In this document: one piece after another, positions 1 to 64,000 of the stretch | How the letters are laid out: every line of letters starts with the position of its first letter | Position numbering within the stretch: the stretch's first letter is position 1 | Sequence record: NC_100331.1 | Length of the DNA: 64,000 nucleotides | Direction: 5' to 3' (one strand) | Source: Escherichia phage vB_EcoS_HASG4 | Program-made: the position numbers and the translations under genes | The notes under the pieces: model-generated | The model's input: the letters and a program-made list of their open reading frames with translations, nothing else | Told to the model about the DNA's origin: nothing | Database searches by the model: none

Positions 1-124
1 TGCTCACTGCCTCCGGCGGAAATACTTAGTCTGCTAACCGCCACCCTCCGTTACTATTACCATGCTAACTGTTTCACCCTGCAACCATTTTAATTGCAAG
101 GTGAAACAATTTCAACTTTAATTG

Positions 125-859
125 TTAGGCAACTTTTAATTTCTCAATATATTGTTGCGGGCTGCAACTATATTCTGCGCGTTCTTCCTCGGTCATACTT
201 TCCCAACATAATTGCAGGCGGTCGGCTAGAAATTGATAATCATTATCATCCTCAAGAGATTCATCAATAAAGGTTTCACCTATCAATGTAACCCCAATCG
301 ATAGAATATCGTTAATAGCTTGCGCGTCCAGCGTTTTAAATCCGTATGATGCCGCCGCTGATAGTACGCCTTTATGATCATCAATCATCGTAAAATCAGC
401 GTTAGGATATAACTGTTTAAATAGCTCAAAATAATGGCTTTTATAAATAGCGTCTTTACTGTGGTATATTTCGCTAACTTTATCAGCTTCAAAATATTTG
501 TGTAGTGTATCGCGGGAAAACACGCGGATATTGCTTTTATCACGACCGCGCAAGCCTTGTTTGCGCAAGAAATAATAATCCGACTTGCTCATCAATCGAG
601 CGGTGCAAATAATGTTTAACGTGTTAACGTCATTCATGCACTGGCGCATATATGTAACAAGCGGCAATAGTGTATCTTGCATTATTAAATCATGTTTGCA
701 GGCTTCATTTTTATACTTATTTAAATCTAAATTGCCCTCACTATCAAAGCAAGGCGCTACACGATGGAAAGAGTTAATGATAGTGCCATCCAGATCCCAA
801 ATCATGACGCGGGAAATATGTGGGAAGCTGCGGGAAATATTCATAATAGCTTTATTCAT
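125..859 (-). CDS. dmp: HAD-superfamily 5'-nucleotidase (deoxynucleoside-5'-monophosphatase-like)
   Basis: 244 aa; N-terminal DxDGT motif (IWDLDGTI); size and left-end position match T5 dmp as I recall it. Confidence 0.75.
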   Translation of the reverse strand: MNKAIMNISRSFPHISRVMIWDLDGTIINSFHRVAPCFDSEGNLDLNKYKNEACKHDLIMQDTLLPLVTYMRQCMNDVNTLNIICTARLMSKSDYYFLRKQGLRGRDKSNIRVFSRDTLHKYFEADKVSEIYHSKDAIYKSHYFELFKQLYPNADFTMIDDHKGVLSAAASYGFKTLDAQAINDILSIGVTLIGETFIDESLEDDNDYQFLADRLQLCWESMTEEERAEYSCSPQQYIEKLKVA

Positions 860-938
860 TTGTTACGTTCTCCATTAAAGGGATTAGATTAATTCAGCAT
901 TACCCGCTATTTATAAGCGGGTAATAATAAATTAACTA

Positions 939-1334
939 TTAAAGACCATAAGCCAACGCATCAGCGATAAAACTAACATCCTCACCGGATACGCTGGAAC
1001 GAATCCCGGCACAAGTATATACCTTTGCGCTGATCAATTGATCATCGAGGCAAGCGGGGCAAGGCGCAACCACTGCGAAAGCTAAACCGGATTTTACCGC
1101 GTCAATAATAATTGTTTCCTGCTTCATCGTGTCAACATAAACACCTTTTGCTTTAATATGGCTGGTTAGTTTACCTTGCATATATGCAAACGTTGTAACT
1201 TGCATTGCATCATTGAAATCTAACAATTCATCAATAACGTGCCCCGCCTCGACGTGGTAACGTTCACCATTAGAATAAACCAGAACAATGGAAGACTGAG
1301 CGCGGTCAAATGGAATGCGATTAGATTTAGCCAT
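939..1334 (-). CDS. hypothetical protein
   Basis: 131 aa ORF; HVE and PCPAC residues faintly deaminase-like but spacing atypical. Confidence 0.5.
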   Translation of the reverse strand: MAKSNRIPFDRAQSSIVLVYSNGERYHVEAGHVIDELLDFNDAMQVTTFAYMQGKLTSHIKAKGVYVDTMKQETIIIDAVKSGLAFAVVAPCPACLDDQLISAKVYTCAGIRSSVSGEDVSFIADALAYGL

Positions 1335-1371
1335 GTTTATAACTCCAGTTAGTTTAATAAGGGGGTTTAAT

Positions 1372-1629
1372 TTACTTGATAATAATCTGCATTTGATATG
1401 GCGTTAATTCACCATTTACGGGTAAATTATTATCACTCAACCACTCATAAAAAGCGTCATCATCGTCAAAGGGAACAATATCATTATCACGATAATCGAC
1501 CGTAATAATCCCATCTGTATTAGTTTTGGCGGCTAGGATAGGTCCGAAGCTGTAAACTTTATCGGATTCCATTTCATCCGGTGAAATAAATGCTTTTTCG
1601 TCCAGCGTTTTGGGTAATGTAACTTTCAT
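1372..1629 (-). CDS. hypothetical acidic protein
   Basis: 85 aa ORF in compact minus-strand array. Confidence 0.5.
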   Translation of the reverse strand: MKVTLPKTLDEKAFISPDEMESDKVYSFGPILAAKTNTDGIITVDYRDNDIVPFDDDDAFYEWLSDNNLPVNGELTPYQMQIIIK

Positions 1630-1686
1630 TCTAATTTAGCTCCTGTAATAGCGGCTATATTTCAAGCCGCTAGGGGAATAATTTAA

Positions 1687-3351
1687 TTACGCGAAAAATT
1701 TACCATTCTTAAAGTCAATCAAGGTGCGCTGACCGTTTGCATAGGTAATAACATGCGTTTGTGTCCAGCTTGACGCGCCAACGTTATAACCCATGTCCAG
1801 ACTACCAGACACGCCAGCGGTGTATACGCCGCCGTAAATACTGGCGGTATGAGTGTGCCCCGTGTTTAATTTGCCCAATTTCTTAAACTGTTTCGGATTG
1901 CCACGGCTGCCGTTTATGCCGTTGTGACCGTGTACGCCGCATTCAATGCCTGCAATCTTGAAAGATTGATCAGTGGTCAGAAAAATAGCGTTAAACTCAC
2001 AACCTGCAACCTTACGCAGCGCATAATCTAGCACGTTGAAAGTATCGTCTTTTTCTGCAATAGCTCCATAAATCGCAGCATTAAGGCGGTGATATAGTTC
2101 CGCGTTTGCTGGGTCGTCTTTAATGTTAGCATTACGATCATCCAGCCAACGGGATAGCGCCAAATCGTGGTTTGATTCAACAATGATCGTTTGAGCAAAA
2201 TCGCGCTCCATCGATTCCAGCACGCGCCCGGTATCGATAAGATCATCCAGAACTTTATCACGTCCGGCGGCGTATTGTTTCGCTAGGAATACACCGGAGG
2301 CACGATTATGATGATTGCGTGATGTAAAATCATGCACGTCATGGACGAATTGATATTTTGGCTTGAGAATATCAAGCAAGCTATTTTCCCCAGCCCATGA
2401 TGCAACGGCGCAAGCGTCATCCAATTTTTCGGCGTGGACGTCGCCATATTGTAAACCTAAAACGTGCCCCGATGTTTCATAGCATCCGGCGGGAGTAGCG
2501 CAAACATTCAGATCATAAAATACGCCGCTTTCATCCATCGTTTCAAGCTGGCGAACAAAAAATTCTCCGTCTTCGTCGAACTCGACAATAAGCGCACCGA
2601 AGTTATGCAGCGCCTCGGCCTTTTGTCCTGCTTTCTGCTGGATGTAGTTTTTTAACGTTGCCGTTCCGGTTGAATACATACGGCGCACAATTTCACCTTT
2701 TAAAGCTGGCACGCTTTCAGCGGTAATTTTAGCCGCTCCGATTGCCAGACCTTCGAGATTAAGCGCGGTTGCAGTTTCAGCGAATCCAGAAAGCGGATAA
2801 TCTGCGGTGGGCAAAACATTAATTTCAGCCATGAAAGCAAAACGGCGATTGTTTAAAAATACGTTTTTGCTGCAAATATATTTATCAAACGCAGAATCAT
2901 ATTTGATTCCGTCTGCCCCTTCCCCATTTTGAAAACCGTTTTTATTATAAATATACTTAGAAACAAGCAAATCAGCGCCAATAAATTGGGCATATTGTTC
3001 AAGCGAGGCTAAAAAGTTTTTATGCGGGAAAGTATTATTCTGAATCGATGTAATAATAAAGCGTTTGCCTTGTTTTACTTCCCATTGCTCCACCGTGCTA
3101 GAAATAACTCCAGCGGCTTCAGGGCGGTCATCGTTTTTTATGGCTTTTGCTGTTTTTGCCGCTTTTGGTTTCGCTGGTTTATTTGCTTCCAACCAGTCGC
3201 AGATAGCGGTCGAGTGTTTTGTAGTATCGTATACCGCTTTTGATATATCGTCGCAGACTTCCAGTTTAGTAGCGCGCAGACGTTTACCATAGAAATTAAA
3301 GTCAGCGGCAAGGTTGAGAATCTGGGCTTGTTTTTCTGCGGAAATAATCAT
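1687..3351 (-). CDS. A1: A1-like metallophosphoesterase (pre-early host takeover protein candidate)
   Basis: 554 aa; calcineurin-like motifs GDVHAE, VHDVHD, ESNHD, GHNG, GHTH; size/position match T5 A1. Confidence 0.8.
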   Translation of the reverse strand: MIISAEKQAQILNLAADFNFYGKRLRATKLEVCDDISKAVYDTTKHSTAICDWLEANKPAKPKAAKTAKAIKNDDRPEAAGVISSTVEQWEVKQGKRFIITSIQNNTFPHKNFLASLEQYAQFIGADLLVSKYIYNKNGFQNGEGADGIKYDSAFDKYICSKNVFLNNRRFAFMAEINVLPTADYPLSGFAETATALNLEGLAIGAAKITAESVPALKGEIVRRMYSTGTATLKNYIQQKAGQKAEALHNFGALIVEFDEDGEFFVRQLETMDESGVFYDLNVCATPAGCYETSGHVLGLQYGDVHAEKLDDACAVASWAGENSLLDILKPKYQFVHDVHDFTSRNHHNRASGVFLAKQYAAGRDKVLDDLIDTGRVLESMERDFAQTIIVESNHDLALSRWLDDRNANIKDDPANAELYHRLNAAIYGAIAEKDDTFNVLDYALRKVAGCEFNAIFLTTDQSFKIAGIECGVHGHNGINGSRGNPKQFKKLGKLNTGHTHTASIYGGVYTAGVSGSLDMGYNVGASSWTQTHVITYANGQRTLIDFKNGKFFA

Positions 3352-3449
3352 GGTAATAAAACTCCATTAAAGGGATTAAAAAACGTTTGTTATTGGCAAA
3401 TATTGCCAAATATAACGCCTATTATTTGAGGCGTTATAATTTGCAATAT

Positions 3450-3665
3450 TTAACTAATCGGCATCAGGCTAGAACTAACACCACAAGCAACGGCGGCAAT
3501 AAAACAAATAAGACCTAAACGCTTTGCTAACTTAGATTTACGTTTAAAATAATATGAATCCAGATCATTTTGGAAATAAGCAAACAATAACGAGGCCGCT
3601 ACAATAAATAATCCTAGAATGAGGGATTCAGTAGGGTAAAAGATCATTTTAATAACTCCAGTCAA
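3450..3665 (-). CDS. small membrane protein
   Basis: 71 aa, two hydrophobic segments. Confidence 0.4.
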   Translation of the reverse strand: MTGVIKMIFYPTESLILGLFIVAASLLFAYFQNDLDSYYFKRKSKLAKRLGLICFIAAVACGVSSSLMPIS

Positions 3666-3703
3666 AGGAAATTATAGTGGGGAGTATTCCCCACTAATTA
3701 AAT

Positions 3704-4111
3704 TTATTCACCTGCGGCCTGTTTTACTTCATCGGCAACGCCCAATAGTTGCGCCACGGCGTCCAACGTTTCTAATTTTGCGCTTTCCAGTGATGCCAGA
3801 TCGTCAACGTCTTTGATAATACCGGAATCGATGGCATGTTTTGCAATAACGCGCACATAATGCGCTTTGCGGATAGAACTGCCGCCGCCAACCTTGCGAG
3901 GTTTATCGCTTTTCTGATACGCTTTCGCGCTGGTCAATTTTGAGCGAACGGACACGGGAGAAGCCGCACCTACTGCTTTCGCGATCTCTTTCAAGCCGTC
4001 GCTATTTGCGAAATCTAAACCGTTTTCATTGATTAGCTGCTGATACATGGTAACAGCCTGCTGGGTGTTTTCTTCATTCCAAGAAAATTTTACGGTTTTA
4101 ACGTTAGTCAT
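3704..4111 (-). CDS. hypothetical protein (A2-like by size and position)
   Basis: 135 aa ORF downstream of A1-like gene. Confidence 0.55.
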   Translation of the reverse strand: MTNVKTVKFSWNEENTQQAVTMYQQLINENGLDFANSDGLKEIAKAVGAASPVSVRSKLTSAKAYQKSDKPRKVGGGSSIRKAHYVRVIAKHAIDSGIIKDVDDLASLESAKLETLDAVAQLLGVADEVKQAAGE

Positions 4112-4209
4112 GGTAAAAACTCCTATTAGTTTAATTTAAGGGATAAGATTAACATAATGTTAATCGTTATATACCCCGAACTACTGGGGTATATAAAGTT
4201 AACACTAAA

Positions 4210-4461
4210 TTACAAAACAGCTTCCCATTTTTCGTTGCGTTGAACAACCTTTACAACATCGCCGGATTTAACGCGAACGCTAAAAACGGTTTTGCCGTTG
4301 TTACTGCGTTCCGTTTCAGCGTATACCGCGTCGATTGTATCGAACGGCATAAGCGCCGCACCTTTAATGCGTTCGGCCTTTCCGGTTAACTCATCCGTTT
4401 TAGTAACGAAAGGAATAAAAACGGATTGACCAATTTTTGGCGCGGTAATAACGTTTTGCAT
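4210..4461 (-). CDS. hypothetical protein
   Basis: 83 aa ORF. Confidence 0.45.
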   Translation of the reverse strand: MQNVITAPKIGQSVFIPFVTKTDELTGKAERIKGAALMPFDTIDAVYAETERSNNGKTVFSVRVKSGDVVKVVQRNEKWEAVL

Positions 4462-4688
4462 AGTATAAACTCCTAGTTATTTGGGGATTATTCCGCATTA
4501 CCTGCTAGAAGGTAGCAGGTAATAAGTAACAATCCGCTCGCCAGTTTAACCAATTTAAAGAACTCCACGTAGGCCGCTATATCCCAGTTAGGGGGCGGGA
4601 TGCATTATGGTAAGCACCGACCGTCAAATTTTATCAAGTTATCGCTCTTATCGAACTGAGTACATCTTAAAACCTATCGGCTAGGTTG

Positions 4689-4892
4689 TCAAACGGTTTT
4701 TTGCAATTTTTTATGATTTTCTTTCAAGTCAATCATAATATTTCGCCAGATCATTTCTAGACCTTGCTGGCGACCTCTCTTGTACTGCGTGAATCGGTAT
4801 TTTACCGATCTTTGCGCTACTGTCAACAAATTTTTTGTTTTGCTATCTAGTGCCTTAATAGGCTTGCCAGTGATCAATAAAGTTTGTTTCAT
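4689..4892 (-). CDS. hypothetical basic protein
   Basis: 67 aa ORF. Confidence 0.3.
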   Translation of the reverse strand: MKQTLLITGKPIKALDSKTKNLLTVAQRSVKYRFTQYKRGRQQGLEMIWRNIMIDLKENHKKLQKTV

Positions 4893-5080
4893 ATCGTCGA
4901 TTCCTTATAATAGATAAGTTTACCGCCGATAGGCTTTAAGATGTACCCAATTTTTAAAGAGCGTGGCGGTAAACTTCCCGCCGTGTAGTTCGTCATTGCC
5001 GCCCTACGTGATAAATAATAGGGGATTCCCGAAAATGGCGCAACCTTATTTTTGTAAAGAAACGTAAAGACAAAATTCAC
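4889..5080 (-). CDS. hypothetical protein
   Basis: 63 aa ORF, overlaps previous stop. Confidence 0.25.
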   Translation of the reverse strand: MNFVFTFLYKNKVAPFSGIPYYLSRRAAMTNYTAGSLPPRSLKIGYILKPIGGKLIYYKESTI

Positions 5081-5685
5081 CGGACGGCGTGCGGTGACGG
5101 CCTAAAATTAAAAGAAACGGGCGCGCGAATACCACAAAACAAAGCAAATAGGCAAGTAATTTTTTCATTTATATTTGCTTTCCCCTACTTGACAAAATCT
5201 AAAAAGCTCGTGGTAGCGATAAACGGCTTATCCCCTTATGATGGGATGGCTAAAAACTTTATTGCGTTCTAGGGCGTTTTAGGCGGCTCATTTTCGATTT
5301 AACAAATATCTAACAAAAGCAAAATTGAAAAATAGTTGAAAAAGGTCTTGACTTTTAAAAATCAAGGGGCATTGCATTAATTTATAAAATAAATTAATTG
5401 ACTTTTATTTGTTGTTGTGTATTAGAAAGATAGCAAACTAATAATTACTAGAATGATAATCATGCTGGTGGATTGTAACGGCTTAAATTATTAGCAGACT
5501 ACTAATCCCGGAAAATCTCATTAGCCAACTAACTGTTTCATAAGTTATAATATACATATAAATTAATGAGAAATAATAATTATAAGAAAACGTAACCGAT
5601 AGGAATAATAACTATAAAAATAATCACTACTATAATAATAACTATAAGAAACTATCGGCCTAAGTGAGAACCACTATCATTTAAG

Positions 5686-5706
5686 TTATCCACAAAGTTA
5701 TCCACA
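5686..5706 (+). promoter_or_regulatory. two tandem DnaA-box consensus sites (TTATCCACA x2)
   Basis: gttatccacaaagttatccacagc read directly, in AT-rich 1 kb intergenic region. Confidence 0.6.
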
Positions 5707-6060
5707 GCACTTTTTGACTTGACACGATATGCGGCGATACAAGGACTTTTGCTCAGACTTACCCACAGGTTATCCTACTGTATAAATATACAAGGTAAAA
5801 AGATAGTGTTAACAACTGCAATCAATTTTAAGCGGCCTAAATCGCTTTCTAACGAGCAAAACGCTGTAGGGTAATATTAAAGTAAAGCCTCAACGTGTCG
5901 GCCTGGTGGCTTCGCCGTGTTTTGCTCTTTACTATACCGCTGCGCGGTTAGCATAAAAATAAGCGTTAGGCAAGGAAAATAAAAAGGTAAAATAATATTT
6001 GCCCCTAGAAAGAAAATACCTTTATCATTCACTCACCGATTAACGAGGGAGGCCGAACAA

Positions 6061-7053
6061 ATGAGGCTTTATAAACCAGATAACGCAACCGTCTTAAAAG
6101 GTGCATTGCGCAACCTGCTGGATGGTAGCAGAACAACCAGCATTAAACATTTTGTTTTCAATATTGAAACACTTCATCGTAATTTTCTTGATGATTACGA
6201 TGCTTATAATATGAATAGTTTTCTACCGTTATATAATCAAGGGGCAACGCTTGTTTTATATAATCAGGAATCTCACTTGCTTACTAGTCGAGGGCCAGAT
6301 ACTGATTTTATTATAGTGAAAGGCAGTACAGTAAAAGCCTATGATGCGGGGGCGGGCTTAGAAGTTTTCACGATAGAAAATTATGAGCCTTATGATAAGG
6401 ATCTTTATGACGTAGAAAATTTTCTCGATTCATTTTGGCGTTATTTATCAATTGGGTGGAATCGGTCGGATTATGACGGGTATCGTTTTGCGGCTGTAAT
6501 GGCTTTTGATGATAACGGTAATTTTTTGTTACCGTCGGAATTATACCCGTATGTATATAATGATTTAATAGAGGAGGCTGGTTTTACTTTCTGGAAAGAT
6601 GAAGATCAGCCTATTGACAATATAGAAAACCATGCTGTAAATTCTAACACTCAAAGCGTTAACACTCAAACTACTGAAAACAAAGGAAAAAATACCATGA
6701 CCAAGATCGCTAATATCGTTGCCGCTAATAAATCCGCTGTTGTAAATGCTGCAAAACTGGAAGCGGGTAAAATTGCACTGACTCAAATCACGAAAGTAGC
6801 GGCTAAAAAAGCGCCGTTTATGATTAAAGGTTATATTGATACGCCGATTGGTCGTGTAGTGATCGCTAACCTATTGAGTGTAGCGGTTGACCAGTACGCC
6901 CCAACTAACCAAAAGGCAAAAGCGGTAGCAGGCGCGGCTATGGAAGCGGCAATGCTGGAAATGGTGCAAAGTTTTAACATCGCTGAAATGATTGATGAAA
7001 TGGTAAAAGGTATCGATATTTCTACTTTTACCACTAACACCGAAAGCGAGTAA
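6061..7053 (+). CDS. hypothetical protein
   Basis: 330 aa; RBS GAGGGAGG upstream. Confidence 0.65.
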   Translation: MRLYKPDNATVLKGALRNLLDGSRTTSIKHFVFNIETLHRNFLDDYDAYNMNSFLPLYNQGATLVLYNQESHLLTSRGPDTDFIIVKGSTVKAYDAGAGLEVFTIENYEPYDKDLYDVENFLDSFWRYLSIGWNRSDYDGYRFAAVMAFDDNGNFLLPSELYPYVYNDLIEEAGFTFWKDEDQPIDNIENHAVNSNTQSVNTQTTENKGKNTMTKIANIVAANKSAVVNAAKLEAGKIALTQITKVAAKKAPFMIKGYIDTPIGRVVIANLLSVAVDQYAPTNQKAKAVAGAAMEAAMLEMVQSFNIAEMIDEMVKGIDISTFTTNTESE

Positions 7054-7118
7054 TAATATTTAGCGGGGATTATTTCCCCGCTTTACTATTCCCTTGTTAA
7101 CTAATAGGAGGCTAACTA

Positions 7119-7613
7119 ATGGCTGAGGAAAAATACGGCTTCTCGCTAGGGGAAGTGAGCACGGCTAAACACGATATGATCATTTTAGTTGATTGTCATA
7201 CTGGCTATTGCGGGGAAGGGAACACCGAAGAATATTTTGTTCCTGCTGGTACGGATCTGGACGCTTTAGCTCACGAAATGGCTATGGATAATGCTTCTCG
7301 TTTTGGCAGCGATGGCTATGAAGACGAGGATACTGGCGAATGGTATGAAAATGAAAACGTATACGCAAGTCTTTATCATTATCAGTTAAGTAAATCCGGC
7401 ACATATGTAAATGGCGGCGATCCTATTAATTCCGTTGTGAAATTAATTATTAAATATGGTGGCGTCGAGATAATTGATAACAAAGCGGTAATATATGCAA
7501 ACCGATTAAAACAGCTTGTTTATATTCCTGATAATACCCGATGGGAGGAATACGCTGTTTTGCATGACGAATTGAAACGATGTTTCAATATTGAAGCCCT
7601 ACAAGTAGTCTAA
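7119..7613 (+). CDS. hypothetical protein
   Basis: 164 aa; RBS AGGAGG. Confidence 0.65.
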   Translation: MAEEKYGFSLGEVSTAKHDMIILVDCHTGYCGEGNTEEYFVPAGTDLDALAHEMAMDNASRFGSDGYEDEDTGEWYENENVYASLYHYQLSKSGTYVNGGDPINSVVKLIIKYGGVEIIDNKAVIYANRLKQLVYIPDNTRWEEYAVLHDELKRCFNIEALQVV

Positions 7614-7718
7614 TGTAAAGTTTTGTAAAGGTCGCCTTTTATGGTGGCCTTTTTTGTTATAATGCCTTTACACCAAAACGGTGGATTGAAAATTTTCCCA
7701 AAAATTTGGAGGCTTAAA

Positions 7719-7949
7719 ATGGTTGCATACTCTTCTGCTAGTCATCTGTTTACCGCGCAAGGCTGGGTATCTAATCGCGTCATTATTCATGAAATGGTGC
7801 AGGAGTTCGGCATTGCTAAAACGTATAATACCATTCAGGAACTATATAACGCCGATAAAATCGATCAGCAAACGGCTGGCTTTTTGCTGGATACCCTGAA
7901 AGCTGAACATTGCACTAAAAAGCAAGCTGCAAAAATTGTCTTAATGTAA
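7719..7949 (+). CDS. hypothetical protein
   Basis: ORF 7641-7949 trimmed to internal ATG preceded by GGAGG. Confidence 0.5.
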   Translation: MVAYSSASHLFTAQGWVSNRVIIHEMVQEFGIAKTYNTIQELYNADKIDQQTAGFLLDTLKAEHCTKKQAAKIVLM

Positions 7950-7950
7950 T

Positions 7951-7985
7951 TAATAACGGGGGGGGGGTATTATATCCCCCGATAA
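7951..7985 (+). terminator. G10-tract hairpin (terminator-like)
   Basis: aataacggggggggggtattatatccccc; 10 G then 5 C. Confidence 0.4.
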
Positions 7986-8002
7986 CTAGGAGGCTATCAC
8001 AA

Positions 8003-8152
8003 ATGGTTATTTTTCGAGCTATTTTAGCGGGTATCTTGGGCGCTATTTTATCGTTATTTGCAATAGCTTTCGGTGTTCACGCCGTTATTATCGGCGCGGG
8101 TATCGCCGCATTTTCTTATCTGCTGGGCTGCATGACTAGTAAAGGAGAATAA
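8003..8152 (+). CDS. small hydrophobic peptide
   Basis: 49 aa, single TM-like helix, RBS AGGAGG. Confidence 0.45.
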   Translation: MVIFRAILAGILGAILSLFAIAFGVHAVIIGAGIAAFSYLLGCMTSKGE

Positions 8153-8154
8153 AA

Positions 8155-8367
8155 ATGATTCGTAACGTTTCCCTTGCACGTTCGAAAGGCTTTAGGCTGG
8201 TGGACGTTAACACGTTCGAGCGTGAAGATTGTAAAATCGAATATGTAGCACGTAACAAAAATGCCTTTCGTGTTACTGAGAAAAAATTCGACAAGCGCGG
8301 CAACGTGATCGCTGAAACAGTTAAACATTTTGCCACCTTTTATGCTGCGTTTCGTGGGGTATTATAA
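8155..8367 (+). CDS. hypothetical protein
   Basis: 70 aa; RBS AAAGGAGAA. Confidence 0.5.
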   Translation: MIRNVSLARSKGFRLVDVNTFEREDCKIEYVARNKNAFRVTEKKFDKRGNVIAETVKHFATFYAAFRGVL

Positions 8368-8368
8368 A

Positions 8369-8713
8369 ATGGTTATTTATGAAGGCAACCGCTTTGTTAC
8401 TAATTGCCGTCCGGCATTACTAGCAAACTACTTAAATCAGCTTTCCCCAGCTTATAAGGGCGTTATTAATATTTATGAGGGCAAGGCGCATTATAAAATC
8501 AATGCGGTCGTTGCCCGTGAACTAGCGTTTCAATTTTTGACCTTTGCATCTTGTGACGTTCAGGTCATGGGTGAGGCATTAATTGCAGAAAATGAAGATG
8601 ATTTTATTAATATTTTCCGCAAGATATGCACCGAGCGCCTGATCATGAAAGGCGCTTATATTCAATCCACTGCGGATAGTATTGAAACAGCGTTTCGAAA
8701 GGTGGCACAATGA
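8369..8713 (+). CDS. hypothetical protein
   Basis: ORF 8330-8713 trimmed to ATG abutting upstream stop. Confidence 0.5.
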   Translation: MVIYEGNRFVTNCRPALLANYLNQLSPAYKGVINIYEGKAHYKINAVVARELAFQFLTFASCDVQVMGEALIAENEDDFINIFRKICTERLIMKGAYIQSTADSIETAFRKVAQ

Positions 8714-8868
8714 AAAAGTTTTTAATAGCTGGTATGTTTCCTTTGTTGCCTTATGTAATTTGCTGGGCTTTATATGCTCATGGTGCTAGTGTTCCCGGTG
8801 TGGCTTCATTTGGTGTATCGGCTGGTTTTCTAACCGGACTATTGGCAAGCGTATATTTACGCAAATAA
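8710..8868 (+). CDS. small membrane peptide
   Basis: 52 aa hydrophobic; start overlaps upstream stop. Confidence 0.4.
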   Translation: MKKFLIAGMFPLLPYVICWALYAHGASVPGVASFGVSAGFLTGLLASVYLRK

Positions 8869-8886
8869 TTAATAACGGGAGTTATT

Positions 8887-9090
8887 ATGAGCAATAAAAT
8901 TATTGTAACCAAAATCAGTACAATGGTTGATGTTTTTTACGTGCCCGATACGCCGGAGAATCGGCAAGCGGTTGAGCGTGGCGAGTATGATAAAGTGATT
9001 TATGATCACGATGGTTATTATCAGCATTTGGCGGATTCCTACGGGGAGGAGGAAAAAATCACGCATCGACTACCGGAGGAGGATTTATGA
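8887..9090 (+). CDS. hypothetical protein
   Basis: 67 aa; RBS GGGAG. Confidence 0.5.
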   Translation: MSNKIIVTKISTMVDVFYVPDTPENRQAVERGEYDKVIYDHDGYYQHLADSYGEEEKITHRLPEEDL

Positions 9091-9240
9091 AACGATGGTT
9101 TAATCACTGGTATAAACGGTTTTTAGTACGCCGTCGCAAGTCTAGGCATCAAGATGAGTGGAGGGAGTGGGCAAAGCGTAACGGTTGCCCACTACTATAA
9201 TAATCACGGGGCGCAACTAGTAAGAAGTGCCCCCAATTCT

Positions 9241-9770
9241 CAAATGAGAATCATTCTCATTTGACCGCGCCCGCGATGATTAGCCTGCTAATGGTTAGGG
9301 TGTTACGTGTCGCCTTGTGTGATCGTTAGCGTGCTAACTAATTTTCAAGCCTCCTCCAATTTTCCCCTTGTTTTAGTATCCCCGCCAAAATTAAACGCGT
9401 TAGAATGCGATTCAGGACGTTTTAAGCCTATATTAGAATTATTCACTGCATAGGAATACTGTATATTTATACAGTAGAATAACCTGGGGATAAGTCTGTG
9501 GATAACGCTTCAAAATGGCTAGGGTTCTGTCAAGTCAAATCGTGCTGTTGATAAGTCTGTGGATAACTTAAATAACAGTGTTTCTCACTTCCGTTTTTAA
9601 ATGCGAATCATTATCATTCGCATTTCACTAGCTAACCGATAATCACTCCACTTTTTAAATGAGAATCATTTCACTTCTTGAATAGTTCTCATTCCCTTTC
9701 TTAAATGCAAATCATTATCATTCGCATTTCACTTTTTAAATGAGATTGATTCTCATTATCATTCGCATTC
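9241..9770. repeat. family of palindromes (gagaatcattctc / gcgaatcattatcattcgc)
   Basis: inverted repeats at ~9241, 9596, 9655, 9697, 9735 read directly. Confidence 0.7.
9489..9567. promoter_or_regulatory. two copies of gataagtctgtggataac, each with a DnaA-box complement TGTGGATAA
   Basis: 18-bp direct repeat at 9489-9506 and 9550-9567. Confidence 0.6.
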
Positions 9771-9800
9771 AGGCGAGCAAGGCAATTGCCCTGCGCTTTT

Positions 9801-10400
9801 GTGCAAATCCGACATTTGCCCCCATGGATTACGCGTGGGCATGTATGTGCGAATCCGACAATTTTTGGTAGTGTGCAAATCCGACCCGAAAAATTTTTAT
9901 AGTGTGCGAATCCGACAATGAATTTTCCTAAAAACTCCAGCAATCACGAACTGCGTTCGAATCCTGTGGAATTAGCTAGAGTATGTGCAAATCCGACATG
10001 TGTTGAGCTGTGCGAATCCGACAAGATTTTTGTGACTTCGATTGGAGGGTGTGTGATTGTATAGGTTTGAGGAGAAGATGAGAGAGCGAGAGAAATTTTG
10101 GGACTAGAAGGATGTGGGCGCAAGATTGGTGCGGAGCACCTGATTTGCGGGGATTTTGGGGGAGAGTTGAGATAATTTGGGAAGATTTGAGATAGGTGCA
10201 GAAAAAGTAAAATTTTATTAGCTAAATGGAGCAAAATAGCTTGACAAGTGAAAATTCTTGTGGCTCTAAAAACTCAGGCAATCATGGGCCTTCGGCCCGA
10301 AATAATGCTGCTATTTTCAGGAGAGTAAGAGTTCCTAAAAACTTAGGCGTTTGTGCAAATCCGACCATAAATTTCTAGAAACACAGTGTGCAAATCCGAC
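9801..10400 (+). repeat. GTGCRAATCCGAC direct repeats (8 copies; ninth at 12153)
   Basis: copies at 9801, 9847, 9873, 9903, 9985, 10010, 10353, 10388, same orientation, irregular spacing. Confidence 0.8.
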
Positions 10401-10936
10401 AGTAATTTCTGGAAATGTGTTTTCAAAAAATGTCTCCTAGAAATAACCGCCCTCCCTATAACCGCCCTGTATAGGAAAACCGGCCTAGGATATGTAACGT
10501 TAGAGAGAAACTGCCCTAGAATGTGAGAGTTTTCCCAGAAACTTAGGAGTCTAGAAGAAAGTATTGTGCCATCCTAGCAGATGAGCGGCAACAGGTGTAT
10601 CATCTTGAATGTAAATTATGTGGTCAAAAGTTTTACTTTTATTTTAAATATAAGATCCCCCAGGGTTCTCATATAGAGCTTTGCCCCCGCCAGAAGGTCT
10701 CGTGGTGTTTCTAGCAATTTATATTAAATTACTTATTAACTTGTCCTGTCGCTCCGTATCCTCCGCTACAAGTTAGTAATTTTAAATTACTGAACCACCA
10801 CACCTTCTGTGTGGCAACTCTAAATGGTTAATTCTATTAACTCATAGAGTTATGATAACATACATTTAGCTATCTGTCAACGACAGTTTGTATTTGAGTC
10901 TCGGTACAGGTATTGTGCACCGAGACATGCAGAGTA

Positions 10937-11821
10937 CTATAATAATTCTTGGTATGCTTTTTGATATGCCTCAGTATCTGTAGGTGTATCTTTTGCTAAT
11001 GCAATTAGTTCATCCGTTATCTGAATATTCGTATTATAACGTTGGTGGAACTCGTCAGGAATTTCTAGATATCTATTTATGAACGCTGCAGCAAGCGGTG
11101 TAACTAACCCAATTTCTAGAGATAACTTAACTTGTTTCTCATAAATTAAATACTGAGAATCAGATGGGATTGGTGGGGTTACATCAATTTTTTCTGGTTC
11201 TTTTTCTGGAAGCAATGGATTGTTATACAATGCTTCATCTGGAAGTACAGATTTACGTTCCTTAAATATATAAGTTTCTAGATCAGATGCTTTAGATCCT
11301 GAGTAAACAGCGAAGATGCTAGCTTTACCTTGTGATGCCCTAACGGGCAAATAGTTAGTTGGGTAACTCTTTAATGCATCGTGAAATGGACTTCCTGAGT
11401 ATTTGTACGTATCCCCATAGAGATCATCAATATTCATTCTTTCATCTTCAAAGATATGGAAAGAGCTAAATGATGGAATGGTGAAGTATTCCATCTGTAA
11501 CCCATAAACTAAGAAACGATGTGCATATGCACTAATCTTTAAGACTGTAAATGCTTTCTCACCTTCTTTATAAGAATTGCCTTTAGAAGTAACTTGATAA
11601 CGCTTACAGAACATCTCTACTAAACGTTTCTCATTAATATTGAGTGAGGAATATAAACGTCCATTTAGCCCTAGAAGGGCATCAAACATAAATGCTAACT
11701 TATCTTTTTCTTCTTGAGACAGTTCTGGAAATGGTAATACTTTGGCATTAGGAACATTATTGTTCTCCTTAGGTTTTGTTTTACCCGCATTTTGTCTTAG
11801 TTTATCTTTAAAGTTATACAT
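10937..11821 (-). CDS. hypothetical protein
   Basis: 294 aa; RBS GGGAGATAATA. Confidence 0.6.
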   Translation of the reverse strand: MYNFKDKLRQNAGKTKPKENNNVPNAKVLPFPELSQEEKDKLAFMFDALLGLNGRLYSSLNINEKRLVEMFCKRYQVTSKGNSYKEGEKAFTVLKISAYAHRFLVYGLQMEYFTIPSFSSFHIFEDERMNIDDLYGDTYKYSGSPFHDALKSYPTNYLPVRASQGKASIFAVYSGSKASDLETYIFKERKSVLPDEALYNNPLLPEKEPEKIDVTPPIPSDSQYLIYEKQVKLSLEIGLVTPLAAAFINRYLEIPDEFHQRYNTNIQITDELIALAKDTPTDTEAYQKAYQELL

Positions 11822-11900
11822 TATTATCTCCCGTTTTTAAGGTCTGGATGACCTTCTTTTTATTTTAGAGCCTCCGTAGAGGCTCGTGTATTAGGAATTA

Positions 11901-12158
11901 TTAATCCTTTTTACTTTCGTTAATAACAGCCCCTAGTGCTTCAAGGATAGTATCATTTATACCCCCAGGCCTAAGATTATTAAAGTGAGTAACATAGATG
12001 GGGCTTCTAAAACCTTCAGTATCCACAGGTGCTACGCTTTTCATATCAGATTCAAAAGCTTCTTGGGTATGTTTCAACTGTACAGAAGGCCCATAATCTT
12101 CCCCAACTCGATAGGACTGATTAGACGACAGTGTACCACCACATGGAACATTGTGCAA
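11901..12158 (-). CDS. hypothetical protein
   Basis: 85 aa ORF. Confidence 0.4.
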   Translation of the reverse strand: MHNVPCGGTLSSNQSYRVGEDYGPSVQLKHTQEAFESDMKSVAPVDTEGFRSPIYVTHFNNLRPGGINDTILEALGAVINESKKD

Positions 12159-12209
12159 ATCCGACGTTATTTTAGGATTATTATTTAATAGTGCAATACC
12201 ACTTTTTGA

Positions 12210-12506
12210 CTATGGATCACTAACAGTGGTACTGGGGCGGTTCACTTCAGTCTTCATGAGTTTATAGCCAGCATCTATTAATGCGTTAATAAGGTTATCC
12301 GCTGGGATGCGAGCGTTGCCAAAAATCTTACGAGCGTTGTTGAGCCTACCTTCAAAATCTTTACATGCTTTAATATTAGTGTGTGCAAAGGTTAGCTTCA
12401 TAGATTTGAATTGTACAGTAGCAGTTAAATCTTTAAAGCTATAATCCCACGTATTCAGTTCATGATCTGGTACTACTTGAATAGACTGTTGTGCATATAA
12501 AGTCAT
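12210..12506 (-). CDS. hypothetical protein
   Basis: 98 aa. Confidence 0.5.
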   Translation of the reverse strand: MTLYAQQSIQVVPDHELNTWDYSFKDLTATVQFKSMKLTFAHTNIKACKDFEGRLNNARKIFGNARIPADNLINALIDAGYKLMKTEVNRPSTTVSDP

Positions 12507-12691
12507 TATTTATTCTCCAGTTTGTCTAACAGCTTATGAGCTGCTAGATTATATTGTTTAAGTTCACGATTAAGAATTTGGTTCTCACACTTTAACTCTA
12601 AATTCTTATTATTAAGAATATTGCAGACTAGTAGAAGTGCTAGTATAACTAGTAGGGAACCTACAAGCATTAAAAGAAAAAGAGTTTCCAT
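12506..12691 (-). CDS. small membrane/coiled-coil protein
   Basis: 61 aa, N-terminal hydrophobic helix. Confidence 0.45.
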   Translation of the reverse strand: METLFLLMLVGSLLVILALLLVCNILNNKNLELKCENQILNRELKQYNLAAHKLLDKLENK

Positions 12692-13131
12692 TATTTAATC
12701 TCCATTCTTAGCTTTGAAAACTTATTATACCAAACTATATGATTATCGTCAATTACAAATTTATGGTAACATGCTGGTACGGTATAAGTTCCATAATCCG
12801 TGACGCGCTGCACAACCTTGTGTGCACACAGTCGACAACCATGCCCTTCTAAATGAGATCTAGCAGTCTGCCAGTAATAACCATCATGATCTGGACAATA
12901 AATCTCGACTTGCTGCTGCATTGTTTTATAATTTACACGCTCATATCCGAAGAAAGCCCCGTGAGCTGCAACGGCTTTCTTGATAAATATAAGGTTTAGT
13001 GCTTCTTGCTGGAAGTCGGGATGTAGCTGCTTAATCTTAGTTCTATTAATAGATCCATCCGATTTAATGAACCTATTTATTGGAAAGTTGTTAGCTTCCT
13101 CGATTAATAATTCATTTACTTTCTCTCTCAT
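12691..13131 (-). CDS. Cys/His-rich hypothetical protein
   Basis: ORF 12691-13233 trimmed to ATG abutting upstream stop; CPDHDG..HGCRLCAH. Confidence 0.5.
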   Translation of the reverse strand: MREKVNELLIEEANNFPINRFIKSDGSINRTKIKQLHPDFQQEALNLIFIKKAVAAHGAFFGYERVNYKTMQQQVEIYCPDHDGYYWQTARSHLEGHGCRLCAHKVVQRVTDYGTYTVPACYHKFVIDDNHIVWYNKFSKLRMEIK

Positions 13132-13132
13132 A

Positions 13133-13411
13133 TTAAATAGTCTCACAGTTAAGGTAGAAACATTCGTAAGCATCTCCAGTAAACTCTTTATCTTGTAGTA
13201 AACACTTAGCTTGGTCTTCCGGTACTCCAGCATCTAATAATTGTTGTTTACTTGGCTTTTCAGCGAATACTTTTACAAAATACTCACCATCCTGATTATA
13301 CTCATTTATATCTCTGGTAAGGACATATACTTGCATTTGAAGTTCCTTGAAAACATAAAAGGCCAGAACAATTAAGTCCTGGCCTCTAGAATTAGTGAAG
13401 TTGTTTACCAC
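13133..13411 (-). CDS. hypothetical protein
   Basis: 92 aa. Confidence 0.5.
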   Translation of the reverse strand: MVNNFTNSRGQDLIVLAFYVFKELQMQVYVLTRDINEYNQDGEYFVKVFAEKPSKQQLLDAGVPEDQAKCLLQDKEFTGDAYECFYLNCETI

Positions 13412-13763
13412 TTCGTAACATAGTGGCCGTTTCCATAAGACCTAGCGTAGTATCACGCTTATTGATCTGTTTACCAAGTTCATCGGTACGTTTACCAATG
13501 TAAGCGTTAATAGCCATATTCATAGCTGAGGCGAGATCTTCTTTGGTTATCTCTTCGTCATCTAAGGCTAATTTAGCCAAAGAATCAAATGTGCTAGAGA
13601 GTCCTATAAGATCGGAGGTTTCTTTGGCCAAAATAGGATTAATATTATCTACTGTTACTTCTAGCATGGAGTTAACAATATCTTCTCCGTCTACTAGACC
13701 AGATTCAATATTACTCTCCCACTCCTTCATCTGCTCCAATAATGGATTTTTCTTTTCTGTCAT
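13392..13763 (-). CDS. hypothetical acidic protein
   Basis: start moved to internal ATG with GAGGA RBS. Confidence 0.5.
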   Translation of the reverse strand: MTEKKNPLLEQMKEWESNIESGLVDGEDIVNSMLEVTVDNINPILAKETSDLIGLSSTFDSLAKLALDDEEITKEDLASAMNMAINAYIGKRTDELGKQINKRDTTLGLMETATMLRSGKQLH

Positions 13764-14172
13764 GGTAGAGGTTTCCTCTGTCAGTTGGTAAGAAGGATGA
13801 TTGAGCTTTAGGCGGATGTTGTTTAGCAATCCAGTTAAGAATCAGTACACGACTAGGAACAATATCAGTGTTGTACCAGAAATCATGGACCCATTGACGA
13901 GCATCCTCAAACTTACCAAATTTATATGCTTTCTTAAATAATTCAAACCCAAAACAATCTGGTGTAAAGTCTACTTCACGATATTGAACTACTTTAGAAC
14001 CAGTTAGGTCTTGGATCGCTGCATTAATTTCTGTATGCGAGAATTTTGTTTCGTGAAACTTATTAAAGAATCGGTAGTTGAAGCGTCCGTTCGTTTCGAC
14101 AAACAACTGGATGAAGAGATCATTAAATTGGTTATCAAACCAGTAATTCTGTAGTTGTTGTAGTGCTGTCAT
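13711..14172 (-). CDS. hypothetical protein
   Basis: 153 aa. Confidence 0.5.
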   Translation of the reverse strand: MTALQQLQNYWFDNQFNDLFIQLFVETNGRFNYRFFNKFHETKFSHTEINAAIQDLTGSKVVQYREVDFTPDCFGFELFKKAYKFGKFEDARQWVHDFWYNTDIVPSRVLILNWIAKQHPPKAQSSFLPTDRGNLYHDRKEKSIIGADEGVGE

Positions 14173-14369
14173 TTACGAACTCCGTTAATTGCCACGATGA
14201 TGCCTTCGTACATAAAAGGAAGTAGTCCAGAAGTGTAGAAGATATTTTCCGTTATTCCTAGATGTTGAAAAAGTATATTAAATAATGCTGTTAGAAATAC
14301 AATCTGAGGCAGTAATACAAAATACTCAGTTACAATCTTTGGTGCCTGATAAACAAGACGTTTTATCAT
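14169..14369 (-). CDS. small membrane protein
   Basis: 66 aa hydrophobic. Confidence 0.4.
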   Translation of the reverse strand: MIKRLVYQAPKIVTEYFVLLPQIVFLTALFNILFQHLGITENIFYTSGLLPFMYEGIIVAINGVRK

Positions 14370-14468
14370 TGTTTTTAAGTCTCCTTATTACTTTGGCCTG
14401 CTCCACAATAATGAAAACTGCGAGCACTAATAGTGCTATTAGCCCCGCAGTAATTGGTACTAAATCAA

Positions 14469-14795
14469 TCATGGGAGACGCCATACGTAATTAGCTGTCT
14501 GTAGAACCTTAGGTGTGTCATCACGATACATTACTACAGACTTTGGTGAATAACTATCAGCTAGCTCTTTACGAATCATCTTACATTCTTCACCAGTATC
14601 AATATTTTTAACTATCACTTTCATATTAAGTGGTGTTAATACAGAAAGTGGTTTCCAAGAATCCTCAATTTCAATTCCTACCTTTTTCTCGATTAACATG
14701 AGAACTTCTAGCGTATCATCTGGAATGCTAATATTATTATTCACAAACTGTAGTATCTCATGTAAGGTATTTAATTCATTAAAATTAAGCTTCAT
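14469..14795 (-). CDS. hypothetical protein
   Basis: 108 aa. Confidence 0.5.
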   Translation of the reverse strand: MKLNFNELNTLHEILQFVNNNISIPDDTLEVLMLIEKKVGIEIEDSWKPLSVLTPLNMKVIVKNIDTGEECKMIRKELADSYSPKSVVMYRDDTPKVLQTANYVWRLP

Positions 14796-15030
14796 CTTTA
14801 AGAATATCCTCTACCATATCACAAGACTGTTGCAATTCATCAGCAATGCGCTTAACATCTGTTTTTGTTACTTTACCTATTAACATCACCAGTAACATAG
14901 AAAGTATAATAAGTGGAACTGGGATAACAAACAGTGCTACCTTACCTACATTCTTTGGCGTCCATGTGTGGTACTTGGTAACCAGTACACCAACCACAAT
15001 TAGATAAAACGCTAGAATAAACATCATCAT
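14785..15030 (-). CDS. membrane protein
   Basis: 81 aa, two TM-like segments. Confidence 0.5.
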   Translation of the reverse strand: MMMFILAFYLIVVGVLVTKYHTWTPKNVGKVALFVIPVPLIILSMLLVMLIGKVTKTDVKRIADELQQSCDMVEDILKDEA

Positions 15031-15308
15031 TTTTTAATCTCCGTAATTATCTGTGCACGCATTACTTTATTAGGTAATTTTGTATTCCCAGCTATTGCTT
15101 CAATATTATTTAGTTTTTCTTTTAGAATATCTGAGCGTCTCTGTGCTAATTCAATATCTTGCTCTTGCTCTAGCAAACGGTGGTGTAGTCCATCATTAGT
15201 AATAAGCATATTTTCCATGCTTTTTCGTGCATTCACAATCCCAATAACTCCGCCAATCGCTACTAGTGTAGTAAGAACTAGTAACCCAATAAGAATTTCA
15301 ATCAACAT
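15027..15308 (-). CDS. membrane-anchored coiled-coil protein
   Basis: 93 aa, N-terminal TM. Confidence 0.5.
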   Translation of the reverse strand: MLIEILIGLLVLTTLVAIGGVIGIVNARKSMENMLITNDGLHHRLLEQEQDIELAQRRSDILKEKLNNIEAIAGNTKLPNKVMRAQIITEIKK

Positions 15309-15330
15309 TAATTATATACTCCCTTAGTCC

Positions 15331-15600
15331 TTATTTCTTACCTTTCAGTTGCTTAACTTCACGCTCAAAAGATGCTGCACGACGTTCGGCAGTCGCTTGA
15401 TGCTCTTTAGCAAAACGAGCTTCCTGTTTTGCAAGGTTGAACGCCATAGCATTCTTATTCAGAGAATCATACATCTTTTTCATTGCCGGAATAGACATCT
15501 TCATGAGCTGGCCCTCAAAACCCTGCATATCGAGGAGAATTGCCAGAACGTTAGCCATTTCATTTTTAGTCATGTTTTCCATTAGAATTTCCTCTCTCAT
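15331..15600 (-). CDS. hypothetical protein
   Basis: 89 aa; promoter cassette upstream. Confidence 0.5.
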   Translation of the reverse strand: MREEILMENMTKNEMANVLAILLDMQGFEGQLMKMSIPAMKKMYDSLNKNAMAFNLAKQEARFAKEHQATAERRAASFEREVKQLKGKK

Positions 15601-15660
15601 TAATTTATGGACTTATTATACAGAATTTTAAGGCTTAAAGCAACTGAATTTTTTAATTAC

Positions 15661-16092
15661 TTACCAATCGTTAACAACACCAGAGAACTCAGAAGCAAAA
15701 ACTTTCTCAAATTTTTCTGCAATTTCAGGATGATCTTTACAGATTAACTCAATACATGCTTCTGGAGCCATTCCTTCGTCTTCAGGATCACCATAATACT
15801 TGTCCCAAAGATCATCAGGGATGATGTGCTCCGCCAAATCTTGGAAAGAGATTAGCTGATAACGTTCTGCTTCATCGGGGATAAGGATTTCACAAAGATC
15901 TTTATCTATATCACTGCGGTAATCAGCAATTAGCAAGGCATTGCAAGCATGACATTCCCAAACCATCAATCGTTCAGAGATAGGATTAGACTTATCCTGA
16001 ACGTAGGACTGAAACAGGGTTCGGAAAGTAGCTTTAACTTGTTCAAACTTATCTGCTGCTGCAAAAACTAGAGCTTTATCAACTTTGTTCAT
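15661..16092 (-). CDS. hypothetical acidic protein
   Basis: 143 aa; promoter cassette at 16108-16132. Confidence 0.55.
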   Translation of the reverse strand: MNKVDKALVFAAADKFEQVKATFRTLFQSYVQDKSNPISERLMVWECHACNALLIADYRSDIDKDLCEILIPDEAERYQLISFQDLAEHIIPDDLWDKYYGDPEDEGMAPEACIELICKDHPEIAEKFEKVFASEFSGVVNDW

Positions 16093-16107
16093 TTTTACTC
16101 CTTCTCA

Positions 16108-16132
16108 TCAATTTATAAAGTAATTATACAGA
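16108..16132 (-). promoter_or_regulatory. conserved early promoter-leader cassette (example)
   Basis: plus-strand atttataaagtaattatacag; gene orientation TGTATAAT...TTTATAAAT then RBS. Confidence 0.6.
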
Positions 16133-16259
16133 AACTTAGGCATTTTAGCAAATAAAACTTTTAATTAAAATGCCTAATCCTGTACCAATAGTAATACAAA
16201 TGATTATAAGTATTGCTATCGCTTGTATGATTCGTTTAATAATAGCCTCGGCTATATAC

Positions 16260-16853
16260 TTATACATTTATATCGCCACGTAATACAGCAGCTACATCTT
16301 CCCCTATTTGTAATACTTCGCCGGTAGTACAATTAACTACTCTATCATAACTAGTAAACTTACCAGACACAATATCCTCTAGCGGAATTGGAGTTTTACT
16401 CAATTCAAATGAGACATTAATATAACGTGGATCACGTAGGGAAGTAGTATGTACATGTCCGTGAATATTTAGTTTGCCACGAAGTTCATTGGGATGCAAA
16501 GGGCAGTGAGATAGCCAAAACTTTTTGCCACCTCCAGTCTGTTTGCCTAGAGCTTGAATATCGTCATAAACTTCCGCTAAGTCCCTAATACTCAGCCCTT
16601 GACGCTCCGCATCATGATTACCCATAATGAGTTGATTAGGGACATTGTGGATAACCGACTTTAATTTGGCCAGACCTTCACGACCTACTGCAATATCTCC
16701 TAGCAAAATAAGTTTTGTTCGTTTACCAATATGCTTGGACAAAGTATCTAGAATATACTCATCGTGCTCTTTCATGTTCTTAAACCACGGACGGAAACGT
16801 AGTGCTCCAGGGTGGTCTAAGTGCAAGTCTGACCAGAATTTAACCTTCATCAC
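16260..16853 (-). CDS. metallophosphoesterase
   Basis: 197 aa; DLHLD, GDIA, GNHD, GHVH motifs. Confidence 0.75.
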   Translation of the reverse strand: MMKVKFWSDLHLDHPGALRFRPWFKNMKEHDEYILDTLSKHIGKRTKLILLGDIAVGREGLAKLKSVIHNVPNQLIMGNHDAERQGLSIRDLAEVYDDIQALGKQTGGGKKFWLSHCPLHPNELRGKLNIHGHVHTTSLRDPRYINVSFELSKTPIPLEDIVSGKFTSYDRVVNCTTGEVLQIGEDVAAVLRGDINV

Positions 16854-17137
16854 TTACTCCTTTTTTGTATTAAATTATCAACCCAGGTAGTTAATACTCT
16901 AGTTTTAAACTCCTCGGGAGTCTCCCCTTCCTTAAGGTCTACCTCATTAAGATAGGTAGTAAGCCTTGTTTCTATTTCTATTTCAGCAGGAGAATTAAAA
17001 TAAAAATTGACTGCTATTCCAGAATATATTACTCCGGTATCTCCTTTGACGAAAGCATTAACTAATGCCCTCCAACGAAGGGCATCAATACGCATTGCTC
17101 GTAATTCTTCTTGTACTTCTTTCATTCTATCATTCAT
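16850..17137 (-). CDS. hypothetical protein
   Basis: 95 aa. Confidence 0.5.
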   Translation of the reverse strand: MNDRMKEVQEELRAMRIDALRWRALVNAFVKGDTGVIYSGIAVNFYFNSPAEIEIETRLTTYLNEVDLKEGETPEEFKTRVLTTWVDNLIQKRSK

Positions 17138-18012
17138 TAAAGGATCCTCTGTACACCGCAGCTATCATTTTTGTCTGTGGTAAATGTGGTGATTTTGCCA
17201 GTTTCATCGTTAACCTGCGCAACCGTCAACTGCCCGTTGAAAACACCGCCAGTATCTAGGTAAACACGGTTCTGGTATAAAATCGGGTAAGGTACTCCGG
17301 TATGCCCATGAAATACAAAGTCCACTCCATTAACCGGAGGTACTTCTACCATGTATTTTTCTTTAAATCCTGCATAACGCTGGAAATAGGGGTGTTCCTC
17401 ACCATTTTTAGACAAGTGGAAGCCTATTTCTTGGATTACATCTCGATCCCATAAATATGGTTCAACATGGTATCCAGGATGGTCATGTGAGTCTTCCTTA
17501 GCTGCTTCTACGTGTGCAATAAGGTTATCCCATACTGGGGTTTCTACTTCGTTACCACATTCTTTGTACGTGAATGGTACACCACCATGAACAACACCAT
17601 ACTTTTTGCCACGATGCAGCACAGTCAGAAATACTGGAAGTTTTTCAGCCATGTCTTCGGCAATATTTTTAATGGTATCTGCATCTAGTTCATTCATAGC
17701 CCACATACCACCGTTATACATCCAGTTAGCCCAATCTCCTACAATCATAAATTGGTCATGATTACCACGTACACTGATAAAGCGTGGATTGTATAAGAAT
17801 TTGGCTAAAACTTGTAGGTTCTGCGTGCCTCGATCAATTAAATCTCCCACGCATACAACGCAATCTTTCTTACCGTTATAGCCAGCTAATTGTAGTGCAT
17901 CTTCTAGCAAATCGTTGCATCCATGAATATCACCAACAAAGAATAAGTTAACATCATCAGGTACTACTAGTGTTTTATGTACATTAAATTCTTTTTTCAT
18001 AATTATTCCCAA
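17137..18012 (-). CDS. Ser/Thr protein phosphatase (PPP family)
   Basis: 291 aa; GDIHG, GDLIDRG, GNHD, HGG motifs. Confidence 0.8.
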   Translation of the reverse strand: MGIIMKKEFNVHKTLVVPDDVNLFFVGDIHGCNDLLEDALQLAGYNGKKDCVVCVGDLIDRGTQNLQVLAKFLYNPRFISVRGNHDQFMIVGDWANWMYNGGMWAMNELDADTIKNIAEDMAEKLPVFLTVLHRGKKYGVVHGGVPFTYKECGNEVETPVWDNLIAHVEAAKEDSHDHPGYHVEPYLWDRDVIQEIGFHLSKNGEEHPYFQRYAGFKEKYMVEVPPVNGVDFVFHGHTGVPYPILYQNRVYLDTGGVFNGQLTVAQVNDETGKITTFTTDKNDSCGVQRIL

Positions 18013-18248
18013 ATAACATTTAAAATAGTTGTACCATAGTTATTCGATAGTTTGAGAGTATAACCCTCTTTATTGAGGGCTTTTATAGCTTCATAACTAA
18101 TTTCGTCACGATTAAGCTGTACAAAGGAATCTCCAATCTCGACAGAAGATACTATCCTCCGCTTAACCCATCTATACGTTTTCTTTCGGCTCTTAAGGGA
18201 CGCGGCTCTATTTATCCTAGCTAAACGTTTTGCTTGCTCTGCTAACAT
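18003..18248 (-). CDS. hypothetical protein
   Basis: 81 aa. Confidence 0.45.
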   Translation of the reverse strand: MLAEQAKRLARINRAASLKSRKKTYRWVKRRIVSSVEIGDSFVQLNRDEISYEAIKALNKEGYTLKLSNNYGTTILNVIWE

Positions 18249-18345
18249 TTAATCCTCCTATCAATCTATACAAATATTATACCAAAATTTTTAGCAAAAA
18301 GCAAGTAAAATAAAAGCCTGATCCGCTAAGATCAGGCTTGGTTTA

Positions 18346-18663
18346 TTAATCCTCTGGATTATCATCCAGGAAATTTTTAATGGCTTCGTGCATGGTTTCT
18401 TTACGAAGCTGACGTCCAATCAAAATATGATTAGCTTCTACTCGACCATTAGGTAATCGATCCGCCAGAACTACTACAGGAACTTGGCGTACACCAAATT
18501 TCTGCATTAATTCTGTATTATCAGTCTCTTTATGGATTTCCAAATTATAGTCATTGACTACTTTATCAAATACTGGTTCGAAAAGTTTACACGGGTTACA
18601 AGTGGAACCTTTTAATAGATAGACTAATTTAGACATTTTTATTTCCTTTGCTGGCAAACTCAC
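18346..18663 (-). CDS. thioredoxin/glutaredoxin-like protein
   Basis: 105 aa; CNPC redox motif near N-terminus. Confidence 0.6.
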   Translation of the reverse strand: MSLPAKEIKMSKLVYLLKGSTCNPCKLFEPVFDKVVNDYNLEIHKETDNTELMQKFGVRQVPVVVLADRLPNGRVEANHILIGRQLRKETMHEAIKNFLDDNPED

Positions 18664-19135
18664 CGTGGAGTTCTTCTAGTTTTTCATCTCTCCATGCAAT
18701 TGCTTCTTCCAAAGAACTGCACGTTTTCATATAATTGATTCCTGCCCTAGAGATTTTTACTCTAAAAGACTTCCCTCTTTGAGATATATTTTTTAATCCC
18801 AATAGGTTATTTTTATTAGCCGATTTCCTATTAAAAGCATTTTGAGCTTTTGTAGCTTCTCTTAAGTTACCAATACGATTGTTTAGCGTATTGGTATCAT
18901 CATGATCTACTATATCAGGTAAATAGCCTTTGTGCATAAAGAAGATTGCTCTATGCGCAAGTATTCGTTCTCCATCAATAGAGAGCATTAGATAGCCATC
19001 AGCATTAATAGACCCAGCAGGCATATTGTTAAGGCTAGTATTCCAACCTCTTGTACCTTCCGGTCTAGGTTTCCAGGTTAGAGTACCATCTTCGTGGTAC
19101 TCTAGTACCTCTAATAATCTCTCCCTAGTAATCAC
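18629..19135 (-). CDS. HNH homing endonuclease with AP2-like domain
   Basis: 168 aa; HNH-type histidine/asparagine motif and AP2-like C-terminus. Confidence 0.7.
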   Translation of the reverse strand: MITRERLLEVLEYHEDGTLTWKPRPEGTRGWNTSLNNMPAGSINADGYLMLSIDGERILAHRAIFFMHKGYLPDIVDHDDTNTLNNRIGNLREATKAQNAFNRKSANKNNLLGLKNISQRGKSFRVKISRAGINYMKTCSSLEEAIAWRDEKLEELHGEFASKGNKNV

Positions 19136-19560
19136 AATTTATTAATGGCCTCTAAGAAGTTTTTCATAGTTTTTACGGTTGCGGTGCTCAGATCAAGATT
19201 TACACCCAAGCACTCGGTTAATGCTTCCTGATAAGGAGCCTTTAATCTGCCTTCCGGGACTTCTACCTTCTTATATTCTTTATTTTTGACCTTTTTAATC
19301 ATAGTCTCTAGTACAAGAAGTGGTAATTTAGCACCTTCAATATCAGTACCCAAAAGTTCAGTTAAAATTTTATTAAGATCAAGACGAGTTAACTTTTTGC
19401 CTTTAGACATAGGAGCACCTACCTTTGTATCAATAGATTTTTCCGCTTTCTTTTCGAGCTTTTTGTACTCAGGAGAGTCATGATCGCGGAGTGCAATGTT
19501 TAGCTCGTAATGTGGTATACGAAAATGTTCCGCCATTTGAGTGTAGAAACGATCAGACAT
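19132..19560 (-). CDS. hypothetical protein
   Basis: 142 aa. Confidence 0.5.
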   Translation of the reverse strand: MSDRFYTQMAEHFRIPHYELNIALRDHDSPEYKKLEKKAEKSIDTKVGAPMSKGKKLTRLDLNKILTELLGTDIEGAKLPLLVLETMIKKVKNKEYKKVEVPEGRLKAPYQEALTECLGVNLDLSTATVKTMKNFLEAINKL

Positions 19561-19635
19561 AATATATACCTCTCTTAACTAATTTATGTATATATTATAT
19601 AATAACTAGGGCTAAAAGTCAACTACTTTTTTATC

Positions 19636-20052
19636 TTAATCTACTGCATGTATAAATCTTTTCCTAACTAGATACATAGTTATTGGATAAATTGAGTACA
19701 TAAGTATCGGGGAGAAAAGGGTGAAATACGCTGTAACTCCCCCAGCTAACATCAAAGGTATTAATGCTAGAGTAAGGGCCATAAGAATCATACCGAATGA
19801 AACAGCCAAAGCTATGGATATAGGATTCTCTAGTTCCATCCATAACCAACAATATTTCGTATCTCTATGGCAATTGCATTTACAAACGCCGAATGAACCC
19901 ATAATTATATACTCTAGTCCGTGAATAACCTTTATTAATAAGCTATTTCGGGTAGTTAATGCAATGATAGTAAAGACTATCATTAAAACGAATACTACTA
20001 GACTTATTTTCCAGATACCTAGCAGCATCATAGTGAATAGTTCTGCAAACAT
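19636..20052 (-). CDS. integral membrane protein
   Basis: 138 aa, several TM segments. Confidence 0.5.
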   Translation of the reverse strand: MFAELFTMMLLGIWKISLVVFVLMIVFTIIALTTRNSLLIKVIHGLEYIIMGSFGVCKCNCHRDTKYCWLWMELENPISIALAVSFGMILMALTLALIPLMLAGGVTAYFTLFSPILMYSIYPITMYLVRKRFIHAVD

Positions 20053-20129
20053 GGCTTTCTCCTATCTTCAAAAATTATTAAAGCCCCCTTTGCCTAAAAA
20101 GGCGGGAATATTCCCGCCTCAGTTATTAA

Positions 20130-20543
20130 TTAAACTAGTTCGACATGACCGCCATCATAGGTACCACGTTTTATTTCATCGTGATAGTCTCCCGAAGCAT
20201 TCCAATCAGCACCAAAACGAAGTTTAATGCCTAGCTCTTTACCAGCTTGTTCAAAAGCCTTTTTAACTGCCCAAAATGCTTCTAAGTCATTCCAATCAAT
20301 TTTGCCATTAATATATGGAGCAAAATCAATAGCATCCCCAGTAATATGTTTGCTTTTACTAGGATCTTTTAGAAATGAAGTACCATTAGCAATATTCTGG
20401 GCACTTTGTGCTACTGTACGAATACCTTGCACGATTGTGAAATCATACGGAGATAGTTCTAAAGCCCTACGAGCTACTTTTTGTAGTTCGGGCTTAACGG
20501 TAGCTAATTGTTTTTCGCTATTTTTACCAAATTTAAAACTCAT
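20130..20543 (-). CDS. endolysin, M15 zinc peptidase (L-alanyl-D-glutamate peptidase type)
   Basis: 137 aa; H..D..H zinc motif (SKHITGDAID, DGGHVE); size matches T5 endolysin. Confidence 0.8.
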   Translation of the reverse strand: MSFKFGKNSEKQLATVKPELQKVARRALELSPYDFTIVQGIRTVAQSAQNIANGTSFLKDPSKSKHITGDAIDFAPYINGKIDWNDLEAFWAVKKAFEQAGKELGIKLRFGADWNASGDYHDEIKRGTYDGGHVELV

Positions 20544-21196
20544 ATTGACCTACCTAAAGACCTCTGTTGTGGGGAACAGAGCTTTGCTAAATATTCCTTG
20601 AACTGTTCAGAATCAGCTGTATCTACTGGATTATCTTTCCAAGCAATACCAATGTACCCAGCATAGATATTTTTTAGATTGAAGTATGGACAAGTGTATA
20701 TGTAATTAAAAGTAACGTTTTTAAACGCAGGTATATTTAACCCCATATATTTATTTACTCTTACACTTAAATCCGATGCGTAGTTAAAGCCCTCTAAATG
20801 ACGTCTGTATAATTCAGACGTTTTATTTACCGCTTTATCGGCCAAGTCAGCCCTATCTAATTGCGCATTACTTTCCCATGCAATAATATTGGAATAATCA
20901 TTGATAGCATCTGGTTTATACTTGACTACAAAAACAGCATCTGCACCCGTCTGAGAGAAGAGAACCATGCTCTTTTCCCTCGCCACATTAGGGAAGTTAT
21001 CTATCCTCTGGGTTTGTAAATCCTGTAAAACTGCAGACGTGGAAAAAGTCTTTAAGAATGACATCACTTCACTAGTATTACTAACAAATAAGAAAATAAT
21101 GACAGCAACTAAGATAGTTAGCAGACGTTTAAGAAGCGATGCTGGGTCTTTCGCTTCTTGGAGCAGTACTGTTAATAATTGTAAGAACTTTTCCAA
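20540..21196 (-). CDS. holin candidate
   Basis: ORF 20540-21250 trimmed to TTG after GAGGAGG RBS (218 aa); TM segment; immediately upstream of endolysin. Confidence 0.6.
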   Translation of the reverse strand: MEKFLQLLTVLLQEAKDPASLLKRLLTILVAVIIFLFVSNTSEVMSFLKTFSTSAVLQDLQTQRIDNFPNVAREKSMVLFSQTGADAVFVVKYKPDAINDYSNIIAWESNAQLDRADLADKAVNKTSELYRRHLEGFNYASDLSVRVNKYMGLNIPAFKNVTFNYIYTCPYFNLKNIYAGYIGIAWKDNPVDTADSEQFKEYLAKLCSPQQRSLGRSI

Positions 21197-21352
21197 TTTG
21201 TAACCTCCTCTAACCAGTACCATTATACTAATTTTGGAGGAAAATTTCAATGGGTTTTTAAATGTTACACTTGGAGCACAAAATTATGTCGTTGTCAAGA
21301 AGAATTTTAGATAAAAGAAAAGCCAGGGTACTTAACCCTGGCTTAAAATTAC

Positions 21353-21952
21353 TTACTCTTCGTTGTGCTCCTCGGATTGAGGTAACTGAGCTTTATTATA
21401 TTGCTCAGATCGATATTTTGCCAAGATTTCAATACGCTTATGAATTTCCTTGCTATCTAGATAGATATTTTTGTTGTCTTTTACCATCTCGTCGATTTCA
21501 TCTATTGAGAAGAACGGATAGTAGACATCTAGCATCATATCTTCTACGAACTTGTTGTAAGATTCATAGGCTTTCTTGATTTCTTGACCTTTCTCACAGA
21601 ACCCACCAGAGAACGTGTGTCCCATTAGCGTAGCATGTGGATGTACTACCCATCCATGACAAGATAGGAAAATTGTGCAGTAAGCAGAAGCACTAGGACC
21701 AATCAGGTGTCCTATAACTGTTCCACGGCAATTAGCAATTAAGTTAGATAACTGTGCGGCAGTATCAACATAACCACCAGGGCCATTAATCATCAGATTA
21801 ATTTCGTCGTCCTCATTTGCCTGCATAAGTACCATTGATAGATCACGGTATTCATCCGGTGGACCGAGTTCTTCATCAAAGAAAAAGGTATACTCGTTAG
21901 ATTGGCGAATGGAGTGGAACAGGTTAGTCTTTTCTTCTTTTTTATTAGTCAT
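21353..21952 (-). CDS. ClpP-like serine protease
   Basis: 199 aa; INGPGG and GPSASA motifs resembling ClpP. Confidence 0.6.
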   Translation of the reverse strand: MTNKKEEKTNLFHSIRQSNEYTFFFDEELGPPDEYRDLSMVLMQANEDDEINLMINGPGGYVDTAAQLSNLIANCRGTVIGHLIGPSASAYCTIFLSCHGWVVHPHATLMGHTFSGGFCEKGQEIKKAYESYNKFVEDMMLDVYYPFFSIDEIDEMVKDNKNIYLDSKEIHKRIEILAKYRSEQYNKAQLPQSEEHNEE

Positions 21953-21964
21953 AGCGATCCTTGA

Positions 21965-22717
21965 TTATCCAACTAGTGGTTCTAGCTCTAAGTCACAGAA
22001 GTTATACACTTCTAGTTTAAGGTTATTGATACCATCGAATTTATTAACTAATTCGTGAGTAATATATTTTGCAGGAATACCACTTTCAGATGGATGATCT
22101 GATTTAATAGTGAACTTCTGCTCAGCGGGCACTACATTTATTAGTAAAGAATCCATATCTAAATGGTTTGTTTCTCTGAGTAACTCTCCTTCATTGGGGA
22201 ATCTCACATCTGTTATTACGGCGACATCTGGGTCGTCTTTAGCGATGGATTGCTCCAGAATTATGAGCCAAATGCGTTCATGTACCAGCTGCCTTCCTAG
22301 CTCTGTTCCTACGAGCTGTAACATTTTTCTCGGAGAAATAAATAAACTATAAAGTCCGTCTTCTTTATTCTCTGAGATAAGTTGTTGAGGATTAAGATAT
22401 TTTCCCTCAAAAATCGGCCAAACGTACGAGAAGTCTTCAAACTTATCGATACCGTATTTAAACCATACGTCTCTAGCTCGCTCCAATTGAGATTGTGTGA
22501 CCGTAAACCATTGGTCAATCTCTTTCCCCCTGCGCTCTCCTAGAAACTCTGGAGTTACACCGAGGATTACAGATGCAAGTTCATAAACGGGCTTGGCAAA
22601 ACTGTAACGACGTGGTAAACACGTTGGATACGTGTCGTTACACCAATCGATAATTAATTTTGCAACGGTATCTTTTCCCGAACCAGCTTCACCATGCAGA
22701 CCTACTAATACTGACAT
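21965..22717 (-). CDS. deoxynucleoside monophosphate kinase
   Basis: 250 aa; P-loop GEAGSGKDT at N-terminus. Confidence 0.7.
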   Translation of the reverse strand: MSVLVGLHGEAGSGKDTVAKLIIDWCNDTYPTCLPRRYSFAKPVYELASVILGVTPEFLGERRGKEIDQWFTVTQSQLERARDVWFKYGIDKFEDFSYVWPIFEGKYLNPQQLISENKEDGLYSLFISPRKMLQLVGTELGRQLVHERIWLIILEQSIAKDDPDVAVITDVRFPNEGELLRETNHLDMDSLLINVVPAEQKFTIKSDHPSESGIPAKYITHELVNKFDGINNLKLEVYNFCDLELEPLVG

Positions 22718-23070
22718 TAATCTTTCCTATTGTTAATGGGTGGATAGTAAACTAAGCAACGTTTTTCTTGTAAATCTTGGCGATAGAAGCAAACCATACT
22801 AGTCAGTCGTGAGATATATGAATATTCTGCCTCGCGGCATTTTGCTAACATATTCCAATCTTTATATGGTACAACAACTACTACGCCATCTTCGCCATTT
22901 GTAGCTAATTTCTTTTCGAACTTAAAGTCAAAGCTACAAGGTTGAAGCCCTTTAGGCCAATCTACGTGGGCTGTTGGTAGCTCATGTGTAGGTTCTGGCT
23001 TTATTTCTTGTGCACAGCCTGTGATTGTGATTGCGGCTGCGAGCAGTATTCCAAGTTTCCAGTTAAACAT
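22717..23070 (-). CDS. lipoprotein (o-spanin-like)
   Basis: 117 aa; signal peptide with lipobox ITGC; start embedded in upstream gene. Confidence 0.55.
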   Translation of the reverse strand: MFNWKLGILLAAAITITGCAQEIKPEPTHELPTAHVDWPKGLQPCSFDFKFEKKLATNGEDGVVVVVPYKDWNMLAKCREAEYSYISRLTSMVCFYRQDLQEKRCLVYYPPINNRKD

Positions 23071-23444
23071 GCTAATCTTTCCTCGAACTCCTTACTCTGC
23101 TTTTTAGCAATTAATGTAACCAATCCAGGCTTTGCAGCTATAATATCTTGACGACTAAGAGCTTTATCAAGCTGGGAGATCTTCTTATCAAGATCTTGTT
23201 GGGAAATATTATGGAAAGTGAAATATTGATTCATACGTGTTTCACGTTGTTCACTTTCAACTTTAATCTTGTTTAAGGAAGTTTCTAGAGTAGAGATCTT
23301 TTTAGTAGCTACTGCAAGATCACCTGATAGAGTCTCAACCTTATTAACTAAGTGATAAGCACCGAATCCGATGCCTATCGCTAGACCTGCTCCCAGGATA
23401 TACCATTTACCTTGCCATAGAGAACTAATAAAGTTTTTTATCAT
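23001..23444 (-). CDS. i-spanin-like membrane protein
   Basis: 147 aa; N-terminal TM then coiled-coil; overlaps lipoprotein gene by 70 nt out of frame. Confidence 0.55.
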   Translation of the reverse strand: MIKNFISSLWQGKWYILGAGLAIGIGFGAYHLVNKVETLSGDLAVATKKISTLETSLNKIKVESEQRETRMNQYFTFHNISQQDLDKKISQLDKALSRQDIIAAKPGLVTLIAKKQSKEFEERLACLTGNLEYCSQPQSQSQAVHKK

Positions 23445-24121
23445 CTTTTCATATTCCTGAATGACGTAACCGTATCAAATCCATGTGCTGCTAGGCGGTC
23501 TTTATCTGATACAGTAATCATATCAGGCTCACCAGTTCCTAATACACCGAAGATATACTGTTCGAGAACTTGGTGCAAACGGTATAAGTTACTTTCAATT
23601 TCCTGCCACGGAATACCTGATAGGTGTAGACGCGGATTAGTTATAACCTTGAAGTATTTATTGTTATCTTTATCATTTGGAACTAATGAATCTAGAACTA
23701 CTAATGGTACTCTTAGCTCAGATAAGGCTTCTTTAGCTTTCGGGGTAACTTCTTCTTGCCACGATAAGATAGACTCTTTTGGCTTCCCTCTATTTATGTC
23801 TAGCAAAGAAAACCCTGTTGACCACCCATTCTCCTCTAAAATTTCTAACGCCTCGTCCAGGCTGAAGGTTTTTACTTGGGTATCTAGCACGTCAATGTGG
23901 TATAACCAGTAAATCTCTCCGGCTAGGAAGAAAGGCAAAATTTTAAAGTAGCCAATCTTTCCCTCAATACGAGCAATCCTACGTTCTTGCATGATCATAT
24001 AGTTGCCATCATCTGGGGCTTTTATTGTTAGCTCTTCAGTTTTACGTTCCCAAACACGATCTGCATCGAATAAACTGTTCTGCAAATCATACACATCTGC
24101 AAATTTAGAAATGATTCTCAT
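23441..24121 (-). CDS. hypothetical protein
   Basis: 226 aa; promoter cassette upstream. Confidence 0.55.
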   Translation of the reverse strand: MRIISKFADVYDLQNSLFDADRVWERKTEELTIKAPDDGNYMIMQERRIARIEGKIGYFKILPFFLAGEIYWLYHIDVLDTQVKTFSLDEALEILEENGWSTGFSLLDINRGKPKESILSWQEEVTPKAKEALSELRVPLVVLDSLVPNDKDNNKYFKVITNPRLHLSGIPWQEIESNLYRLHQVLEQYIFGVLGTGEPDMITVSDKDRLAAHGFDTVTSFRNMKR

Positions 24122-24275
24122 ATTTAATCCTCTTGCCTCAATCTATGAATATATTATACAAAAGTTTGGGCATCTATGCAACTAAAATTTTATTACAAAA
24201 ATAGCCCAGTCGCAAAAGTGCAGGCTGGGCTTTGTCATTATTTGCTTTTGCTAGTAAGTTGACTTAGTGTCAATC

Positions 24276-24656
24276 TTATGTAATATTAGTTTCTCTAGCT
24301 TTGCGTAGTACCCCTGCATTTCTCCATAACTTAATATCGTCTACTGTTTCTTTATAAGGAGCTATGGTAAAACCTAGTGGGCCAGCACTAAATAATCCTA
24401 AGAATCCTATTGCACGCATATAGAATAAACATTCTTCGCCTGTCATTTCTTCAACTGCTTTTCTTTGTTTTTCGTTTTCAAACTCGTGATCCTTGTTGTC
24501 TATACGAAGGTGTTTAATGAACCATTCAGCAGAGTATTCGTCCAAATGTCTAATAATAGTTATTGCATACCCAGCACCTATTAAAAACCAAGTTGCAACA
24601 AGAATTAGTAATATAGTCATATCATCTCCAGTTAGGGCTAGCAGCCACCTCACCAC
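24276..24656 (-). CDS. membrane protein
   Basis: 126 aa, two TM segments. Confidence 0.5.
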   Translation of the reverse strand: MVRWLLALTGDDMTILLILVATWFLIGAGYAITIIRHLDEYSAEWFIKHLRIDNKDHEFENEKQRKAVEEMTGEECLFYMRAIGFLGLFSAGPLGFTIAPYKETVDDIKLWRNAGVLRKARETNIT

Positions 24657-24730
24657 TTACCGCACTAAGGGGCACGACTCCCTTATCCGTAACAGTTGCA
24701 GGTGACGCAACTCGGTCCTACGCGAGTTCT

Positions 24731-25015
24731 TTAAGTATTCTGCATTTCTGCTCTAAATTTTTTCATATTACGAGTTTTTCGGTAATAGAAAAATACAGAT
24801 GCTGGTCCTAGCAGAATATCCATAATAAATATCACAGACATACCACATCTGAATAGTGTTTTATCATCAAGAGGTGCTAGATCTAGTGGACGTGTTTTAT
24901 GTATAACATATAAAAGTACGTCTTTGTTCTTAGAGATATACAGATCATCAATCAAGCTGTAAATAGCAACTATAGACCCAATGACGAACCAAAGAGCAAA
25001 TGGAGAGATAATCAT
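24731..25015 (-). CDS. membrane protein
   Basis: 94 aa. Confidence 0.45.
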   Translation of the reverse strand: MIISPFALWFVIGSIVAIYSLIDDLYISKNKDVLLYVIHKTRPLDLAPLDDKTLFRCGMSVIFIMDILLGPASVFFYYRKTRNMKKFRAEMQNT

Positions 25016-25308
25016 TTCAGATCCTTTTCATTAATTAAAATATTAGTAAACAGAGGGGCAAATCCTAAACTCATAGTAGGTCCAAATGTTTTCATGGCTA
25101 TCCATAGCTGCATAGTAATCATGCCATCTTTAATTTCTGGATCTTTGTATTCCCCAATACGGGTTTTGGCAAAAGCCACTATATCTGGATTATTTTTATT
25201 TTCCTGAATATAGTCATGCCAAAATTGTGTATTCTCACTACGTAGGAATGTTAAAACATCCTTAGTTGCTGGAATCTGCACTGTGCTGTTGATGTTTAGT
25301 CTTTTCAC
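25012..25308 (-). CDS. hypothetical protein
   Basis: 98 aa. Confidence 0.45.
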   Translation of the reverse strand: MKRLNINSTVQIPATKDVLTFLRSENTQFWHDYIQENKNNPDIVAFAKTRIGEYKDPEIKDGMITMQLWIAMKTFGPTMSLGFAPLFTNILINEKDLK

Positions 25309-25681
25309 GTTCTTCTCTCCGACGTTTGCGTTCTTTCATCATATGAGCTGCTACAACTTCGTGGTAGTAGTCATTAATATTATCTTCTGGCAAGAAATGC
25401 TTAATAGTCTCTAGCTGACAAATAACTCGATGAAGATGGTTATTTGGTAGGCATAATTTCATACCCGCAACAAACCCAGAGAAGCCTGGAACACTGAACA
25501 TGGGTTGGGCTTCTACCCTACCTTCATAGTTGATATTAAGCTCAATTGAGATACCCATTTTCATGCTGTAAAGCTGGCAGTATTCCCCATTACCAGATCT
25601 TGACCAAATAGTGAAGTCTTCATCAATTTGATCTTGGATTTCTGTAATTGCAAATTTAATTCTAGGATCTAAATTATTCAT
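25262..25681 (-). CDS. hypothetical protein
   Basis: ORF 25262-25705 trimmed to internal ATG. Confidence 0.45.
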   Translation of the reverse strand: MNNLDPRIKFAITEIQDQIDEDFTIWSRSGNGEYCQLYSMKMGISIELNINYEGRVEAQPMFSVPGFSGFVAGMKLCLPNNHLHRVICQLETIKHFLPEDNINDYYHEVVAAHMMKERKRRREEREKTKHQQHSADSSN

Positions 25682-25973
25682 CTTCACCTTCAAAGTCGCA
25701 ATCATAACGACAAGTAAAAGAACTAGAGCTATTAGTACGTTGAGTAGTTATCTCACCACGTTTGCTAACAGTAACAGCCGGAGTAGAGAAGTTTTTATTA
25801 GTATATATTTCTACTCTGCCGTTACGTTCCTTAACATCACGAACTTTACCATACTCAGTAATAATGCCGTTCTGTTGGACTTTAACATTACCATTTTTCA
25901 TAAAAACTTTGGTAGATGCTAGAGAACCGAAACTAACTGCCGAAACCATCAGTGCAATAATAAACTTATTCAT
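25674..25973 (-). CDS. secreted protein
   Basis: ORF 25674-26084 trimmed to ATG starting a signal peptide (MNKFIIALMVSAVSFGSLA). Confidence 0.5.
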   Translation of the reverse strand: MNKFIIALMVSAVSFGSLASTKVFMKNGNVKVQQNGIITEYGKVRDVKERNGRVEIYTNKNFSTPAVTVSKRGEITTQRTNSSSSFTCRYDCDFEGEDE

Positions 25974-26247
25974 CAGTATCTTCCTCATTACAGTCACGGC
26001 ATACATCATAATCATTAAAGGAATGTTCGTGAGCTTCACACCACCAAGAACAAGAATCGCAGAGGAATATTTCGGTTTTCTCAAGTGCTTGGCCTAAAAG
26101 ATCATCAGCTTCATCAGCAGTAATCTTCAATCCACATACATCTGCCACACGTTCTTTAATTAAGCGACCTGCCTCATGGTAAGACATACAGGTTCCCGCA
26201 ACATCATGTTCAAGAACATGAATGGCACAGTCTAGGCGATTTTTCAT
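25966..26247 (-). CDS. Cys-rich zinc-ribbon-like protein
   Basis: 93 aa; CDSCSWWC and CRDC pairs. Confidence 0.5.
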   Translation of the reverse strand: MKNRLDCAIHVLEHDVAGTCMSYHEAGRLIKERVADVCGLKITADEADDLLGQALEKTEIFLCDSCSWWCEAHEHSFNDYDVCRDCNEEDTDE

Positions 26248-26263
26248 TTCAAACCTCTCTCAT

Positions 26264-26286
26264 CAATTTATAAATATATTATAGCA
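26264..26286 (-). promoter_or_regulatory. conserved early promoter-leader cassette (example)
   Basis: plus-strand caatttataaatatattatagc. Confidence 0.6.
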
Positions 26287-26323
26287 AGAAAAGAGAGGTT
26301 TAGCAAATGAATTATTTCAGAAA

Positions 26324-26671
26324 TTAGTTATAGCACCACCATAATCCACGCTTACGCATGTCATGATCGCGATTATAGTCATAATTTTCTGGATCTTTCA
26401 TCACGCGGTGGAGTTCTTGACGATTCCCTTGACGAACCATTTTATTAGAATGCCACTTAACATTCTTACTAACAGAATTCCAGCTATAACCATCCTTTTT
26501 CTCATTACGAATGGTTGCTTCTTCCATTTCCTGTTCTACCTCATCCCAGGATTTAGCATAAGTAACACGAATCCAGTAGCCACTTACTTTGAGGAAAGTA
26601 TATTCCTGGGTGTAATTAGCTTTAGACTTCCACCACTGATCACCAGATTGTTTACGATAAGTACGGCTCAT
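26324..26671 (-). CDS. hypothetical protein
   Basis: 115 aa, Trp-rich. Confidence 0.5.
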   Translation of the reverse strand: MSRTYRKQSGDQWWKSKANYTQEYTFLKVSGYWIRVTYAKSWDEVEQEMEEATIRNEKKDGYSWNSVSKNVKWHSNKMVRQGNRQELHRVMKDPENYDYNRDHDMRKRGLWWCYN

Positions 26672-26792
26672 ATTACCTCCATTAAGTCTTTTGAATTAAC
26701 CTAATGTGGGTGAATTTTATTATACATAAATTATTTACCTGTATATAGAAAAACCCCAGACTACTTATTCAATAGCTGGGGTTTGTTATTAA

Positions 26793-27107
26793 TTACAGAT
26801 CGGGGCGTTCATCTTCGAAACAGCCTGAGCTAATTCCTTCTCCGAATCCTACAAAGCCATCAAATTCATCATTTGAGATGCCCATAATCATTGCTTCCAT
26901 TTTCCTAATCTCCGAAATTTTCATGCCTGCTTTACTATTCTTATAATACTTGCGAGGGTTCCCACACATCCAACAAGAACAGATGCAAGGAGTAGTAGTG
27001 ATAATACCTAATCGCTTAGGGCTTTCTTCATGTGGAAAGACTGTCCAATACTTCTTGCGGTTGTTCTTCACACGTTGCCGGTGATGGCGTCTTAATGCTC
27101 GATCCAC
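26793..27107 (-). CDS. Cys-rich hypothetical protein
   Basis: 104 aa; CICSCWMC. Confidence 0.45.
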   Translation of the reverse strand: MDRALRRHHRQRVKNNRKKYWTVFPHEESPKRLGIITTTPCICSCWMCGNPRKYYKNSKAGMKISEIRKMEAMIMGISNDEFDGFVGFGEGISSGCFEDERPDL

Positions 27108-27188
27108 ACATTTCTCCTAAAACTTGGGAGATAAATGGAATTTGCTCGACTACCTCACGTAGTTCGGAGAAATCGTATCCAAACCCCA

Positions 27189-27557
27189 TTACATCGCCTG
27201 AGTAAATGTACGACTAATAACGTCGTTCTGCTGTTCACGAGTCAGTGCATTAAAACGTACAGCGTACCCTGAAACACGGATAGTTAATTGAGGGTATTTT
27301 TCAGGATGTTTCTGTGCATCCAAAAGCTGATCACGGCTTAATACATTGACATTTAGGTGCTGACCGCCTTCGATTTGAGGGGCGACTTCCACTTTGACTT
27401 CACGGAAGGCTTCGGGATCGAATTGTGGTGTGATACCTTCTAGATCTTCAACTAGAACTTTCTGTTTAAGTTCACCATTGTCGGAGTATAGCTGAATAAT
27501 CTGATTTTCATGAACAAGGTTAATTACGCCAGATTTAAGATTTTGATATGCTTTCAT
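27189..27557 (-). CDS. grcA: autonomous glycyl-radical cofactor (GrcA/YfiD-like)
   Basis: 122 aa; C-terminus [11 protein letters not shown]...[19 protein letters not shown] matches PFL/GrcA glycyl-radical domain. Confidence 0.8.
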
Positions 27558-27599
27558 TAGATCTCCCAGATGTTAGAATTTGGCTCAGCTATTTATTCT

Positions 27600-27794
27600 T
27601 TATACTTTTCCATAGTATACGGAAACTGTCTTACCAGTTTGGTTCATGACATATGCTACTTCATCTTCTTTTAAAAAGATGGCTTGGTCTACTCCAACTA
27701 TAGCCAATCTTTTATTTCTAGGATTAAAGCTTACACTTTTGCCTGTATGAATCTGTTCCCCATTCTTGGCTGACATTATTTTAATTGTTAACAT
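27600..27794 (-). CDS. hypothetical protein
   Basis: 64 aa; RBS AGGAG. Confidence 0.45.
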   Translation of the reverse strand: MLTIKIMSAKNGEQIHTGKSVSFNPRNKRLAIVGVDQAIFLKEDEVAYVMNQTGKTVSVYYGKV

Positions 27795-27831
27795 AGCTGC
27801 TCCTAAAGTTAGCTATCTCTAGCTCTTTTAA

Positions 27832-27907
27832 TGGTAGTTAGTAGTGGATTTGAACCACTGTAGTCGCTCCGTATGAAGGAGGTGCATAACCACTCTGCCA
27901 ACTAACT
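27832..27907 (-). tRNA. tRNA with CAT anticodon (Met or Ile-lysidine type)
   Basis: hand fold: acceptor AGTTAGT/ACTAACT, loop TTCATAC, T-arm GTGGTTCAAATCCAC, CCA encoded. Confidence 0.75.
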
Positions 27908-28003
27908 ATTATGTTTTATTAGACTAAGTAAGTATTCTTTATACTCTTTGGACCAATTAGCTTTTTTAAACTTTCCTGGACGCATAGTCTTAATTCCTAA
28001 ATT

Positions 28004-28080
28004 TGGTACTCCGGGAGGGATTTAAACCCTCGATCTCTCGGTTATCAGCCGAGTGCTTTAGATCGCTAAGCTACCGAAGC
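28004..28080 (-). tRNA. tRNA-Ile (GAT)
   Basis: anticodon arm CTCGG-CTGATAA-CCGAG; T-arm GAGGGTTTAAATCCCTC; CCA encoded. Confidence 0.8.
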
Positions 28081-28081
28081 A

Positions 28082-28261
28082 TTAACATTTAATTGCAGAA
28101 CGTTTACCGTTTCTAGGCGCACCTGGAAGTCGTGCACGTTCTGCCATTCTTCGCTTAATCTTTGAGATATTTTCTAGTGTTTGTTTTTCAGGTTTAATAC
28201 CTGAAACACTACACCACTGATTACCATCCCATGCGGTAATGATCATAACACCATTGCTCAT
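28082..28261 (-). CDS. small hypothetical protein
   Basis: 59 aa ORF below track cutoff; stop abuts tRNA-Ile 5' end. Confidence 0.3.
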   Translation of the reverse strand: MSNGVMIITAWDGNQWCSVSGIKPEKQTLENISKIKRRMAERARLPGAPRNGKRSAIKC

Positions 28262-28287
28262 GATCTTTTCTGTGAAAGTAATCCTAA

Positions 28288-28581
28288 TTATAGCAACTCA
28301 TCTAAGCAAGAGGTATATTTAAGTTTACCATCTTTATCTACTTTGATTTCGACTTCCGCTCGTGGTACTTGACGAACTACACCATGAATCATCTTATAGC
28401 GAATGCCTTTAGCTGGTTCATGCTCTTTTGGAAATACTTGCTTAACCGTTACTACCTTGAAACCCTCACGCGGTGTTAACACTACTACTTGATCACCTTC
28501 TTTGATCTTCCAAGAGCTGGGAAATTCATAGGTATAGCGTTGACCACCAGTTTGGAACACAACAGAAAGATAACGTTTCAT
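28288..28581 (-). CDS. hypothetical protein
   Basis: 97 aa; promoter cassette upstream. Confidence 0.5.
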   Translation of the reverse strand: MKRYLSVVFQTGGQRYTYEFPSSWKIKEGDQVVVLTPREGFKVVTVKQVFPKEHEPAKGIRYKMIHGVVRQVPRAEVEIKVDKDGKLKYTSCLDELL

Positions 28582-28648
28582 TTGGTTTCCCTCTCATTAA
28601 TTTATATAAATATTATAACAAGAAATAAGAGAGAAAGCAAATGAATTT

Positions 28649-28816
28649 TTAATAAAGTTTAGTCACTTCATAAACTATACTACGAGATTCTTTATTACGT
28701 TCTATTAAATTAGCGTATGCTTTTTCAGCTTCATTTTTAGTATTAAAGTCTATAACGTGGGAGGTATTAGCTCTGTTTGATTGACTATACCAGATAACTA
28801 CTAGGAGTTTAAACAT
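28649..28816 (-). CDS. hypothetical protein
   Basis: ORF 28649-28843 trimmed to internal ATG (RBS AAGGA) to avoid tRNA overlap. Confidence 0.4.
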   Translation of the reverse strand: MFKLLVVIWYSQSNRANTSHVIDFNTKNEAEKAYANLIERNKESRSIVYEVTKLY

Positions 28817-28830
28817 ACTAGTCCTTAAAT

Positions 28831-28917
28831 TGGTGCTGGGCACAGGATTCGAACCTGCAACGGGGTTACTCCTCCTGATTACAAATCAGGTGCATTCAAC
28901 CATTCTGCCAACCCAGC
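28831..28917 (-). tRNA. tRNA, anticodon loop TTTGTAA (reads TGT, Thr?) with long variable arm
   Basis: 87 nt; acceptor GCTGGGT/GCCCAGC; 3-bp D-stem; ~15-nt variable region; T-arm GCAGGTTCGAATCCTGT. Confidence 0.55.
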
Positions 28918-29082
28918 AGAACCCGTTATTTCAACGGGATTTCTTTTTCAATAACAGGAGACTTATCAGTCATAACTGTCATTGCCATTTGTTGTAGAAA
29001 TTCAAAGGTGAAGGCAACACGTTCTTCACCAATCTCTACTTCTACACGTTTCTTTTGTTTGTCGATCTTGACTTTTAGGTTA

Positions 29083-29334
29083 TCAGCCATTAGAGAGTAT
29101 AGTACTGGTAGTTGGCAATATTACAGATGAAGCAACAGTGTTTAAATGCTTTCTCCAGTCTAGGTTAAATTGTTTTCGAAACTCTTCATAAGGTTCTTCT
29201 GGATAAAAGCTAAAACCTCCTTTCTCATCATTCAGGATGACAGAGCCGTCAGTTTGTTCGTATGCTCGGTATGTTTCTCCAATAACAATAACTCGTTTAT
29301 CGGTACTTTTATTACGAAACTCAAAAACGTGCAT
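29083..29334 (-). CDS. hypothetical protein
   Basis: 83 aa; RBS AAGGA. Confidence 0.5.
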   Translation of the reverse strand: MHVFEFRNKSTDKRVIVIGETYRAYEQTDGSVILNDEKGGFSFYPEEPYEEFRKQFNLDWRKHLNTVASSVILPTTSTILSNG

Positions 29335-29341
29335 AACGTTT

Positions 29342-29417
29342 CCTTAAAGTTGGAGCGGCTAGAGGGAATCGAACCCTACTCAGCGAGGCTTGGAAGGCCT
29401 GCGACACAACCCGTGTG
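29342..29417 (-). tRNA. tRNA-Gly (TCC)
   Basis: loop CTTCCAA; 3' end GCCGCTCCA and T-arm GGGTTCGATTCCC as in bacterial Gly(UCC). Confidence 0.7.
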
Positions 29418-29425
29418 CTTAACCG

Positions 29426-29501
29426 CTTATTGTTTGGCTGGAGAAGGAGGAATCGAACCTACCATTAACGGAGTCAAAGGCCGTTGTGCTAACCGTTACA
29501 C
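29426..29501 (-). tRNA. tRNA-Gln (TTG)
   Basis: starts TGGAG, ends CCAGCCA (U1-A72, G73); loop centre TTG. Confidence 0.7.
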
Positions 29502-29507
29502 TACTCT

Positions 29508-29583
29508 CCAATTGTTTGGCTGGAGTGCCTGGGATCGAACCAGGAACCTTCGGAGTCAGAGGCCGACGATCTGCCAATTGATC
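29508..29583 (-). tRNA. tRNA-Gln (CTG)
   Basis: paralog of previous; loop CTCTGAC. Confidence 0.7.
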
Positions 29584-29601
29584 TACACTCCAAAAATGCT
29601 A

Positions 29602-29838
29602 TTAATTAGACGCTGTCTCTACTGGCTGAGATACAGCAGGCTGTTCTAACGTATCTGGTGCTGATACGGAGAAAAGAGCTTGTAATGCTGCAATATCACG
29701 CTCGTAAGTATCAATACGAGTAGTAAGAGTATCTACCATCTGTTTATGATAGGCTAAGTTATTCTGAGATTCATCTCGAAGAGTTTGCAGTTCTGCAAGA
29801 CGTGTTAACATAATTTCACTAATTAAAGCATTACTCAT
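29602..29838 (-). CDS. hypothetical coiled-coil protein
   Basis: 78 aa. Confidence 0.45.
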   Translation of the reverse strand: MSNALISEIMLTRLAELQTLRDESQNNLAYHKQMVDTLTTRIDTYERDIAALQALFSVSAPDTLEQPAVSQPVETASN

Positions 29839-30028
29839 TTGTTTCTCCTAAATTTTCCGGTTCTTCTAAACGTTTGCCTTCATGATCTACTCGAATAACT
29901 CCGCATCCTTCGCAAATCACAACTGCACCATAACCTTCTTTGACTTCGGCTTCTGTAATCAAACCAGAAAGATCACCAGTATCTCTGCCCCACATATCAA
30001 TGGAGCATTGTTTGCAGAAATCAGCCAT
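29831..30028 (-). CDS. small Cys-containing protein
   Basis: 65 aa; CxxC...CEGC. Confidence 0.45.
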   Translation of the reverse strand: MADFCKQCSIDMWGRDTGDLSGLITEAEVKEGYGAVVICEGCGVIRVDHEGKRLEEPENLGETNE

Positions 30029-30053
30029 ATTTTATTTCCTATTTAAGTTAATT

Positions 30054-30130
30054 TGGGGTGGCTAGTGGAATTCGAATCCACATAGGCCTGATTCACAATC
30101 AGGATCATTAACCAATTATGATATAGCCAC
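30054..30130 (-). tRNA. tRNA-His (GTG)
   Basis: anticodon arm CCTGA-TTGTGAA-TCAGG; T-arm GTGGATTCGAATTCCAC. Confidence 0.8.
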
Positions 30131-30360
30131 AATTGAAAACTCGCAGGGTTAGCGAAACCATCCTCAATTAGCATGTTCTAGAATACTAATCAAGTTATCT
30201 CCTATTGCACGCAGCTCAAGACGAGTACGAATTTTCAATTATGGCGGCTCTCAGAAACTCTTCTATTCTAGCCTCAGAAGCTTACCCCCGAACGCATGTC
30301 GGGAAAGTCTTTCCAAGCGCATCAAATAGCACCGTTACACTTTGAGCCATTGATGTATCA

Positions 30361-30460
30361 AGGAATAGAAGGACTTGAACCTTCATGAGTTAGACCATTT
30401 AACTCAACCGCTTTTAAGGTATATTTCTAGGAGTGGATGTTCCTAGTAAACCTATTCGGC
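30361..30460 (-). ncRNA. tRNA-like element with Leu-type T-arm (atypical; boundaries uncertain)
   Basis: GAAGGTTCAAGTCCTTC T-arm and two 6-bp hairpins; could not be folded into a canonical cloverleaf. Confidence 0.3.
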
Positions 30461-30691
30461 AGTCCCGTCTACCAATTCCGGCATATTCCAAGAATTTTTA
30501 TAAACCAGCAGAAGCCTCATTTAAAGCATCAACAATAGCTTCACGCTGGGTCATTCCATACCCGGTGGAATCTAGGTGTGGCAAATAAGCCATCCATCCC
30601 TTATCTGTTTCATGAAGACATGCTTTAAATTTCTTACCATCCTTCATTGTTACAGTAACTGTTTCGCTCATAAGATTTCCTTATAGTTAAT

Positions 30692-30781
30692 TGGCAGAAG
30701 ATAATGGAGTCGAACCATCACCGTATCGCTACAGCGGGCTGGTTTTCAAGACCAGTTACGTACCACTACGTCCTATCTTCT
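30692..30781 (-). tRNA. tRNA-Ser (TGA)
   Basis: 90 nt type II; acceptor AGAAGAT/ATCTTCT; anticodon arm CTGGT-CTTGAAA-ACCAG. Confidence 0.8.
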
Positions 30782-30794
30782 AGTATTTATTATA

Positions 30795-31142
30795 CTAATA
30801 GTCACTTGTACTAGTGAAGTTTTCTACTTTTCCACAGATTTTACAAGTCCTACGATGATAGTAGGTAATTTTTACTTTAGACCAGCCATCGTGATCATTA
30901 CCTAGATTTTCTGTTACTCCCCAAGTATGAGAACACTCATTTTCAATTTGCTTAGTAAGAGCGTTATAGCGAGTATAAAACTCCTCCTGAGCAATAGCAA
31001 ATTCTTTCTGTAGTTTATCACGAGCAATAATAGCACGTTCCAGATATGTTAAATCAGGCATTCCAGCTTTTTCAGCAGCATCTATAATCTTATCTTCATC
31101 TAAAGATGCTAAAAACTCTAGAGCTTTATCTTTTGCTAGCAT
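30795..31142 (-). CDS. hypothetical protein with C-terminal zinc-ribbon-like CxxC pair
   Basis: 115 aa. Confidence 0.5.
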   Translation of the reverse strand: MLAKDKALEFLASLDEDKIIDAAEKAGMPDLTYLERAIIARDKLQKEFAIAQEEFYTRYNALTKQIENECSHTWGVTENLGNDHDGWSKVKITYYHRRTCKICGKVENFTSTSDY

Positions 31143-31161
31143 TATTATTACCTCAAGTGTT

Positions 31162-31252
31162 TGGCGGAAGAGGAGAGATTTGAACTCTCAAGCCGTTTTA
31201 CCAGTCAGCCACTTTCCAAGCGGTTTTCGTCGCCAATTCGATTTGCTCTTCC
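31162..31252 (-). tRNA. tRNA-Ser (GGA)
   Basis: 91 nt type II; starts GGAAGAG; loop TTGGAAA; T-arm GAGAGTTCAAATCTCTC. Confidence 0.75.
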
Positions 31253-31364
31253 AATAATAAGATGATGCCTCTATCACACCAGGCAGTTACGCCTCGCTGG
31301 GATTCGAACCCATTAAAACAGCTCAACCGAGATAGTAGGTTTAATTTACTCTGACCATCAAATT

Positions 31365-31441
31365 TGGTGCGTGACAAGGGATTCGAACCCTCAAAACCCG
31401 ACTTCTAAGGACGGTATGTATGCCAATTCCATCAATCACGC
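31365..31441 (-). tRNA. tRNA, anticodon loop CTTAGAA (reads TAG; Leu-decoding?)
   Basis: 77 nt; acceptor GCGTGAT/GTCACGC; T-arm GAGGGTTCGAATCCCTT; short variable loop. Confidence 0.55.
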
Positions 31442-31446
31442 GTATT

Positions 31447-31525
31447 TGGTGGAGAATAACGGAATCGAACCGTTCTGATGTCCTCGGTGCAAGCGAGGTG
31501 TCCACTCCATGCAGACCCATTCCCC
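31447..31525 (-). tRNA. tRNA-Ala (TGC)
   Basis: acceptor GGGGAAT with G3-U70 wobble; anticodon arm CCTCG-CTTGCAC-CGAGG. Confidence 0.8.
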
Positions 31526-31748
31526 AAATTCTTTAGTTTACTAAGGCTATTAGCTCGGCGTAACTACAGCACCTTCGCTTCGGGCGGAAGGAACTGCGTC
31601 ATCTCGCAAACCCAATACACTATTCAGTTGCCGCTGAATCTAGTGGACCAATCTAGAACTTCTCCCGAATCATGGGGATCGTGCTTTTTGGCAGCCAGTC
31701 CTAGGTCGAGCTAATACCTTAGTGAACTATGATGAGGATCTCTCCTCA
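31526..31748 (-). ncRNA. candidate non-coding RNA region downstream of a promoter cassette
   Basis: 223 nt without ORF; cassette at ~31749-31780 points into it; hairpin ccttcgcttcgggcggaagg. Confidence 0.3.
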
Positions 31749-31784
31749 TCAATTTATATAAATATTATAACAAGAAATTAAGCA

Positions 31785-32153
31785 TTAAGCAAGTACATTT
31801 TTAGCGATTTCTTGTAGTTCCTTTACATCACGAACGTAAAGGTAATCAGAGCTTCCAGAGTGCATACTTTGCATAACCACACCTTCATCTGGTGCATTAT
31901 CCTTCAAAGTAATTCCTAACCAGAACTCGGCAAAACTAGGTGTTACCTCACCTTGACTTGCCTTGAATACATCATATTCTGTAAGTTCTTGACCAGTAGA
32001 TAATCCCAAATAGACAGAACTAAGATCAATCTCTTTATGAGACTCATAAAATTCCGATAGATCTTTTTCCATATCCCAGCCATGCTGTAACGCGAACTCC
32101 ATTGTCACATGACCGAAATAACCTTGAATCTTGCTTGATAATTGCATTTGCAA
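31785..32153 (-). CDS. hypothetical protein
   Basis: 122 aa; RBS AAGGAA. Confidence 0.5.
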   Translation of the reverse strand: MQMQLSSKIQGYFGHVTMEFALQHGWDMEKDLSEFYESHKEIDLSSVYLGLSTGQELTEYDVFKASQGEVTPSFAEFWLGITLKDNAPDEGVVMQSMHSGSSDYLYVRDVKELQEIAKNVLA

Positions 32154-32172
32154 TTCCTTATTTTGAGTTAAT

Positions 32173-32246
32173 TGGTACTCGGTGATAGAATCGAACTATC
32201 GCAACCGCCGTGTAAAGACGGGGTTCTCCCATTAAACTAACCGAGC
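32173..32246 (-). tRNA. tRNA-Val (TAC)
   Basis: anticodon arm CCGTC-TTTACAC-GGCGG; T-arm GATAGTTCGATTCTATC. Confidence 0.75.
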
Positions 32247-32250
32247 AATT

Positions 32251-32329
32251 TGGTAGATCGCCTGGGACTCGAACCCAGAACCTTCCGATTAAAAGTCGGA
32301 TGCTACTGAACCTATTGAGCTAGCGATCT
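32251..32329 (-). tRNA. tRNA-Lys (TTT)
   Basis: anticodon arm TCCGA-CTTTTAA-TCGGA; T-arm CTGGGTTCGAGTCCCAG. Confidence 0.8.
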
Positions 32330-32518
32330 ATTAGTAACCATTGTATACTTCTTTAATAGAGTGAACTTTCAAGTAGGGGTGATTAGTATTAAACTCTACC
32401 ATTACTTCATCCCAATTTTTACCATAATGAGCGAGTAAGGATTTTGATGTATTCTTACCTAAACGTTTGTCACTTACTACTAATCGAAATACTTTCATTT
32501 CGAAATCCTCTATTAAAA

Positions 32519-32596
32519 TGGGAGCGGGTGCAGGAATCGAACCTACCTCTTTCTAGCTTATGAGACTAGCGATCTCTACCAGAGATCTAACCCGCA
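32519..32596 (-). tRNA. tRNA with CAT anticodon (Met-type)
   Basis: loop CTCATAA; 1-72 mismatch; T-arm GTAGGTTCGATTCCTGC. Confidence 0.7.
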
Positions 32597-32602
32597 ATTG
32601 TT

Positions 32603-32680
32603 TGGTCTCCGTGGGAGGATTTGAACCCCCGACCCTATCGCCCCAAACGAAACGCTCTGGCCAAACTGAGCTACACGGAG
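32603..32680 (-). tRNA. tRNA-Pro (TGG)
   Basis: D-stem GCTC/GAGC; loop TTTGGGG; T-arm GGGGGTTCAAATCCTCC. Confidence 0.75.
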
Positions 32681-32684
32681 AATA

Positions 32685-32843
32685 TTATTTCTTCAACCAC
32701 AACAAAGATAAGCCCAGCATACTAAAGCCGCTAACTAATCCGATACATTTTTCTTCTGTAGTAAAAGTATCTAGATTAAATGCTGTTATAGCTATTGGCA
32801 TACACCATAATGCCATAAAAACTTGAGCTATCTTGTGTTTCAT
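32685..32843 (-). CDS. small membrane peptide
   Basis: 52 aa ORF below track cutoff; promoter cassette and RBS directly upstream. Confidence 0.35.
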   Translation of the reverse strand: MKHKIAQVFMALWCMPIAITAFNLDTFTTEEKCIGLVSGFSMLGLSLLWLKK

Positions 32844-33054
32844 TTTGCTTTCCTTCTCTTCACTTTATAAAATATATTATACAGAGAATTAAGCATAATA
32901 GCAAATGAATTTTTAATAAATTTACTTATTGTGTAGGCCACCTGGAGGCTACCAACCCCACGGCTGACAAAGAAGTTTGCGAGACCCCTCTTAAATGCCA
33001 GAATAGACCCGCCGATCTATCGGAACCTACATAATAAGTAAACTTTATAGTGTC

Positions 33055-33174
33055 ATTCTAGACAGGACTCGAACCTGTTATCACTTGTGCGGACTTACGA
33101 GAACCATTCTTTCACTCGAATCGAACGAGCTTCTGCCCTCGCCAAGCTGGTTTCCCCATCAACCACGCTAGAAT
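33055..33174 (-). ncRNA. tRNA-like RNA of atypical length (~120 nt)
   Basis: perfect 7-bp acceptor-like pairing ATTCTAG/CTAGAAT; T-arm ACAGGTTCGAGTCCTGT; second T-like hairpin; too long for a tRNA. Confidence 0.35.
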
Positions 33175-33296
33175 GTTTGATTGTTTTCAGTGCAAGAGTC
33201 CGAGTCTTGGACACGACCGCTTCGCAAATACATAGGCAGCTTATCATGAGTCAGCACTTCCGAATTGCTAGCTCCGTGTTCTGCACTGAAATTTTA

Positions 33297-33644
33297 TTAG
33301 TTTAACCGTAAAGTATTATCTACTTCACCATTAATTGTTCGGCATTCCTCAGGGATTGCTGGTGTAGTCTTATACTCCCACCATTCAGAACCATCATATT
33401 CACCACGTTCTAACCAAGTTCCGTCAGTAAACCATACGTTACCATAAAGCAATTGTCCACCGAAACCAGAATCATATTTAAAGTCTAGATTATTTAGAAA
33501 ATCTTCAATATCTTTTTCTGTATAACCTACGGGTAATACCCAAACTTCTTTGTCCCCATAATAACCGAATTCTATCTTAATACACTTAACTTCAGACTTA
33601 GTATTCTTTAGGGCAAGTAACAACTCTTCTTTAGCATTAATCAT
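33297..33644 (-). CDS. hypothetical protein
   Basis: 115 aa. Confidence 0.5.
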   Translation of the reverse strand: MINAKEELLLALKNTKSEVKCIKIEFGYYGDKEVWVLPVGYTEKDIEDFLNNLDFKYDSGFGGQLLYGNVWFTDGTWLERGEYDGSEWWEYKTTPAIPEECRTINGEVDNTLRLN

Positions 33645-33670
33645 AGCATATTTCTCGTACTAGTTTAGTT

Positions 33671-33746
33671 TGGTACACCCACTAGGACTTGAACCTAGAA
33701 CCCTCCGCTTAAGAGGCGGTAGCTCTAACCATTGAGCTATGGATGT
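33671..33746 (-). tRNA. tRNA-Lys (CTT) candidate
   Basis: acceptor ACATCCA/TGGGTGT; D-stem GCTC/GAGC; loop CTCTTAA; T-arm CTAGGTTCAAGTCCTAG. Confidence 0.6.
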
Positions 33747-33929
33747 ATATTTGAAGAATCTCTCGTAAGAATTTCTTCAAATACCCTCTCCTGTGAAAAA
33801 GGGGGGTTTGCTTAATTATTGTGGCTAGGGCGCGGTAAAGTAGCTTTCTAGTCGGAAGCCCCAGAGCATATCCGTCTAAAGACCATATGTGACCTCCCCT
33901 ATCTTTACCTACTCTGTACCATAATTGTT

Positions 33930-34006
33930 TGGCGCGACCGATGGGATTTGAACCCACATTCCCTCCCGTGACAGGGGAGTACCATTACCAAGCCAGCCCC
34001 GGTCGC
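33930..34006 (-). tRNA. tRNA-Asp (GTC)
   Basis: anticodon arm CTCCC-CTGTCAC-GGGAG; T-arm TGGGTTCAAATCCCA. Confidence 0.8.
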
Positions 34007-34015
34007 ATAATTCAT

Positions 34016-34201
34016 TTACTCAGCTTTGAGTTTTTCAATAGCTGCATTAAGTTCTTTAAGAAACTCTTTTCGTACATTAAGACGATTAAGACTTACTAGT
34101 ATATCCTGTTTAAGTTCTTCGATGTATTTCTTCTCAACTTCAATATTGTTGATAGTGCTATCACGATGAACTTCTAACTGTGCAATTACATTCTTGGACA
34201 T
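34016..34201 (-). CDS. small coiled-coil protein
   Basis: 61 aa. Confidence 0.4.
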   Translation of the reverse strand: MSKNVIAQLEVHRDSTINNIEVEKKYIEELKQDILVSLNRLNVRKEFLKELNAAIEKLKAE

Positions 34202-34303
34202 GACTGTTTCCTCAGTTATTAATGAAAATGGTATCTGTGGCTGAATTCGATATCAGCAATGATAGCTGGTTGGCTACCGGTTTACTTAACTCTACACAGA
34301 ATT

Positions 34304-34386
34304 TGGCGGGCCGTGTAGGATTCGAACCTACGTTGTCTTTCGACATGGATTAACAGTCCACCGCCAAACCGCTTGGCTAACGACCC
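34304..34386 (-). tRNA. tRNA-Asn (GTT) candidate with extended variable arm
   Basis: 83 nt; anticodon arm GTGGA-CTGTTAA-TCCAT; ~13-nt variable hairpin GTC-GAAA-GAC. Confidence 0.65.
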
Positions 34387-34396
34387 TAAATTTATA

Positions 34397-34536
34397 TTGC
34401 TGACTAGGATTTTCACCTAGACGGAGTTAGCACCGTAGCGTGTAGCGGCATACCTCTCCAAACCGTGCCTCATCTTTCAATTACGGAGACAGTGTTCCTA
34501 CGCGTGCCTGAATTGATTTAACAATTCTTTCAGCAA
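34397..34536 (-). ncRNA. tRNA-like RNA of atypical length (~140 nt)
   Basis: 7-bp acceptor-like pairing TTGCTGA/TCAGCAA; T-arm-like hairpin CTAGG-TGAAAAT-CCTAG next to the 3' strand. Confidence 0.3.
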
Positions 34537-34538
34537 AT

Positions 34539-34614
34539 TGGACGACCGCATGAGATTTGAACTCACATAAAAAGGATTTGCAATCCTTCGCCTAAGCCAT
34601 TCAGCCAACGGTCG
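34539..34614 (-). tRNA. tRNA-Cys (GCA)
   Basis: anticodon arm AAGGA-TTGCAAA-TCCTT; discriminator U; T-arm GTGAGTTCAAATCTCAT. Confidence 0.8.
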
Positions 34615-34686
34615 ATTTATCTTGTTCTGTCATGTTGCTTCTCCAGTTCAATTTATGTAATTATTATTATACAGAACTTTTGGAAA

Positions 34687-34974
34687 CTAAGCAACTACAT
34701 TTTTTAAGAATTTGATGCCTTTCTTTTTCTTCTTATATTTCCACGTTAAGGGATTCTGTCGATTATGAACGCTTGAGATCTTCGTCTCGTCAAAGTTCTT
34801 CAATATCATGTAATCACAAGATAATTGTTCTAATGGAATGTGATCACCGTCAAAAGCATATACATAAGGCTGTTGACTAGCACGATAATGATAGACTTTG
34901 TTAATTCTACGTTTCAGCGACTTATCAGCGCAGTAAATAAAGAAGTTTTCAGGATGCATCAGCAGCTCCTTCAA
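34687..34974 (-). CDS. hypothetical protein
   Basis: 95 aa. Confidence 0.5.
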   Translation of the reverse strand: MKELLMHPENFFIYCADKSLKRRINKVYHYRASQQPYVYAFDGDHIPLEQLSCDYMILKNFDETKISSVHNRQNPLTWKYKKKKKGIKFLKNVVA

Positions 34975-34976
34975 TT

Positions 34977-35051
34977 TGGTGCACCCTGTTCGTATCGAAC
35001 GAACCTCTCAAGCTCTTCAGGCAAGCGCTAATCCATCTCAGCTAAAGGTGC
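34977..35051 (-). tRNA. tRNA-Phe (GAA) candidate
   Basis: loop CTGAAGA; T-arm GTTCGTTCGATACGAAC; anticodon stem imperfect. Confidence 0.65.
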
Positions 35052-35057
35052 AAATTT

Positions 35058-35128
35058 TGGCAGGGGTAAAGGTATTCGAAACCTTTTCATGGGTTTTGGA
35101 GGCCCATTTGCAACCTATGCGTACCCCA
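35058..35128 (-). tRNA. tRNA-Trp (CCA), short D-arm
   Basis: 71 nt; loop CTCCAAA and 3' end CCCCTGCCA resemble bacterial tRNA-Trp. Confidence 0.65.
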
Positions 35129-35137
35129 ATTGTTAAT

Positions 35138-35212
35138 TGGCACACCCACGGAGAATTGAACTCCGATTCTCAGATTGAAATCCTGATGTCCTGGCCATTA
35201 GACGATAGGTGC
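35138..35212 (-). tRNA. tRNA-Glu (TTC)
   Basis: D-arm GTCTAATGGCCAGGAC resembles bacterial tRNA-Glu; anticodon arm TCAGG-ATTTCAA-TCTGA. Confidence 0.75.
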
Positions 35213-35220
35213 ATTAAATT

Positions 35221-35308
35221 TGGTGGGCGTTAATGGAGTCGAACCACTCGAGTCGCAATGACCAGGGATTTACAATCCCCTCCGCTACCACTTACGGAAT
35301 AAACGCCC
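35221..35308 (-). tRNA. tRNA-Tyr (GTA)
   Basis: 88 nt type II; anticodon arm GGGGA-TTGTAAA-TCCCT. Confidence 0.8.
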
Positions 35309-35436
35309 ATATTTAGAAGCATTCAAATACTTGTTTAAACACTTTTAAATATGTTTCCAAATTAGATAACTATTATACCAAGTTTTAAGGCACTGAGCAA
35401 GTCAAATTTTGAAGAACTTGCTCAGTGCTGTATTAG

Positions 35437-35712
35437 TTAGTCGAACTTAGGAGTGACAGCTAAGGAGAACGGAAGTTCAAAAACTTCTTCCCCCTCATTA
35501 CTAACGGTAACTACACGACCTTTAAGTTCAGACATTAAAATATCAATATCAGCTTTTGCATCTGGAGCCATGCCAGCTTCAATACATTTAGCTTTAACTT
35601 CTGGTAAAAGCTCTACGTTATAGAGATAGAGCCACTCAATCTCACCTTCCCAGTCTTCCCAGGATTTGCAGATTGCACTTTCAATACCAGTTGCTACAAC
35701 ACGATTTTGCAT
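35437..35712 (-). CDS. hypothetical acidic protein
   Basis: 91 aa; promoter cassette upstream. Confidence 0.5.
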   Translation of the reverse strand: MQNRVVATGIESAICKSWEDWEGEIEWLYLYNVELLPEVKAKCIEAGMAPDAKADIDILMSELKGRVVTVSNEGEEVFELPFSLAVTPKFD

Positions 35713-35802
35713 TAATTAACTCCTTCATCAATTTATACAACTATTATATCAGAAATTTAAAGCAAAAGGCAAGTACATTTTTAAAAATTCTATTCGGAGG
35801 AG

Positions 35803-36009
35803 CTAAACTCCAGATTCTTCAGCTAAGTCTAGGCTAATAAGAGTTATAGCCATAATTGCTGCACCGTGTTCTTTTTCTCCGGTGTTTTTAGCAGAGTCTA
35901 TAATAGTCTTAATCTGTTCGTAATAGCCTTTTACTTCTTGTTCAATACCTGCCTCGGCTATCATGCCTTTAGTCATGATTCGTTGCATAGTAATTTCACG
36001 GTTAGCCAT
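35803..36009 (-). CDS. small hypothetical protein
   Basis: 68 aa. Confidence 0.4.
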   Translation of the reverse strand: MANREITMQRIMTKGMIAEAGIEQEVKGYYEQIKTIIDSAKNTGEKEHGAAIMAITLISLDLAEESGV

Positions 36010-36198
36010 GTTGTTTCTCCAGCTTCATTTTTAATAGTTTACAAATGAAATCAACGTCTTCATCTGTACCTAGATCTCTATCTTCAAGGGTTGCCTTGAA
36101 ATTTTTCGTTAGTTCCATAAGAATAACTTCCCTAGAACGACGTGTTGGCGGAGGTGGATGTCTATACATCTTAATTCCTTAATTTGGTAGGGATTATA

Positions 36199-36882
36199 TC
36201 ATCTACTTTTCTTAATACTTTTAGGATCTTTCCCTGTTAGGGACTTATACCTTTTCCTTAATCCAGTATCAGACAATCCTAGTTCTTTGGAGGCACGAAT
36301 CCAGGAATATTTAGATACCCAGTACTCTATTTGCTCCACAGTAATATCTGGATTTATAGTTATCTCTTTAGGAGTACATGATTTACAGTGTGTTGCTCTT
36401 GAACTAATTTCGCAGTGACAAATAGCACACGTATTTACAGTTCTTTCTGTATACCTGCCAATATTTTTGCCTGCATGAGTAGGTGTTAGTGCATGGCAAT
36501 TTGGACATAGGAGGGCTAAGTTATCCCATTCATTATTATAGTGATTTCCATCCTTGTGTTCGAGTTCTAAAGGAATTGGTTTGTCTAACCAACTTTCTAA
36601 GCCACAACTCTCACACTTATGTGGTTTTAGCCCCTCGTTAAGAATTTTATTCTTTAGTTTATAGGAAGAAATAGGGCTGCCGTTATATAAATACTCTGTT
36701 GCAGACTTATATTTATTATCATACTGCCTATTCGCAGGAATAACTACTATTCCTAGTTTTCCTAAATATGCTTCCAAAGTGTTCGAGGAGCAGGATAGCA
36801 TTCTTGCTATCTCTGCTTTAGATTTTCCCTGAGCTATCCACTGAGCTATTTCTTCCTTTCTATCTAGTATATCAGTTCTCAT
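36199..36882 (-). CDS. HNH homing endonuclease with N-terminal HTH
   Basis: 227 aa; CESCG...HKDGNHYNNEWDNLALLCPNCH zinc/HNH motif. Confidence 0.7.
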   Translation of the reverse strand: MRTDILDRKEEIAQWIAQGKSKAEIARMLSCSSNTLEAYLGKLGIVVIPANRQYDNKYKSATEYLYNGSPISSYKLKNKILNEGLKPHKCESCGLESWLDKPIPLELEHKDGNHYNNEWDNLALLCPNCHALTPTHAGKNIGRYTERTVNTCAICHCEISSRATHCKSCTPKEITINPDITVEQIEYWVSKYSWIRASKELGLSDTGLRKRYKSLTGKDPKSIKKSR

Positions 36883-36905
36883 AGTTTATGACTTTATAAT
36901 TAAGT

Positions 36906-36983
36906 TGGTGGCTCCCCGAGGATTCGAACCTACGTACCTTCCGGTTATGAGCCGGGTGCTCATACCATATGAGCTTGAGAACC
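36906..36983 (-). tRNA. tRNA with CAT anticodon (third copy)
   Basis: acceptor GGTTCTC/GGGAGCC; anticodon arm CCGG-CTCATAA-CCGG. Confidence 0.7.
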
Positions 36984-36989
36984 AAAATC

Positions 36990-37079
36990 TGGCGGAAGAA
37001 GTGGGAATCGAACCCACAAGGCTATATTTCAAACCGACAGATTAGCAATCTGCTGCAATACCGTTATGCTATTCTTCCG
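36990..37079 (-). tRNA. tRNA-Ser (GCT)
   Basis: 90 nt type II; starts GGAAGAA; anticodon arm GCAGA-TTGCTAA-TCTGT; promoter cassette abuts 5' end. Confidence 0.8.
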
Positions 37080-37099
37080 AATTTATAAGATATATTATA

Positions 37100-37618
37100 T
37101 TAGAAATTTAGCTTCATAGCAAGAAAATTTTTCAAGTTTTCGGTAGACATCTCATCCACATCTACGGGAGAAACAAATCCATTTAATTGTCTAGCAAACT
37201 TTTCACCAGCAGGATCATTGTCCCCAACAGCTACCAATTTAAAAGGTAGTAATTTCAGTTGCTTTAATAACGCTTTTCCTGGAGAAGAACCCAACATTGC
37301 CAGGGCTGGATAACCAGCATTATGTAACGCAACTGCCTTAAATACAGATTCAGCAATCAATACTACTTTTTCATCTCCATTGAGAGTTTCTAGTCCCCAT
37401 ACACACTGGGTAGTAGAATAAGTAAAATATTTAGCTTCAAAGGGGCACTTACCATGACCTTTTGGAGCAGAAGGATTATAAGTTTGATAGCCCCTCAACA
37501 TCCCAGAGAAGTCATACAACGGGACTGTTAGCCATCCTTCCGGACTTAACCAGCAATGATATTTATCTGTATCAAATCCTCTAGATAAGAGGTGCTGTGT
37601 TAGCTCATCAACATTCAT
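37100..37618 (-). CDS. TOPRIM-like domain protein
   Basis: ORF 37100-37669 trimmed (track start read through promoter cassette); IAESVF...GDNDPAGEKFA resembles TOPRIM. Confidence 0.5.
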   Translation of the reverse strand: MNVDELTQHLLSRGFDTDKYHCWLSPEGWLTVPLYDFSGMLRGYQTYNPSAPKGHGKCPFEAKYFTYSTTQCVWGLETLNGDEKVVLIAESVFKAVALHNAGYPALAMLGSSPGKALLKQLKLLPFKLVAVGDNDPAGEKFARQLNGFVSPVDVDEMSTENLKNFLAMKLNF

Positions 37619-37633
37619 ATTTGGTTCCTCTCT

Positions 37634-37658
37634 CAAATTTATAGATATATTATACAGA
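37634..37658 (-). promoter_or_regulatory. conserved early promoter-leader cassette (example)
   Basis: plus-strand caaatttatagatatattatacaga. Confidence 0.6.
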
Positions 37659-37793
37659 GAATTTAGCATTCAAGCAATCAAATTTTTTAACTTTTTAGAG
37701 GAAAATCATAGGGCACTTAAGGGTAGCAGATAAGTGGTGAGGACCAAAATTTGTGACCCAACTAAAAATCCGGGGGCAATTTTTAAAGACCCC

Positions 37794-37822
37794 TTGACAT
37801 TTTCGCGGGGGTAGTGTAAAGT
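37794..37822 (+). promoter_or_regulatory. host sigma70-type promoter (TTGACA-17-TAAAGT)
   Basis: ttgaca at 37794-37799, 17-bp spacer, taaagt at 37817-37822; differs from the phage cassette used by neighbours. Confidence 0.65.
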
Positions 37823-37884
37823 ATATGTTATGGATGAGTGATCAAAGAGACACACATTTTCTATATACTAGGAGGTGTCAAAAA

Positions 37885-47044: not shown

Positions 47045-47521
47045 TCACATCTCAGCAAGTTCTTGCTCAGTAATAACTGTATTACATAGTGCATCTACAG
47101 CTTCATTACCACTAATACCAGAATGTCCTTTAACCTTAATAAAGGTAGGATTAGTATTATGAAAGTTGATATACTGCTGTGTTAATTTAAATGCTTCCTG
47201 CCAAAGTTCTAGATTAAGAGGAACTTCACCATCTGCTTTCTTCCAGCCTTTCCTTTGCCAAGAAAACATCCAACTTTCCATACCGTTTTTGCAATAAGCA
47301 GAATCAGTATAGATAACAATTGGTCTATTATCTTTTTTAACTGACCAACGTAGAGCCTCTACAATAGCCGTGAGTTCCATCTCATTATTTGTAGTTTTAG
47401 GACTATAACCAGATTTAGAACCTAAACGATCATCGTTATCATCATAGACAATAAATCCCCAAGCACCTGGACCTGGGTTAGACTTACAAGCACCATCTGT
47501 GTAAATGTGGAAAACCGACAT
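47045..47521 (-). CDS. rnhA: ribonuclease H (RNase HI type)
   Basis: 158 aa; YTDGAC and TNNEMEL motifs. Confidence 0.85.
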   Translation of the reverse strand: MSVFHIYTDGACKSNPGPGAWGFIVYDDNDDRLGSKSGYSPKTTNNEMELTAIVEALRWSVKKDNRPIVIYTDSAYCKNGMESWMFSWQRKGWKKADGEVPLNLELWQEAFKLTQQYINFHNTNPTFIKVKGHSGISGNEAVDALCNTVITEQELAEM

Positions 47522-47790
47522 TATTTGCTCCAGTCAATTTCAAGCCAAAAACCTTCACGCTGCTCATACTTAGCTTCTACGACATAGCCTAGTTTAGTGA
47601 GTCGTTGCATAACGCTGTTTCTGGCGCTTTCTGAATATTCAGTTAACCCCTGAATATGGCAGTTAAATTCTTTTTCTTTGATTGCTTTATCAATCTCTAC
47701 GGCAATAAGTGACTCTAGATTAAGTACTTCCTGTTTAATAACAGCAATAGTATTTTGTTTTGCTTCTAAAGCAGATAAAAGAATAGACAT
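47521..47790 (-). CDS. hypothetical protein
   Basis: 89 aa. Confidence 0.5.
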   Translation of the reverse strand: MSILLSALEAKQNTIAVIKQEVLNLESLIAVEIDKAIKEKEFNCHIQGLTEYSESARNSVMQRLTKLGYVVEAKYEQREGFWLEIDWSK

Positions 47791-48044
47791 TAGTTTTCGC
47801 CTTCTATAATTACCCTAGTCGCTGGAGGAATTGGCGGCATAGGAGGAATACATGGATGACCTCTCTGTGCATCATTTGGTACTCTTGGCGGTTCAGGTCT
47901 AGTTGCCTTTAATTCCTTTTCTAGGAATTGTTCTAACGCCCGTTCTACAAAATGATCGAAAGGTAAGTGATAATACTGAGACAGAGCTAAGAACCTACGT
48001 TCTTGACTTTGTGTTAAATAAACTTTCTTTTTAAAGAGTCCCAT
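47790..48044 (-). CDS. hypothetical protein
   Basis: ORF 47790-48086 trimmed (track start read through promoter cassette); RBS GGAG. Confidence 0.5.
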   Translation of the reverse strand: MGLFKKKVYLTQSQERRFLALSQYYHLPFDHFVERALEQFLEKELKATRPEPPRVPNDAQRGHPCIPPMPPIPPATRVIIEGEN

Positions 48045-48136
48045 AGTTGTCTCCGATTTATAAAATATATTATATCTAAATTTCACTCAGTAAGCAAATG
48101 AAATTTAAATATAATAGCCCCGAAGGGCTATTTGAG

Positions 48137-48976
48137 TTAGGAAGACATTTTAGCTTTAAGAGCTGGGTGAGGATCATACCCTTCCAAATGGAATGACCAA
48201 GCTGCCGTATTATTTTCTAGCAAGTCGTAAAGATCTACAAACTCTGGCATTATTAGAGTTGGCAGAGGGCGTGGCTTGCGTTTTACCTGTTCTTCTACCT
48301 GTTCCATGTGGTCATTATAGATATGAGTATCCCCGCCACTAAAGATAAGATAACGAGGTTTTAATCCTGTCAGTTTTGCTAATATATGCGTTAATAAAGC
48401 ATAACTAGCAATATTGAAAGGTAAACCGAGGAAACAATCCACAGAGCGTTGTGTCCATTTAAGATCTAGGTATCCATCGTTACTTACATAGCACTGGAAG
48501 CCGTAGTGACAAGGTGGTAATGCCATTTTATCAAGTTCAGCTACGTTCCATGCAGAAACTAGATGTCTGCGGCCATGAGGATTATTCTTGAGTCCTTCAA
48601 TAAGTTCTAGAATCTGATCTCGCCCACCAAAGTTACGCCACTGTTTACCATATACTGGTCCTAGATTACCCTTATCATACCCCATACTTATAGCTTGGTC
48701 TTCATAATTTGGAGTCCAGATGGTCCACTGTCCTTCGTCACGACCAAATGTGAATACACGTAGATCATGAAGATTTGTGGAACCAGACAAGAACCATAAA
48801 AGTTCTCCTACTACTGATTTCCAGGCCAGGCGTTTAGTAGTTACAGCCGGGAACCCTTCACGTAGGTCAAACTTAGCATAGGAATCAAAAATTGAAACTG
48901 TGCCTGTTCCTGTACGGTCATTACGGGGTTCACCTAGTAAAATTACATCTGTCAAAATTTTTAAGTATTGTTGCAT
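48137..48976 (-). CDS. thyA: thymidylate synthase
   Basis: 279 aa; RTGTGT and PPCH motifs; no intron evident. Confidence 0.9.
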   Translation of the reverse strand: MQQYLKILTDVILLGEPRNDRTGTGTVSIFDSYAKFDLREGFPAVTTKRLAWKSVVGELLWFLSGSTNLHDLRVFTFGRDEGQWTIWTPNYEDQAISMGYDKGNLGPVYGKQWRNFGGRDQILELIEGLKNNPHGRRHLVSAWNVAELDKMALPPCHYGFQCYVSNDGYLDLKWTQRSVDCFLGLPFNIASYALLTHILAKLTGLKPRYLIFSGGDTHIYNDHMEQVEEQVKRKPRPLPTLIMPEFVDLYDLLENNTAAWSFHLEGYDPHPALKAKMSS

Positions 48977-49509
48977 TAATAAGTAACCAATTCCTGTACA
49001 AATCGCAGGCTGTTATCACTGTTTGCGCCAACTGCATAGACTAATCGAGTGGATTCATAGTTATAATCCAGTATCATACTATCTAGGTGTATATCTGCCT
49101 CTAGCTTCTGCTCGCTAAAGATTGTAGATACAAAAGCACTTTCAATATGCCCATGTTGGTACATTTCTAGAAGAAGATTAGCTCCACCTAGAACTACTGT
49201 TTGCTGATCTTTTAGAAAAGTAGGTAATGTATCACCTATCATTGATATGGGAGTGTAAATATCGTGTGTAATATCATCTGGCAGTGGACGATCAGCACGA
49301 ATAAATAGGTCAGAAGCTCCAATCATACGTTCCCTAACGGCGTATGGAAGGGCTAAATAAGTACCTGCCCCAATAATAATATTATCAGGATTTAGTACAT
49401 CTAATTGTGAATAAAAAGCATCTAGTTCTTCTTTAAAAGAACCCCAGGGAAGCTTACCTCGGAGGCCGAACTCCCCATTCGGCCCAACTGCATACATTGC
49501 TGTAATCAT
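48976..49509 (-). CDS. folA: dihydrofolate reductase
   Basis: 177 aa; LPW motif. Confidence 0.85.
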   Translation of the reverse strand: MITAMYAVGPNGEFGLRGKLPWGSFKEELDAFYSQLDVLNPDNIIIGAGTYLALPYAVRERMIGASDLFIRADRPLPDDITHDIYTPISMIGDTLPTFLKDQQTVVLGGANLLLEMYQHGHIESAFVSTIFSEQKLEADIHLDSMILDYNYESTRLVYAVGANSDNSLRFVQELVTY

Positions 49510-50651
49510 AGGAAATCTCCAAATTCATTGCCCAGATCTTTCAGAGTATCAGTAGAGGTCTCAGTTACCTGACCTACACGGTAAGCTGCACCAATCTGGA
49601 TTTCTTGTGGAGCAGGCTGTAGAGAAGTAGTATCCAACCAGTTCATGATCCACGGAATAGGGTTTTTGGTGATTACTGGTAAGTGACTAGGCCATTCTAC
49701 ACCAATGTGCATAAATGCGTTACGTCCCACAAAGTACAAGTATTCTTCTAGAAGTTCTGCATTCAAACCAATCAGACTACGACCTTTGAAGATGAAATGA
49801 CCCCATTCAATTTCAGTTTTCAGAGTTTTCAGGAGCTGTGCTGGTGCTTTAGCCACTGCTTCATCTACCAGATCTTTGTCAAACTGCTGGAACATAATCT
49901 GGATGATTGTTTTAGACATCTGAGTATGTAGGGCTTCATCTTTAGCAATCAATTGCAGATTTTTAGCAATACCTTGCAGAATATCGTTCTCTGCTAACGC
50001 AAAGGTACATGCAAAGGATGCGTAGAACTGCATTGCTTCCAGACCGTAGATTGCAAAATAAGCATCTAACAGTTTAGCCTGAGTTTCACGCTTAACTTCA
50101 GGGAACTCAGTTTCTGGATACGTATTGTCACCACGATGATCACGTACTGCAATGAAATACTGACCTAACTGGTACAGTTCATCAAACAGTTCAACAGAAT
50201 CTGCGATACGTGCAAATGCTTCTTGGTTTTTAGTTACAGAATCAATAAATTCTGCCGGATCAGTCAGCACATTACGGATAATGTTGCTATACGCACGGCT
50301 ATGCAGGTCTTCGAAGTAGCTCCACTGTTTTAGCATTCCTTCCAGTTCAGGGCGGCTTACAAGCGGCATAATAGCTGCTTCAGGCGCTCGACTGATAAAG
50401 GAATCAGTTTGAGTCTGCCATGCTAAGTTCAGGAGTGTAATTTCCTGAATTTCACGTGGGAGGTTAGGCCATTGTTTCTTATCTGCTTCCAGACTGATTT
50501 CAGTTTCAGTCCAAAATTGAGAGCGTTGCAGAAGTGCCAGACGCTCTAATTCTGGATGTGCTACACGTACATAATCTGCGATACCTAGAGAATCGCCCAG
50601 GAAAAGATCAGCGTTAGTATGATCCCAATTCAGGTTTAGTAAAGTAGTCAT
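49506..50651 (-). CDS. nrdB: ribonucleotide reductase class Ia small subunit
   Basis: 381 aa; ferritin-like di-iron/tyrosyl radical protein features. Confidence 0.85.
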   Translation of the reverse strand: MTTLLNLNWDHTNADLFLGDSLGIADYVRVAHPELERLALLQRSQFWTETEISLEADKKQWPNLPREIQEITLLNLAWQTQTDSFISRAPEAAIMPLVSRPELEGMLKQWSYFEDLHSRAYSNIIRNVLTDPAEFIDSVTKNQEAFARIADSVELFDELYQLGQYFIAVRDHRGDNTYPETEFPEVKRETQAKLLDAYFAIYGLEAMQFYASFACTFALAENDILQGIAKNLQLIAKDEALHTQMSKTIIQIMFQQFDKDLVDEAVAKAPAQLLKTLKTEIEWGHFIFKGRSLIGLNAELLEEYLYFVGRNAFMHIGVEWPSHLPVITKNPIPWIMNWLDTTSLQPAPQEIQIGAAYRVGQVTETSTDTLKDLGNEFGDFL

Positions 50652-50757
50652 TGATTTTCCTCTTTCTCACTATTTCAGGAATATTATAGCAAATCTGATA
50701 GCGATTAGCAAGTAAAATTTCAAAGAAAAAGGAGACCCGAAGATCTCCTTGTTTTTA

Positions 50758-53088
50758 TTAAATAGTACAACCGCCTGATGCACAACCGGCTGCTTCTTCT
50801 CCAGCACCTCCACCATTTGCAGTGTTGAAGTTAGCATAATACCAAGTTTTCCACCCGTATTTAACAGCAGTCATGAAATCACGAACTACTACTGGGCCAG
50901 GAATAATTTCATTCTCAAACTTGGTGTAGTCATAGTACATATTCGTACTGATAGACTGACTGAAGAATTTCTGCATAGTTGCTACCCATTTGATCCACTC
51001 GATACGATCTACATCATAAGCCAGTTTATAGCTCATTAACGTTTCCCAATCGGTTGCACCTGGAGCAATTGCAATTACTTTATTCACTGCACTACCCTTG
51101 ATAGATACAATCTTACGAGGTGGTTCAATAGAGTTAGTAACGCCTAACAGAACAGAGGAACTTTCTCCCGGCATCTGCGCAGTCAGAACAGAGTTACGCA
51201 TACCGTATTTAAGAATATCTGCACGCAGAGATTCCCAATCCATTTCTAGACCTACGGATACCAGCTCATCAACAGTTTTCTTATACGTGTCGATTACCAG
51301 AACTCCTTTGGAGGGTTTAGTACGATTAAACCATTCACATGCACCTTGTTCTTTAGCCAGACGTACAGAGGCTTTATGTAGGAAGTAAGACAGTTTTTCA
51401 GCCTCACGATGAATCCAGTTACGTGCTTCAACGCCTTCGTAGGCCAAACCTTCCGCCGCCATTGCACCTGCTGCGTTCATCAGACCAATACCAACATTAC
51501 GACGTTTCTTAGCCGTATATTCCATAGTTGGGAACGGATAATCCTGAATTTCAATGATGGTATCAACGAATTTCAGAAGAATATAGCAAGTCTTTTCCCA
51601 CTCAGCCAGAGATTCCATGCGTCCTAGTACAACACCACCTAAGTTACACAGAGATACTTCCCCAATATCCTCCGGCTTCATTTGATCAAGTTGTTCTTTT
51701 GTTTTATACAGTTCCGTGATATGATGGAACGGGCGTGTAGGCTGAGTAATTTCAACACAAAGGTTTGTCATACGGATCGGATCAAGGAAGTTACCGTGAC
51801 GATTAGATTCCCCGATGTGGTGAGCATACATACGTCCTGTTTCCATTCGGATACGTAGCCAAGTATCTAGGATTTCTTTTGCAGAGACTTTAGGAGCTGC
51901 TGGAACTGTTTTTCCTTCGTGGTCGATCTTTGTAAGAGATGCCACACGTTTCTCCGCTGCCACATAGATTTCTTCAAATTTAGCCTCGTCATCACTATAA
52001 AACGCTTCATGAACTTCTGGAGCATAGAAGTATGACATTAGCGTAATATCTTCATTTTTCAGATAACGTTTTAACAAAAGATTGTTGAAGCTCAGAGAAT
52101 AATCCATCTTATCGATTTTATTCTCGTCTGTAGCACGTTGTTGCTTAACCTGCATCAACTGGATGATTTCAGGGTCAAAGTATGGATAAGACACTGTAGC
52201 AGAACCACCACGAGTTTGCTGAGTATTGGCCTTTACTGAGCGGTCAATGTGTCGATAATATGGCAGTTTTCCGGAATGCGGGAATGCCCCATTTCGCACC
52301 GGATCAGCAATTGATCGGCTTTCAAGATGATACCCGATTCCCGCTCTGGCTGCAACCATTTTGAAGACGATGTGTTCGGCCGTGTCGATTGAATCCAATG
52401 TGTCAGTGGAATCAACGAGGCAACAACTAGCAAATCCACGATCACTAGAGCGTAAGCCAACCAATGGCGGCGTGGGAACGTTGATTTTGTGTAGCGACAT
52501 TGCGTTGTAGAGGTCGATTGCATCTAGAATTGTCCAATTAGGTTGAGATAACATTGCCATTGCCATACCCATATAGGCGAATTGCGGAGTTTCGTAAATT
52601 TCTCCAGTTGCTATATTACGGCGAGAATACTTATCAAAGAATTGTTTCAGTCCTCCACTAGTGAAAAGACGGTCACGATCATGGTCAATAACCTGATTCA
52701 AAGCCTCAAACTGCTCATCGGTAATCCATGCACTCATGTCTTCCCATGCACCTACACTAACCATATGATCATGGAAGAAGCGTAGAGAAGGTGGTTCAAA
52801 GGAATCATAAAGGCGTTTACGCATCTGCGCAAGACGTAATTCCTTTGCTGGCACGTCGTATGCTGGATTATCTTTGATAAGACTTTCAGCAGCTTTAATT
52901 AAAGCATCCATCAGAGTGTCGGAATCTACAACCCCTTTAGGCAGAGTTTTTTGAGCAGCCATAGTAATGGCTGACCAACTTACATCAACTGTTTTGCAAC
53001 CATACTCTGCCCAACCATTGAGTTTTTCAGGAGCAAAGTCTTCTACAGTACCGTCACGTTTAATTACTTTTTCAATGCGATGGCTCAT
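50758..53088 (-). CDS. nrdA: ribonucleotide reductase class Ia large subunit
   Basis: start set at ATG for MSHRIEKVIKRDG (ATP-cone, RBS AAGGA); track ORF extends to 53193. Confidence 0.9.
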   Translation of the reverse strand: MSHRIEKVIKRDGTVEDFAPEKLNGWAEYGCKTVDVSWSAITMAAQKTLPKGVVDSDTLMDALIKAAESLIKDNPAYDVPAKELRLAQMRKRLYDSFEPPSLRFFHDHMVSVGAWEDMSAWITDEQFEALNQVIDHDRDRLFTSGGLKQFFDKYSRRNIATGEIYETPQFAYMGMAMAMLSQPNWTILDAIDLYNAMSLHKINVPTPPLVGLRSSDRGFASCCLVDSTDTLDSIDTAEHIVFKMVAARAGIGYHLESRSIADPVRNGAFPHSGKLPYYRHIDRSVKANTQQTRGGSATVSYPYFDPEIIQLMQVKQQRATDENKIDKMDYSLSFNNLLLKRYLKNEDITLMSYFYAPEVHEAFYSDDEAKFEEIYVAAEKRVASLTKIDHEGKTVPAAPKVSAKEILDTWLRIRMETGRMYAHHIGESNRHGNFLDPIRMTNLCVEITQPTRPFHHITELYKTKEQLDQMKPEDIGEVSLCNLGGVVLGRMESLAEWEKTCYILLKFVDTIIEIQDYPFPTMEYTAKKRRNVGIGLMNAAGAMAAEGLAYEGVEARNWIHREAEKLSYFLHKASVRLAKEQGACEWFNRTKPSKGVLVIDTYKKTVDELVSVGLEMDWESLRADILKYGMRNSVLTAQMPGESSSVLLGVTNSIEPPRKIVSIKGSAVNKVIAIAPGATDWETLMSYKLAYDVDRIEWIKWVATMQKFFSQSISTNMYYDYTKFENEIIPGPVVVRDFMTAVKYGWKTWYYANFNTANGGGAGEEAAGCASGGCTI

Positions 53089-53232
53089 TTGGTTTTCCTT
53101 TTTATAATTATCAGGATTTAGGAAATAGTTTACTTTATTCTCAGTCATTTGGCAAATAAAATTTTCTGATAGAAAAGGCCCGAGTATTTTCATACCCAGG
53201 CCTTCTGTGTTGTCAGTCTAGTTTTTGGCCAC

Positions 53233-53430
53233 TTAAGTTCTCAGCAGAATATCTATTGAGGTACTTAGTTCATTATAATTGAAGGGCCGATTTGGATTTG
53301 AGGTTACAATTTTCCACGCTAGGGTAGTCTTAGGACTTTCTTCCCCTTCCTTACGTGTAATCATATTAGCAGCACTCAATGAGGTACGGTGAATTTTAGT
53401 TTTACGGTGTAGATGTACGACGTTTCCCAT
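53233..53430 (-). CDS. small hypothetical protein
   Basis: ORF 53233-53499 trimmed to ATG abutting PhoH stop. Confidence 0.35.
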   Translation of the reverse strand: MGNVVHLHRKTKIHRTSLSAANMITRKEGEESPKTTLAWKIVTSNPNRPFNYNELSTSIDILLRT

Positions 53431-53431
53431 A

Positions 53432-54193
53432 TTACACCTTCCCCATGTCTTTAAAAATATCGTAGAATGCTTTAGACTCAGCAGAACGAACGTTATCAAT
53501 CAATTCGATCATTGAGAATGGAGCATTTTCATATTTCTCATAAACTTCCATAAGAAGTGCTAGACCTGAGTCACCTTTAATGTCTTTCTGAGCTATATCT
53601 CCGCAGATAATTAAACGGCAGTCTTGTCCTACACGAGTTAGGAGACAAACCATTGCCTCAACGGAAATATTCTGAGCTTCATCGACAATTACATAGGAGT
53701 TGTTGAAAGTTCTGCCACGAGCATGTTCTATAGCCAAAAATTTAATTTTCTGACGTTCGACATATCCCTTATAGGCATGATCACCGATGGCCCATTTCAT
53801 ACCATCAGCTATTGGCTCCAACCAAGGCTCTAGCTTTTCTGCTAGATCACCAGGAAGCATACCAAGAGACTTACCTAGAGGTTCATTAGGACGTACGAGA
53901 ATCACTTGCTCAATATCTGAGTGAATGTCTACGAGTTCCTGAGCTGCAAGAACGGACGGGATAAAGGTTTTACCGGTACCTGGCTCACCAATGCCCACAG
54001 TCACTGTGTTGTTCTTGATCATATTGATATATGATTTTTGCTCTCGGTTTTTACCTACTAGGGATTTAGCAACTGGGTTAGCGTAATCATTAGAAAAATC
54101 AGCCTGAATTACGTTATTCTCATATTTGTTGCCACGCTTTCTTGAACCATTGCGGTTCTCTCTTTTTTGACGTGCTTTTCCCATAAATAACAC
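53432..54193 (-). CDS. phoH: PhoH-like ATPase
   Basis: 253 aa; Walker A GEPGTGKTF. Confidence 0.85.
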   Translation of the reverse strand: MLFMGKARQKRENRNGSRKRGNKYENNVIQADFSNDYANPVAKSLVGKNREQKSYINMIKNNTVTVGIGEPGTGKTFIPSVLAAQELVDIHSDIEQVILVRPNEPLGKSLGMLPGDLAEKLEPWLEPIADGMKWAIGDHAYKGYVERQKIKFLAIEHARGRTFNNSYVIVDEAQNISVEAMVCLLTRVGQDCRLIICGDIAQKDIKGDSGLALLMEVYEKYENAPFSMIELIDNVRSAESKAFYDIFKDMGKV

Positions 54194-54496
54194 TCCTATA
54201 GTGTACTTCGCTAACAGAGGATCAACAAAAAGATCTTGTTTATCAACTTACAAATATATTATACCAGTATATGCAGTAAAAAGCAACTACAATTTTAAAT
54301 AAGCCTATGATATTGCATTTAAATAAAAAATTTGCTTGCTTTTAACTGGAAATGTATGGTATTAGATAATCATTTTATACCGCGTACATAGGCGCGTGAT
54401 TATACTATTTTAAGTACAAAATAGCAAATAAATTTTTTAACAATTTGCTAACTTTTTAGCACAGATCAAAATACAATATCTAAGAGAAAAATTATA

Positions 54497-54525
54497 TTGA
54501 CATTTGCCCTTGAATAAGCTATAAT
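54497..54525 (+). promoter_or_regulatory. consensus sigma70 promoter (TTGACA-17-TATAAT)
   Basis: ttgaca 54497-54502, tataat 54520-54525, then RBS AAAGGAGGG. Confidence 0.75.
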
Positions 54526-54554
54526 AGTAGTCTTAGTTAGAAAAGGAGGGTATA

Positions 54555-56429
54555 ATGAATCGCAATGATGAACTAAAATACAAGGAAATGCAGTCCTTGA
54601 TTAGAAACTGCAAAGAAATTATTGAGGGTTCTGCTGATGAAGAGCTCCTCTTTAATAATGCGAATAAACCCTCTGAGCGTTTCCCTACACAAAGGGATAT
54701 GCTTGCAGGGGAATTGAGTAAATATCTGATTCTAGAAGAAATGCCAATTCAGATTCGAAATGCTCATATGATTGGCGATATTCACTTTCATGATGCTGAT
54801 TACGCTGCTTTAGGCATGACTAACTGTTGCCTAGTAGCCCTGGAAGATATGTTGAAAAATGGTATGAAAGTTGGTAATGCTGAAATTAGCACTCCAAACT
54901 CTATCACTACTGCGGCGGCTATTACTGCTCAGATTATCACTCAGGTTAGCTCCCATCAGTATGGTGGTACTTCTGTAGATCGCCTTGATGAAGTATTAGC
55001 CCCTTATGTTCGTAAGTCCTATGATAAAAATCATGCGTTTGCAAAACGTTGGACTAAGGATGAAGCTAAAGCATCTGTAATGGCTACGGAGATGACTGAA
55101 AAAGAAGTCTATGATGCTTGTCAGGGTCTAGAGTATGAAATCAATACGATGTTCAACTCTAATGGTCAGAGTCCATTTATTACCTTTGGTTTTGGTCTAG
55201 GAACTTCTTGGGAAGCACGTCTAGTACAGAAAGCAATACTGAAAGTACGTATGGATGGCTTAGGTATCAATAAACGTACAGCTATCTTTCCGAAACTGGT
55301 GTTTGTTCTGCGTGATGGCGTAAATATGAAGCCAGGGGATGTTAACTATGACATCAAGAAGTTAGCTATGAAATGTACTGCTGAACGTATGTATCCAGAC
55401 TATATCAGCTATGATAAGGTTGTGGAAGTTACTGGTGACTATAAAGTTTCTATGGGCTGCCGTTCATTCCTAGCTGCTGCAGAAGATGGTGAAACTGCCG
55501 GTCGTAATAACTTAGGTGTTGTTTCTGTAAACTTGCCTAGAATTGCTATCGAAGCTGAAGGAAATATTGATCTATTCTTTGATTTGCTTGAGCTACGTGT
55601 TGATACAGCGTTAAAAGCGTTGGAGTGGAGAGTTGATCGCTTAAAATACATTCAAGCTAAAGCCGCGCCCATCCTCTATATGTCAGGGGCCTTTGGGTTA
55701 CGCTTAGGGCCTGATGAATATGTATTCGATCATTTCTATAACCGTGCTTCTGTATCTCTGGGGTATATTGGTTGCCATGAAATGCTACAGTTCATGTTTG
55801 GCAAAGATGTAGATACAATGTCAGATACCTGTATTAAGTTTGTACAACGTGTTCTACAGTATATGCGGGATAGAGTGGACCAGAAGAAGGAAGAGACTCA
55901 GTTAGGTTATAGCCTGTATGCTACACCATCAGAATCCCTATGTGATCGCTTTTGTCGCCTAGACCGTGAATATTTCCCGGAACATGAAGATATTATGTCC
56001 AAAGGTTACTACACTAACTCACACCACCTCGATGTGGAGCGTAAGGTTGCTCCAAACGTGAAGTTTGATTATGAATCTAATTTTACTCCAATTGCATCTG
56101 GTGGGTGTATTTCCTACGTGGAATTACCAGACATGAAACGATTCCCGGATGCACTGGAATGGGTTATTAACTATGCTGCTAGTAAGGTTCATTACTTTGG
56201 TATTAATACTCCAGTGGATTCTTGTGGTAAATGTGGGTTCTTGGGTGAGACAGTAGCTTCTGAAGATGGATTTAAGTGCCCTATCTGTGGTAATCATGAC
56301 CCTGAAACTCTTGAAGTAACTCGTCGAGTTTGTGGGTATCTTGGAAATCCAGGCGCTCGTCCGTTTAACCCAGGCAAACAACATGAGGTTATGGGCAGGG
56401 TGAAACATCAGGATATTCGAGCTAAATAA
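54555..56429 (+). CDS. nrdD: anaerobic ribonucleotide reductase (class III) large subunit
   Basis: 624 aa; C-terminal glycyl-radical motif RVCGYLG and Cys-rich zinc site. Confidence 0.9.
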   Translation: MNRNDELKYKEMQSLIRNCKEIIEGSADEELLFNNANKPSERFPTQRDMLAGELSKYLILEEMPIQIRNAHMIGDIHFHDADYAALGMTNCCLVALEDMLKNGMKVGNAEISTPNSITTAAAITAQIITQVSSHQYGGTSVDRLDEVLAPYVRKSYDKNHAFAKRWTKDEAKASVMATEMTEKEVYDACQGLEYEINTMFNSNGQSPFITFGFGLGTSWEARLVQKAILKVRMDGLGINKRTAIFPKLVFVLRDGVNMKPGDVNYDIKKLAMKCTAERMYPDYISYDKVVEVTGDYKVSMGCRSFLAAAEDGETAGRNNLGVVSVNLPRIAIEAEGNIDLFFDLLELRVDTALKALEWRVDRLKYIQAKAAPILYMSGAFGLRLGPDEYVFDHFYNRASVSLGYIGCHEMLQFMFGKDVDTMSDTCIKFVQRVLQYMRDRVDQKKEETQLGYSLYATPSESLCDRFCRLDREYFPEHEDIMSKGYYTNSHHLDVERKVAPNVKFDYESNFTPIASGGCISYVELPDMKRFPDALEWVINYAASKVHYFGINTPVDSCGKCGFLGETVASEDGFKCPICGNHDPETLEVTRRVCGYLGNPGARPFNPGKQHEVMGRVKHQDIRAK

Positions 56430-56471
56430 GCTAATCAGCCAGGTTGCTAGTCGACCTGGCTTTTATTTTAT

Positions 56472-56500
56472 TTGCTTTCAGCTAAAAATTTATGTATAAT
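56472..56500 (+). promoter_or_regulatory. T5-type early promoter (TTGCTT-17-TATAAT) with conserved leader
   Basis: ttgctt 56472-56477, tataat 56495-56500, leader agatttataaatttgagagg. Confidence 0.7.
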
Positions 56501-56528
56501 AGATTTATAAATTTGAGAGGAGAAGACT

Positions 56529-56906
56529 ATGAAAGTAAAACCCTATATCATTGTTTCAACCTGTGGGAGCTACCAATTAGCAGTAGAAACCATAGAAGAA
56601 GCTATTTTTGCTGCTACGGGTGATTATTCTCGTCTTGAGGGGGTTGGTTATCCTAGCATTATGGGTAATTGGGTGGAAACTAATTTAGATGTTAATCCAT
56701 ATAATTCTGATTATGAAGATGAAGAAGAGGTACGGAATAACATTGAATTTGTATATAAAAGAATCTTAAGTATCTATGAGTATCAGGGCAGCCCTACTGA
56801 GTATGTGGATATTACTGAAGTAGCTAAGAAGCGCCTTAAATACGTTTATGCCAATTTTTCAAATGAAGACCTGGAAACAGTTGCAGTGGAGTTTAATAAT
56901 GACTAA
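56529..56906 (+). CDS. hypothetical acidic protein
   Basis: 125 aa; RBS GAGAGGAG. Confidence 0.55.
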   Translation: MKVKPYIIVSTCGSYQLAVETIEEAIFAATGDYSRLEGVGYPSIMGNWVETNLDVNPYNSDYEDEEEVRNNIEFVYKRILSIYEYQGSPTEYVDITEVAKKRLKYVYANFSNEDLETVAVEFNND

Positions 56907-57105
56907 GAATGTGAAACACCTTAAATATCGCTTAATCTATAACGGACGTATGGAAACAGAAGAGCTAGCTCAATTAGCTATTAACTCTAATGAGGTTATG
57001 GTGCGTGCGCTAGCAATTGAAAAGTTGCGGGCTTCTTATGAAAGTCGTATTATGGAACTAGAGGAGAAACTTTATGGCATTCTCGAAGCCGATGCTGCCC
57101 GATAA
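56899..57105 (+). CDS. hypothetical protein
   Basis: ORF 56848-57105 trimmed to ATG overlapping upstream stop. Confidence 0.45.
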   Translation: MTKNVKHLKYRLIYNGRMETEELAQLAINSNEVMVRALAIEKLRASYESRIMELEEKLYGILEADAAR

Positions 57106-57295
57106 TGGCTTAAATGCTGCACTGGAAAATGCATTGATGCAGCAGTGGGAGGCTGGATATAAGGATGGGGTTGAATCTTGTGCAAAAATAATGGATATTA
57201 TGGCTAATTCTGTAGTTGGGAAAGCCCATCCAGAAGTATCTGATATACTCCATAACCTTAGTAAAAACTTCAGAGAACAGGTGAAAAATGCGTAG
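57074..57295 (+). CDS. hypothetical protein
   Basis: 73 aa. Confidence 0.45.
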   Translation: MAFSKPMLPDNGLNAALENALMQQWEAGYKDGVESCAKIMDIMANSVVGKAHPEVSDILHNLSKNFREQVKNA

Positions 57296-58109
57296 ATTAA
57301 TTATTATTAGCGGTGCAGGTTTGAGTGTTGAAAGTGGTGTACGAGCCTTCCGTACTGATACTGCTAGTGGTAAAGCATTGTGGGATGATTATGACTTAGA
57401 AGAGGTATGTAATATTCATGCCTTTCGTGGTAATTTTTATCATAAAACTCATATGTTTTACAACAAGCGTCGTGAAGAGCTAAAAACTGTTGAACCCAAT
57501 CTTGCACACTTGCGTATTGGTGAATGGTATAAGAAATATCCAGGTCAAGTAGTAAACTTGACTACCAACGTTGATGACCTTATTGAGCGTGCTGGAGTAC
57601 CAAAAGAAGACATACTCCATATTCATGGGTACCTGAAAGAAATTATCGTAGAGCACGCATTCGACCAGACACATGATATTATTGATATTGGATATAGTTC
57701 TATTGACCCCGATGACTTTGACTGGGTTAAACCTAATGTAATTTTCTTTGGGGAACATGCTCCAGCGTACAAAACAATGTATGAGATTTTTGATGGCATT
57801 ACCAGTCAAGATATGATCATTGTGGTTGGTTGCTCTAACCAAGTAATTAACTTCTACTGGGAATTATTTCCTGTTCTTAATCTGACTGCTGCAAAACTTA
57901 TGGTAGTTAACTACTATGATAGTGCCCTAGCAGCGGAACCAGGCTATCAAGGTATGACTCGTAGTGAGATGTACCAGTTGGAAGAACGTGGGATCCCTTA
58001 CTGGAGTAAAGGTGCGGTGGATGCTTTTAGTGACCCGGGTTTTATTGCTCGTGTAGAAGCTCATCTAGAGGGTAGACCTTATATGCCGGGGAAACAAATA
58101 TGTCCATAA
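57288..58109 (+). CDS. Sir2-like (sirtuin family) protein
   Basis: 273 aa; N-terminal GAGLSVESGVRAFR matches Sir2 NAD-binding motif. Confidence 0.7.
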   Translation: MRRLIIISGAGLSVESGVRAFRTDTASGKALWDDYDLEEVCNIHAFRGNFYHKTHMFYNKRREELKTVEPNLAHLRIGEWYKKYPGQVVNLTTNVDDLIERAGVPKEDILHIHGYLKEIIVEHAFDQTHDIIDIGYSSIDPDDFDWVKPNVIFFGEHAPAYKTMYEIFDGITSQDMIIVVGCSNQVINFYWELFPVLNLTAAKLMVVNYYDSALAAEPGYQGMTRSEMYQLEERGIPYWSKGAVDAFSDPGFIARVEAHLEGRPYMPGKQICP

Positions 58110-58282
58110 TTAAATCTGTGTATACACACCCTGATGATATATTTGTATGGGCGGACGGTAGTTGGTGCTATCGCTGTGAGCTGTGGGAAATGGACTATAA
58201 ATCCGATGACTATGGTGTCATATATGTTGATACGGTTGAGTATGATACGTTCTTAGAAAGGGACAAAAGTGGAAATAAGTAA
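58100..58282 (+). CDS. small hypothetical protein
   Basis: 60 aa. Confidence 0.4.
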   Translation: MSIIKSVYTHPDDIFVWADGSWCYRCELWEMDYKSDDYGVIYVDTVEYDTFLERDKSGNK

Positions 58283-58775
58283 TACTCCGATTATTTTTCT
58301 AGACATTGATGGAGTGCTCAATTCGAGCATCTCCCACCATCATGCACCTGATGATGAAAAGATTTTCTTTGGAAGTGACTGGGTTTTCAAACCGCTTCTC
58401 AAGGCTTTTCAGGACTTTATTCGTCCTTCTCCGATAATGATTGTTGGAGTATCCTCATGGTTCTCTGTCAGGAATGAGGTGGAGAACGTTCACATTATGA
58501 CCGGATTAGGTCTTATCGATCGTTTTCTAGGTACAACGGATTTTACGGGGGGTGGATTATCTAGGGGTAATTCTGTTCTTCGTTTCGTTGAAAAGCATAA
58601 GCTCAAACATTGGTGTGTGCTGGATGACGCTGGTGCTATGATGTATCAGTATCCAACAGTTATAGTCAATGGTAGGACTGGGATAAATCTTCAAGATTTA
58701 AAAGCTGTTAGCTATATGCTAGAATTTAGCCCAGATCTTGAAATGTGTAAATCCTTACAACAATTTAAGGTGTAA
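58269..58775 (+). CDS. HAD-like phosphatase candidate
   Basis: 168 aa; N-terminal FLDIDGVLN (DxDG motif). Confidence 0.55.
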   Translation: MEISNTPIIFLDIDGVLNSSISHHHAPDDEKIFFGSDWVFKPLLKAFQDFIRPSPIMIVGVSSWFSVRNEVENVHIMTGLGLIDRFLGTTDFTGGGLSRGNSVLRFVEKHKLKHWCVLDDAGAMMYQYPTVIVNGRTGINLQDLKAVSYMLEFSPDLEMCKSLQQFKV

Positions 58776-58777
58776 AT

Positions 58778-59206
58778 ATGTTCAATAATGTATTCTCTAA
58801 AGAAGCTAACCCAATTTTGGTTAACTTTTGGCGTACTCTCCCGGCTAGCCTGTATAATGAGGCTATTAACTCCTTGAAAATATGGTGTGAGAATAACGAA
58901 ATCTCCTTTGCTTTTAAAGATGATATTGATGAGGCTCCCTGTATTGGTTTAATTGTTCAGGTAGAGGAGGGTCTTGAAGAAATTGTCGGCTGGAAAGAGT
59001 TAGATGAAATGGGCTTAGTTTTTGCGTTAAACTATAAGCTGTTTATGCCTGCTAAGCATCGCCTCGTTGTTAACTATAAAACTAGTGAATCTCCTGGTTT
59101 TCAGGTTAATGAACGTTACGGTTGGTCTTACTCACCGGAAGAAGTGAATGAGGGGATTCAGAAACTTCGACGTTTCGGGTATATGATCCCAGGTTTAACT
59201 GCTTAA
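58778..59206 (+). CDS. hypothetical protein (paralog family member 1)
   Basis: 142 aa; shares ELDW/EMGL..ALN..LF.P pattern with next ORF. Confidence 0.55.
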   Translation: MFNNVFSKEANPILVNFWRTLPASLYNEAINSLKIWCENNEISFAFKDDIDEAPCIGLIVQVEEGLEEIVGWKELDEMGLVFALNYKLFMPAKHRLVVNYKTSESPGFQVNERYGWSYSPEEVNEGIQKLRRFGYMIPGLTA

Positions 59207-59215
59207 GGAGGCAGA

Positions 59216-59608
59216 ATGGAACAAGTATATTGGCGTCAGATTGACCCTAGTTTGGTGAAACGTGCGGAGAAGCTGCTACAACGTTGGTTGGGGGTAAGAC
59301 AAGCCTCCTTCACTTTTCCGGAGCAGCAAATAGACGATCCTTGTGTTGGTGTTTTCCTATCAGGCTACGCTAGGGAATGGGAATTGGATTGGAATGAATT
59401 GTCTGCTATGGGTTTAATTGTTGCACTAAATTTCTCTTTGTTCCATCCCCGTGGTTTGGCCATATGTCGTGTGCCTGATGACGGTTGTTCGCCCCATCTT
59501 TTACAGATGGAAGATGATATTTGGGAGTACACTCCAGATATTCTCAAAGAAGCTAAAGAACAATTAAATCGTGTTGGAATCTATGTTCTGGGGCTAAATG
59601 ATGAATAA
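59216..59608 (+). CDS. hypothetical protein (paralog family member 2)
   Basis: 130 aa; RBS AAGGAGG. Confidence 0.55.
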   Translation: MEQVYWRQIDPSLVKRAEKLLQRWLGVRQASFTFPEQQIDDPCVGVFLSGYAREWELDWNELSAMGLIVALNFSLFHPRGLAICRVPDDGCSPHLLQMEDDIWEYTPDILKEAKEQLNRVGIYVLGLNDE

Positions 59609-59795
59609 GGGATTTTGGAAAATAAAAGGTAAAATTTCTAAGTGGAATACTACAGGGAAAATTAGTAAGTCTCTAGAGATAGAGATAGCTAGAATGTTTA
59701 CTGATCCTGATTTTGATATAGGAAAACTAAGTAAAATAGATGCTAAAAAAGTAGATAAGTATATAGAAGAGATTAGAAGTATTTTAAGTGTCTAA
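59598..59795 (+). CDS. small hypothetical protein
   Basis: 65 aa. Confidence 0.4.
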   Translation: MMNKGFWKIKGKISKWNTTGKISKSLEIEIARMFTDPDFDIGKLSKIDAKKVDKYIEEIRSILSV

Positions 59796-59804
59796 TACAC
59801 ATAA

Positions 59805-59828
59805 CCGAGTCATTTTGGCTCGGTTTTA
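59805..59828 (+). terminator. rho-independent terminator
   Basis: ccgagtcattttggctcgg followed by tttt. Confidence 0.7.
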
Positions 59829-59871
59829 TCCGTACTCAAGACCAATGATAGCATTCTCTTTAAAAATTTAC

Positions 59872-59900
59872 TTGCACGATGCTCAAAATCTTGATATAAT
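59872..59900 (+). promoter_or_regulatory. sigma70-type promoter (TTGCAC-17-TATAAT)
   Basis: ttgcac 59872-59877, tataat 59895-59900. Confidence 0.6.
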
Positions 59901-60399
59901 AGTTATATTGAATTGAGAGACATTAGTAAAAATTGATTTTGCTAATTTTTCTTGTTTACAATCCGCGATACGGAACAGTTAGGCTGCCCCATTAAGGGTT
60001 GTTTTAACTGTTACGTGTTAGTTTTTAAACAAATAATTAATAGAATACTTAGCGATCTACACCCCGTAGGAACCCTGGTAAGGCCTCGAAGCAACCTAGT
60101 GTGAGGTGGTTGTGAAGTGAGACGGGAAGAGTGAAAAACTCTGAGAAGTGATGACGTAAGGTATACTGCATCTAGTATGAGCTAGTACATGAAGCATTAG
60201 GTGAGCAAATCTGGCTTAGCGGCCATCCTCAAGGATTTGTGCGGTATAGTGAAGCGGCAGTGTAGCGTGAAAGTGGAAGTTGCCACCCCACTTCAGTATT
60301 TGCAATTAATTTGTTGAGAAATTGACAGTAACAGTTGTTCTATTCTTTCTGAATAGTCCTAAAGAAAACTTATTTCATTTCCAACACAGGAGTATTGTT

Positions 60400-63189
60400 G
60401 TGTTTTCAATCCTACAAGGTCATGCAGGATTTCATCGCGATTTAGCCACAGGCAATTGGCGAGAAGTTAAAGCAGAAGACTATCTTTTTGCTAAAAGATT
60501 TTCCTCAAAGCATCCTGAAGGTAAACCAGCTTCAATGCCCTTCAAGTTTGATGTAATTGACGAAATTGATCCTCAAACCCTAGTAGAAATGCTTCCTCTT
60601 ATGAGACGTTTAACGTCTGACCCTCATATCGTTGCGGTACGAGGTCGATGTCTTGCACCTAAAAATAATGTGCGACGTAAGAAGGGCAACTTTAATGTAT
60701 CTAATCCAAGTCATATAATCGCAATGGATGTGGATGGTATTGTAGATACAGGAGGTTGTAACAAGTTTGATCTTGTTGGTATGGCTCGACATATTATTAG
60801 GATGTTAAATAGTATTAGTGAGGATATGTTTCCTCTTGATGCAGGGTTTATTGCTCATGCATCATCTTCGGCTGGCCTAAAACCAGGTATCCGAATGCAC
60901 TTAATACTAGAATCTAATGTTAAAGTTACACAGGGTCAGATCAAGTTCTTATTTACATCTATCAACGAAAGTAGTAGACAAAAGTATGGCTTTGATATTG
61001 CCGACTTAGCTTATTACTCCTCCGTACAGCTTCATTACTTTGCAGATCCTTTATTTATTGATGGTATAGTCGATCCGTTTAAAGCGGAGGGTGCTTCACG
61101 TCTGGTATTTGTTAAGGGTTCGAAGGTAAATTTGCCTAATAATCTAGTTGACTATGAAACAACTAGAGGTGAGTTTAAGGAGGAGTTCTATTCTTTACTC
61201 GACCAAATTAAAGGTAAAAAAGCTGCCTCTGATAAAGTAGAGGAAACTATCAGCGAACTAGAAGAAGCTGAGGATGGAGTGTATCTACGTATTATTCCAA
61301 AGCTATATCACCGAGCGCTAGAGGATGGAGTAGATTTTGGTTGGCTAGAAAAAGAAATCCGCCCAGCTTTATCAGAATATATTGCAACTAAAGATAATAG
61401 CCGTAATATTCAGGATTATTTCAATAACGGACGGAAGCAGGCATTAAAAGCCTTTGTGAATAACTCTAAGCGTGAGATCCCTGAAGTATTAAAAGGTATC
61501 CCCCTTAAAAAGCTAGAAACTAATTCACTAGAGACCGACAACTTCTTGAAATTAAATACTGTACCACCAGAAGGTTATATGACTTTTGTAAAAGCAAGTC
61601 TAGGTACAGGTAAAACTACGGCGGTTGTGCGTTGGTTAGATTCAGGAGTTATTAAGGGTAATTTCTTAGCAATTACCAATACTCGAGCACTGGTATCTTC
61701 AAATGCTAAGAAATTTAGTGCAGGACAATATGATAAGTCTGTAGATATGCTTAATTTTAAGCGTGGTGCTATTGACCGTATGTCCACAACTATTCACTCT
61801 TTGCATAAGTTCAAGAGTTTTATTGGTCAAATTGATGCAATCTTTATCGATGAATGTGATGCAGTAATGAATGACCTATTATTCGCCCCAGTTGTTAAGC
61901 AACGTCGTGAGTGTATTCAGGTTCTTCGTGATATTCTTGCAACTGCAAAAATCATTATACTATCAGATGGTGATATTAGTGCTGAAACAATTGAAGCATA
62001 TGGTTCTTTAATTGAGTTCGATAAACCAGTAGCATTTTACAATCATCACCGTAAAATGCTGTCAAAAGCTCATGCTTATGAGTTCCCTGATGAGTCCAGT
62101 ATTTGGGTTGCACTTCAGACTTCTCTAGAGATGGGTGAGAAATCTATTCTAGTATCTGATTGTGGCCCTGATGAGCTTAATGAGAAGGGTATGGCACTAC
62201 GTCGTAATACGGGTGCATTAGTTAAGGAAATCCATTCAAACTCTACCTCAGATGTGGATATTCGACGTATTCTGGATTACACAACTAATGAGTTAATTGA
62301 TCAACAAATTGATTGCTTATTATGTAGTCCATCCGTAACGAGTGGAGTTGACTTCAACTATTTTGATAACGTATTTGTTATTACTAGAACCAGTAATCAA
62401 GCGCCAAACATGCGTTTCCAAGCAATCAGGCGCGACCGTGGTGCTCAGAATATCTATTATTTTATTGATAAATCCACTAGTGGATTCTCCGCAGGTTCTG
62501 AACAGTATAACATTGATGAGGGTTGGCTGGAGTTAGCACAGCAATTATACGCACGTCGCAGGGAGCTGGAATCTAGGAACTATACTAGTACTTTACGTTA
62601 TTACTTGCTTGATCAGGGTGCAACTATTGATATTTTCAGCGAAAGCTGGGGAACTATTGAAGGTGCTGGTAAAGAGTACACAGAAGAGCGAATTAAAGCT
62701 ATTCTACATTCAACTCCGGATTATTGTGCTCCACGTCATGCGGATGCGTATGAAGCTAAGCTACTTCTTGTTCGCTATTATCATCTTGAGTCTATTAAAG
62801 ATGTAACAGTTGAGCATGTTGAACAATATATCAAGGATAAACCGAATGATCGAGCAGCATTCTTCCATAAAATGCACGCGATGTTCTGGGAAGATATTAA
62901 GAAGTGTTCAAATGTCACTATCAAACCTTTCATAGAAGCTCTGAAAGGTAAGAAGAAAGATTTCTTCCTTAAAACAGGTCAGAGTGCTAACCCAAAATAT
63001 GCGAGAATGTATCTTGGTATGATGGGTATTGGTAAGGATATGAACACTGAAAATATTGTAGACTGGTACAGAACCTATTGTAAAATCGAGTGTATGCCAA
63101 TTCCTTATAAGTTCATGACTGACGAGGAAAAACATATGCATGATGAAGCAATGTCAGAGCTAGGTGCTAGAAATGACAGTGAAGAATAA
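60400..63189 (+). CDS. SF2-type helicase-like protein (replication-origin-binding-like)
   Basis: start set at GTG 60400 after AGGAG (track uses TTG 60322); Walker A GTGKTT, Walker B IFIDECD; ~929 aa. Confidence 0.75.
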   Translation: MFSILQGHAGFHRDLATGNWREVKAEDYLFAKRFSSKHPEGKPASMPFKFDVIDEIDPQTLVEMLPLMRRLTSDPHIVAVRGRCLAPKNNVRRKKGNFNVSNPSHIIAMDVDGIVDTGGCNKFDLVGMARHIIRMLNSISEDMFPLDAGFIAHASSSAGLKPGIRMHLILESNVKVTQGQIKFLFTSINESSRQKYGFDIADLAYYSSVQLHYFADPLFIDGIVDPFKAEGASRLVFVKGSKVNLPNNLVDYETTRGEFKEEFYSLLDQIKGKKAASDKVEETISELEEAEDGVYLRIIPKLYHRALEDGVDFGWLEKEIRPALSEYIATKDNSRNIQDYFNNGRKQALKAFVNNSKREIPEVLKGIPLKKLETNSLETDNFLKLNTVPPEGYMTFVKASLGTGKTTAVVRWLDSGVIKGNFLAITNTRALVSSNAKKFSAGQYDKSVDMLNFKRGAIDRMSTTIHSLHKFKSFIGQIDAIFIDECDAVMNDLLFAPVVKQRRECIQVLRDILATAKIIILSDGDISAETIEAYGSLIEFDKPVAFYNHHRKMLSKAHAYEFPDESSIWVALQTSLEMGEKSILVSDCGPDELNEKGMALRRNTGALVKEIHSNSTSDVDIRRILDYTTNELIDQQIDCLLCSPSVTSGVDFNYFDNVFVITRTSNQAPNMRFQAIRRDRGAQNIYYFIDKSTSGFSAGSEQYNIDEGWLELAQQLYARRRELESRNYTSTLRYYLLDQGATIDIFSESWGTIEGAGKEYTEERIKAILHSTPDYCAPRHADAYEAKLLLVRYYHLESIKDVTVEHVEQYIKDKPNDRAAFFHKMHAMFWEDIKKCSNVTIKPFIEALKGKKKDFFLKTGQSANPKYARMYLGMMGIGKDMNTENIVDWYRTYCKIECMPIPYKFMTDEEKHMHDEAMSELGARNDSEE

Positions 63190-63406
63190 AAAATGGGAAA
63201 CAAGGAAGTTTCCAGTAAAAGAGCGTAAAGTTCCTGTTTATGATACTTCGGAGAAGCTATGTAGGGTGGTACCGCACAGATTAGCTGGCATCCCTAACAT
63301 ATCCGAATGGTTACTTAAACAACGGAGGACTAGCGTATCCCTTCGCATAGGGTTTGAGTTAGATAAAGTATATGCTGAACTTTCTTCTTTGCTCAAGGAA
63401 TCGTAA
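63173..63406 (+). CDS. small hypothetical protein
   Basis: ORF 63164-63406 trimmed; overlaps helicase stop. Confidence 0.35.
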   Translation: MTVKNKKWETRKFPVKERKVPVYDTSEKLCRVVPHRLAGIPNISEWLLKQRRTSVSLRIGFELDKVYAELSSLLKES

Positions 63407-63414
63407 AAATTTAT

Positions 63415-63443
63415 TTGCATAGTTCAAAAAATTTCTGTATAAT
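63415..63443 (+). promoter_or_regulatory. T5 PN25-like early promoter
   Basis: ttgcat-17-tataat with leader agattcataaatttgagagaggag; recognised from memory as near-identical to T5 PN25. Confidence 0.75.
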
Positions 63444-63474
63444 AGATTCATAAATTTGAGAGAGGAGTTTAAAT

Positions 63475-64000
63475 ATGGCCGGTTCTCGCAGAAAGAAACA
63501 TATCCATGAAATCCCGGATGAAGTCTTTAAAAAGGTTATAGAGCATCTGGAGAACGGTGGTACCAAGAAAGCAGCTTGTGAAATGATCGGCGTATCATCC
63601 AATCCGACTATGGAAAGGATGATAGAAGAGTGGCAAGATCGCCAAATTCAAGTTGCCGAGATGAAGAAAAAGAAACGTGGTACACTCATTGAAGGTATTG
63701 AGTTGGCCAACGTTATTGAACAATATCTATCTGGTGATTCTTTTGAAGAGATTGCCGATCGTAATTACCGCTCTGTAGCAATGGTTAAATCTGTTCTGGA
63801 ACGCTATGGCGCTCTGCTTCGTTTGAATGATATTGTAGATCCATTGAATCCACCAATTATTCCTGATGATGCTGTAGCAGAAGAATTTGAGGTTGGAGAA
63901 CTTGTTTGGGTTCCTGGATACCAGTGTATCGGTGAAATCAAAAAAGCAATGGATAATCCTGTTGGTTGCTATCGTGTATGGCTTCTATCGGAAGGCAAAC
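63475..64000 (+). CDS. hypothetical protein, 3'-truncated by window end
   Basis: ATG at 63475 after GAGAGGAG; open to window end; MAGSRRKKHIHEIPDEVFKK. Confidence 0.6.
   Translation, partial: MAGSRRKKHIHEIPDEVFKKVIEHLENGGTKKAACEMIGVSSNPTMERMIEEWQDRQIQVAEMKKKKRGTLIEGIELANVIEQYLSGDSFEEIADRNYRSVAMVKSVLERYGALLRLNDIVDPLNPPIIPDDAVAEEFEVGELVWVPGYQCIGEIKKAMDNPVGCYRVWLLSEGK

What the first reader, a model, noticed from the sequence alone, without database searches (positions are those of the whole stretch)
5300..6060. AT-rich 0.8-kb intergenic region with tandem DnaA boxes and short direct repeats
Two perfect TTATCCACA boxes 3 bp apart (5686-5706), aataactataa-type repeats and promoter-like elements lie between divergently oriented pre-early gene sets. 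This could be a divergent control region using host DnaA, or an origin-like element.
Basis: seen in the sequence. Interest (0 to 1): 0.4.

Follow-up and report, generated by a model that had tools for sequence, protein, structure and literature searches.

The report
T5 repeat module: DnaA plus LexA sites
The tandem DnaA boxes are real, but they belong to an already described 131-bp repeat in the first-injected DNA of T5-like phages; I also found that this repeat carries a near-consensus binding site for the host SOS repressor LexA, which no paper I could search mentions.

Summary
Two perfect TTATCCACA boxes lie 3 bp apart at 5686-5706, in an AT-rich, non-coding, roughly 1-kb tract between divergent pre-early genes of a T5-like phage.

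They are not a stand-alone control region. They are boxes 1-2 of a 131-bp module (5662-5792), which is Davison's "IRC-spacer-IRD". An inverted copy lies at 9460-9590, next to the injection stop signal. The paired DnaA boxes with a 3-bp spacer are already published.

The module is fixed in length and occurs in about 540 phage genomes, from Escherichia to Vibrio hosts. Variation in its boxes follows the DnaA consensus.

New here: the most conserved part of the module is an SOS (LexA) box. The copy at 9457-9476 scores 25.4 bits, higher than any of 18 genuine E. coli boxes. The copy inside the finding (5776-5795) is degenerate at 16.5 bits.

The boxes do not overlap the mapped promoters; P11 lies about 300 bp away. 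The origin reading fails: no GATC cluster, no 13-mers, and T5 with this copy deleted is viable.

Most likely the module is an accessory platform that binds host DnaA and LexA on first-step-transfer DNA. Binding and function are untested.

The parts
5081..6060 (.). Non-coding, AT-rich divergent intergenic tract of the left terminal repeat. It corresponds to T5 'Repeat Regions 1+2', which are contiguous here because the hegG homing-endonuclease insertion of T5 is absent.
   Evidence: ORF list. GC 0.348 against 0.392 for the window. Homology to T5 4680-5420 and 6098-6500. The two 51-aa ORFs inside it have no PHROG match. No Rfam family.
5522..5551 (+). Predicted sigma-70 promoter-like site, TAGCCA-18-TATAAT, reading rightward towards the module. 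Not experimentally mapped.
   Evidence: 10 of 12 matches. Conserved in all 7 aligned genomes.
5572..5651 (+). They are a lineage-specific tandem triplication.
   Evidence: Family D7. Three copies in the window, Spc35 and pork27; one copy in EPS7, sal2, EscoHU1 and saus176N.
5662..5792 (+). Left copy of the 131-bp module (Davison's IRC-spacer-IRD).
   Evidence: Inverted repeats I1 and I2 with 9460-9590. 78% identity to T5 6098-6227. Alignment of 29 copies. Nomenclature from bioRxiv 10.1101/866236.
5686..5694 (+). DnaA box 1, TTATCCACA (perfect).
5698..5706 (+). DnaA box 2, TTATCCACA (perfect), 3 bp after box 1.
5719..5724 (+). Conserved TTGACA hexamer in the 'spacer'. It has no matching -10 element and its function is unknown.
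   Evidence: Present as TTGAC(A/G/T) in 27 of 29 copies.
5747..5755 (+). DnaA box 3, TTTTGCTCA (1 mismatch to TTWTNCACA; degenerate in this phage).
5759..5767 (+). DnaA box 4, TTACCCACA (1 mismatch), preceded by the almost invariant GAC spacer.
5770..5778 (+). Box-5-like TTATCCTAC, 2 bp after box 4 and overlapping the SOS-like box by 3 nt. Almost invariant in the family.
   Evidence: TTATYCTAC in 56 of 58 distinct copies.
5776..5795. SOS (LexA)-box-like 20-mer TACTGTATAAATATACAAGG. The right half-site is degraded (ACAA instead of ACAG). At 16.5 bits it is the weakest of the 29 copies examined.
   Evidence: Matrix built from 18 E. coli SOS boxes. Second-best site in the 64-kb window.
5976..6054 (+). 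Homologue of the T5 pre-early promoter upstream of gene 011 (P11), with -35 TTGCCC at 5999-6004 and -10 TATCAT at 6023-6028.
   Evidence: 92.5% identity to the T5 annotated promoter 6411-6489. Conserved. P11 was validated by primer extension in T5 (PMC7472727).
6061..7053 (+). Gene-011 homologue (DUF7566), the first gene of the rightward pre-early block.
   Evidence: Pfam E = 3e-113.
4689..4892 (-). hdi / T5.008 homologue (DUF7416), from the leftward pre-early set.
   Evidence: Pfam E = 4e-37. T5 annotation.
9460..9590 (-). Right, inverted copy of the module (IRD'-spacer-IRC'), adjacent to the injection stop signal. DnaA boxes on the minus strand: 9558-9566 TTATCCACA, 9546-9554 TTATCAACA, 9497-9505 TTATCCACA, 9485-9493 TTATCCCCA.
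   Evidence: The T5 iss annotation 9140-10149 maps here.
9457..9476 (.). Near-consensus SOS (LexA) box TACTGTATATTTATACAGTA, 25.4 bits.
   Evidence: Exceeds all 18 real E. coli boxes in leave-one-out scoring (best 23.6) and the maximum of 30 shuffled windows (18.3). It is the only AT-rich CTGT-N8-ACAG in the window.

Best explanation
What it is: the finding is the left copy of a conserved 131-bp cis-acting module of T5-like phages, known as IRC-spacer-IRD. It lies in the AT-rich divergent intergenic region of the first-step-transfer (FST) DNA.

Shown: the module is a fixed-geometry array of binding-site-like sequences for two host proteins. It has two tandem pairs of same-orientation DnaA boxes, each pair 3 bp apart, with pair starts 61 bp apart. 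An SOS (LexA) operator abuts the second pair. An inverted copy sits 3.7 kb away beside the injection stop signal (iss), so the two copies bracket the variable rightward pre-early gene block.

Inferred mechanism: within seconds of entry, host DnaA binds the module. Strong outer boxes would nucleate filling of the weaker inner boxes. LexA also binds, strongly at the iss-proximal copy and weakly or not at all at this phage's degenerate left copy. The result is a nucleoprotein complex on the FST DNA. That complex most likely modulates events on the FST DNA. It could act as a transcriptional roadblock or operator for read-through or module-embedded promoters. It could also contribute to holding or organising the DNA at the injection stop, as Davison proposed for DnaA.

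The left copy is accessory, not essential, and it is not a replication origin.
For: Identity and duplication:
- Inverted repeats 5662-5724/9528-9590 and 5747-5792/9460-9505.
- Homology to the T5 modules and a match to the published description.

Beyond chance:
- 5 perfect boxes against 0.58 expected, 4 of them in the modules.

Conservation:
- 531-546 phage records carry the module, mostly two copies per terminal repeat.
- Module length is invariant in 37 of 38 distinct IMG/VR copies. Where indels occur, in the iss-proximal copies of the Klebsiella phages, a 1-nt insertion is offset by a 1-nt deletion.

DnaA as the ligand:
- In 232 box instances the most variable position is 5 (N in the consensus).
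- Position 3 varies almost only between A and T (W in the consensus), and the other positions are strongly conserved.
- The 9+3+9 pair geometry recurs in at least 120 unrelated viral contigs, often inside larger box clusters.

LexA as a ligand:
- The 20-mer scores 19.8-25.4 bits in 28 of the 29 panel copies. The exception is this window's left copy, at 16.5 bits.
- Real SOS boxes score 8.9-23.6 bits.
- It is the most conserved stretch of the module.

A host factor rather than a phage factor:
- Vibrio phage Chazly21, from a different subfamily, keeps a 3-bp-spaced DnaA pair next to a 23.8-bit SOS box although the surrounding sequence has diverged.

Accessory role of the left copy:
- The T5 deletion of about 5390-9160 is viable with small plaques.
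- NBEco001 lacks the left copy, and the Klebsiella phages have a truncated one.
Against: - No binding of DnaA or LexA to this DNA has ever been shown. A 2023 paper states that experimental studies of these sites are lacking (PMC10644984).
- Position 6 of the boxes splits C/A (156 against 66). The strict consensus does not allow this, so about a third of the boxes may be very weak sites.
- The SOS-like 20-mer is more invariant than LexA binding requires, central spacer included. Another ligand or a promoter -10 element could be what is selected.
- No robust conserved promoter overlaps the operator. The candidates score 8-10 of 12 and are poorly conserved.
- T5-like phages carrying the module are propagated on DH5alpha. 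From general knowledge that strain is recA1, so any function cannot depend on RecA-mediated LexA cleavage.
- In this window the left SOS box is degraded and boxes 3 and 4 are imperfect. This particular copy may be decaying.
Confidence: 0.55

Rival explanations
1. Injection-stop anchor (Davison's model). Membrane-associated DnaA binds the eight boxes of both modules as the DNA enters. This physically arrests transfer at about 8% of the genome, and A1/A2 later cut the DNA free. The left copy would be a secondary attachment point.
For: The universal copy lies directly left of the mapped shear point and iss. A second, unexplained FST band of about 5.8 kb in old gels would coincide with the left copy. 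Box geometry is highly conserved.
Against: The model is purely sequence-based and untested. It does not explain the even more conserved SOS box, since LexA is not membrane-bound. The left copy is dispensable. It is unclear how a cytoplasmic protein that binds DNA already inside the cell would stop DNA still in the tail.
Confidence: 0.15
2. Host-repressed promoter/operator. Each module carries an inward-facing promoter, with -35 in box 4 (TTATCC), a 16-nt spacer, and -10 TATAAA or TATATT inside the palindrome. DnaA and LexA co-repress it. It fires when A1-driven host DNA degradation activates RecA and LexA is cleaved. It then adds sense transcription of the block from one side and antisense transcription from the other.
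For: A consensus-strength LexA operator normally means repression of an overlapping promoter. The -10-like sequence is invariant, and the AA/TT centre keeps 5 of 6 matches either way. After the block inversion seen in the Klebsiella and Pectobacterium phages, one module still faces the 5' end of the gene-011 homologue. A minus-strand TTAACA-16-TATATT site also overlaps the palindrome.
Against: The -35 matches only 3 of 6, so the promoter falls below the scan threshold. No transcription start has been mapped here; the papers I read name P11, P_H22 and P_D/E20 as the mapped pre-early promoters. The phages grow on a recA1 host (plus general knowledge).
Confidence: 0.15
3. Binding sites for a phage protein, for example the A2 DNA-binding protein or A1. 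On this view the resemblance to host DnaA and LexA sites is coincidental, and the palindrome is a cleavage or recognition site, as Davison suggested for A1/A2.
For: A1 and A2 are required for second-step transfer, and A2 is annotated as a DNA-binding protein. The whole 20-mer, including its centre, is more conserved than LexA needs.
Against: The sites sit on the host consensus in phages whose A2 is only 41-64% identical to the window's, and a Vibrio phage keeps them as well. A co-evolving phage protein and its site would be expected to drift. The variation matches DnaA's N and W positions. A 19-of-20 match to the LexA consensus by coincidence is very unlikely.
Confidence: 0.08
4. Replication origin or origin-like element: DnaA boxes next to an AT-rich unwinding region, with direct repeats acting as iterons.
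For: Tandem DnaA boxes adjoin an 87% AT stretch at 5530-5595 and three direct repeats.
Against: No GATC in 980 bp and no 13-mer-like repeats. The repeats are a recent triplication absent from Epseptimavirus. T5 origins map near the genome centre, and the replication genes are not on the FST DNA. Deleting this copy leaves a viable phage, and NBEco001 lacks it.
Confidence: 0.03
5. Recombination substrate only. The inverted repeats persist because they mediate inversion or gene conversion of the variable block, and the box-like motifs are incidental.
For: The block is inverted in Sugarlandvirus and Hongcheonvirus while the modules stay in place. The palindrome centre flips AA/TT with no intermediates.
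Against: Homologous recombination needs no specific sequence, yet length and motif positions are conserved far beyond the flanks, in both copies and across subfamilies. NBEco001 keeps the iss-proximal copy alone.
Confidence: 0.05

Closest known systems
T5 'IRC-spacer-IRD' (Repeat Region 2) and 'IRD'-spacer-IRC'' (Repeat Region 3, iss). Nomenclature attributed to Wang et al. by Davison, bioRxiv 10.1101/866236 (2020).
   Same: It is the same element: 131 bp, the same position between the left and right pre-early blocks, an inverted partner next to iss, eight DnaA or DnaA-like boxes in pairs 3 bp apart, and a constant spacer.
   Different: [quoted passage not shown] Boxes 1 and 2 are both perfect here, whereas T5's box 2 is damaged. 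Boxes 3 and 4 and the palindrome are degraded. The published description treats the palindrome only as a palindrome or possible restriction site and never mentions LexA, SOS or promoters.
Chromosomal DnaA-box clusters (oriC arrays, datA, DARS, dnaA promoter). Named from general knowledge; not tested here.
   Same: Clustered, same-orientation 9-mers in which strong sites flank weaker ones at about one helical turn pitch. The consensus and its degeneracy match.
   Different: The spacer is 3 bp, whereas from memory the oriC low-affinity arrays use 2 bp. There is no DUE, no 13-mers and no GATC cluster. There is no similarity to any E. coli chromosome or plasmid sequence. The module lies on a virulent phage's pre-early DNA.
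LexA operators used by mobile elements and temperate phages, for example GIL01 promoter P1 (PMC4551915), and the review 'The use and abuse of LexA by mobile genetic elements', which is cited by the papers found.
   Same: A host LexA box on phage DNA. The score is equal to or above that of chromosomal SOS boxes.
   Different: Those cases are temperate or integrative elements where LexA gates induction from a defined promoter. Here the phage is strictly virulent, no overlapping promoter is established, and the box is fused to DnaA boxes and duplicated in inverted orientation. None of 127 DnaA-box pairs in other viral contigs has an SOS-like box nearby.
Tandem DnaA boxes at plasmid or prophage-plasmid origins (P1 oriR, F oriS, RK2 oriV). 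Named from memory; not tested here.
   Same: Pairs of adjacent DnaA boxes at the edge of an AT-rich region with direct repeats.
   Different: There is no initiator gene or conserved iterons, and the direct repeats are a recent triplication. The element is dispensable and is not where T5 replication starts.

Membership tests
T5-family IRC-spacer-IRD module | About 131-bp sequence homologous to the T5 module | tested here: met
   Window 5662-5792 against T5 6098-6227: 78% identity over 130 nt. 100% identity to EASG3.
T5-family IRC-spacer-IRD module | Inverted partner copy next to the injection stop signal in the same terminal repeat | tested here: met
   9460-9590, 77% identity in inverted orientation. 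It lies in the region homologous to T5 iss 9140-10149.
T5-family IRC-spacer-IRD module | Four DnaA or DnaA-like boxes per copy, in two pairs separated by 3 bp, with constant spacing between the pairs | tested here: met
   Boxes at 5686, 5698, 5747 and 5759. Length is invariant across copies.
DnaA-box cluster (functional DnaA binding site) | 9-mers matching TTWTNCACA | tested here: met
   2 perfect boxes and 2 with one mismatch in the left copy; 2 perfect and 2 with one mismatch in the right copy.
DnaA-box cluster (functional DnaA binding site) | Conservation in relatives, with variation confined to the degenerate consensus positions | tested here: inconclusive
   Positions 5 (N) and 3 (W) behave as expected. 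Position 6 is C in 156 and A in 66 of 232 boxes, which the strict consensus does not allow.
DnaA-box cluster (functional DnaA binding site) | DnaA protein binds in vitro or in vivo | not testable with these tools
   No binding data exist. PMC10644984 says experimental studies are lacking.
LexA operator (SOS box) | CTGT-N8-ACAG palindrome with an AT-rich spacer | tested here: inconclusive
   The right copy 9459-9474 meets it exactly. The left copy inside the finding is CTGT-N8-ACAA, so one half-site is broken. The left copies of the other panel phages have ACAG.
LexA operator (SOS box) | Score within the range of experimentally SOS-induced E. coli boxes | tested here: met
   25.4 bits (right copy) and 16.5 bits (left copy), against 8.9-23.6 bits for 18 real boxes in leave-one-out scoring. 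The shuffle maximum was 18.3.
LexA operator (SOS box) | Overlaps or abuts a promoter that it represses | tested here: inconclusive
   Only sub-threshold or poorly conserved promoter-like sites overlap it. No transcription start has been mapped.
LexA operator (SOS box) | LexA binding and SOS-dependent derepression | not testable with these tools
   No paper in the searchable library links T5-like phages with LexA.
oriC-type or plasmid-type replication origin | AT-rich unwinding element with 13-mer repeats and a GATC cluster beside the DnaA boxes | tested here: not met
   0 GATC in 980 bp against 3.1 per kb in the window. No match to GATCTNTTNTTTT with up to 2 mismatches.
oriC-type or plasmid-type replication origin | Required for replication, or a mapped initiation site | tested here: not met
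   The T5 deletion of about 5390-9160 is viable. NBEco001 lacks the copy. Origins are reported near the genome centre.
Divergent promoter/operator region controlled by DnaA | Boxes overlap or lie within a few tens of bp of the divergent promoters | tested here: not met
   The P11 homologue -35 at 5999 is 293 bp from box 2. The P_H22 and P_D/E20 homologues are more than 850 bp to the left. Only an unvalidated predicted promoter (5522-5551) lies about 135 bp upstream.

The most novel reading that the evidence does not exclude
The T5-family module may be a dual host-factor sensor on the first DNA to enter the cell. A consensus-strength LexA operator, conserved from Escherichia to Vibrio T5-like phages and fused to a DnaA-box array, would be occupied by LexA at entry. 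It would then regulate a phage process at or near the injection stop signal, such as a module-embedded or read-through transcript, pre-early shut-off, or the timing of second-step transfer. That would link the process to the A1-driven destruction of host DNA through RecA-dependent LexA cleavage. An SOS operator with a function in a strictly virulent phage, sitting at the 60-year-old unexplained T5 injection stop, would be new.
Probability: 0.3. Interest if true: 0.75.

Novelty: already known. Interest (0 to 1): 0.4.

Why it matters
The finding as given, tandem DnaA boxes in the pre-early intergenic region, is a published feature of T5-like phages and adds only one more member.

Two things matter more:
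- The left copy is demonstrably dispensable and is not an origin, which narrows the hypotheses.
- The most conserved piece of the module is a LexA operator stronger than any of the 18 E. coli SOS boxes scored, and I found no report of this.

How T5 stops and restarts DNA injection has been open since the 1960s, and the cis-acting stop signal has never been dissected. Two named host proteins with clean genetics (lexA(Def), lexA(Ind-), recA, dnaA(ts) or depletion) and defined sites now give simple experiments. These use existing T5 genome-engineering tools.

Tried and rejected
- Known RNA family: Rfam at E <= 1 gave only two sub-threshold chance hits. Rejected.
- Hidden protein genes: the 51-aa ORFs at 5719-5874 (+) and 5877-6032 (-) have no PHROG match and are not conserved as ORFs. 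Rejected.
- Cellular or plasmid origin of the module: no BLAST match in 5,426 E. coli genomes or 72,556 plasmids.
- oriC-type origin: no GATC cluster and no 13-mers. Rejected.
- Iterons: the direct repeats are a lineage-specific triplication. Rejected as a conserved functional array.
- The conserved TTGACA in the spacer as a -35 element: no -10 at 16-18 nt on either strand in any copy, by inspection of the alignment. Left unexplained.
- A SOS-timed restart of injection that is essential: unlikely, because relatives carrying the module are grown on DH5alpha, which is recA1 from general knowledge.
- Prior art on LexA: Davison 2015 (PMC4743489) is not held. I did not try Wang et al. 2005 or Heusterspreute et al. 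1987; Davison's preprint cites work on these repeats only by reference number and its reference list is not held. I therefore cannot exclude an earlier mention of a LexA site.
- Exact P11 start site: not given in the text of PMC7472727.
Full report
**1. Where we are**

The window is the left part of a T5-like genome (Demerecviridae). Region 5100-6100 matches 445 phage records. The best full-length matches are about 90% identical: Escherichia phage EASG3, chee24-type phages and Salmonella phage Shivani. In those records the region lies inside the annotated left terminal repeat, the first-step-transfer (FST) DNA. The 161 nt around the boxes are 100% identical to EASG3.

Gene order matches T5. 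The genes dmp, A1, A2 and an hdi-like gene (DUF7416, 4689-4892) are on the minus strand. A gene-011-like gene (DUF7566, 6061-7053) and a block of small genes are on the plus strand. T5's hegG homing endonuclease is absent.

**2. The observation**

- The window has five perfect boxes against 0.58 expected; 0 of 100 shuffles reached five.
- The tract 5081-6060 has no credible ORF. Its GC is 0.348 against 0.392 for the window, falling to 0.27 locally.
- The 'aataactataa' repeats are three copies of an 18-mer.

**3. What the boxes belong to**

The repeat search shows that 5662-5792 is an inverted copy of 9460-9590: two gapless arms of 63 and 46 nt at 87%, and 77% over 131 nt. The second copy carries the other perfect boxes, and they have the same 12-bp pitch.

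This is the element that J. Davison (bioRxiv 10.1101/866236) calls IRC-spacer-IRD, in Repeat Region 2. Its partner IRD'-spacer-IRC' lies in Repeat Region 3, beside the injection stop signal. His preprint already reports eight DnaA or DnaA-like boxes 'always in pairs separated by 3 bp', a constant 52-bp spacer, and conservation in 25 T5-like phages. It proposes that membrane-bound DnaA arrests DNA entry. A 2023 paper on BF23 notes that experimental tests of these sites are lacking. The core of the finding is therefore already known.

**4. Conservation**

The module occurs in 531 phage records. Its 60-nt core occurs in 546, including 81 Klebsiella and 16 Vibrio phages.

I aligned 29 copies from 15 phages and pooled 58 distinct copies. 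In module orientation the architecture is:

- GTGAGAAMCACT..ATTTAAG
- box 1, 3 bp, box 2
- GCAC..TTGACA, then about 22 variable nt
- box 3, GAC, box 4
- GG, TTATYCTAC, overlapping TACTGTATAWWTATACAG

Length is invariant. Where indels occur, in the iss-proximal copies of the Klebsiella phages, a +1 is compensated by a -1.

Across 232 box instances the information per position is 1.87, 2.0, 1.55 (almost only A or T), 1.76, 0.67, 0.87, 1.47, 1.63 and 1.68 bits. The freest position is the N of TTWTNCACA, and position 3 behaves as W. Position 6 splits C:A at 156:66, which defines a weaker TTAT(C/T)AACA class found mostly in the inner boxes 2 and 3.

The 9+3+9 tandem geometry is common in unrelated viral contigs, with at least 120 stretches, often inside larger clusters. 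It looks like a general DnaA-array arrangement.

**5. A feature not in the finding or in the literature I could search**

The most conserved stretch of the module is a CTGT-N8-ACAG palindrome. I built a symmetric matrix from the 18 UV-induced E. coli SOS boxes in PMC3009722, Table 4. The results were:

- Window 9457-9476 (TACTGTATATTTATACAGTA) scores 25.4 bits.
- The best real box scores 23.6 bits in leave-one-out scoring, and the consensus scores 26.8.
- The maximum across 30 shuffled 64-kb windows is 18.3 bits.
- The copy inside the finding (5776-5795) scores 16.5 bits. It is second best in the window, but its right half-site is ACAA. It is the weakest of the 29 copies.
- The other 28 copies score 19.8-25.4 bits. 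Nearly every iss-proximal copy is the 25.4-bit form.

In Vibrio phage Chazly21, from another subfamily, the flanking sequence has diverged. A TTATCCACA-ACC-TTATCCACC pair still sits 7 nt from TACTGTATAAATATACAGTG, which scores 23.8 bits. Sites that stay on the host consensus across such distances point to host proteins, not a co-evolving phage protein.

None of 127 DnaA pairs in other viral contigs has an SOS-like box of at least 16 bits within 150 nt.

Davison's preprint contains no occurrence of 'LexA', 'SOS' or 'promoter'. Three literature searches linking T5 with LexA found nothing relevant. Davison 2015 is not held in the library, and I did not check Wang 2005 or Heusterspreute 1987, so an earlier mention cannot be excluded.

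**6. Relation to promoters**

T5 annotation and two papers identify P_D/E20, P_H22 and P11 (upstream of gene 011) as the experimentally characterised pre-early promoters. They map to these window coordinates:

- P_D/E20: 4318-4638
- P_H22: 4774-4838
- P11: 5976-6054, at 92.5% identity, with -35 TTGCCC at 5999 and -10 TATCAT at 6023

The boxes are therefore about 300 bp from P11 and more than 850 bp from the leftward promoters.

A conserved but unvalidated plus-strand TAGCCA-18-TATAAT lies at 5522-5551. It would send transcripts through the module. Promoter-like sequences overlapping the palindrome exist on both strands, but they are weak or poorly conserved.

**7. Essentiality and the origin idea**

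A 2026 preprint made T5 'hegG to 017' deletions. I mapped their primers, and the deletion spans T5 about 5390-9160. It removes the left module and P11 and keeps the iss-proximal module. The phage is viable with smaller plaques.

NBEco001 naturally lacks the left copy, and the Klebsiella phages carry a truncated one.

There is no GATC in 980 bp and no oriC-type 13-mer. The direct repeats are a triplication absent from Epseptimavirus. The literature quoted by Davison places T5 origins near the genome centre.

The origin reading is rejected for this copy.

**8. Mechanism**

Shown:
- A fixed-geometry, family-wide module of DnaA-type and LexA-type sites.
- It is duplicated in inverted orientation around the variable right-hand pre-early block.
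- The left copy is dispensable.

Inferred:
- Host DnaA and LexA load onto the FST DNA on entry and form a nucleoprotein complex.
- The complex modulates transcription through or from the module, or contributes to DNA organisation at the injection stop, or both.

I rate this generic 'host-factor platform' reading at about 0.55. The specific sub-models, namely Davison's membrane anchor, a LexA/DnaA-repressed promoter, phage-protein sites, recombination only, and an origin, are listed as rivals with lower weights. An essential RecA-dependent switch is unlikely, because relatives are propagated on DH5alpha (recA1 from general knowledge).

**9. Verdict**

The element itself is already described.

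The added value is fourfold:
- The LexA operator.
- The evidence that the left copy is dispensable.
- The promoter map.
- Homology evidence that the block between the copies has been inverted in some genera.

Noticed in passing
window 6061-9090, compared with L010, L011, L012 and L013: The gene block between the two modules (the gene-011-like and 164-aa genes) is co-oriented with A2 in Klebsiella Sugarlandvirus and Pectobacterium DU_PP_V. That is inverted relative to Tequintavirus and Epseptimavirus, while the modules keep their places. Davison described this block as 'replaced by other sequences read in the opposite direction'. tblastn shows the genes are homologues (31-61% identity), so this is an inversion between the inverted repeats.
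   Followed up: partly
window 5783-5788 and 9465-9470; loci L016-L060: The two central bases of the SOS-like palindrome are AA (28) or TT (10) in 38 distinct copies, never AT, TA or anything else. The state differs between the left and right copies of some phages. This looks like flipping of the near-palindrome by recombination, not point mutation.
   Followed up: partly
window 9585-9770 and 9795-10410: To the right of the second module lie nested palindromes (AAATGCGAATCATTATCATTCGCATTT, three related copies). Beyond them are seven to ten direct repeats of TGTGC(A/G)AATCCGAC, around the position where T5's terminal repeat ends (T5 10219). These are the known iss repeats. Their position suggests a role in terminase or end recognition, which I did not test.
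   Followed up: no
window 5046-5168 (-): A small ORF (MKKLLAYLLCFVVFARPF..., 40 aa) has a start codon and a hydrophobic N-terminus conserved in all seven aligned genomes, though its length varies. It is not annotated in T5 or EASG3, and it is preceded by a TTGTCA-17-ATAAAT promoter-like site on the minus strand. It may be an unannotated small membrane peptide.
   Followed up: partly
L009 (NBEco001) 9459-9545: NBEco001 has only a 29-aa remnant of the gene-011 homologue and lacks the left module entirely. This is a natural deletion comparable to the engineered T5 hegG-017 deletion.
   Followed up: partly
window 16646-16654 (-): A fifth perfect TTATCCACA box, isolated and outside the terminal repeat. 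I did not examine its context.
   Followed up: no
L086 2735-2850 (IMG/VR contig of 44 kb): An unrelated phage contig has six DnaA boxes upstream of a gene. They include two 3-bp-spaced pairs exactly 61 bp apart, the same distance as box 1 to box 3 in the T5 module, but there is no SOS-like box.
   Followed up: partly
window 5081-6060 and 9200-10500: GATC is absent from the 980-bp intergenic tract and occurs once in the 1.3-kb iss region, against 3.1 per kb in the window overall.
   Followed up: no
phage records: A few records labelled Listeria or Campylobacter phage, for example the 3,447-bp OR848837.1, carry the T5-type module at 95% identity. They are probably mislabelled or contaminant sequences.
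   Followed up: no

What the first reader, a model, noticed from the sequence alone, without database searches (positions are those of the whole stretch)
9100..10930. 1.8-kb non-coding region with palindromes, nine GTGCRAATCCGAC repeats and DnaA boxes
Contains large palindromes, an 18-bp direct repeat carrying TGTGGATAA, and eight same-orientation GTGCRAATCCGAC copies with irregular spacing, plus a ninth at 12153. In T5 the first-step-transfer DNA ends at an injection-stop locus described as rich in repeats, palindromes and DnaA boxes, close to the inner end of the ~10 kb terminal repeat; position here (~9-10.5 kb from the window start) fits. What binds the 13-mer is unknown.
Basis: partly seen in the sequence, partly recalled or inferred. 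Interest (0 to 1): 0.6.

Follow-up and report, generated by a model that had tools for sequence, protein, structure and literature searches.

The report
T5 injection-stop region and its 13-mers
This is the already described repeat-rich "injection stop" region at the inner end of the left terminal repeat of a T5-like phage; the protein that reads its conserved 13-base repeat is still unknown, and comparison across the phage family points to the phage's own A2 protein as the most likely reader.

Summary
The window starts at the left end of a T5-like coliphage, close to vB_EcoS_EASG3 and 95% identical to T5 in this region. Window 9201-10936 is non-coding and aligns to T5's annotated injection stop signal ("Repeat Region 3"). 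The 13-mer is T5's annotated "direct repeat D" (DRD), so the element itself is already known. No function or binding protein has been assigned to DRD in the papers I could read.

Comparison adds several points:
- The terminal repeat ends at window 10266, between DRD cluster 1 (six copies) and cluster 2 (two copies).
- The same order of modules recurs in Pectobacterium, Klebsiella, Vibrio and Proteus phages.
- In 30 distinct loci every copy is on one strand and to the right of the major nick site. The first copy starts 9-11 nt after the start of the nick consensus.
- True DnaA boxes stay invariant across lineages while the 13-mer drifts. This argues for a phage-encoded reader rather than a host factor.
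- A2 has an invariant predicted recognition helix on a GcrA/Myb-like fold. The small terminase's helix varies among phages with identical 13-mers.

Best guess, at about 0.4 confidence: DRDs are A2 binding sites that act when DNA transfer restarts.

The parts
9240..9264 (.). 25-bp perfect palindrome TCAAATGAGAATCATTCTCATTTGA, an AAATGAGAATCATT-type unit, just after the last pre-early ORF (9087-9200)
9457..9476 (.). Palindrome D of T5 (TACTGTATATTTATACAGTA)
   Evidence: retained in My1, Klebsiella, Vibrio and Proteus phages
9460..9590 (+). IRD'-spacer-IRC' module. It carries direct repeat B (9484-9506 and 9545-9567), with consensus DnaA boxes TGTGGATAA at 9497-9505 and 9558-9566 plus variant boxes. 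Its inverted partner lies at 5662-5792.
   Evidence: Davison 2020
9595..9764 (+). Direct repeat C, palindromes E-I: four to five AAATG(A/C)GAATCATT units forming hairpin-type palindromes
9777..9797 (-). Palindrome J and the major nick site. The + strand CCCTGCGC|T is the complement of the T5 nick consensus R/GCGCRGG, so the nick is in the minus strand between 9796 and 9797 (T5 'nick 1, 7.9%').
9800..10023 (+). DRD cluster 1: six copies of TGTGCRAATCCGAC(A), starting at 9801, 9847, 9873, 9904, 9985 and 10010. All lie inside the terminal repeat.
10153..10191 (+). Direct repeat A, copies 2 and 3 (G-rich, ATTTGGGAAGATTTGAG)
10241..10266 (+). TTGACAAGTGAAAA block followed by the inner (right) end of the terminal repeat at 10266|10267
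10286..10298 (.). GC hairpin GGGCCTTCGGCCC, 20 nt beyond the terminal-repeat end
   Evidence: read directly; conserved in T5 and Stitch
10352..10401 (+). DRD cluster 2: copies at 10353 and 10388, outside the terminal repeat. T5 has a third copy that is lost here.
10444..10469 (+). Two ATAACCGCCCT units. They are related to TAACCGCC at window 35, which lies 34 nt inside the left genome end.
12152..12165 (+). Isolated DRD copy (T5 'direct repeat D copy 10'), at the boundary of two minus-strand ORFs that match a single T5 ORF019. It is present about 2.4-2.9 kb right of the nick in most close relatives.
3704..4111 (-). Gene A2 (135 aa), a pre-early DNA-binding protein and the proposed reader of the 13-mer

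Best explanation
Identity (shown). Window 9201-10936 is the T5-family 'Repeat Region 3', also called the injection-stop locus. It lies between the convergent pre-early and early gene blocks and spans the inner end of the left terminal repeat at 10266. It is a composite of separate cis elements, in this order:
1. a DnaA-box module;
2. AAATGAGAATCATT palindromes;
3. a major nick site;
4. the 13-mer array (T5 'direct repeat D', DRD) in two clusters that bracket the repeat end;
5. G-rich repeats;
6. the repeat terminus itself.

Mechanism (inferred). The 13-mers are recognition sites for a phage-encoded, sequence-specific DNA-binding protein, most probably the essential pre-early protein A2. The array starts 4 nt after the nick consensus, at about the point where first-step transfer halts, and extends only in the direction of the DNA that has not yet entered. 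I propose that newly made A2, together with its membrane-associated partner A1, loads on these sites as they become accessible. It would then hold or ratchet the DNA inward to restart second-step transfer. The stop itself is more likely set by the upstream modules (DnaA boxes and palindromes) or by something not encoded in DNA.
For: Identity: 95% identity to T5's annotated iss and repeats. The terminal-repeat end is mapped at 10266.

A phage-encoded reader rather than a host factor:
- The array is found only on T5-like contigs of about 95-123 kb, plus one 11.8-kb fragment.
- The consensus DnaA box TGTGGATAA is present unchanged in every lineage examined (E. coli, Pectobacterium, Vibrio, Proteus and Aeromonas phages) apart from the Klebsiella locus, where the scan found none, although BLAST retains the module there.
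- The 13-mer drifts by lineage over the same set. It is GTGCRAATCCGAC in T5, My1 and Klebsiella phages, GTGCAAAACCGAY or GTGCTAATTCGAT in JSF12, GTGCGAAACCTAT in D332, GTGCGGATTCTAT in X1 and GTGCGTAATCGAC in Proteus phages. It is absent in an Aeromonas phage.

Polarity and position: in 30 distinct loci every copy is on one strand and to the right of the nick site. None lies in up to 9 kb to the left. The first copy starts 9-11 nt after the start of CCYGCGC.

- A2 is restricted to Demerecviridae. An A1-only outgroup phage has no array.
- The AlphaFold model (pLDDT 84.5) shows an N-terminal three-helix HTH. The invariant V55-R56-x-K58-L59 lies on its third helix.
- The small terminase's HTH helix varies among T5, My1 and Klebsiella phages, which share the identical 13-mer.
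- Lineages with A2 R81 keep G at motif position 11. The two lineages with P or Q at that position have T or A there.

From the literature: A2 is a DNA-binding dimer required for second-step transfer, and its target is unknown.
Against: - There is no direct binding evidence of any kind. All support is correlative.
- The R81/G11 covariation probably reflects a single evolutionary event.
- A2 is reported to be a dimer, whereas the site is asymmetric and irregularly spaced.
- The Aeromonas phage keeps an A2 homolog but has no recognisable 13-mer, and the Proteus phages keep A2 with only one to three diverged copies.
- The two clusters bracket the terminal-repeat end in T5, EASG3, Stitch, My1 and (approximately) Cody. 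The restart model does not require that arrangement.
- The fixed distance between DRD1 and the nick site is also not explained by the restart model.
- I could not read the 1981 A2 biochemistry paper or the 1987 and 2015 iss papers. I therefore do not know whether A2 specificity was tested, or whether this idea has already been proposed or excluded.
Confidence: 0.4

Rival explanations
1. The 13-mers are small-terminase (TerS) binding sites. They would form a pac/cos-like recognition region on both sides of the cut that creates the right end of the terminal repeat, in the way SPP1 pacL/pacR or lambda cosB R sites flank their cleavage sites.
For: The repeat end lies in the gap between cluster 1 and cluster 2 in T5, EASG3 and the window, Stitch, My1 and approximately in Cody, even though repeat lengths range from 7.8 to 12.9 kb. 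The nick-to-end distance is 470-510 bp in the enterobacterial phages. A T5-type TerS (phrog_3802) is conserved across the family.
Against: - There are no 13-mers at the other cut site, the left repeat junction, in EASG3, T5 or My1.
- The predicted TerS HTH recognition helix is not conserved among phages that share the identical 13-mer.
- A different motif, TWACCGCC, marks both termini: 34 nt inside the left end and 160-193 nt beyond the right end. The ends also carry their own conserved blocks.
- Copies about 2.4 kb further right, inside early genes, are conserved.
- Sharing one intergenic region with the repeat end is expected in any case, because this is the only long non-coding stretch between pre-early and early genes.
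Confidence: 0.15
2. The 13-mers are sites for a pre-existing host protein and are part of the stop signal itself. For example, they could be low-affinity DnaA sites that extend Davison's DnaA-box model: TGTGCAAAT matches TGTGNAWAA at 8 of 9 positions, in the same orientation as the true boxes.
For: - The halt occurs without phage protein synthesis, so the stop factor must pre-exist.
- The left half of the 13-mer resembles a DnaA box. The JSF12 variant TGTGCAAAA is a full match to the relaxed consensus.
- The orientation is the same as that of the consensus boxes at 9497 and 9558.
- The array begins at the mapped end of first-step DNA.
Against: - Conservation extends over 13-14 bp. The information content of positions 8-12 (ATCCGA) is as high as that of the DnaA-like half, which DnaA does not explain.
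- The G variant (TGTGCGAAT) has two mismatches to the DnaA consensus.
- The motif drifts between lineages, and even between clusters in one phage, while genuine DnaA boxes stay unchanged.
- Spacing is irregular and not helically phased.
Confidence: 0.12
3. The 13-mers work with the adjacent nick or with a virion or late protein. They could help position or protect the terminal-repeat nick, or form a polar barrier, comparable to Myb-type Reb1 or Sap1 terminators, against nucleases, replication or leftward early transcription entering the repeat.
For: - The first copy lies at a fixed distance of 9-11 nt from the start of the nick consensus in all lineages, including Proteus phages that keep only that copy.
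- The single orientation is strict.
- The array lies between convergent transcription units.
- Structural neighbours of A2 include the polar-barrier proteins Reb1 and Sap1.
Against: - The other two major nick sites in the window (22529 and 39589) have the same CCCTGCGCT core but no 13-mer.
- Nick-deficient T5 mutants are viable, and nicks are not thought to be needed for two-step transfer (my own recollection, not checked here).
- A barrier role does not explain why A2 is essential specifically for second-step transfer.
Confidence: 0.12
4. The repeats have no function of their own and are products of local duplication in a tolerant intergenic region.
For: Some copies sit in longer duplicated units: 31-nt units at 9855-9916 and 46-bp units in Proteus phage 1.
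Against: The core is kept from E. coli phages to Vibrio phages whose A1 and A2 proteins are only 32-42% identical. Orientation is strictly uniform and positioning relative to the nick is fixed. Information content falls sharply outside the 13-14 bp core.
Confidence: 0.03

Closest known systems
Bacteriophage T5 injection stop signal / 'Repeat Region 3' with direct repeat D (Heusterspreute et al. 1987; Wang et al. 2005, GenBank AY587007; Ksenzenko, AY543070; Davison 2015 and 2020)
   Same: It is a homologous sequence (95% identity) in the same position, with the same order of palindromes, DnaA-box repeats, nick site, 13-mer copies and terminal-repeat end.
   Different: There are only minor differences. 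A/G is swapped in individual copies. T5's ninth copy is lost here (window about 10493). The terminator/palindrome C segment at 9201-9340 is diverged.
Terminase recognition regions made of repeated TerS sites around the cut (lambda cosB R sites, SPP1 pacL/pacR)
   Same: Short same-sequence repeats lie in two groups on either side of a terminase cut site.
   Different: The repeats are absent from the second cut site. The TerS reading helix is not conserved where the repeat is. Another motif marks both ends. Binding was not tested.
oriC-type DnaA box clusters and plasmid or phage iterons
   Same: There are consensus DnaA boxes plus an array of same-orientation short repeats whose left half resembles a DnaA box.
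   Different: Spacing is irregular and unphased. No adjacent initiator gene was found. T5 origins are reported near mid-genome. The repeat core is longer than a DnaA box.
GcrA / Myb-type single-domain HTH proteins that read asymmetric sites (for the proposed reader A2)

Membership tests
T5 injection-stop locus (iss / Repeat Region 3) | Sequence homology to the T5 iss region | tested here: met
   95% identity over 89% of the query; the match overlaps the features annotated 'injection stop signal'
T5 injection-stop locus (iss / Repeat Region 3) | Location in the long non-coding stretch at the inner end of the left terminal repeat, about 8% from the left genome end | tested here: met
   The window starts at the genome's left end. 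The repeat end is at 10266. The nick site at 9790 is about 8.1% of a ~121-kb genome.
T5 injection-stop locus (iss / Repeat Region 3) | IRD'-spacer-IRC' module with paired DnaA boxes and an inverted partner upstream | tested here: met
   9460-9590 pairs with 5662-5792 at 87% complementarity; TGTGGATAA at 9497 and 9558
T5 injection-stop locus (iss / Repeat Region 3) | Series of direct repeat D copies after the nick site | tested here: met
   Eight clustered copies plus one distal copy, one-to-one with T5 copies 1-8 and 10
T5 injection-stop locus (iss / Repeat Region 3) | Acts in cis to halt DNA transfer at about 8% | not testable with these tools
   Requires infection followed by a shearing experiment
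Terminase pac/cos recognition site | Repeats adjacent to the terminase cut site | tested here: met
   The repeat end lies between cluster 1 and cluster 2 in five phages
Terminase pac/cos recognition site | The same recognition element at every cut the terminase makes (both repeat boundaries) | tested here: not met
   No 13-mer within several kb of the left repeat junction in EASG3, T5 or My1
Terminase pac/cos recognition site | Bound by the small terminase subunit | not testable with these tools
   Indirect evidence only: the TerS HTH helix varies where the motif is identical
Replication origin (DnaA-box cluster or iterons) | Regularly spaced or helically phased repeats next to an AT-rich unwinding element and an initiator gene | tested here: not met
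   Spacings of 46, 26, 31, 81, 25, 343 and 35 nt equal 4.4, 2.5, 3.0, 7.7, 2.4, 32.7 and 3.3 helical turns. Flanking genes have no initiator domains.
T5 nick-site recognition sequence | Present at all major nick sites | tested here: not met
   The CCCTGCGCT sites at 22529 and 39589 lack any 13-mer

The most novel reading that the evidence does not exclude
The 13-mer array is a dedicated cis-acting 'restart' signal. [quoted passage not shown] That would be a sequence-specific, protein-ratchet mode of phage genome import, distinct from pressure-driven ejection or the transcription-driven entry of T7. It would also separate the T5 'stop' elements (DnaA boxes, palindromes) from the 'go' element.
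Probability: 0.3. Interest if true: 0.75.

Novelty: already known. Interest (0 to 1): 0.38.

Why it matters
How T5 halts DNA delivery at 8% and restarts it has been an open question since the 1960s. The cis signal and the DNA target of the essential protein A2 are both undefined. The element flagged here is the known locus, so finding it is not new. The family-wide comparison does narrow the problem in three ways. It separates host-type elements (invariant DnaA boxes) from a phage-specific element (the drifting 13-mer). It shows that the 13-mer track is strictly polar and begins at the halt point. It names A2 as a concrete reader, with specific residues (R56, K58, R81) and specific bases (position 11) to mutate. 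This turns an old descriptive puzzle into a few simple binding and mutant experiments.

Tried and rejected
- Rfam search of 8800-12400 at E<=1 found nothing. There are no tRNAs in the region.
- Promoter- and terminator-like sites are not enriched over shuffles. One strong promoter-like site on the minus strand (10880->10852) was left unexplained.
- I tested whether the 13-mer belongs to nick-site recognition and rejected it: the two other major nick sites lack it.
- Searching for the array outside T5-like phages found only T5-like contigs. An outgroup phage with an A1-like gene but no A2 has no array.
- Sequence-level similarity of A2 to GcrA or any PDB entry was not detected. The local Pfam and NCBIfam libraries gave no A2 hit, although the protein database lists PF26822 for the family.
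- PhageTerm-type repeat ends were not taken at face value. In Proteus phage Stubb the annotated end coincides with the nick position. In Kenya-K20 it falls between copies 1 and 2. In Cody the boundaries look shifted by tens of bp.
- Papers I could not obtain: Davison 2015, Snyder and Benzinger 1981, and Heusterspreute 1987. The afdb50 fold library was unavailable.
- I initially assumed that packaging runs from right to left. One paper states that the left end is packed first, so the argument does not rely on packaging direction.
Full report
**1. What the window is**

The first 60 bases of the window equal the first 60 bases of Escherichia phage vB_EcoS_EASG3 (MK373799), a Tequintavirus. The flagged stretch is 100% identical to that record and 95% identical to T5. 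Elsewhere the window differs slightly from EASG3: it is 97% identical in the first 3 kb. It is therefore a very close relative rather than the same isolate. Gene order is that of T5: dmp, A1 (1687-3351) and A2 (3704-4111) on the minus strand, then rightward pre-early genes ending at 9200, and then leftward early genes starting at 10937.

**2. The observation**

- GTGCRAATCCGAC occurs exactly at 9801, 9847, 9873, 9904, 9985, 10010, 10353, 10388 and 12153, always on the + strand, and nowhere else in the 64 kb. With up to 2 mismatches, 13 sites are found against 1.4 expected, and no shuffle reached 13.
- The 18-mer GATAAGTCTGTGGATAAC is duplicated at 9489 and 9550. It contains TGTGGATAA, the complement of the DnaA box TTATCCACA.
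- Palindromes lie at 9240-9264, 9457-9476, 9599-9625, 9703-9729 and 9777-9794.
- No CDS is annotated between 9200 and 10937 in EASG3 or T5, and there is no Rfam or tRNA hit.

**3. It is a known element**

T5 record AY543070 annotates the homologous stretch as 'injection stop signal (iss)' inside the left terminal repeat, with a 'major DNA single-chain interruption'. Record AY587007 annotates palindromes C-J, direct repeats A-D and 'major single-stranded nick 1, 7.9%'. Transferring those features through a pairwise alignment gives a one-to-one match.

- The 13-mer is 'direct repeat D' (DRD). Window copies 1-8 correspond to T5 copies 1-8, and 12153 corresponds to T5 copy 10. T5 copy 9 has been lost here.
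- The 18-mer belongs to 'direct repeat B'.
- The T5 repeat end (10139 in AY587007) maps to window 10266. The EASG3 record's right end also maps there.

So 9100-10266 is inside the terminal repeat and 10267-10930 is just outside it.

Davison's 2020 preprint describes the same 'Repeat Region 3', lists nine DRD copies, proposes that the DnaA boxes are the stop signal, and says explicitly that his model gives no role to the other repeats.

**4. Anatomy across the family**

I used A1 as a marker to fetch the corresponding regions from Pectobacterium phage My1, Klebsiella phage RCIP0070, Vibrio phages Cody, JSF12, D332 and X1, Proteus phages 1 and Stubb, and Aeromonas phage AhSzw-1. The order of modules is conserved:

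1. DnaA-box module;
2. AAATGAGAATCATT palindromes;
3. CCYGCGC nick consensus;
4. DRD cluster 1 (5-7 copies);
5. a gap of 250-600 bp;
6. DRD cluster 2 (about 3 copies).

Thirty distinct loci could be anchored on the nick consensus. In these, every DRD-like copy within -9 kb to +6 kb is on the same strand and to the right of the nick site. The first copy starts 9-11 nt after the start of CCYGCGC, even in Proteus phages, which keep only that single diverged copy next to the nick. Most close relatives also keep the isolated copy about 2.4-2.9 kb further right.

Information content is high across the 13 core positions, with a weaker T at -1 and A at +13, and it drops outside. Among close relatives the whole non-coding region (identity 0.8-1.0) is better conserved than the adjacent pre-early ORFs (0.3-0.7).

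**5. Host factor or phage factor**

The consensus DnaA box TGTGGATAA is present unchanged in every lineage examined, including the Proteus and Aeromonas phages. The exception is the Klebsiella locus, where the scan found none, although BLAST retains the module there. The 13-mer drifts by lineage:

| Lineage | 13-mer |
|---|---|
| T5, My1, Klebsiella phages | GTGCRAATCCGAC |
| Vibrio phage JSF12, cluster 1 | GTGCAAAACCGAY |
| Vibrio phage JSF12, cluster 2 | GTGCTAATTCGAT |
| Vibrio phage D332 | GTGCGAAACCTAT and GTGCGAATTCAAY |
| Vibrio phage X1 | GTGCGGATTCTAT |
| Proteus phages | GTGCGTAATCGAC and GCGCGAATTAGAC |
| Aeromonas phage AhSzw-1 | none recognisable |

The left half of the motif does resemble a DnaA box: TGTGCAAAT matches TGTGNAWAA at 8 of 9 positions. 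However, the right half is equally conserved, and the spacing is irregular and unphased. An exact two-copy pattern occurs in the viral contig collection only on T5-like contigs. This pattern fits a phage-encoded reader that co-evolves with its sites.

**6. Which phage protein**

I compared two candidates.

*Small terminase.* TerS (phrog_3802; the gene next to TerL) is conserved across the family. The segment that should form its HTH recognition helix, roughly residues 44-56, differs even among T5-type, My1 and Klebsiella phages, whose 13-mers are identical. Its invariant residues lie in the core and the C-terminal part. There are also no 13-mers at the other terminase cut, the left repeat junction. 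A different motif marks both termini. AGTCTCNTWACCGCC lies 34 nt inside the left end in the window, My1 and Stubb. TAACCGCCCT lies 160-193 nt beyond the right end in the window and My1, and the same element sits at the corresponding place in Klebsiella and Stubb. The ends have their own conserved blocks as well: TTACACATGGA before the left end, and TTGACAARTGAAAA before the right end.

One covariation was seen. All lineages with arginine at A2 position 81 keep G at motif position 11. D332 (proline) and X1 (glutamine) have T or A there. These two phages may be sister lineages, so this probably counts as a single event.

**7. Relation to the nick and to the repeat end**

The + strand CCCTGCGC|T at 9789-9797 is the complement of the published T5 nick consensus R/GCGCRGG. 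The same core occurs at 22529 and 39589. The three sites lie at 8.1, 18.6 and 32.7% of a ~121-kb genome, matching T5's nicks at 7.9, 18.5 and 32.6%. Neither of the other two is followed by a 13-mer. The 13-mer is therefore not part of general nick recognition, and the fixed nick-DRD1 distance at this one site remains unexplained.

The repeat end falls between the two clusters in T5, EASG3, Stitch and My1, and approximately in Cody. Some annotated ends are doubtful. Stubb's PhageTerm end coincides exactly with the nick position. Kenya-K20's end falls between copies 1 and 2.

**8. Most likely mechanism**

Shown: the identity of the locus, its anatomy, the position of the repeat end, and the conservation, polarity and drift of the 13-mer.

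Inferred: The reasoning runs as follows. The array begins at the mapped end of first-step DNA and runs only into DNA that has not yet entered. A2 is made from first-step DNA. It is essential only for second-step transfer. It binds DNA and associates with A1 at the membrane. I put this at about 0.4.

The rivals are terminase recognition (0.15), a host factor or the stop itself (0.12), nick-coupled or polar-barrier roles (0.12), and no function (0.03).

**9. Verdict**

The finding is a correct rediscovery of a known, annotated locus of a classical model phage, so its novelty is nil. It keeps some interest only because the function of the 13-mer and the target of A2 are still open. The comparative results here make that question directly testable.

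Noticed in passing
window 35-42 and 10444-10469; L018 34 and 13014; L075 34 and 12097; L019 4233 (minus): The motif TWACCGCC (AGTCTCNTWACCGCC) lies 34 nt inside the left genome end in three genera. A related TAACCGCCCT lies 160-193 nt beyond the right end of the terminal repeat. It is a candidate packaging-recognition element common to both terminase cut sites.
   Followed up: partly
window 10241-10266; L004 3470-3489; L018 12820-12854; L076 3650-3671: Both repeat boundaries carry conserved blocks: TTGACAARTGAAAA 12-14 nt before the right end, and TTACACATGGA 8-10 nt before the left end, in T5-type phages and My1.
   Followed up: partly
L075 11408-11416 (Proteus phage Stubb): The PhageTerm-predicted terminal-repeat end (11415) coincides exactly with the nick consensus CCCTGCGC|C. 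The annotated repeat boundary in this record is probably a nick artefact. The TAACCGCCCT element at 12097 suggests a true end near 11.9 kb.
   Followed up: partly
window 10540-10936: This is the best conserved part of the whole non-coding region among close relatives (identity 0.95-1.0), and it lies outside the terminal repeat. It contains a near-consensus sigma-70 promoter-like site on the minus strand (TTGACA-17-TATCAT with TG, 10880->10852) pointing into the repeat region. No ORF or known RNA family is present.
   Followed up: no
window 9790, 22529, 39589: Three CCCTGCGCT sites on the + strand lie at 8.1, 18.6 and 32.7% of a ~121-kb genome. They match T5's major nicks at 7.9, 18.5 and 32.6%, so this phage very probably carries the same nicks.
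   Followed up: yes
L004 2-484 (minus), EASG3 record 107001-107483; L074 2209-2272: The 160-aa small terminase homolog (phrog_3802) next to TerL is the ORF whose 5' end the old T5 record M62847 labels 'putative sciB', a gene mapped for altered nick frequency. One modern record calls it 'SciB protein'. This hints at a possible link between terminase and nicking.
   Followed up: partly
window 9801-9813 compared with 34315-34327 and 41207-41219: The 13-mer differs by one base over its first 10 bases from the tRNA T-arm sequence GTTCRAATCC, including the R position. The only near-matches elsewhere in the window are T-arms of phage tRNA genes. This is probably coincidence.
   Followed up: no
window 11901-12158 and 12210-12506 (minus strand): The homolog of T5 ORF019 (a single 202-aa ORF in T5) is split into two ORFs here and in EASG3. 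The distal 13-mer copy sits at the break.
   Followed up: no
window 5662-5792 and 9460-9590: The DnaA-box module has an inverted partner 3.7 kb to the left (87% complementary) with two consensus TTATCCACA boxes, as Davison described for T5 (IRC-spacer-IRD).
   Followed up: yes
L023 3104-3271; L021 6951-7138 and 8117-8270: Aeromonas phage AhSzw-1 and Proteus phage 1 carry different tandem arrays (8/16-bp TCTAGCCGTCTAAACA; 15/18-bp CCCACCATTCTATTATTC; 46-bp units) in the equivalent non-coding region, while keeping the DnaA boxes.
   Followed up: partly

Follow-up and report, generated by a model that had tools for sequence, protein, structure and literature searches.

The DNA analysed here, a stretch of 64,000 nucleotides of Escherichia phage vB_EcoS_HASG4 (NC_100331.1; hereafter the window), belongs to a T5-like coliphage and is 100% identical to vB_EcoS_EASG3 over positions 40000-48000. 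The cassettes repeated along it are an already known element, the strong early promoter of T5-like phages, and hence ordinary for this phage family; that the copies are early-class promoters of the host sigma-70 type was considered very likely. An initial annotation had described a recurrent unit of promoter, leader and ribosome-binding site, and both this anatomy and the reading as a promoter proved correct; 20 of 20 coordinates listed there fell on genuine copies of one cassette.

Architecture of the cassettes

The cassette is composed, in this order, of an A-tract, TTGCTa, 17 bp, TATAAT, the AT-rich discriminator ATATTY, ATAAATTGA from the predicted +1, GAGAGG and, some 24 nt further on from this +1, a start codon. 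The hexamers (-35 TTGCTa/TTGACA and -10 TATAAT) were found 17 (16-18) bp apart, with TTGNNN-17-TATAAT at 29 sites and one further site with an 18-bp spacer. AAAAA occupied -45 to -41 in 24-27 of the 29 sites, in the selection of which the A-tract at about -43 played no part (0.85-1.2 bits per position), and an A/T-rich block around -43 likewise occurred in five other phages. In per-position information the A-tract, TTGC, TATAAT and the AT-rich start region stood out. The discriminator displayed A at -6 in 88% of sites and was T-rich from -5 to -1, and the start of ATAAATT lay 6-7 nt from TATAAT (9 nt in a single case), its +3 A and +7 T being the most constant positions. The TG of TGTATAAT lies at -14/-13, displaced by a single base from the canonical TGn extended -10, and the spacers loosely share the pattern AATGCTTAAATTCTG, dispensable for sigma-70 binding. 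From the predicted +1 to the start codon the leader measured 17-27 nt (median 24) in the 20 window copies with a Shine-Dalgarno (SD) sequence and start codon.

Distribution in the genome

A weight matrix spanning -48 to -7 was applied to the window and the rest of the genome with a threshold of 8 bits, and yielded 37 matches above it, compared with 0-1 in ten Markov-random genomes. This position-weight scan assigned 31 of the copies to the window. Of these, 27 belong to the minus strand (12.7-54.4 kb) and four, from 54.5 kb onwards, to the plus strand; all of them point the same way as their genes, with which they switch strand at 54.4/54.5 kb. In the whole genome 34 of the 37 matches lie in the early region (12.7-75.6 kb), and the pre-early region (1-10 kb) contained no weight-matrix match. 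The range of 15600-54262 first reported does hold cassettes, but their span in the window is 12729 to 63438 and reaches 75.6 kb in the genome, with one additional copy at 109.3 kb.

Exact TGTATAAT occurred 16 times versus 4.8 +/- 2.1 in shuffles. ATAAATT (at most one mismatch) was present at 25 of the 37 promoters versus 7 of 146 other TATAAT sites (Fisher 9e-16), and since 21 of these 25 promoters are situated in the window, the count of more than 20 copies given initially holds. The other 12 promoters lack the core and possess equally good upstream halves; promoter function hence does not depend on it. Two simpler probes were discarded: a generic sigma-70 consensus scan was uninformative (43 matches vs 54.9 in shuffles), and the 14-mer TATTTATAAATTGA with three mismatches was unusable (44 matches vs 27.7 by chance), which places the signal in the combined architecture and not in the AT-rich 14-mer alone. 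An Rfam search over the window returned tRNA matches only, with no family match at the leader.

To place the unit before almost every early gene was an overstatement: about 31 promoters serve about 97 protein genes and 23 tRNA genes (roughly one promoter per four genes in the window), so that cassettes precede operons, not nearly each gene. Copies directed at tRNA genes or non-coding DNA are real, as had been claimed, and some mechanical ORFs indeed extend through a cassette (e.g., 37100-37669, with the annotated start at 37618). Many cassettes directly follow an intrinsic terminator, the T-run of which doubles as upstream A/T element; the early region is hence a chain of short terminator-promoter units. 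The sites of the window are as follows, with weight-matrix scores in bits and T5 labels.

12699..12764, minus strand: TTGACG-17-TATAAT without ATAAATT core, ahead of a CDS starting at about 12691; 22.3 bits.
15590..15655, minus strand: TTGCTT-17-TATAAT-AAGTCC-ATAAATTAA-TGAGAGAGG, ahead of CDS 15331-15582; 47.3 bits.
16098..16163, minus strand (-10 at 16128): ATAAATTGA and GAGAAGGAG, ahead of CDS 15661-16092; 40.3 bits; T5P9.
18251..18316, minus strand (-10 at 18281): ATAGATTGA, ahead of CDS 18003-18248; 37.2 bits; T5P10. The T-run of the upstream terminator (annotated in EASG3) overlaps the A/T-rich upstream element of this promoter.
19569..19634, minus strand (-10 at 19599): TTGACT as -35, ATAAATTAG, ahead of CDS 19132-19560; 24.9 bits; T5P11.
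21197..21262, minus strand: TTGAAA-17-TATAAT without ATAAATT core, ahead of the holin/endolysin operon; 22.4 bits; T5P12.
24128..24193, minus strand (-10 at 24158): ATAGATTGA, ahead of CDS 23441-24121; 40.0 bits; T5P13.
26253..26318, minus strand (-10 at 26283): exact TATTTATAAATTGATGAGAGAGG, ahead of CDS 25966-26247; 29.5 bits; T5P14, 'repeat b copy 1'.
28587..28652, minus strand (-10 at 28617): ATAAATTAA-TGAGAGGG, ahead of CDS 28288-28581; 37.5 bits; T5P16.
31739..31804, minus strand (-10 at 31769): full ATAAATTGATGAGGAGAG, no ORF; 40.3 bits; T5 'repeat b copy 3'. The SD-like bases are paired in a 9-bp hairpin, and the predicted transcript runs about 230 nt to tRNA-Ala/tRNA-Leu.
32851..32916, minus strand: 7-nt discriminator, ATAAAGTGA, ahead of CDS 32685-32843; 45.1 bits; T5P17.
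34641..34706, minus strand (-10 at 34671): ATAAATTGA preceded by a 9-nt gap, with a 10-codon ORF and tRNA-Cys (34539-34614) next downstream; 42.1 bits; T5P18.
35347..35412, minus strand: degenerate core CTAATTT, ahead of tRNA-Tyr/Glu/Phe; 42.2 bits; T5P19.
35718..35784, minus strand (-10 at 35748): TTGCCT-18-TATAAT (18-bp spacer), ATAAATTGA, ahead of CDS 35437-35712; T5P20.
37069..37134, minus strand (-10 at 37099): ATAAATT core kept, no SD, tRNA-Ser (36990-37078) starting about 8 nt past the predicted +1; 33.4 bits.
37624..37689, minus strand (-10 at 37654): ATAAATTTGAGAGAGG, ahead of the CDS with annotated start 37618; 38.3 bits; T5 'repeat c copy 2'.
41469..41534, minus strand (-10 at 41499): ATAAATTAG core, no SD or ORF, predicted transcript heading for a tRNA-like gene (41198-41271); 46.1 bits; orthologue in Klebsiella phage L005:5431.
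42142..42207, minus strand (-10 at 42172): ATAAATTAA-TGAGAGG, ahead of CDS 41965-42135; 44.2 bits; T5P22.
42982..43047, minus strand (-10 at 43012): TTAAATTGA, ahead of CDS 42659-42976; 41.6 bits; T5P23.
44308..44373, minus strand (-10 at 44338): ATAAATTTGAG, leader of about 34 nt, ahead of CDS 44110-44292; 39.7 bits; T5 'repeat c copy 4'.
46176..46241, minus strand (-10 at 46206): 7-nt discriminator, ATAAATTGA, leader of about 31 nt, ahead of CDS 45647-46162; 42.7 bits; T5P25.
46971..47036, minus strand: degenerate core ATTGAAAGT, GAGGAGGG as SD, ahead of CDS 46684-46968; 38.8 bits.
48044..48109, minus strand (-10 at 48074): ATAAATCGGAG, 17-nt leader, terminator hairpin immediately upstream, ahead of CDS 47790-48044; 32.8 bits.
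50658..50723, minus strand: canonical TGn extended -10 without ATAAATT core, coming after a terminator, ahead of the nrdB-frd-thy operon; 35.6 bits; T5P28.
53102..53167, minus strand: weak candidate promoter TTGCCA-17-TAAACT within the annotated 5' end of nrdA; 13.9 bits.
54233..54298, minus strand (-10 at 54263): GTAAGTTGA core, leader of about 67 nt, ahead of a phoH-like gene; 36.9 bits; T5P30.
54374..54439, minus strand: tandem upstream promoter with full upstream half and GC-rich start region CACGCGCC, no ATAAATT; 34.2 bits.
54485..54550, plus strand: divergent promoter, perfect TTGACA-17-TATAAT without ATAAATT core, ahead of nrdD; 18.9 bits.
56460..56525, plus strand (-10 at 56495): ATAAATTTGAGAGGAG, overlapping the T-run of the nrdD terminator, ahead of CDS 56529-56906; 33.6 bits; T5P31, 'repeat c copy 5'.
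59860..59925, plus strand: ATTGAATTGAGAG, followed by about 490 nt without ORF and then the origin-binding-protein gene (60400); 40.3 bits; T5P32.
63403..63477, plus strand (-10 at 63438): counterpart of T5 PN25, ahead of a CDS starting at 63475; aligned with T5P33.

In T5, T5P29 stands upstream of an nrdA that is shorter than the nrdA annotated here, the true start of which is probably the ATG near 53088. The leaders after 41499 and 54263 folded no better than shuffles. In the untranslated stretch of about 490 nt after promoter 59895 neither a credible Rfam match (best E = 0.12) nor an excess of folding energy (z = 0.0) was detected; a strong hairpin (z = -3.2) occupies its first 73 nt.

Conservation in T5 and other relatives

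Both T5 GenBank records annotate the sites as early promoters, and in AY587007 the -10/start segment also carries the labels 'repeat b' and 'repeat c'. Between 10 and 45 kb of T5, the annotation marks 12 of 19 motif sites as promoters and another four as 'repeat b/c'; in the EASG3 record terminators are annotated, but promoters are not. Pairing with a T5 site at >=75% identity over 100 nt was possible for 29 of the 37 sites. In these 29 pairs, formed by best match and possibly including a few paralogues, substitutions per site were fewest at +1 to +9 (0.008) and rose through the spacer (0.039), the discriminator (0.046) and +10 to +20 (0.075) to the flanks (0.15). Among the unconditioned segments, +1 to +9 is hence the one that has changed least between the window and T5.

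The promoter consensus was recovered independently in Klebsiella, Pectobacterium and two Vibrio relatives, in which the origin-binding protein is just 38-78% identical, and the first 7-9 bases are common to about two thirds of early promoters, also in these relatives. Homology of early promoters around -43 and around +7 was reportedly noted by Gentz and Bujard in J Bacteriol 164:70 of 1985. In the literature searched, the sharing of the first 7-9 bases across early promoters and relatives was not found stated, nor was a T5 transcriptome or start-site map found; start sites of some T5 promoters are known from primer extension (PMC7472727).

Initial transcribed sequence and its proposed role in promoter escape

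According to the mechanism proposed here, it is the host sigma-70 RNA polymerase, in unmodified form, that would read the early promoters. In its anatomy each cassette is a full strong promoter, consisting of -35 TTGCTa, a 17-bp spacer, a consensus -10 and an AT-rich discriminator of 6-7 nt, with the A-tract at about -45 to -41 in the position of the proximal UP-element subsite. Transcription is predicted to start at the A of ATAAATT, as TATAATAGATTCAT represents -12 to +2 of N25 (PMC7472727), which puts +1 on this A; the conserved 'leader' would hence correspond to the initial transcribed sequence, from +1 to about +9. Probably it acts at the level of DNA and transcription: with a start site of the type pyrimidine-A-T and a first turn rich in A/T and poor in G/C, the polymerase would be able to quit the very tightly bound promoter fast, instead of cycling abortively. 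GAGAGG is an ordinary SD sequence for the first gene of the operon, and is missing where the predicted transcript is a tRNA precursor. NAD-capping was also considered and dropped: the promoters carry T-Y at -2/-1 and T at +2, unlike the capping consensus with purines at -2/-1 and G/C at +2.

The site at 63438 equals PN25 from TTCTGTATAAT through ATAAATTTGAGAGAGGAGTT, with the sole difference in the spacer (PN25 sequence from T5P33 of AY587007 and the published PN25 primer, PMC4447248). When +3 to +20 of N25 were replaced, productive RNA dropped about ten-fold and escape became slower (PMC12464699 citing Kammerer et al., 1986; PMC5961368). We infer that the start site and the escape effect of PN25 would apply to the other copies as well. 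Good escape was found to follow no simple sequence rule (PMC5961368), and it is therefore not evident why this sequence, and not any A/T-rich one, was kept from E. coli to Vibrio phages.

Alternative explanations

A possible but on the whole doubtful alternative is that the discriminator and start region (ATATTY-ATAAATT) are kept mainly as a class mark, by which a phage factor, either gpT5.026 acting via RNA polymerase or a DNA-binding repressor, would lower all early promoters together at the early-to-late switch. The T5.026 product binds host RNA polymerase and was proposed to act via the early-promoter discriminator (Klimuk et al., 2020, PMC7472727), and a homologue is present here:

13714..14172, minus strand: T5.026 homologue, 98% identity.

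ATATT occurs in all known T5 early promoters, from which late promoters differ mainly in the discriminator; gpT5.026 reduced polymerase binding to a -12/+2 N25 oligonucleotide eight-fold, and its loss raised early and lowered late transcripts (PMC7472727). Moreover, the motif is limited to the early class and conserved far more deeply than the escape function obviously demands. However, the in vitro effects of gpT5.026 were small (two-fold or less), the mutant was viable, and mapping placed the effect at -5/+2 instead of +3 to +9 (PMC7472727). Of the regulatory binding site suggested in the initial annotation, the discriminator ATATT stands as the proposed target of gpT5.026; a separate DNA-binding operator is not indicated. 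In favour of a mark, ATTTATAAAT, spanning -4 to +6, reads as a 10-bp palindrome, though only where -1 is T; C at -1 in many copies breaks the symmetry, which argues against a symmetric dimer operator. Conservation also differs between its two halves, with about 0.5 bit per position on the left (discriminator) and 0.6-0.9 on the right (+1 to +7), and AT-only palindromes, common by chance, are weak evidence. The idea of dyad symmetry was judged weak. The first seven transcribed bases are conserved across Demerecviridae, from E. coli to Vibrio phages; that they were kept as a second sigma-70 contact or class mark appears unlikely. If true, this second contact or mark would let the phage pause on, retain sigma on, or jointly shut off all early units.

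Quite improbable, too, is a pause element, in which TAAATT at +2 to +7 would be a second -10-like hexamer, re-bound by sigma-70 region 2 on the non-template strand while transcription begins, with a sigma-dependent promoter-proximal pause at about +16 to +18 (in the SD region) or sigma retention on early elongation complexes, as in lambda pR'. T5 is not known to have a Q-like antiterminator. The hexamer starting at +2 carried A in its second and T in its sixth position, the two bases captured by sigma, in 70% of 94 promoters from five phages; in Vibrio phage D437 the A at +3 (82%) and the T at +7 (88%) are retained despite drift at +2 and +6. For sigma-dependent pauses between +10 and +15, the prerequisites are a -10 of consensus type, a discriminator of 6 bp and a start of the form Y-R(+1)-Y, all three of which T5 early promoters possess, and a downstream -10-like hexamer leads to pauses at +16 to +20 (PMC7876045); in lambda pR' the element at +1 to +6 pauses at +16/+17 (PMC4005639). 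However, TAAATT lies 14 bp, not 11 bp, past the true -10, so that its second base falls at +3, outside the -1 to +2 range of PMC7876045, and the A at +4 and +5 are equally conserved yet mismatch TATAAT. Despite decades of in vitro work our literature search retrieved no report of a sigma-dependent pause on native N25, and a pause would oppose the fast escape measured for N25 (PMC12464699).

There is likewise little probability that the copies are alike through duplication or recombination of a mobile regulatory cassette, in the style of the T4-type promoter-stem-loop, and not through selection on each copy. The spacer pattern shared without need for sigma-70 binding and the repeat families listed in the T5 record would fit such a spread, as would the approximately 6 of 38 window-T5 alignment breakpoints within 10 nt of a cassette (about 2 expected), a small excess from a single genome pair that is confounded because cassettes and indels both prefer intergenic DNA. 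Against it, the same positions are conserved in relatives as far as Vibrio phages, while spacers and flanks differ; +1 to +9 evolves about five times slower than the spacer in orthologous pairs; and PN25 and its counterpart diverge in the spacer only.

A/U-rich stretches ahead of SD sequences can enhance translation, and AUAAAUUGA is found 2-8 nt upstream of the SD in the 20 window cassettes with leaders of just 17-27 nt, but that this mRNA 5' end is a translational enhancer (e.g., an S1-binding site), a possibility raised in the initial annotation, or a 5'-end stability signal is very improbable, given that ATAAATT accompanies 21 of 25 promoter-proximal starts and only 25 of 164 promoter-less, internal ribosome sites (background), that free-standing ATAAATT does not exceed chance (49 non-promoter copies vs about 61 expected in total), that the motif is kept without translation at 37099 (tRNA-Ser at about +9), 31769 and 41499 (no ORF) and in Vibrio phage Cilsick L007:3434, where the promoter runs into a tRNA, and that its position is fixed to the -10 hexamer (6-7 nt) and not to the start codon.

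Significance and comparison with known systems

As a discovery the cassettes carry little weight, T5 early promoters being textbook material and PN25 a standard model of promoter escape. Nevertheless, the scan provides a promoter annotation absent from the EASG3 record and corrects ORF starts running through cassettes, probably including the annotated start of nrdA. The initial transcribed sequence is the most conserved unconditioned promoter part across the whole phage family, which is a useful prior for studies of N25-type escape or of the shut-off of T5 early genes.

The promoter-early stem-loop cassettes of T4-type phages, reportedly described by Arbiol et al. in 2010, are, like the T5 unit, repeated early-promoter units between small early genes in a mosaic region; the T5 unit is without a conserved stem-loop and, as regards recombination junctions, shows only the weak breakpoint excess given above. 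The pause elements of lambda pR' and E. coli G1 (PMC7876045) share the consensus -10, 6-bp discriminator, Y-R-Y start and early -10-like hexamer with the window cassettes, but have a hexamer offset of 11 bp as opposed to 14 bp in the T5 type. In work on how PN25 is transcribed initially (Kammerer et al., 1986, EMBO J 5:2995; PMC12464699), the N25 segment studied is exactly the conserved ATAAATTTGAGAGAGGAG, with the difference that the escape experiments concerned one promoter, and the present count extends to early promoters in general and to the relatives. The T5 early promoters themselves (PN25, P25, P26, P28, P207; T5P6-T5P38 in AY587007) come from the same phage genus and agree with the window sites in genome positions and architecture, without any substantial difference.

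Genome context

Over positions 40000-48000 the window is 100% identical to the record of Escherichia phage vB_EcoS_EASG3 (MK373799.1; Tequintavirus, Demerecviridae), and about 470 records of T5-like phages match the same stretch. Beyond about 8 kb, window positions exceed those of the EASG3 record by 39, an offset produced by short insertions and deletions within the terminal repeat (2-8 kb); in window 2000-8000 exact matching to MK373799.1 fails over several stretches, and the indels sum to 39 bp.

Layout of the window and two tRNA loci
Window 1 to about 10 kb: left terminal repeat with the pre-early genes
Window, minus strand: early region with 23 tRNA genes
Window, plus strand: start of the replication genes
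36909-36983, minus: tRNA detected with Rfam (40.3 bits) and missed by ARAGORN; T5 annotates a tRNA-Met at the matching place
41198-41271, minus: unusual tRNA-Ser, anticodon ACT (ARAGORN), with only 36.8 bits in Rfam; the T5 counterpart is marked as a pseudo-tRNA

Structure and distribution of the cassette

At the 20 coordinates for which the initial annotation had cited a repeated promoter-leader cassette, reading of the respective strand revealed one architecture throughout (20/20): an A-tract, then TTGCTa and TATAAT on either side of a 17-bp spacer that often closes with TCTG, six to seven A/T-rich bases, ATAAATT(G/A/T)A, in most cases (T)GAGAGG, and finally ATG. Sites are named here by the window start of their -10 hexamer. 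Exact TGTATAAT was enriched (16 vs 4.8 in shuffles); the AT-rich 14-mer alone, with three mismatches allowed, was scarcely so, and hence the signal resides in the cassette architecture as a whole. The TG of TGTATAAT lies at -14/-13, off the canonical extended -10 position (-15/-14), which was encountered only at 50688. Many cassettes adjoin intrinsic terminators, the T-run of which constitutes the upstream A/T element (e.g., 18281, 48074, 50688, 56495).

The window holds 29 sites of the form TTGNNN-17-TATAAT. The proposed full-genome motif search was run as a scan of the window and the remainder of the EASG3 genome with a weight matrix spanning -48 to -7 (cut-off >8 bits); it returned 37 matches vs 0 or 1 in ten Markov-random genomes and showed the cassette to be specific to the early class. 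Of the 31 matches inside the window, 27 are minus-strand (12.7-54.4 kb) and four plus-strand (54.5 kb onwards), and the strand of every window promoter corresponds to gene orientation. The six matches beyond the window comprise a group of four at 64-76 kb, a single late-region match and another at 109.3 kb; no match above 8 bits was found in the pre-early region. Cassettes are thus real in the range 15600-54262 to which they had been assigned, but their true extent is 12729 to 63438 and past the window. They do not precede almost every early gene, as had been claimed, since the ratio is roughly one promoter to four genes.

Other control regions and gene starts

Promoter-linked features
53193, minus: start of nrdA (EASG3 annotation and mechanical ORF), lying ahead of a weak promoter prediction at 53132 (TTGCCA-17-TAAACT)
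53088-53193, minus: region with a good AAGGAAAACCAAATG start for nrdA near 53088
54233-54550: divergent control region in which a tandem pair of minus-strand promoters faces one plus-strand promoter
54404, minus: tandem promoter without A/T start region
54263, minus: tandem promoter with A/T start region
54520, plus: nrdD promoter, perfect TTGACA-17-TATAAT
59895, plus: promoter followed by about 490 nt without ORF (59905-60400) before the origin-binding-protein gene, the centre (60050-60300) being GC-richer
About 91811-91850 of the EASG3 record, beyond the window: sole late-region match, TTGATA-17-TATAAT-ATTGTT-ATTAAAGAGGAGAAATTAACTATGAGA

In T5, promoter T5P29 is annotated upstream of a shorter nrdA; the EASG3 start of this gene probably lies about 35 codons too far upstream. 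Directly after promoter 59895, the first 73 nt fold into a strong hairpin (z = -3.2); the centre of 59905-60400 folded no better than shuffles and gave no credible Rfam match. The matching gap is present in T5 (T5P32 to obp), and the region could serve as a leader, either origin-related or regulatory. The late-region ATTAAAGAGGAGAAATTAACTATGAGA matches a ribosome-binding site used in pQE expression vectors ('RBSII'); this vector element thus appears to be derived from a T5-type late gene leader.

Correspondence with known T5 early promoters

Site 63438 aligns with 'putative early promoter T5P33' of T5 (AY587007) and with the published sequence of the classic T5 early promoter PN25 (primer IM103, PMC4447248). 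All three are the same from the -35 region through GAGGAGTT, the window deviating in the spacer alone. AY587007 has 70-nt annotations for the early promoters T5P6 to T5P38 and enters the -10/start segments under 'repeat b' and 'repeat c', and AY543070 (T5) has promoters annotated at matching places. The 19 motif sites located in T5 10-45 kb include 12 annotated promoters and a further four annotated repeats. In the EASG3 record, terminators are annotated and promoters are not. Given the match to T5P33 and PN25 together with the T5 annotations, the cassette is the known T5 early promoter, already annotated in T5, and the initial reading as promoter, leader and ribosome-binding site was correct. 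The 'leader' is the initial transcribed sequence of this promoter, followed by a Shine-Dalgarno sequence. Since N25 from -12 to +2 reads TATAATAGATTCAT (Klimuk et al. 2020, PMC7472727), the predicted +1 falls on the A of ATAAATT.

The leader as transcription or translation signal

Among the 37 promoters, 25 have ATAAATT (at most one mismatch) beginning 6-7 nt past the -10 hexamer, or 9 nt past it in a single case; of the 146 remaining TATAAT sites, 7 do (Fisher 9e-16). Of the 25, 21 fall inside the window, in line with the more than 20 copies originally reported. Exact ATAAATT occurs 72 times in the genome, 23 times behind a TATAAT, and the remaining 49 show no excess over roughly 61 expected in total by chance. 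Twenty window cassettes possess a Shine-Dalgarno sequence and start codon, the leader from +1 to the start codon being 17-27 nt long (median 24). Start codons with a promoter within 60 nt carry ATAAATT in 21/25 cases, promoter-less Shine-Dalgarno-preceded starts in 25/164, which is background level. Copies aimed at tRNA genes or non-coding DNA proved genuine: ATAAATT is kept at the untranslated sites 37099, 31769 and 41499, the latter two without ORF downstream; at 34671 a 10-codon ORF is all that precedes tRNA-Cys, and in Vibrio phage Cilsick one copy leads directly into a tRNA. Its position is set by the -10 hexamer, not by the start codon. These three tests favour a transcription signal over a translation signal.

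Leaders directed at tRNA genes or small ORFs
37099 (37069-37099, minus): tRNA-Ser (36990-37078, minus) starts about 8 nt after the predicted +1
34671, minus: 10-codon ORF MTEQDKSTVG (34601-34633), its last codons overlapping the 5' end of tRNA-Cys (34539-34614)
31769: leader (31730-31757, minus) retaining a Shine-Dalgarno-like GAUGAGGAGAG without start codon after it; a 9-bp hairpin joins this element to UCCUCAUC (68-nt leader, minimum free energy -19.2 kcal/mol), and the transcript continues for about 230 nt without ORF to tRNA-Ala

The distance at 37099 would make the precursor 5' leader (AUAAAUUC), which RNase P has to remove, unusually short. At the place of the mini-ORF T5 has the 42-codon ORF066, so that the phage studied here seems to hold a deletion remnant. 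The T5 counterpart of the hairpin at 31769 is similar and imperfect; this leader may represent either the remnant of a gene start or a small RNA.

Mechanism

On the best-supported interpretation, the cassette is a sigma-70 promoter of very high strength, and the bases transcribed first are adapted to efficient initiation and escape. Exchange of +3 to +20 of PN25 for an 'anti' sequence lowered productive RNA about ten-fold (PMC12464699, citing Kammerer et al. 1986), with more abortive products and a longer escape half-life, and the authors concluded that evolution had shaped the native sequence for rapid escape (PMC12464699); a review makes the same point and states that no simple sequence rule is known (PMC5961368). 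By analogy with PN25, the shared ATAAATT would do this job at the other copies. The core is absent from 12 of the 37 promoters and consequently not essential for promoter activity.

It is conceivable, if rather unlikely, that the discriminator and start region mark a class of promoters for collective regulation. ATATT is present in the discriminator of all early promoters, late promoters differ there, and gpT5.026, which binds host RNA polymerase, weakens polymerase contact with -5/+2 (Klimuk et al., PMC7472727); a homologue, 98% identical, is encoded in window 13714-14172. Such a role may well coexist with that in escape. Little probability was assigned to TAAATT at +2 to +7 being a sigma-dependent pause element: the two key -10 bases occur in it at 70% of 94 sites, and T5 early promoters meet every prerequisite for sigma-dependent proximal pauses listed in PMC7876045, but the offset is 14 bp instead of 11 bp, and a literature search found no such pause described for native N25. 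Equally improbable is a mobile or recombining unit, to which a weak excess of window-vs-T5 alignment breakpoints near cassettes would point, whereas deep positional conservation counts against drift-free copying. A translational enhancer, as suggested initially, is not supported, because ATAAATT tracks promoters, stays at background near promoter-less starts, survives untranslated before tRNAs and keeps its spacing from the -10 hexamer.

Conservation among T5-like phages

Promoters of the window and T5 were compared in 29 pairs (best-match pairing), with the hexamers themselves conditioned on.

Substitutions per site, window vs T5, 29 pairs
+1 to +9: 0.008
Spacer: 0.039
Discriminator: 0.046
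+10 to +20: 0.075
Flanks: about 0.15

More distant relatives were sampled over about 43 kb around the origin-binding-protein gene (protein identity: Klebsiella phage 78%, Pectobacterium phage DU_PP_V 74%, Vibrio phage Cilsick 46%, Vibrio phage D437 38%), and sites were chosen on TTG[ACT]NN-17-TATAAT alone. One consensus, AAAAAtTT-A-TTGCTa-17-TATAAT-AT.T.Y-ATAAATT.A, was recovered independently per phage, the start region of D437 being more degenerate (A.AAAaT.A). Across all five phages, constancy among unconditioned positions is highest at -6 A, +3 to +5 AAA and +7 T; as spacers and flanks vary among them, the likeness of the copies reflects selection rather than recent duplication. Relative to the T5 early promoters already known, the sole and modest addition made here is a count showing that the first 7-9 transcribed bases are their most conserved unconditioned part, family-wide.

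What the first reader, a model, noticed from the sequence alone, without database searches (positions are those of the whole stretch)
21353..21952. ClpP-like protease gene embedded in the lysis/nucleotide-kinase cluster
INGPGG and GPSASA motifs resemble ClpP, but the protein lies in the early region between holin and dNMP kinase rather than in a head-morphogenesis module, so it may act on host proteins or be an inactive homolog.
Basis: partly seen in the sequence, partly recalled or inferred. Interest (0 to 1): 0.4.

Follow-up and report, generated by a model that had tools for sequence, protein, structure and literature searches.

The report
T5 phage's known ClpP-like protease gene
This is the long-annotated "putative Clp protease" gene of T5-like phages: a real, strongly conserved, ClpP-fold protein that is not the head protease, lacks the parts ClpP uses to dock an ATPase, carries Ser-His-Asn instead of Ser-His-Asp, and is dispensable in the laboratory, so its job is still unknown.

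Summary
Window 21353-21952 (-) is a 199-aa ORF, 100% identical to EASG3_00043 "putative Clp protease" of Escherichia phage vB_EcoS_EASG3. It is the ortholog of T5.042/orf12c, annotated since 2004.

It has a ClpP fold: Pfam PF00574 is above threshold, hhalign gives 99.7%, the AF2 model has pLDDT 91, and all top PDB matches are ClpP.

It is not a bona fide ClpP:
- The ClpP equivalog model scores 16.9 bits against a cutoff of 308.6.
- The N-terminal gating loop and helix A are missing.
- The aromatic pocket that docks ClpX/ClpA is not conserved.

The nucleophile Ser89 and His112 are invariant in 181 family representatives. The third triad position is Asp or Glu in 91% of them, but Asn162 in the T5 clade, as in Listeria ClpP1.

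The gene ends an early operon (spanins, dNMP kinase, clp, terminator). This order is kept across Demerecviridae. An HK97-type prohead protease lies about 80 kb away.

dN/dS is 0.02-0.08, and the gene is core in 185 tequintaviruses. Even so, knockdown in T5 gave no fitness defect.

Best reading: an ATPase-independent, cytoplasmic ClpP-fold peptidase with an accessory role and an unknown substrate. The finding is already known and of modest interest.

The parts
21353..21952 (-). ClpP-like protein gene. 199 aa, 22.9 kDa, pI 4.9, no signal peptide or TM segment. It equals EASG3_00043 and is the ortholog of T5.042, T5 orf12c and BF23 ORF45.
21958..21962 (-). Shine-Dalgarno AAGGA, 5 nt before the ATG. 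Only 12 nt separate the dnk stop (TAA, 21965-21967) from this start, so the two genes are read as one transcript.
   Evidence: read directly from the sequence
21773..21790 (-). INGPGG (aa 55-60), equivalent to the ClpP INSPGG motif. N56, P58, G59 and G60 are invariant in the 49-sequence alignment of family members plus canonical ClpPs. G60 aligns with the oxyanion-hole Gly68 of E. coli ClpP.
21683..21700 (-). GPSASA (aa 85-90), equivalent to ClpP GQAASM. Ser89 (codon TCT, nt 21686-21688) aligns with the nucleophile Ser97 of ClpP and is present in 181 of 181 family representatives.
21617..21619 (-). His112 codon (CAC). It aligns with ClpP His122 and is present in 180 of 181 family representatives.
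21467..21469 (-). Asn162 codon (AAT) at the position of the catalytic Asp171 of ClpP. Across the family it is Asp in 147, Glu in 18, Asn in 8 (only the T5-near clade) and Thr in 5.
21320..21344 (-). Rho-independent terminator: a 10-bp stem followed by a T-run, 9 nt after the stop codon. Its position is conserved across Demerecviridae, with different but still complementary stem sequences.
21965..22717 (-). dnk, the deoxynucleoside-5'-monophosphate kinase, immediately upstream in the same transcription unit.
22717..23444 (-). Overlapping o-spanin (22717-23070) and i-spanin (23001-23444) genes further upstream in the same unit.
23441..24121 (-). First gene of the unit, encoding a 226-aa protein of unknown function (ortholog of T5.047). 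A promoter-like site lies at 24187-24215.
20130..21250 (-). Downstream separate unit: a promoter-like site (21222-21250, 11 of 12 matches), holin (20540-21196) and the endolysin L-alanyl-D-glutamate peptidase (20130-20543).

Best explanation
The gene encodes a cytoplasmic, stand-alone serine peptidase with a ClpP fold. It belongs to a phage-specific family (PHROG 1827 and relatives) that branched off from ClpP and ClpP-like phage proteases. It is transcribed as the last gene of an early operon (226-aa protein, spanins, dNMP kinase, clp, terminator).

Shown: the fold; conservation of the nucleophile Ser89, the general base His112 and the oxyanion-hole glycine motif; strong purifying selection; a location outside the head module.

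Inferred: it cleaves peptide bonds with Ser89/His112, with Asn162 orienting the histidine less efficiently than the ancestral Asp. It works without ClpX or ClpA, because the N-terminal gating loops, helix A and the aromatic docking pocket are absent, so the database label 'ATP-dependent' is probably wrong. It has an accessory role that matters only under some conditions, acting on host or phage cytoplasmic proteins or peptides rather than in capsid maturation. The substrate is unknown.
For: Fold and family:
- Pfam PF00574 scores 33.6 bits against a cutoff of 20.2.
- PHROG 1827 matches over the full length at 3e-90.
- hhalign against canonical ClpP gives 99.7%, E 1.4e-25.
- The AF2 model has pLDDT 91.1 and pTM 0.84. 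All top 50 PDB matches are ClpP, with TM about 0.65.

Active site:
- Ser89 is present in 181/181 and His112 in 180/181 family representatives. N56, P58, G59, G60 and G85 are shared with canonical ClpP.

Selection:
- dN/dS is 0.077 against Salmonella phage Sepoy (dS 0.78) and 0.019 against T5.
- It is one of eight core genes at more than 80% identity in 185 Tequintavirus genomes (PMC12639943).

No ATPase coupling:
- The alignment to E. coli ClpP starts at ClpP residue 26. Residues 1-19 are coil in the model.
- Pocket positions Y60, Y62, F82, I90, M92, F112 and L114 become N52, M54, N74, H82, I84, V102 and H104.
- The ClpP equivalog TIGR00493 scores 16.9 bits against 308.6.

Not morphogenetic:
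- An HK97-type prohead protease sits next to the major capsid gene at record 102068-102700.
- The order spanin, DNMK, Clp, then holin and endolysin is kept at 36-39% protein identity.
- Homologs in PaoP5, Barba4A and a metagenomic phage sit among nucleotide-metabolism or replication genes.

Accessory role:
- T5.042 was 'Not Fit' in the CRISPRi-ART genome-wide knockdown, with fitness -4.47 and p 0.90 (PMC11879866 supplementary file 16).
Against: - The third triad residue is Asn in this clade. The only characterised ClpP with Ser-His-Asn, Listeria ClpP1, is an inactive heptamer on its own (PMC9257651).
- No biochemical data exist for any family member in the literature I could search.
- The oligomeric state could not be modelled.
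- The pocket-residue list for ClpP comes from memory of the ClpP-ADEP and ClpX literature, not from a tool.
- The protein was detected, at low abundance, in purified BF23 virions, which the cytoplasmic-accessory picture does not explain.
Confidence: 0.55

Rival explanations
1. It is a regulated or partner-dependent subunit. With Ser-His-Asn it would be inactive alone, like Listeria ClpP1. It would act only after stacking on another ring, possibly a heptamer of host ClpP. That would modulate or hijack host ClpXP/ClpAP, or block it as a pseudo-protease.
For: - Asn162 replaces the catalytic Asp only in the T5-near clade.
- Listeria ClpP1 (Ser98-His123-Asn172) is inactive alone, lacks chaperone docking sites, and is switched on in a ClpP1/ClpP2 hetero-tetradecamer (PMC9257651).
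- The model keeps a long handle helix (residues 123-144), the element ClpP uses for ring-ring contacts.
- The Listeria ClpP1/2 heterocomplex 4ryf is among the top structural matches.
Against: - There is no evidence of any interaction.
- Identity to E. coli ClpP is only about 16-18%, so a matching ring interface is doubtful.
- Relatives with Asp (91% of the family have Asp or Glu) occupy the same genomic slot, so the family function predates the change to Asn.
- There is no special sequence affinity to Listeria ClpP1: 4jcq scores no better than other ClpPs.
Confidence: 0.15
2. It is a second morphogenetic protease that processes a virion component, for example a tail or internal protein, and is carried into particles.
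For: - It was detected in purified BF23 virions with 3 peptides.
- After its own PHROG, the best-scoring families are ClpP-related head maturation proteases: phrog_1684 at 5.6e-21 and NF045542 at 40.2 bits.
Against: - It lies in an early operon about 80 kb from the structural genes, and a dedicated HK97 prohead protease is present.
- NF045542 is far below its cutoff, 40.2 against 120.
- Its intensity in virions is about 25-fold below the prohead protease and among the lowest listed, which is compatible with contamination.
- Knockdown in T5 gave no fitness defect.
- Distant homologs also sit in non-structural regions.
Confidence: 0.1
3. It is a genuine ATP-dependent ClpP proteolytic subunit that pairs with host ClpX or ClpA, as the GenBank annotations state.
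For: - Pfam CLP_protease is above threshold.
Against: - All NCBIfam ClpP models are far below cutoff, for example 16.9 against 308.6 and 23.1 against 249.
- It lacks ClpP residues 1-25, the axial loops and helix A.
- Most docking-pocket aromatics are replaced by polar or small residues.
- The triad Asp is replaced.
Confidence: 0.05
4. It is a decaying, non-functional remnant of a ClpP-type gene.
For: - The triad Asp is lost.
- The gene is dispensable in a laboratory knockdown screen.
Against: - dN/dS is 0.02-0.08.
- The ORF is intact at the same length in more than 430 records.
- It is a core gene in 185 genomes.
- Ser and His are invariant.
- The protein is detected by MS.
Confidence: 0.02

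Closest known systems
ClpP (MEROPS S14; E. coli ClpP, PDB 1TYF)
   Same: - Same alpha/beta ClpP fold.
- INxPGG oxyanion motif.
- GxxxS nucleophile motif, with Ser89 matching Ser97.
- His112 matches His122.
- Handle helix.
- Pfam PF00574 is above threshold.
   Different: - Only 16-23% identity.
- No counterpart of residues 1-25, the axial gating loops and helix A.
- The IGF-loop docking pocket is not conserved.
- Asp171 is replaced by Asn162.
- A longer C-terminal helix (167-189).
- Fails every NCBIfam ClpP model cutoff.
- Encoded by a virulent phage in an early operon.
Listeria monocytogenes ClpP1 (PDB 4JCQ; ClpP1/2 heterocomplex 4RYF)
   Same: - Ser-His-Asn in place of Ser-His-Asp.
- No AAA+ docking sites (PMC9257651).
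- Among the top structural matches.
   Different: - No closer in sequence than other ClpPs, so the change to Asn is independent.
- ClpP1 has a dedicated partner, ClpP2, in the same genome. No second ClpP-like gene was seen next to this one.
ClpP-related phage head maturation proteases (NCBIfam NF045542; PHROG 1684 and 94)
   Same: - Phage-borne, ClpP-derived, and lacking the ClpP N-terminal region.
- They are the best-scoring families after the protein's own PHROG.
   Different: - Below the family cutoff, 40.2 against 120 bits.
- Not adjacent to the portal, scaffold or capsid genes.
- The phage already has an HK97-type prohead protease.
- Knockdown is not deleterious.
PHROG 1827 'ATP-dependent protease', the stand-alone ClpP-like proteins of large virulent phages (Demerecviridae, Pakpunavirus, Barbavirus and others)
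   Same: - Full-length match at 3e-90.
- Same size.
- Same non-structural genomic setting.
   Different: - Most members keep Asp or Glu at the third triad position. The T5-near clade has Asn.
- No member has a demonstrated function.

Membership tests
[quoted passage not shown] | ClpP alpha/beta fold | tested here: met
   The AF2 model has pLDDT 91.1. All top 50 Foldseek PDB hits are ClpP, with E about 1e-9 and TM 0.6-0.66. hhalign gives 99.7%.
[quoted passage not shown] | Pfam PF00574 above the gathering threshold | tested here: met
   33.6 bits against 20.2. The match is partial, covering residues 41-139.
[quoted passage not shown] | Scores as a ClpP equivalog or subfamily member (TIGR00493, PRK00277 and others) | tested here: not met
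   TIGR00493 scores 16.9 against 308.6, NF001368 23.1 against 249, and NF011090 20 against 347.
[quoted passage not shown] | Catalytic Ser and His | tested here: met
   Ser89 aligns with Ser97 and His112 with His122 in phmmer, profile-HMM, MAFFT and hhalign alignments. Both are invariant in the family.
[quoted passage not shown] | Catalytic Asp, the third triad member | tested here: not met
   Asn162 (codon AAT) aligns with Asp171. No conserved alternative acid lies nearby, since positions 159 and 166 vary. Asp or Glu is present in 165 of 181 family representatives outside the T5-near clade. The 3-D geometry could not be measured because no coordinates are accessible.
[quoted passage not shown] | N-terminal axial loops and helix A that gate the pore and couple to the ATPase | tested here: not met
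   hhalign aligns query residues 20-172 to ClpP 26-181. Residues 1-19 are coil with pLDDT about 61-83.
[quoted passage not shown] | Hydrophobic pocket for the IGF/LGF loops of ClpX/ClpA. The residue list (Y60, Y62, F82, I90, M92, F112, L114) is from memory of the literature. | tested here: not met
   The aligned residues are N52, M54, N74, H82, I84, V102 and H104. This is an alignment-based inference.
[quoted passage not shown] | Tetradecameric barrel of two heptameric rings | not testable with these tools
   Only monomer prediction is available.
ClpP-related head maturation protease (NF045542 / PHROG 1684, 94) | Model score above the family cutoff | tested here: not met
   NF045542 scores 40.2 against 120, and NF045540 32.6 against 475. 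PHROG 1684 gives 5.6e-21, but PHROG 1827 gives 3e-90.
ClpP-related head maturation protease (NF045542 / PHROG 1684, 94) | Gene located in the head module beside the portal, scaffold or major capsid genes | tested here: not met
   The neighbours are dNMP kinase, spanins, holin and endolysin. The HK97 prohead protease and major capsid protein lie at record 100.7-102.7 kb.
PHROG 1827 (phage stand-alone ClpP-like 'ATP-dependent protease') | Full-length match to the family profile | tested here: met
   E 3e-90, 302 bits, residues 1-198 on profile positions 5-201 of 202.
SppA / peptidase S49 (Ser-Lys dyad) and NfeD | Match to the family model | tested here: not met
   No Peptidase_S49 hit at E<=1. 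NfeD1b_N scores 18.7 bits against a cutoff of 40.

The most novel reading that the evidence does not exclude
The T5-clade protein, with its Listeria-ClpP1-like Ser-His-Asn site and no ATPase docking surface, could be inactive alone. It could become active, or act as an inhibitor, by stacking as a heptamer on a ring of the host's own ClpP. The phage would then reprogram or disarm host ClpXP/ClpAP during infection, for example to protect phage proteins or to blunt ClpP-dependent defence and toxin-antitoxin triggers. That would fit a gene that is dispensable on a laboratory K-12 host yet universally conserved.
Probability: 0.07. Interest if true: 0.7.

Novelty: already known. Interest (0 to 1): 0.25.

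Why it matters
The gene is one of very few conserved at more than 80% identity across all tequintaviruses, and it belongs to a family of hundreds of clusters in large virulent phages. [quoted passage not shown]

Three results turn a vague annotation into a short list of testable hypotheses:
- The protein lacks the ATPase-coupling parts.
- The T5 clade carries Ser-His-Asn.
- The gene is non-essential in the laboratory.

The hypotheses are a stand-alone peptidase, a partner-activated subunit, or a modulator of host ClpP. This is useful for annotation and for anyone studying T5 host takeover. It is not a surprise to specialists.

Tried and rejected
- **Other folds or clan SK families.** I looked for a better match to another fold, or to SppA/S49 or NfeD. 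There was none. Pfam S49 is absent, NfeD1b_N is below cutoff, and all top PDB matches are ClpP.
- **An alternative acidic residue.** I looked for one that could complete the triad in the T5 clade. Positions 159 and 166 are not conserved.
- **Links to defence systems.** A PADLOC scan gave no hit.
- **Experimental work on the family.** Literature searches returned only genome-annotation mentions, the BF23 virion proteomics and the CRISPRi-ART screen. The HIDEN-SEQ preprint does not cover this gene.
- **Measuring Ser-His-Asn distances.** The model coordinates are not exposed to the scripting environment.
- **The antisense ORF 21262-21579 (+, 105 aa).** It overlaps the gene, is annotated in none of the records inspected, and I take it to be spurious.
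- **A special relationship to Listeria ClpP1.** I rejected this because ClpP1 scores no better than other ClpPs.

Full report
**Identity of the window and the gene**

The 600-nt stretch 21353-21952 is 100% identical to Escherichia phage vB_EcoS_EASG3 (MK373799, Tequintavirus, Demerecviridae). There it is CDS EASG3_00043, 'putative Clp protease'. Megablast finds the same gene in 435 phage records. It matches T5 at 97.8% identity: T5.042 'putative ATP-dependent Clp protease' in AY543070, and orf12c 'putative Clp-like protease' in AY509815, the 'early C-region fragment'. It also matches BF23 ORF45 'clp'. Window coordinates equal EASG3 record coordinates plus 39.

The ORF is on the minus strand, with an ATG at 21952 and 199 aa. 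AAGGA lies 5 nt upstream of the start, and only 12 nt separate it from the stop of the preceding gene. The predicted protein is 22.93 kDa with pI 4.9 and has no hydrophobic segment. The mass equals the 22.927 kDa listed for the BF23 'Clp protease'.

**Is it ClpP-like?**

Yes, well beyond chance.
- Pfam CLP_protease: E 4.7e-8, 33.6 bits against a gathering cutoff of 20.2.
- PDB sequence search: every hit with E below 0.1 is a ClpP. A 14-sequence profile improves this to E 1.5e-13.
- hhalign of a 181-sequence family alignment against canonical ClpPs: probability 99.7%, E 1.4e-25. Query residues 20-172 align with ClpP residues 26-181. The canonical set included E. coli ClpP, whose sequence I verified as identical to PDB 1TYF.
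- AlphaFold2 model built on a 49-sequence alignment: pLDDT 91.1, pTM 0.84.
- Foldseek against the PDB: only ClpP chains in the top 50, with E about 1e-9, TM 0.6-0.66 and rmsd 2.3-3.3 Å.

**Is it a ClpP?**

No, not in the strict sense.
- Every NCBIfam ClpP model is far below its cutoff. TIGR00493 scores 16.9 against 308.6, and PRK00277 scores 23.1 against 249.
- The protein has no counterpart of ClpP residues 1-25, the axial gating loops and helix A. Residues 1-19 are coil in the model, and the first element is a strand at 20-25.
- The positions that line the IGF-loop/ADEP pocket in E. coli ClpP are Y60, Y62, F82, I90, M92, F112 and L114. That list is from my memory of the literature. They align with N52, M54, N74, H82, I84, V102 and H104.
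- The C-terminal helix is long (167-189).

The protein therefore lacks the features by which ClpP couples to ClpX or ClpA, and the widespread label 'ATP-dependent' is unsupported.

Its own family is PHROG 1827, with a full-length match at 3e-90. The next best families are ClpP-related phage head maturation proteases: phrog_1684 at 5.6e-21, and NF045542 at 40.2 bits against a cutoff of 120. This suggests a phage lineage of ClpP-derived proteins rather than a recent capture of a cellular clpP.

**The triad**

Four independent alignments agree: phmmer, profile HMM, MAFFT with canonical ClpPs and hhalign. Ser89 aligns with Ser97, His112 with His122, and Asn162 with Asp171.

In 181 family sequences, Ser89 is present in 181 and His112 in 180. 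Position 162 is Asp in 147, Glu in 18, Asn in 8 and Thr in 5. The eight Asn sequences are the window protein and its closest cluster representatives, P0001-P0007, at 55-98% identity. These are the Tequintavirus/Epseptimavirus-near clade. Pectobacterium, Klebsiella, Proteus and Vibrio T5-like phages keep Asp. The codon is AAT in EASG3, T5, BF23 and Sepoy. No nearby acidic residue is conserved in the Asn clade.

So the triad is Ser-His-Asn. The one well-studied precedent is Listeria monocytogenes ClpP1 (Ser98, His123, Asn172). It is an inactive heptamer alone, lacks chaperone docking sites, and becomes active in a ClpP1/ClpP2 heterocomplex (PMC9257651). The T5 protein is no closer in sequence to ClpP1 than to other ClpPs, so the substitution is convergent.

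**Is it functional?**

- dN/dS is 0.077 against Salmonella phage Sepoy (85.7% nt identity, dS 0.78) and 0.019 against T5.
- The gene is one of only eight listed as core, at more than 80% blastp identity, in 185 Tequintavirus genomes (PMC12639943).
- The protein was detected by MS in BF23 virion preparations, where the authors state its function is unknown (PMC10644984).
- In the CRISPRi-ART genome-wide knockdown of T5, T5.042 was 'Not Fit', with fitness -4.47 and p 0.90. Knockdown gave no measurable phage defect on the laboratory host (PMC11879866 supplementary file 16).

Strong conservation combined with laboratory dispensability is the usual signature of an accessory, host- or condition-specific function.

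**Context**

On the minus strand the unit reads as follows:
- a promoter-like site at 24187-24215
- a 226-aa protein gene (23441-24121)
- i-spanin (23001-23444)
- o-spanin (22717-23070)
- dnk (21965-22717)
- clp (21353-21952)
- a terminator (21320-21344)

Holin and endolysin follow, with their own promoter at 21222-21250.

The order spanin, DNMK, Clp, then holin and endolysin is kept in T5-like phages whose Clp-like protein is only 36-39% identical, even where the endolysin type differs (CHAP instead of M15). The terminator after clp is also kept in place, with different but still complementary stems.

The phage's real capsid protease is an HK97-family prohead protease next to the HK97-type major capsid gene, at record 102068-102700, about 80 kb away.

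Outside Demerecviridae, homologs sit next to PhoH and Dam (Rheinheimera phage Barba4A). They also sit among tRNAs, dCMP deaminase and ligase (Pseudomonas phage PaoP5), and next to gp32, DnaB and the clamp loader (a metagenomic contig). None of the loci examined lies in a head module.

The family is large. There are 464 representatives at 50% identity with E<=1e-30, and 2385 with E<=1e-10. tblastn finds 1330 phage records.

**Mechanism**

The best-supported reading is an ATPase-independent, cytoplasmic ClpP-fold serine peptidase, made with the early genes, that uses Ser89 and His112 with Asn162 as a weakened third member.
- Shown: the fold, the conserved nucleophile, base and oxyanion motif, selection, the early-operon position, and non-essentiality.
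- Inferred: actual catalysis, independence from ClpX/ClpA, and the accessory role.
- Unknown: the substrate.

The rivals are:
- a partner-activated or host-ClpP-binding subunit, the ClpP1 analogy;
- a second morphogenetic protease, suggested only by the trace in virions and argued against by position and dispensability;
- a true ClpXP/ClpAP subunit, argued against by several failed membership tests;
- a dead relic, argued against by selection.

**Novelty**

The gene and its ClpP-likeness have been in GenBank since 2004 and appear in every T5-like annotation, so the finding as stated is already known. This analysis adds three things: the 'ATP-dependent ClpP subunit' label is probably wrong, the T5 clade has a Ser-His-Asn site, and the family is consistently non-structural. 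I found none of these stated in the papers I could search. They are incremental.

Noticed in passing
window 22532-22535 (within dnk, 21965-22717, minus strand): The 35-nt sequence around the T5 'major DNA single-chain interruption at 18.5%' (GCGC nick consensus, annotated in AY543070 and AY509815) is conserved exactly in this phage. EASG3 probably carries the same major nick about 580 bp upstream of the clp-like gene.
   Followed up: partly
window 21395-21424 (minus strand), inside the 3' end of the clp-like ORF: A strong sigma-70-like site, TTGGCA-18-TATAAT (11 of 12 matches), lies about 50 nt upstream of the terminator. It is kept in BF23, slightly weaker in T5 (TACAAT), and weaker still in Sepoy (TTGGCG...TATAGT). 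It may be a coincidence of the coding sequence (L-A-K-Y-R-S-E-Q-Y-N), or a start for a short RNA or for read-through into the holin unit.
   Followed up: partly
window 23441-24121 (minus strand): The first gene of the same operon encodes a 226-aa protein with no annotation (ortholog of T5.047). It was scored 'Fit' in the T5 CRISPRi-ART screen (fitness -0.14, p 0.0002). It therefore looks important but uncharacterised, and is a better target for follow-up than the clp-like gene.
   Followed up: no
records OR847290.1 ('Listeria phage LM 4-11-1', 3967 bp) and protein P0002 ('Brucella melitensis'): A protein 100% identical to this T5-like protein sits in a 4-kb record labelled as a Listeria phage. 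An 86%-identical one, on a 115-kb contig, is labelled Brucella melitensis. These look like contamination or mislabelled T5-like phage sequence in public databases.
   Followed up: no
window 18629-19135 (minus strand): An HNH homing-endonuclease gene lies between the thioredoxin-like gene and the T5.038 ortholog. T5 instead has an HNH gene (hegF, T5.046) between T5.045 and T5.047, which EASG3 lacks. So homing endonucleases occupy different slots in otherwise collinear genomes.
   Followed up: no
window 21262-21579 (plus strand): A 105-aa antisense ORF overlaps the terminator and the 3' half of the clp-like gene. It is annotated in none of the records inspected and I take it to be spurious.
   Followed up: partly
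family alignment positions 82, 121 and 173 of the window protein: Several residues are family-specific and absent from canonical ClpP: Lys121 (156 of 181), Arg173 (176 of 181), and His82 (75 of 181, replacing the pocket residue Ile90 of ClpP). Their role is unknown. They could mark a family-specific interface or substrate site.
   Followed up: no
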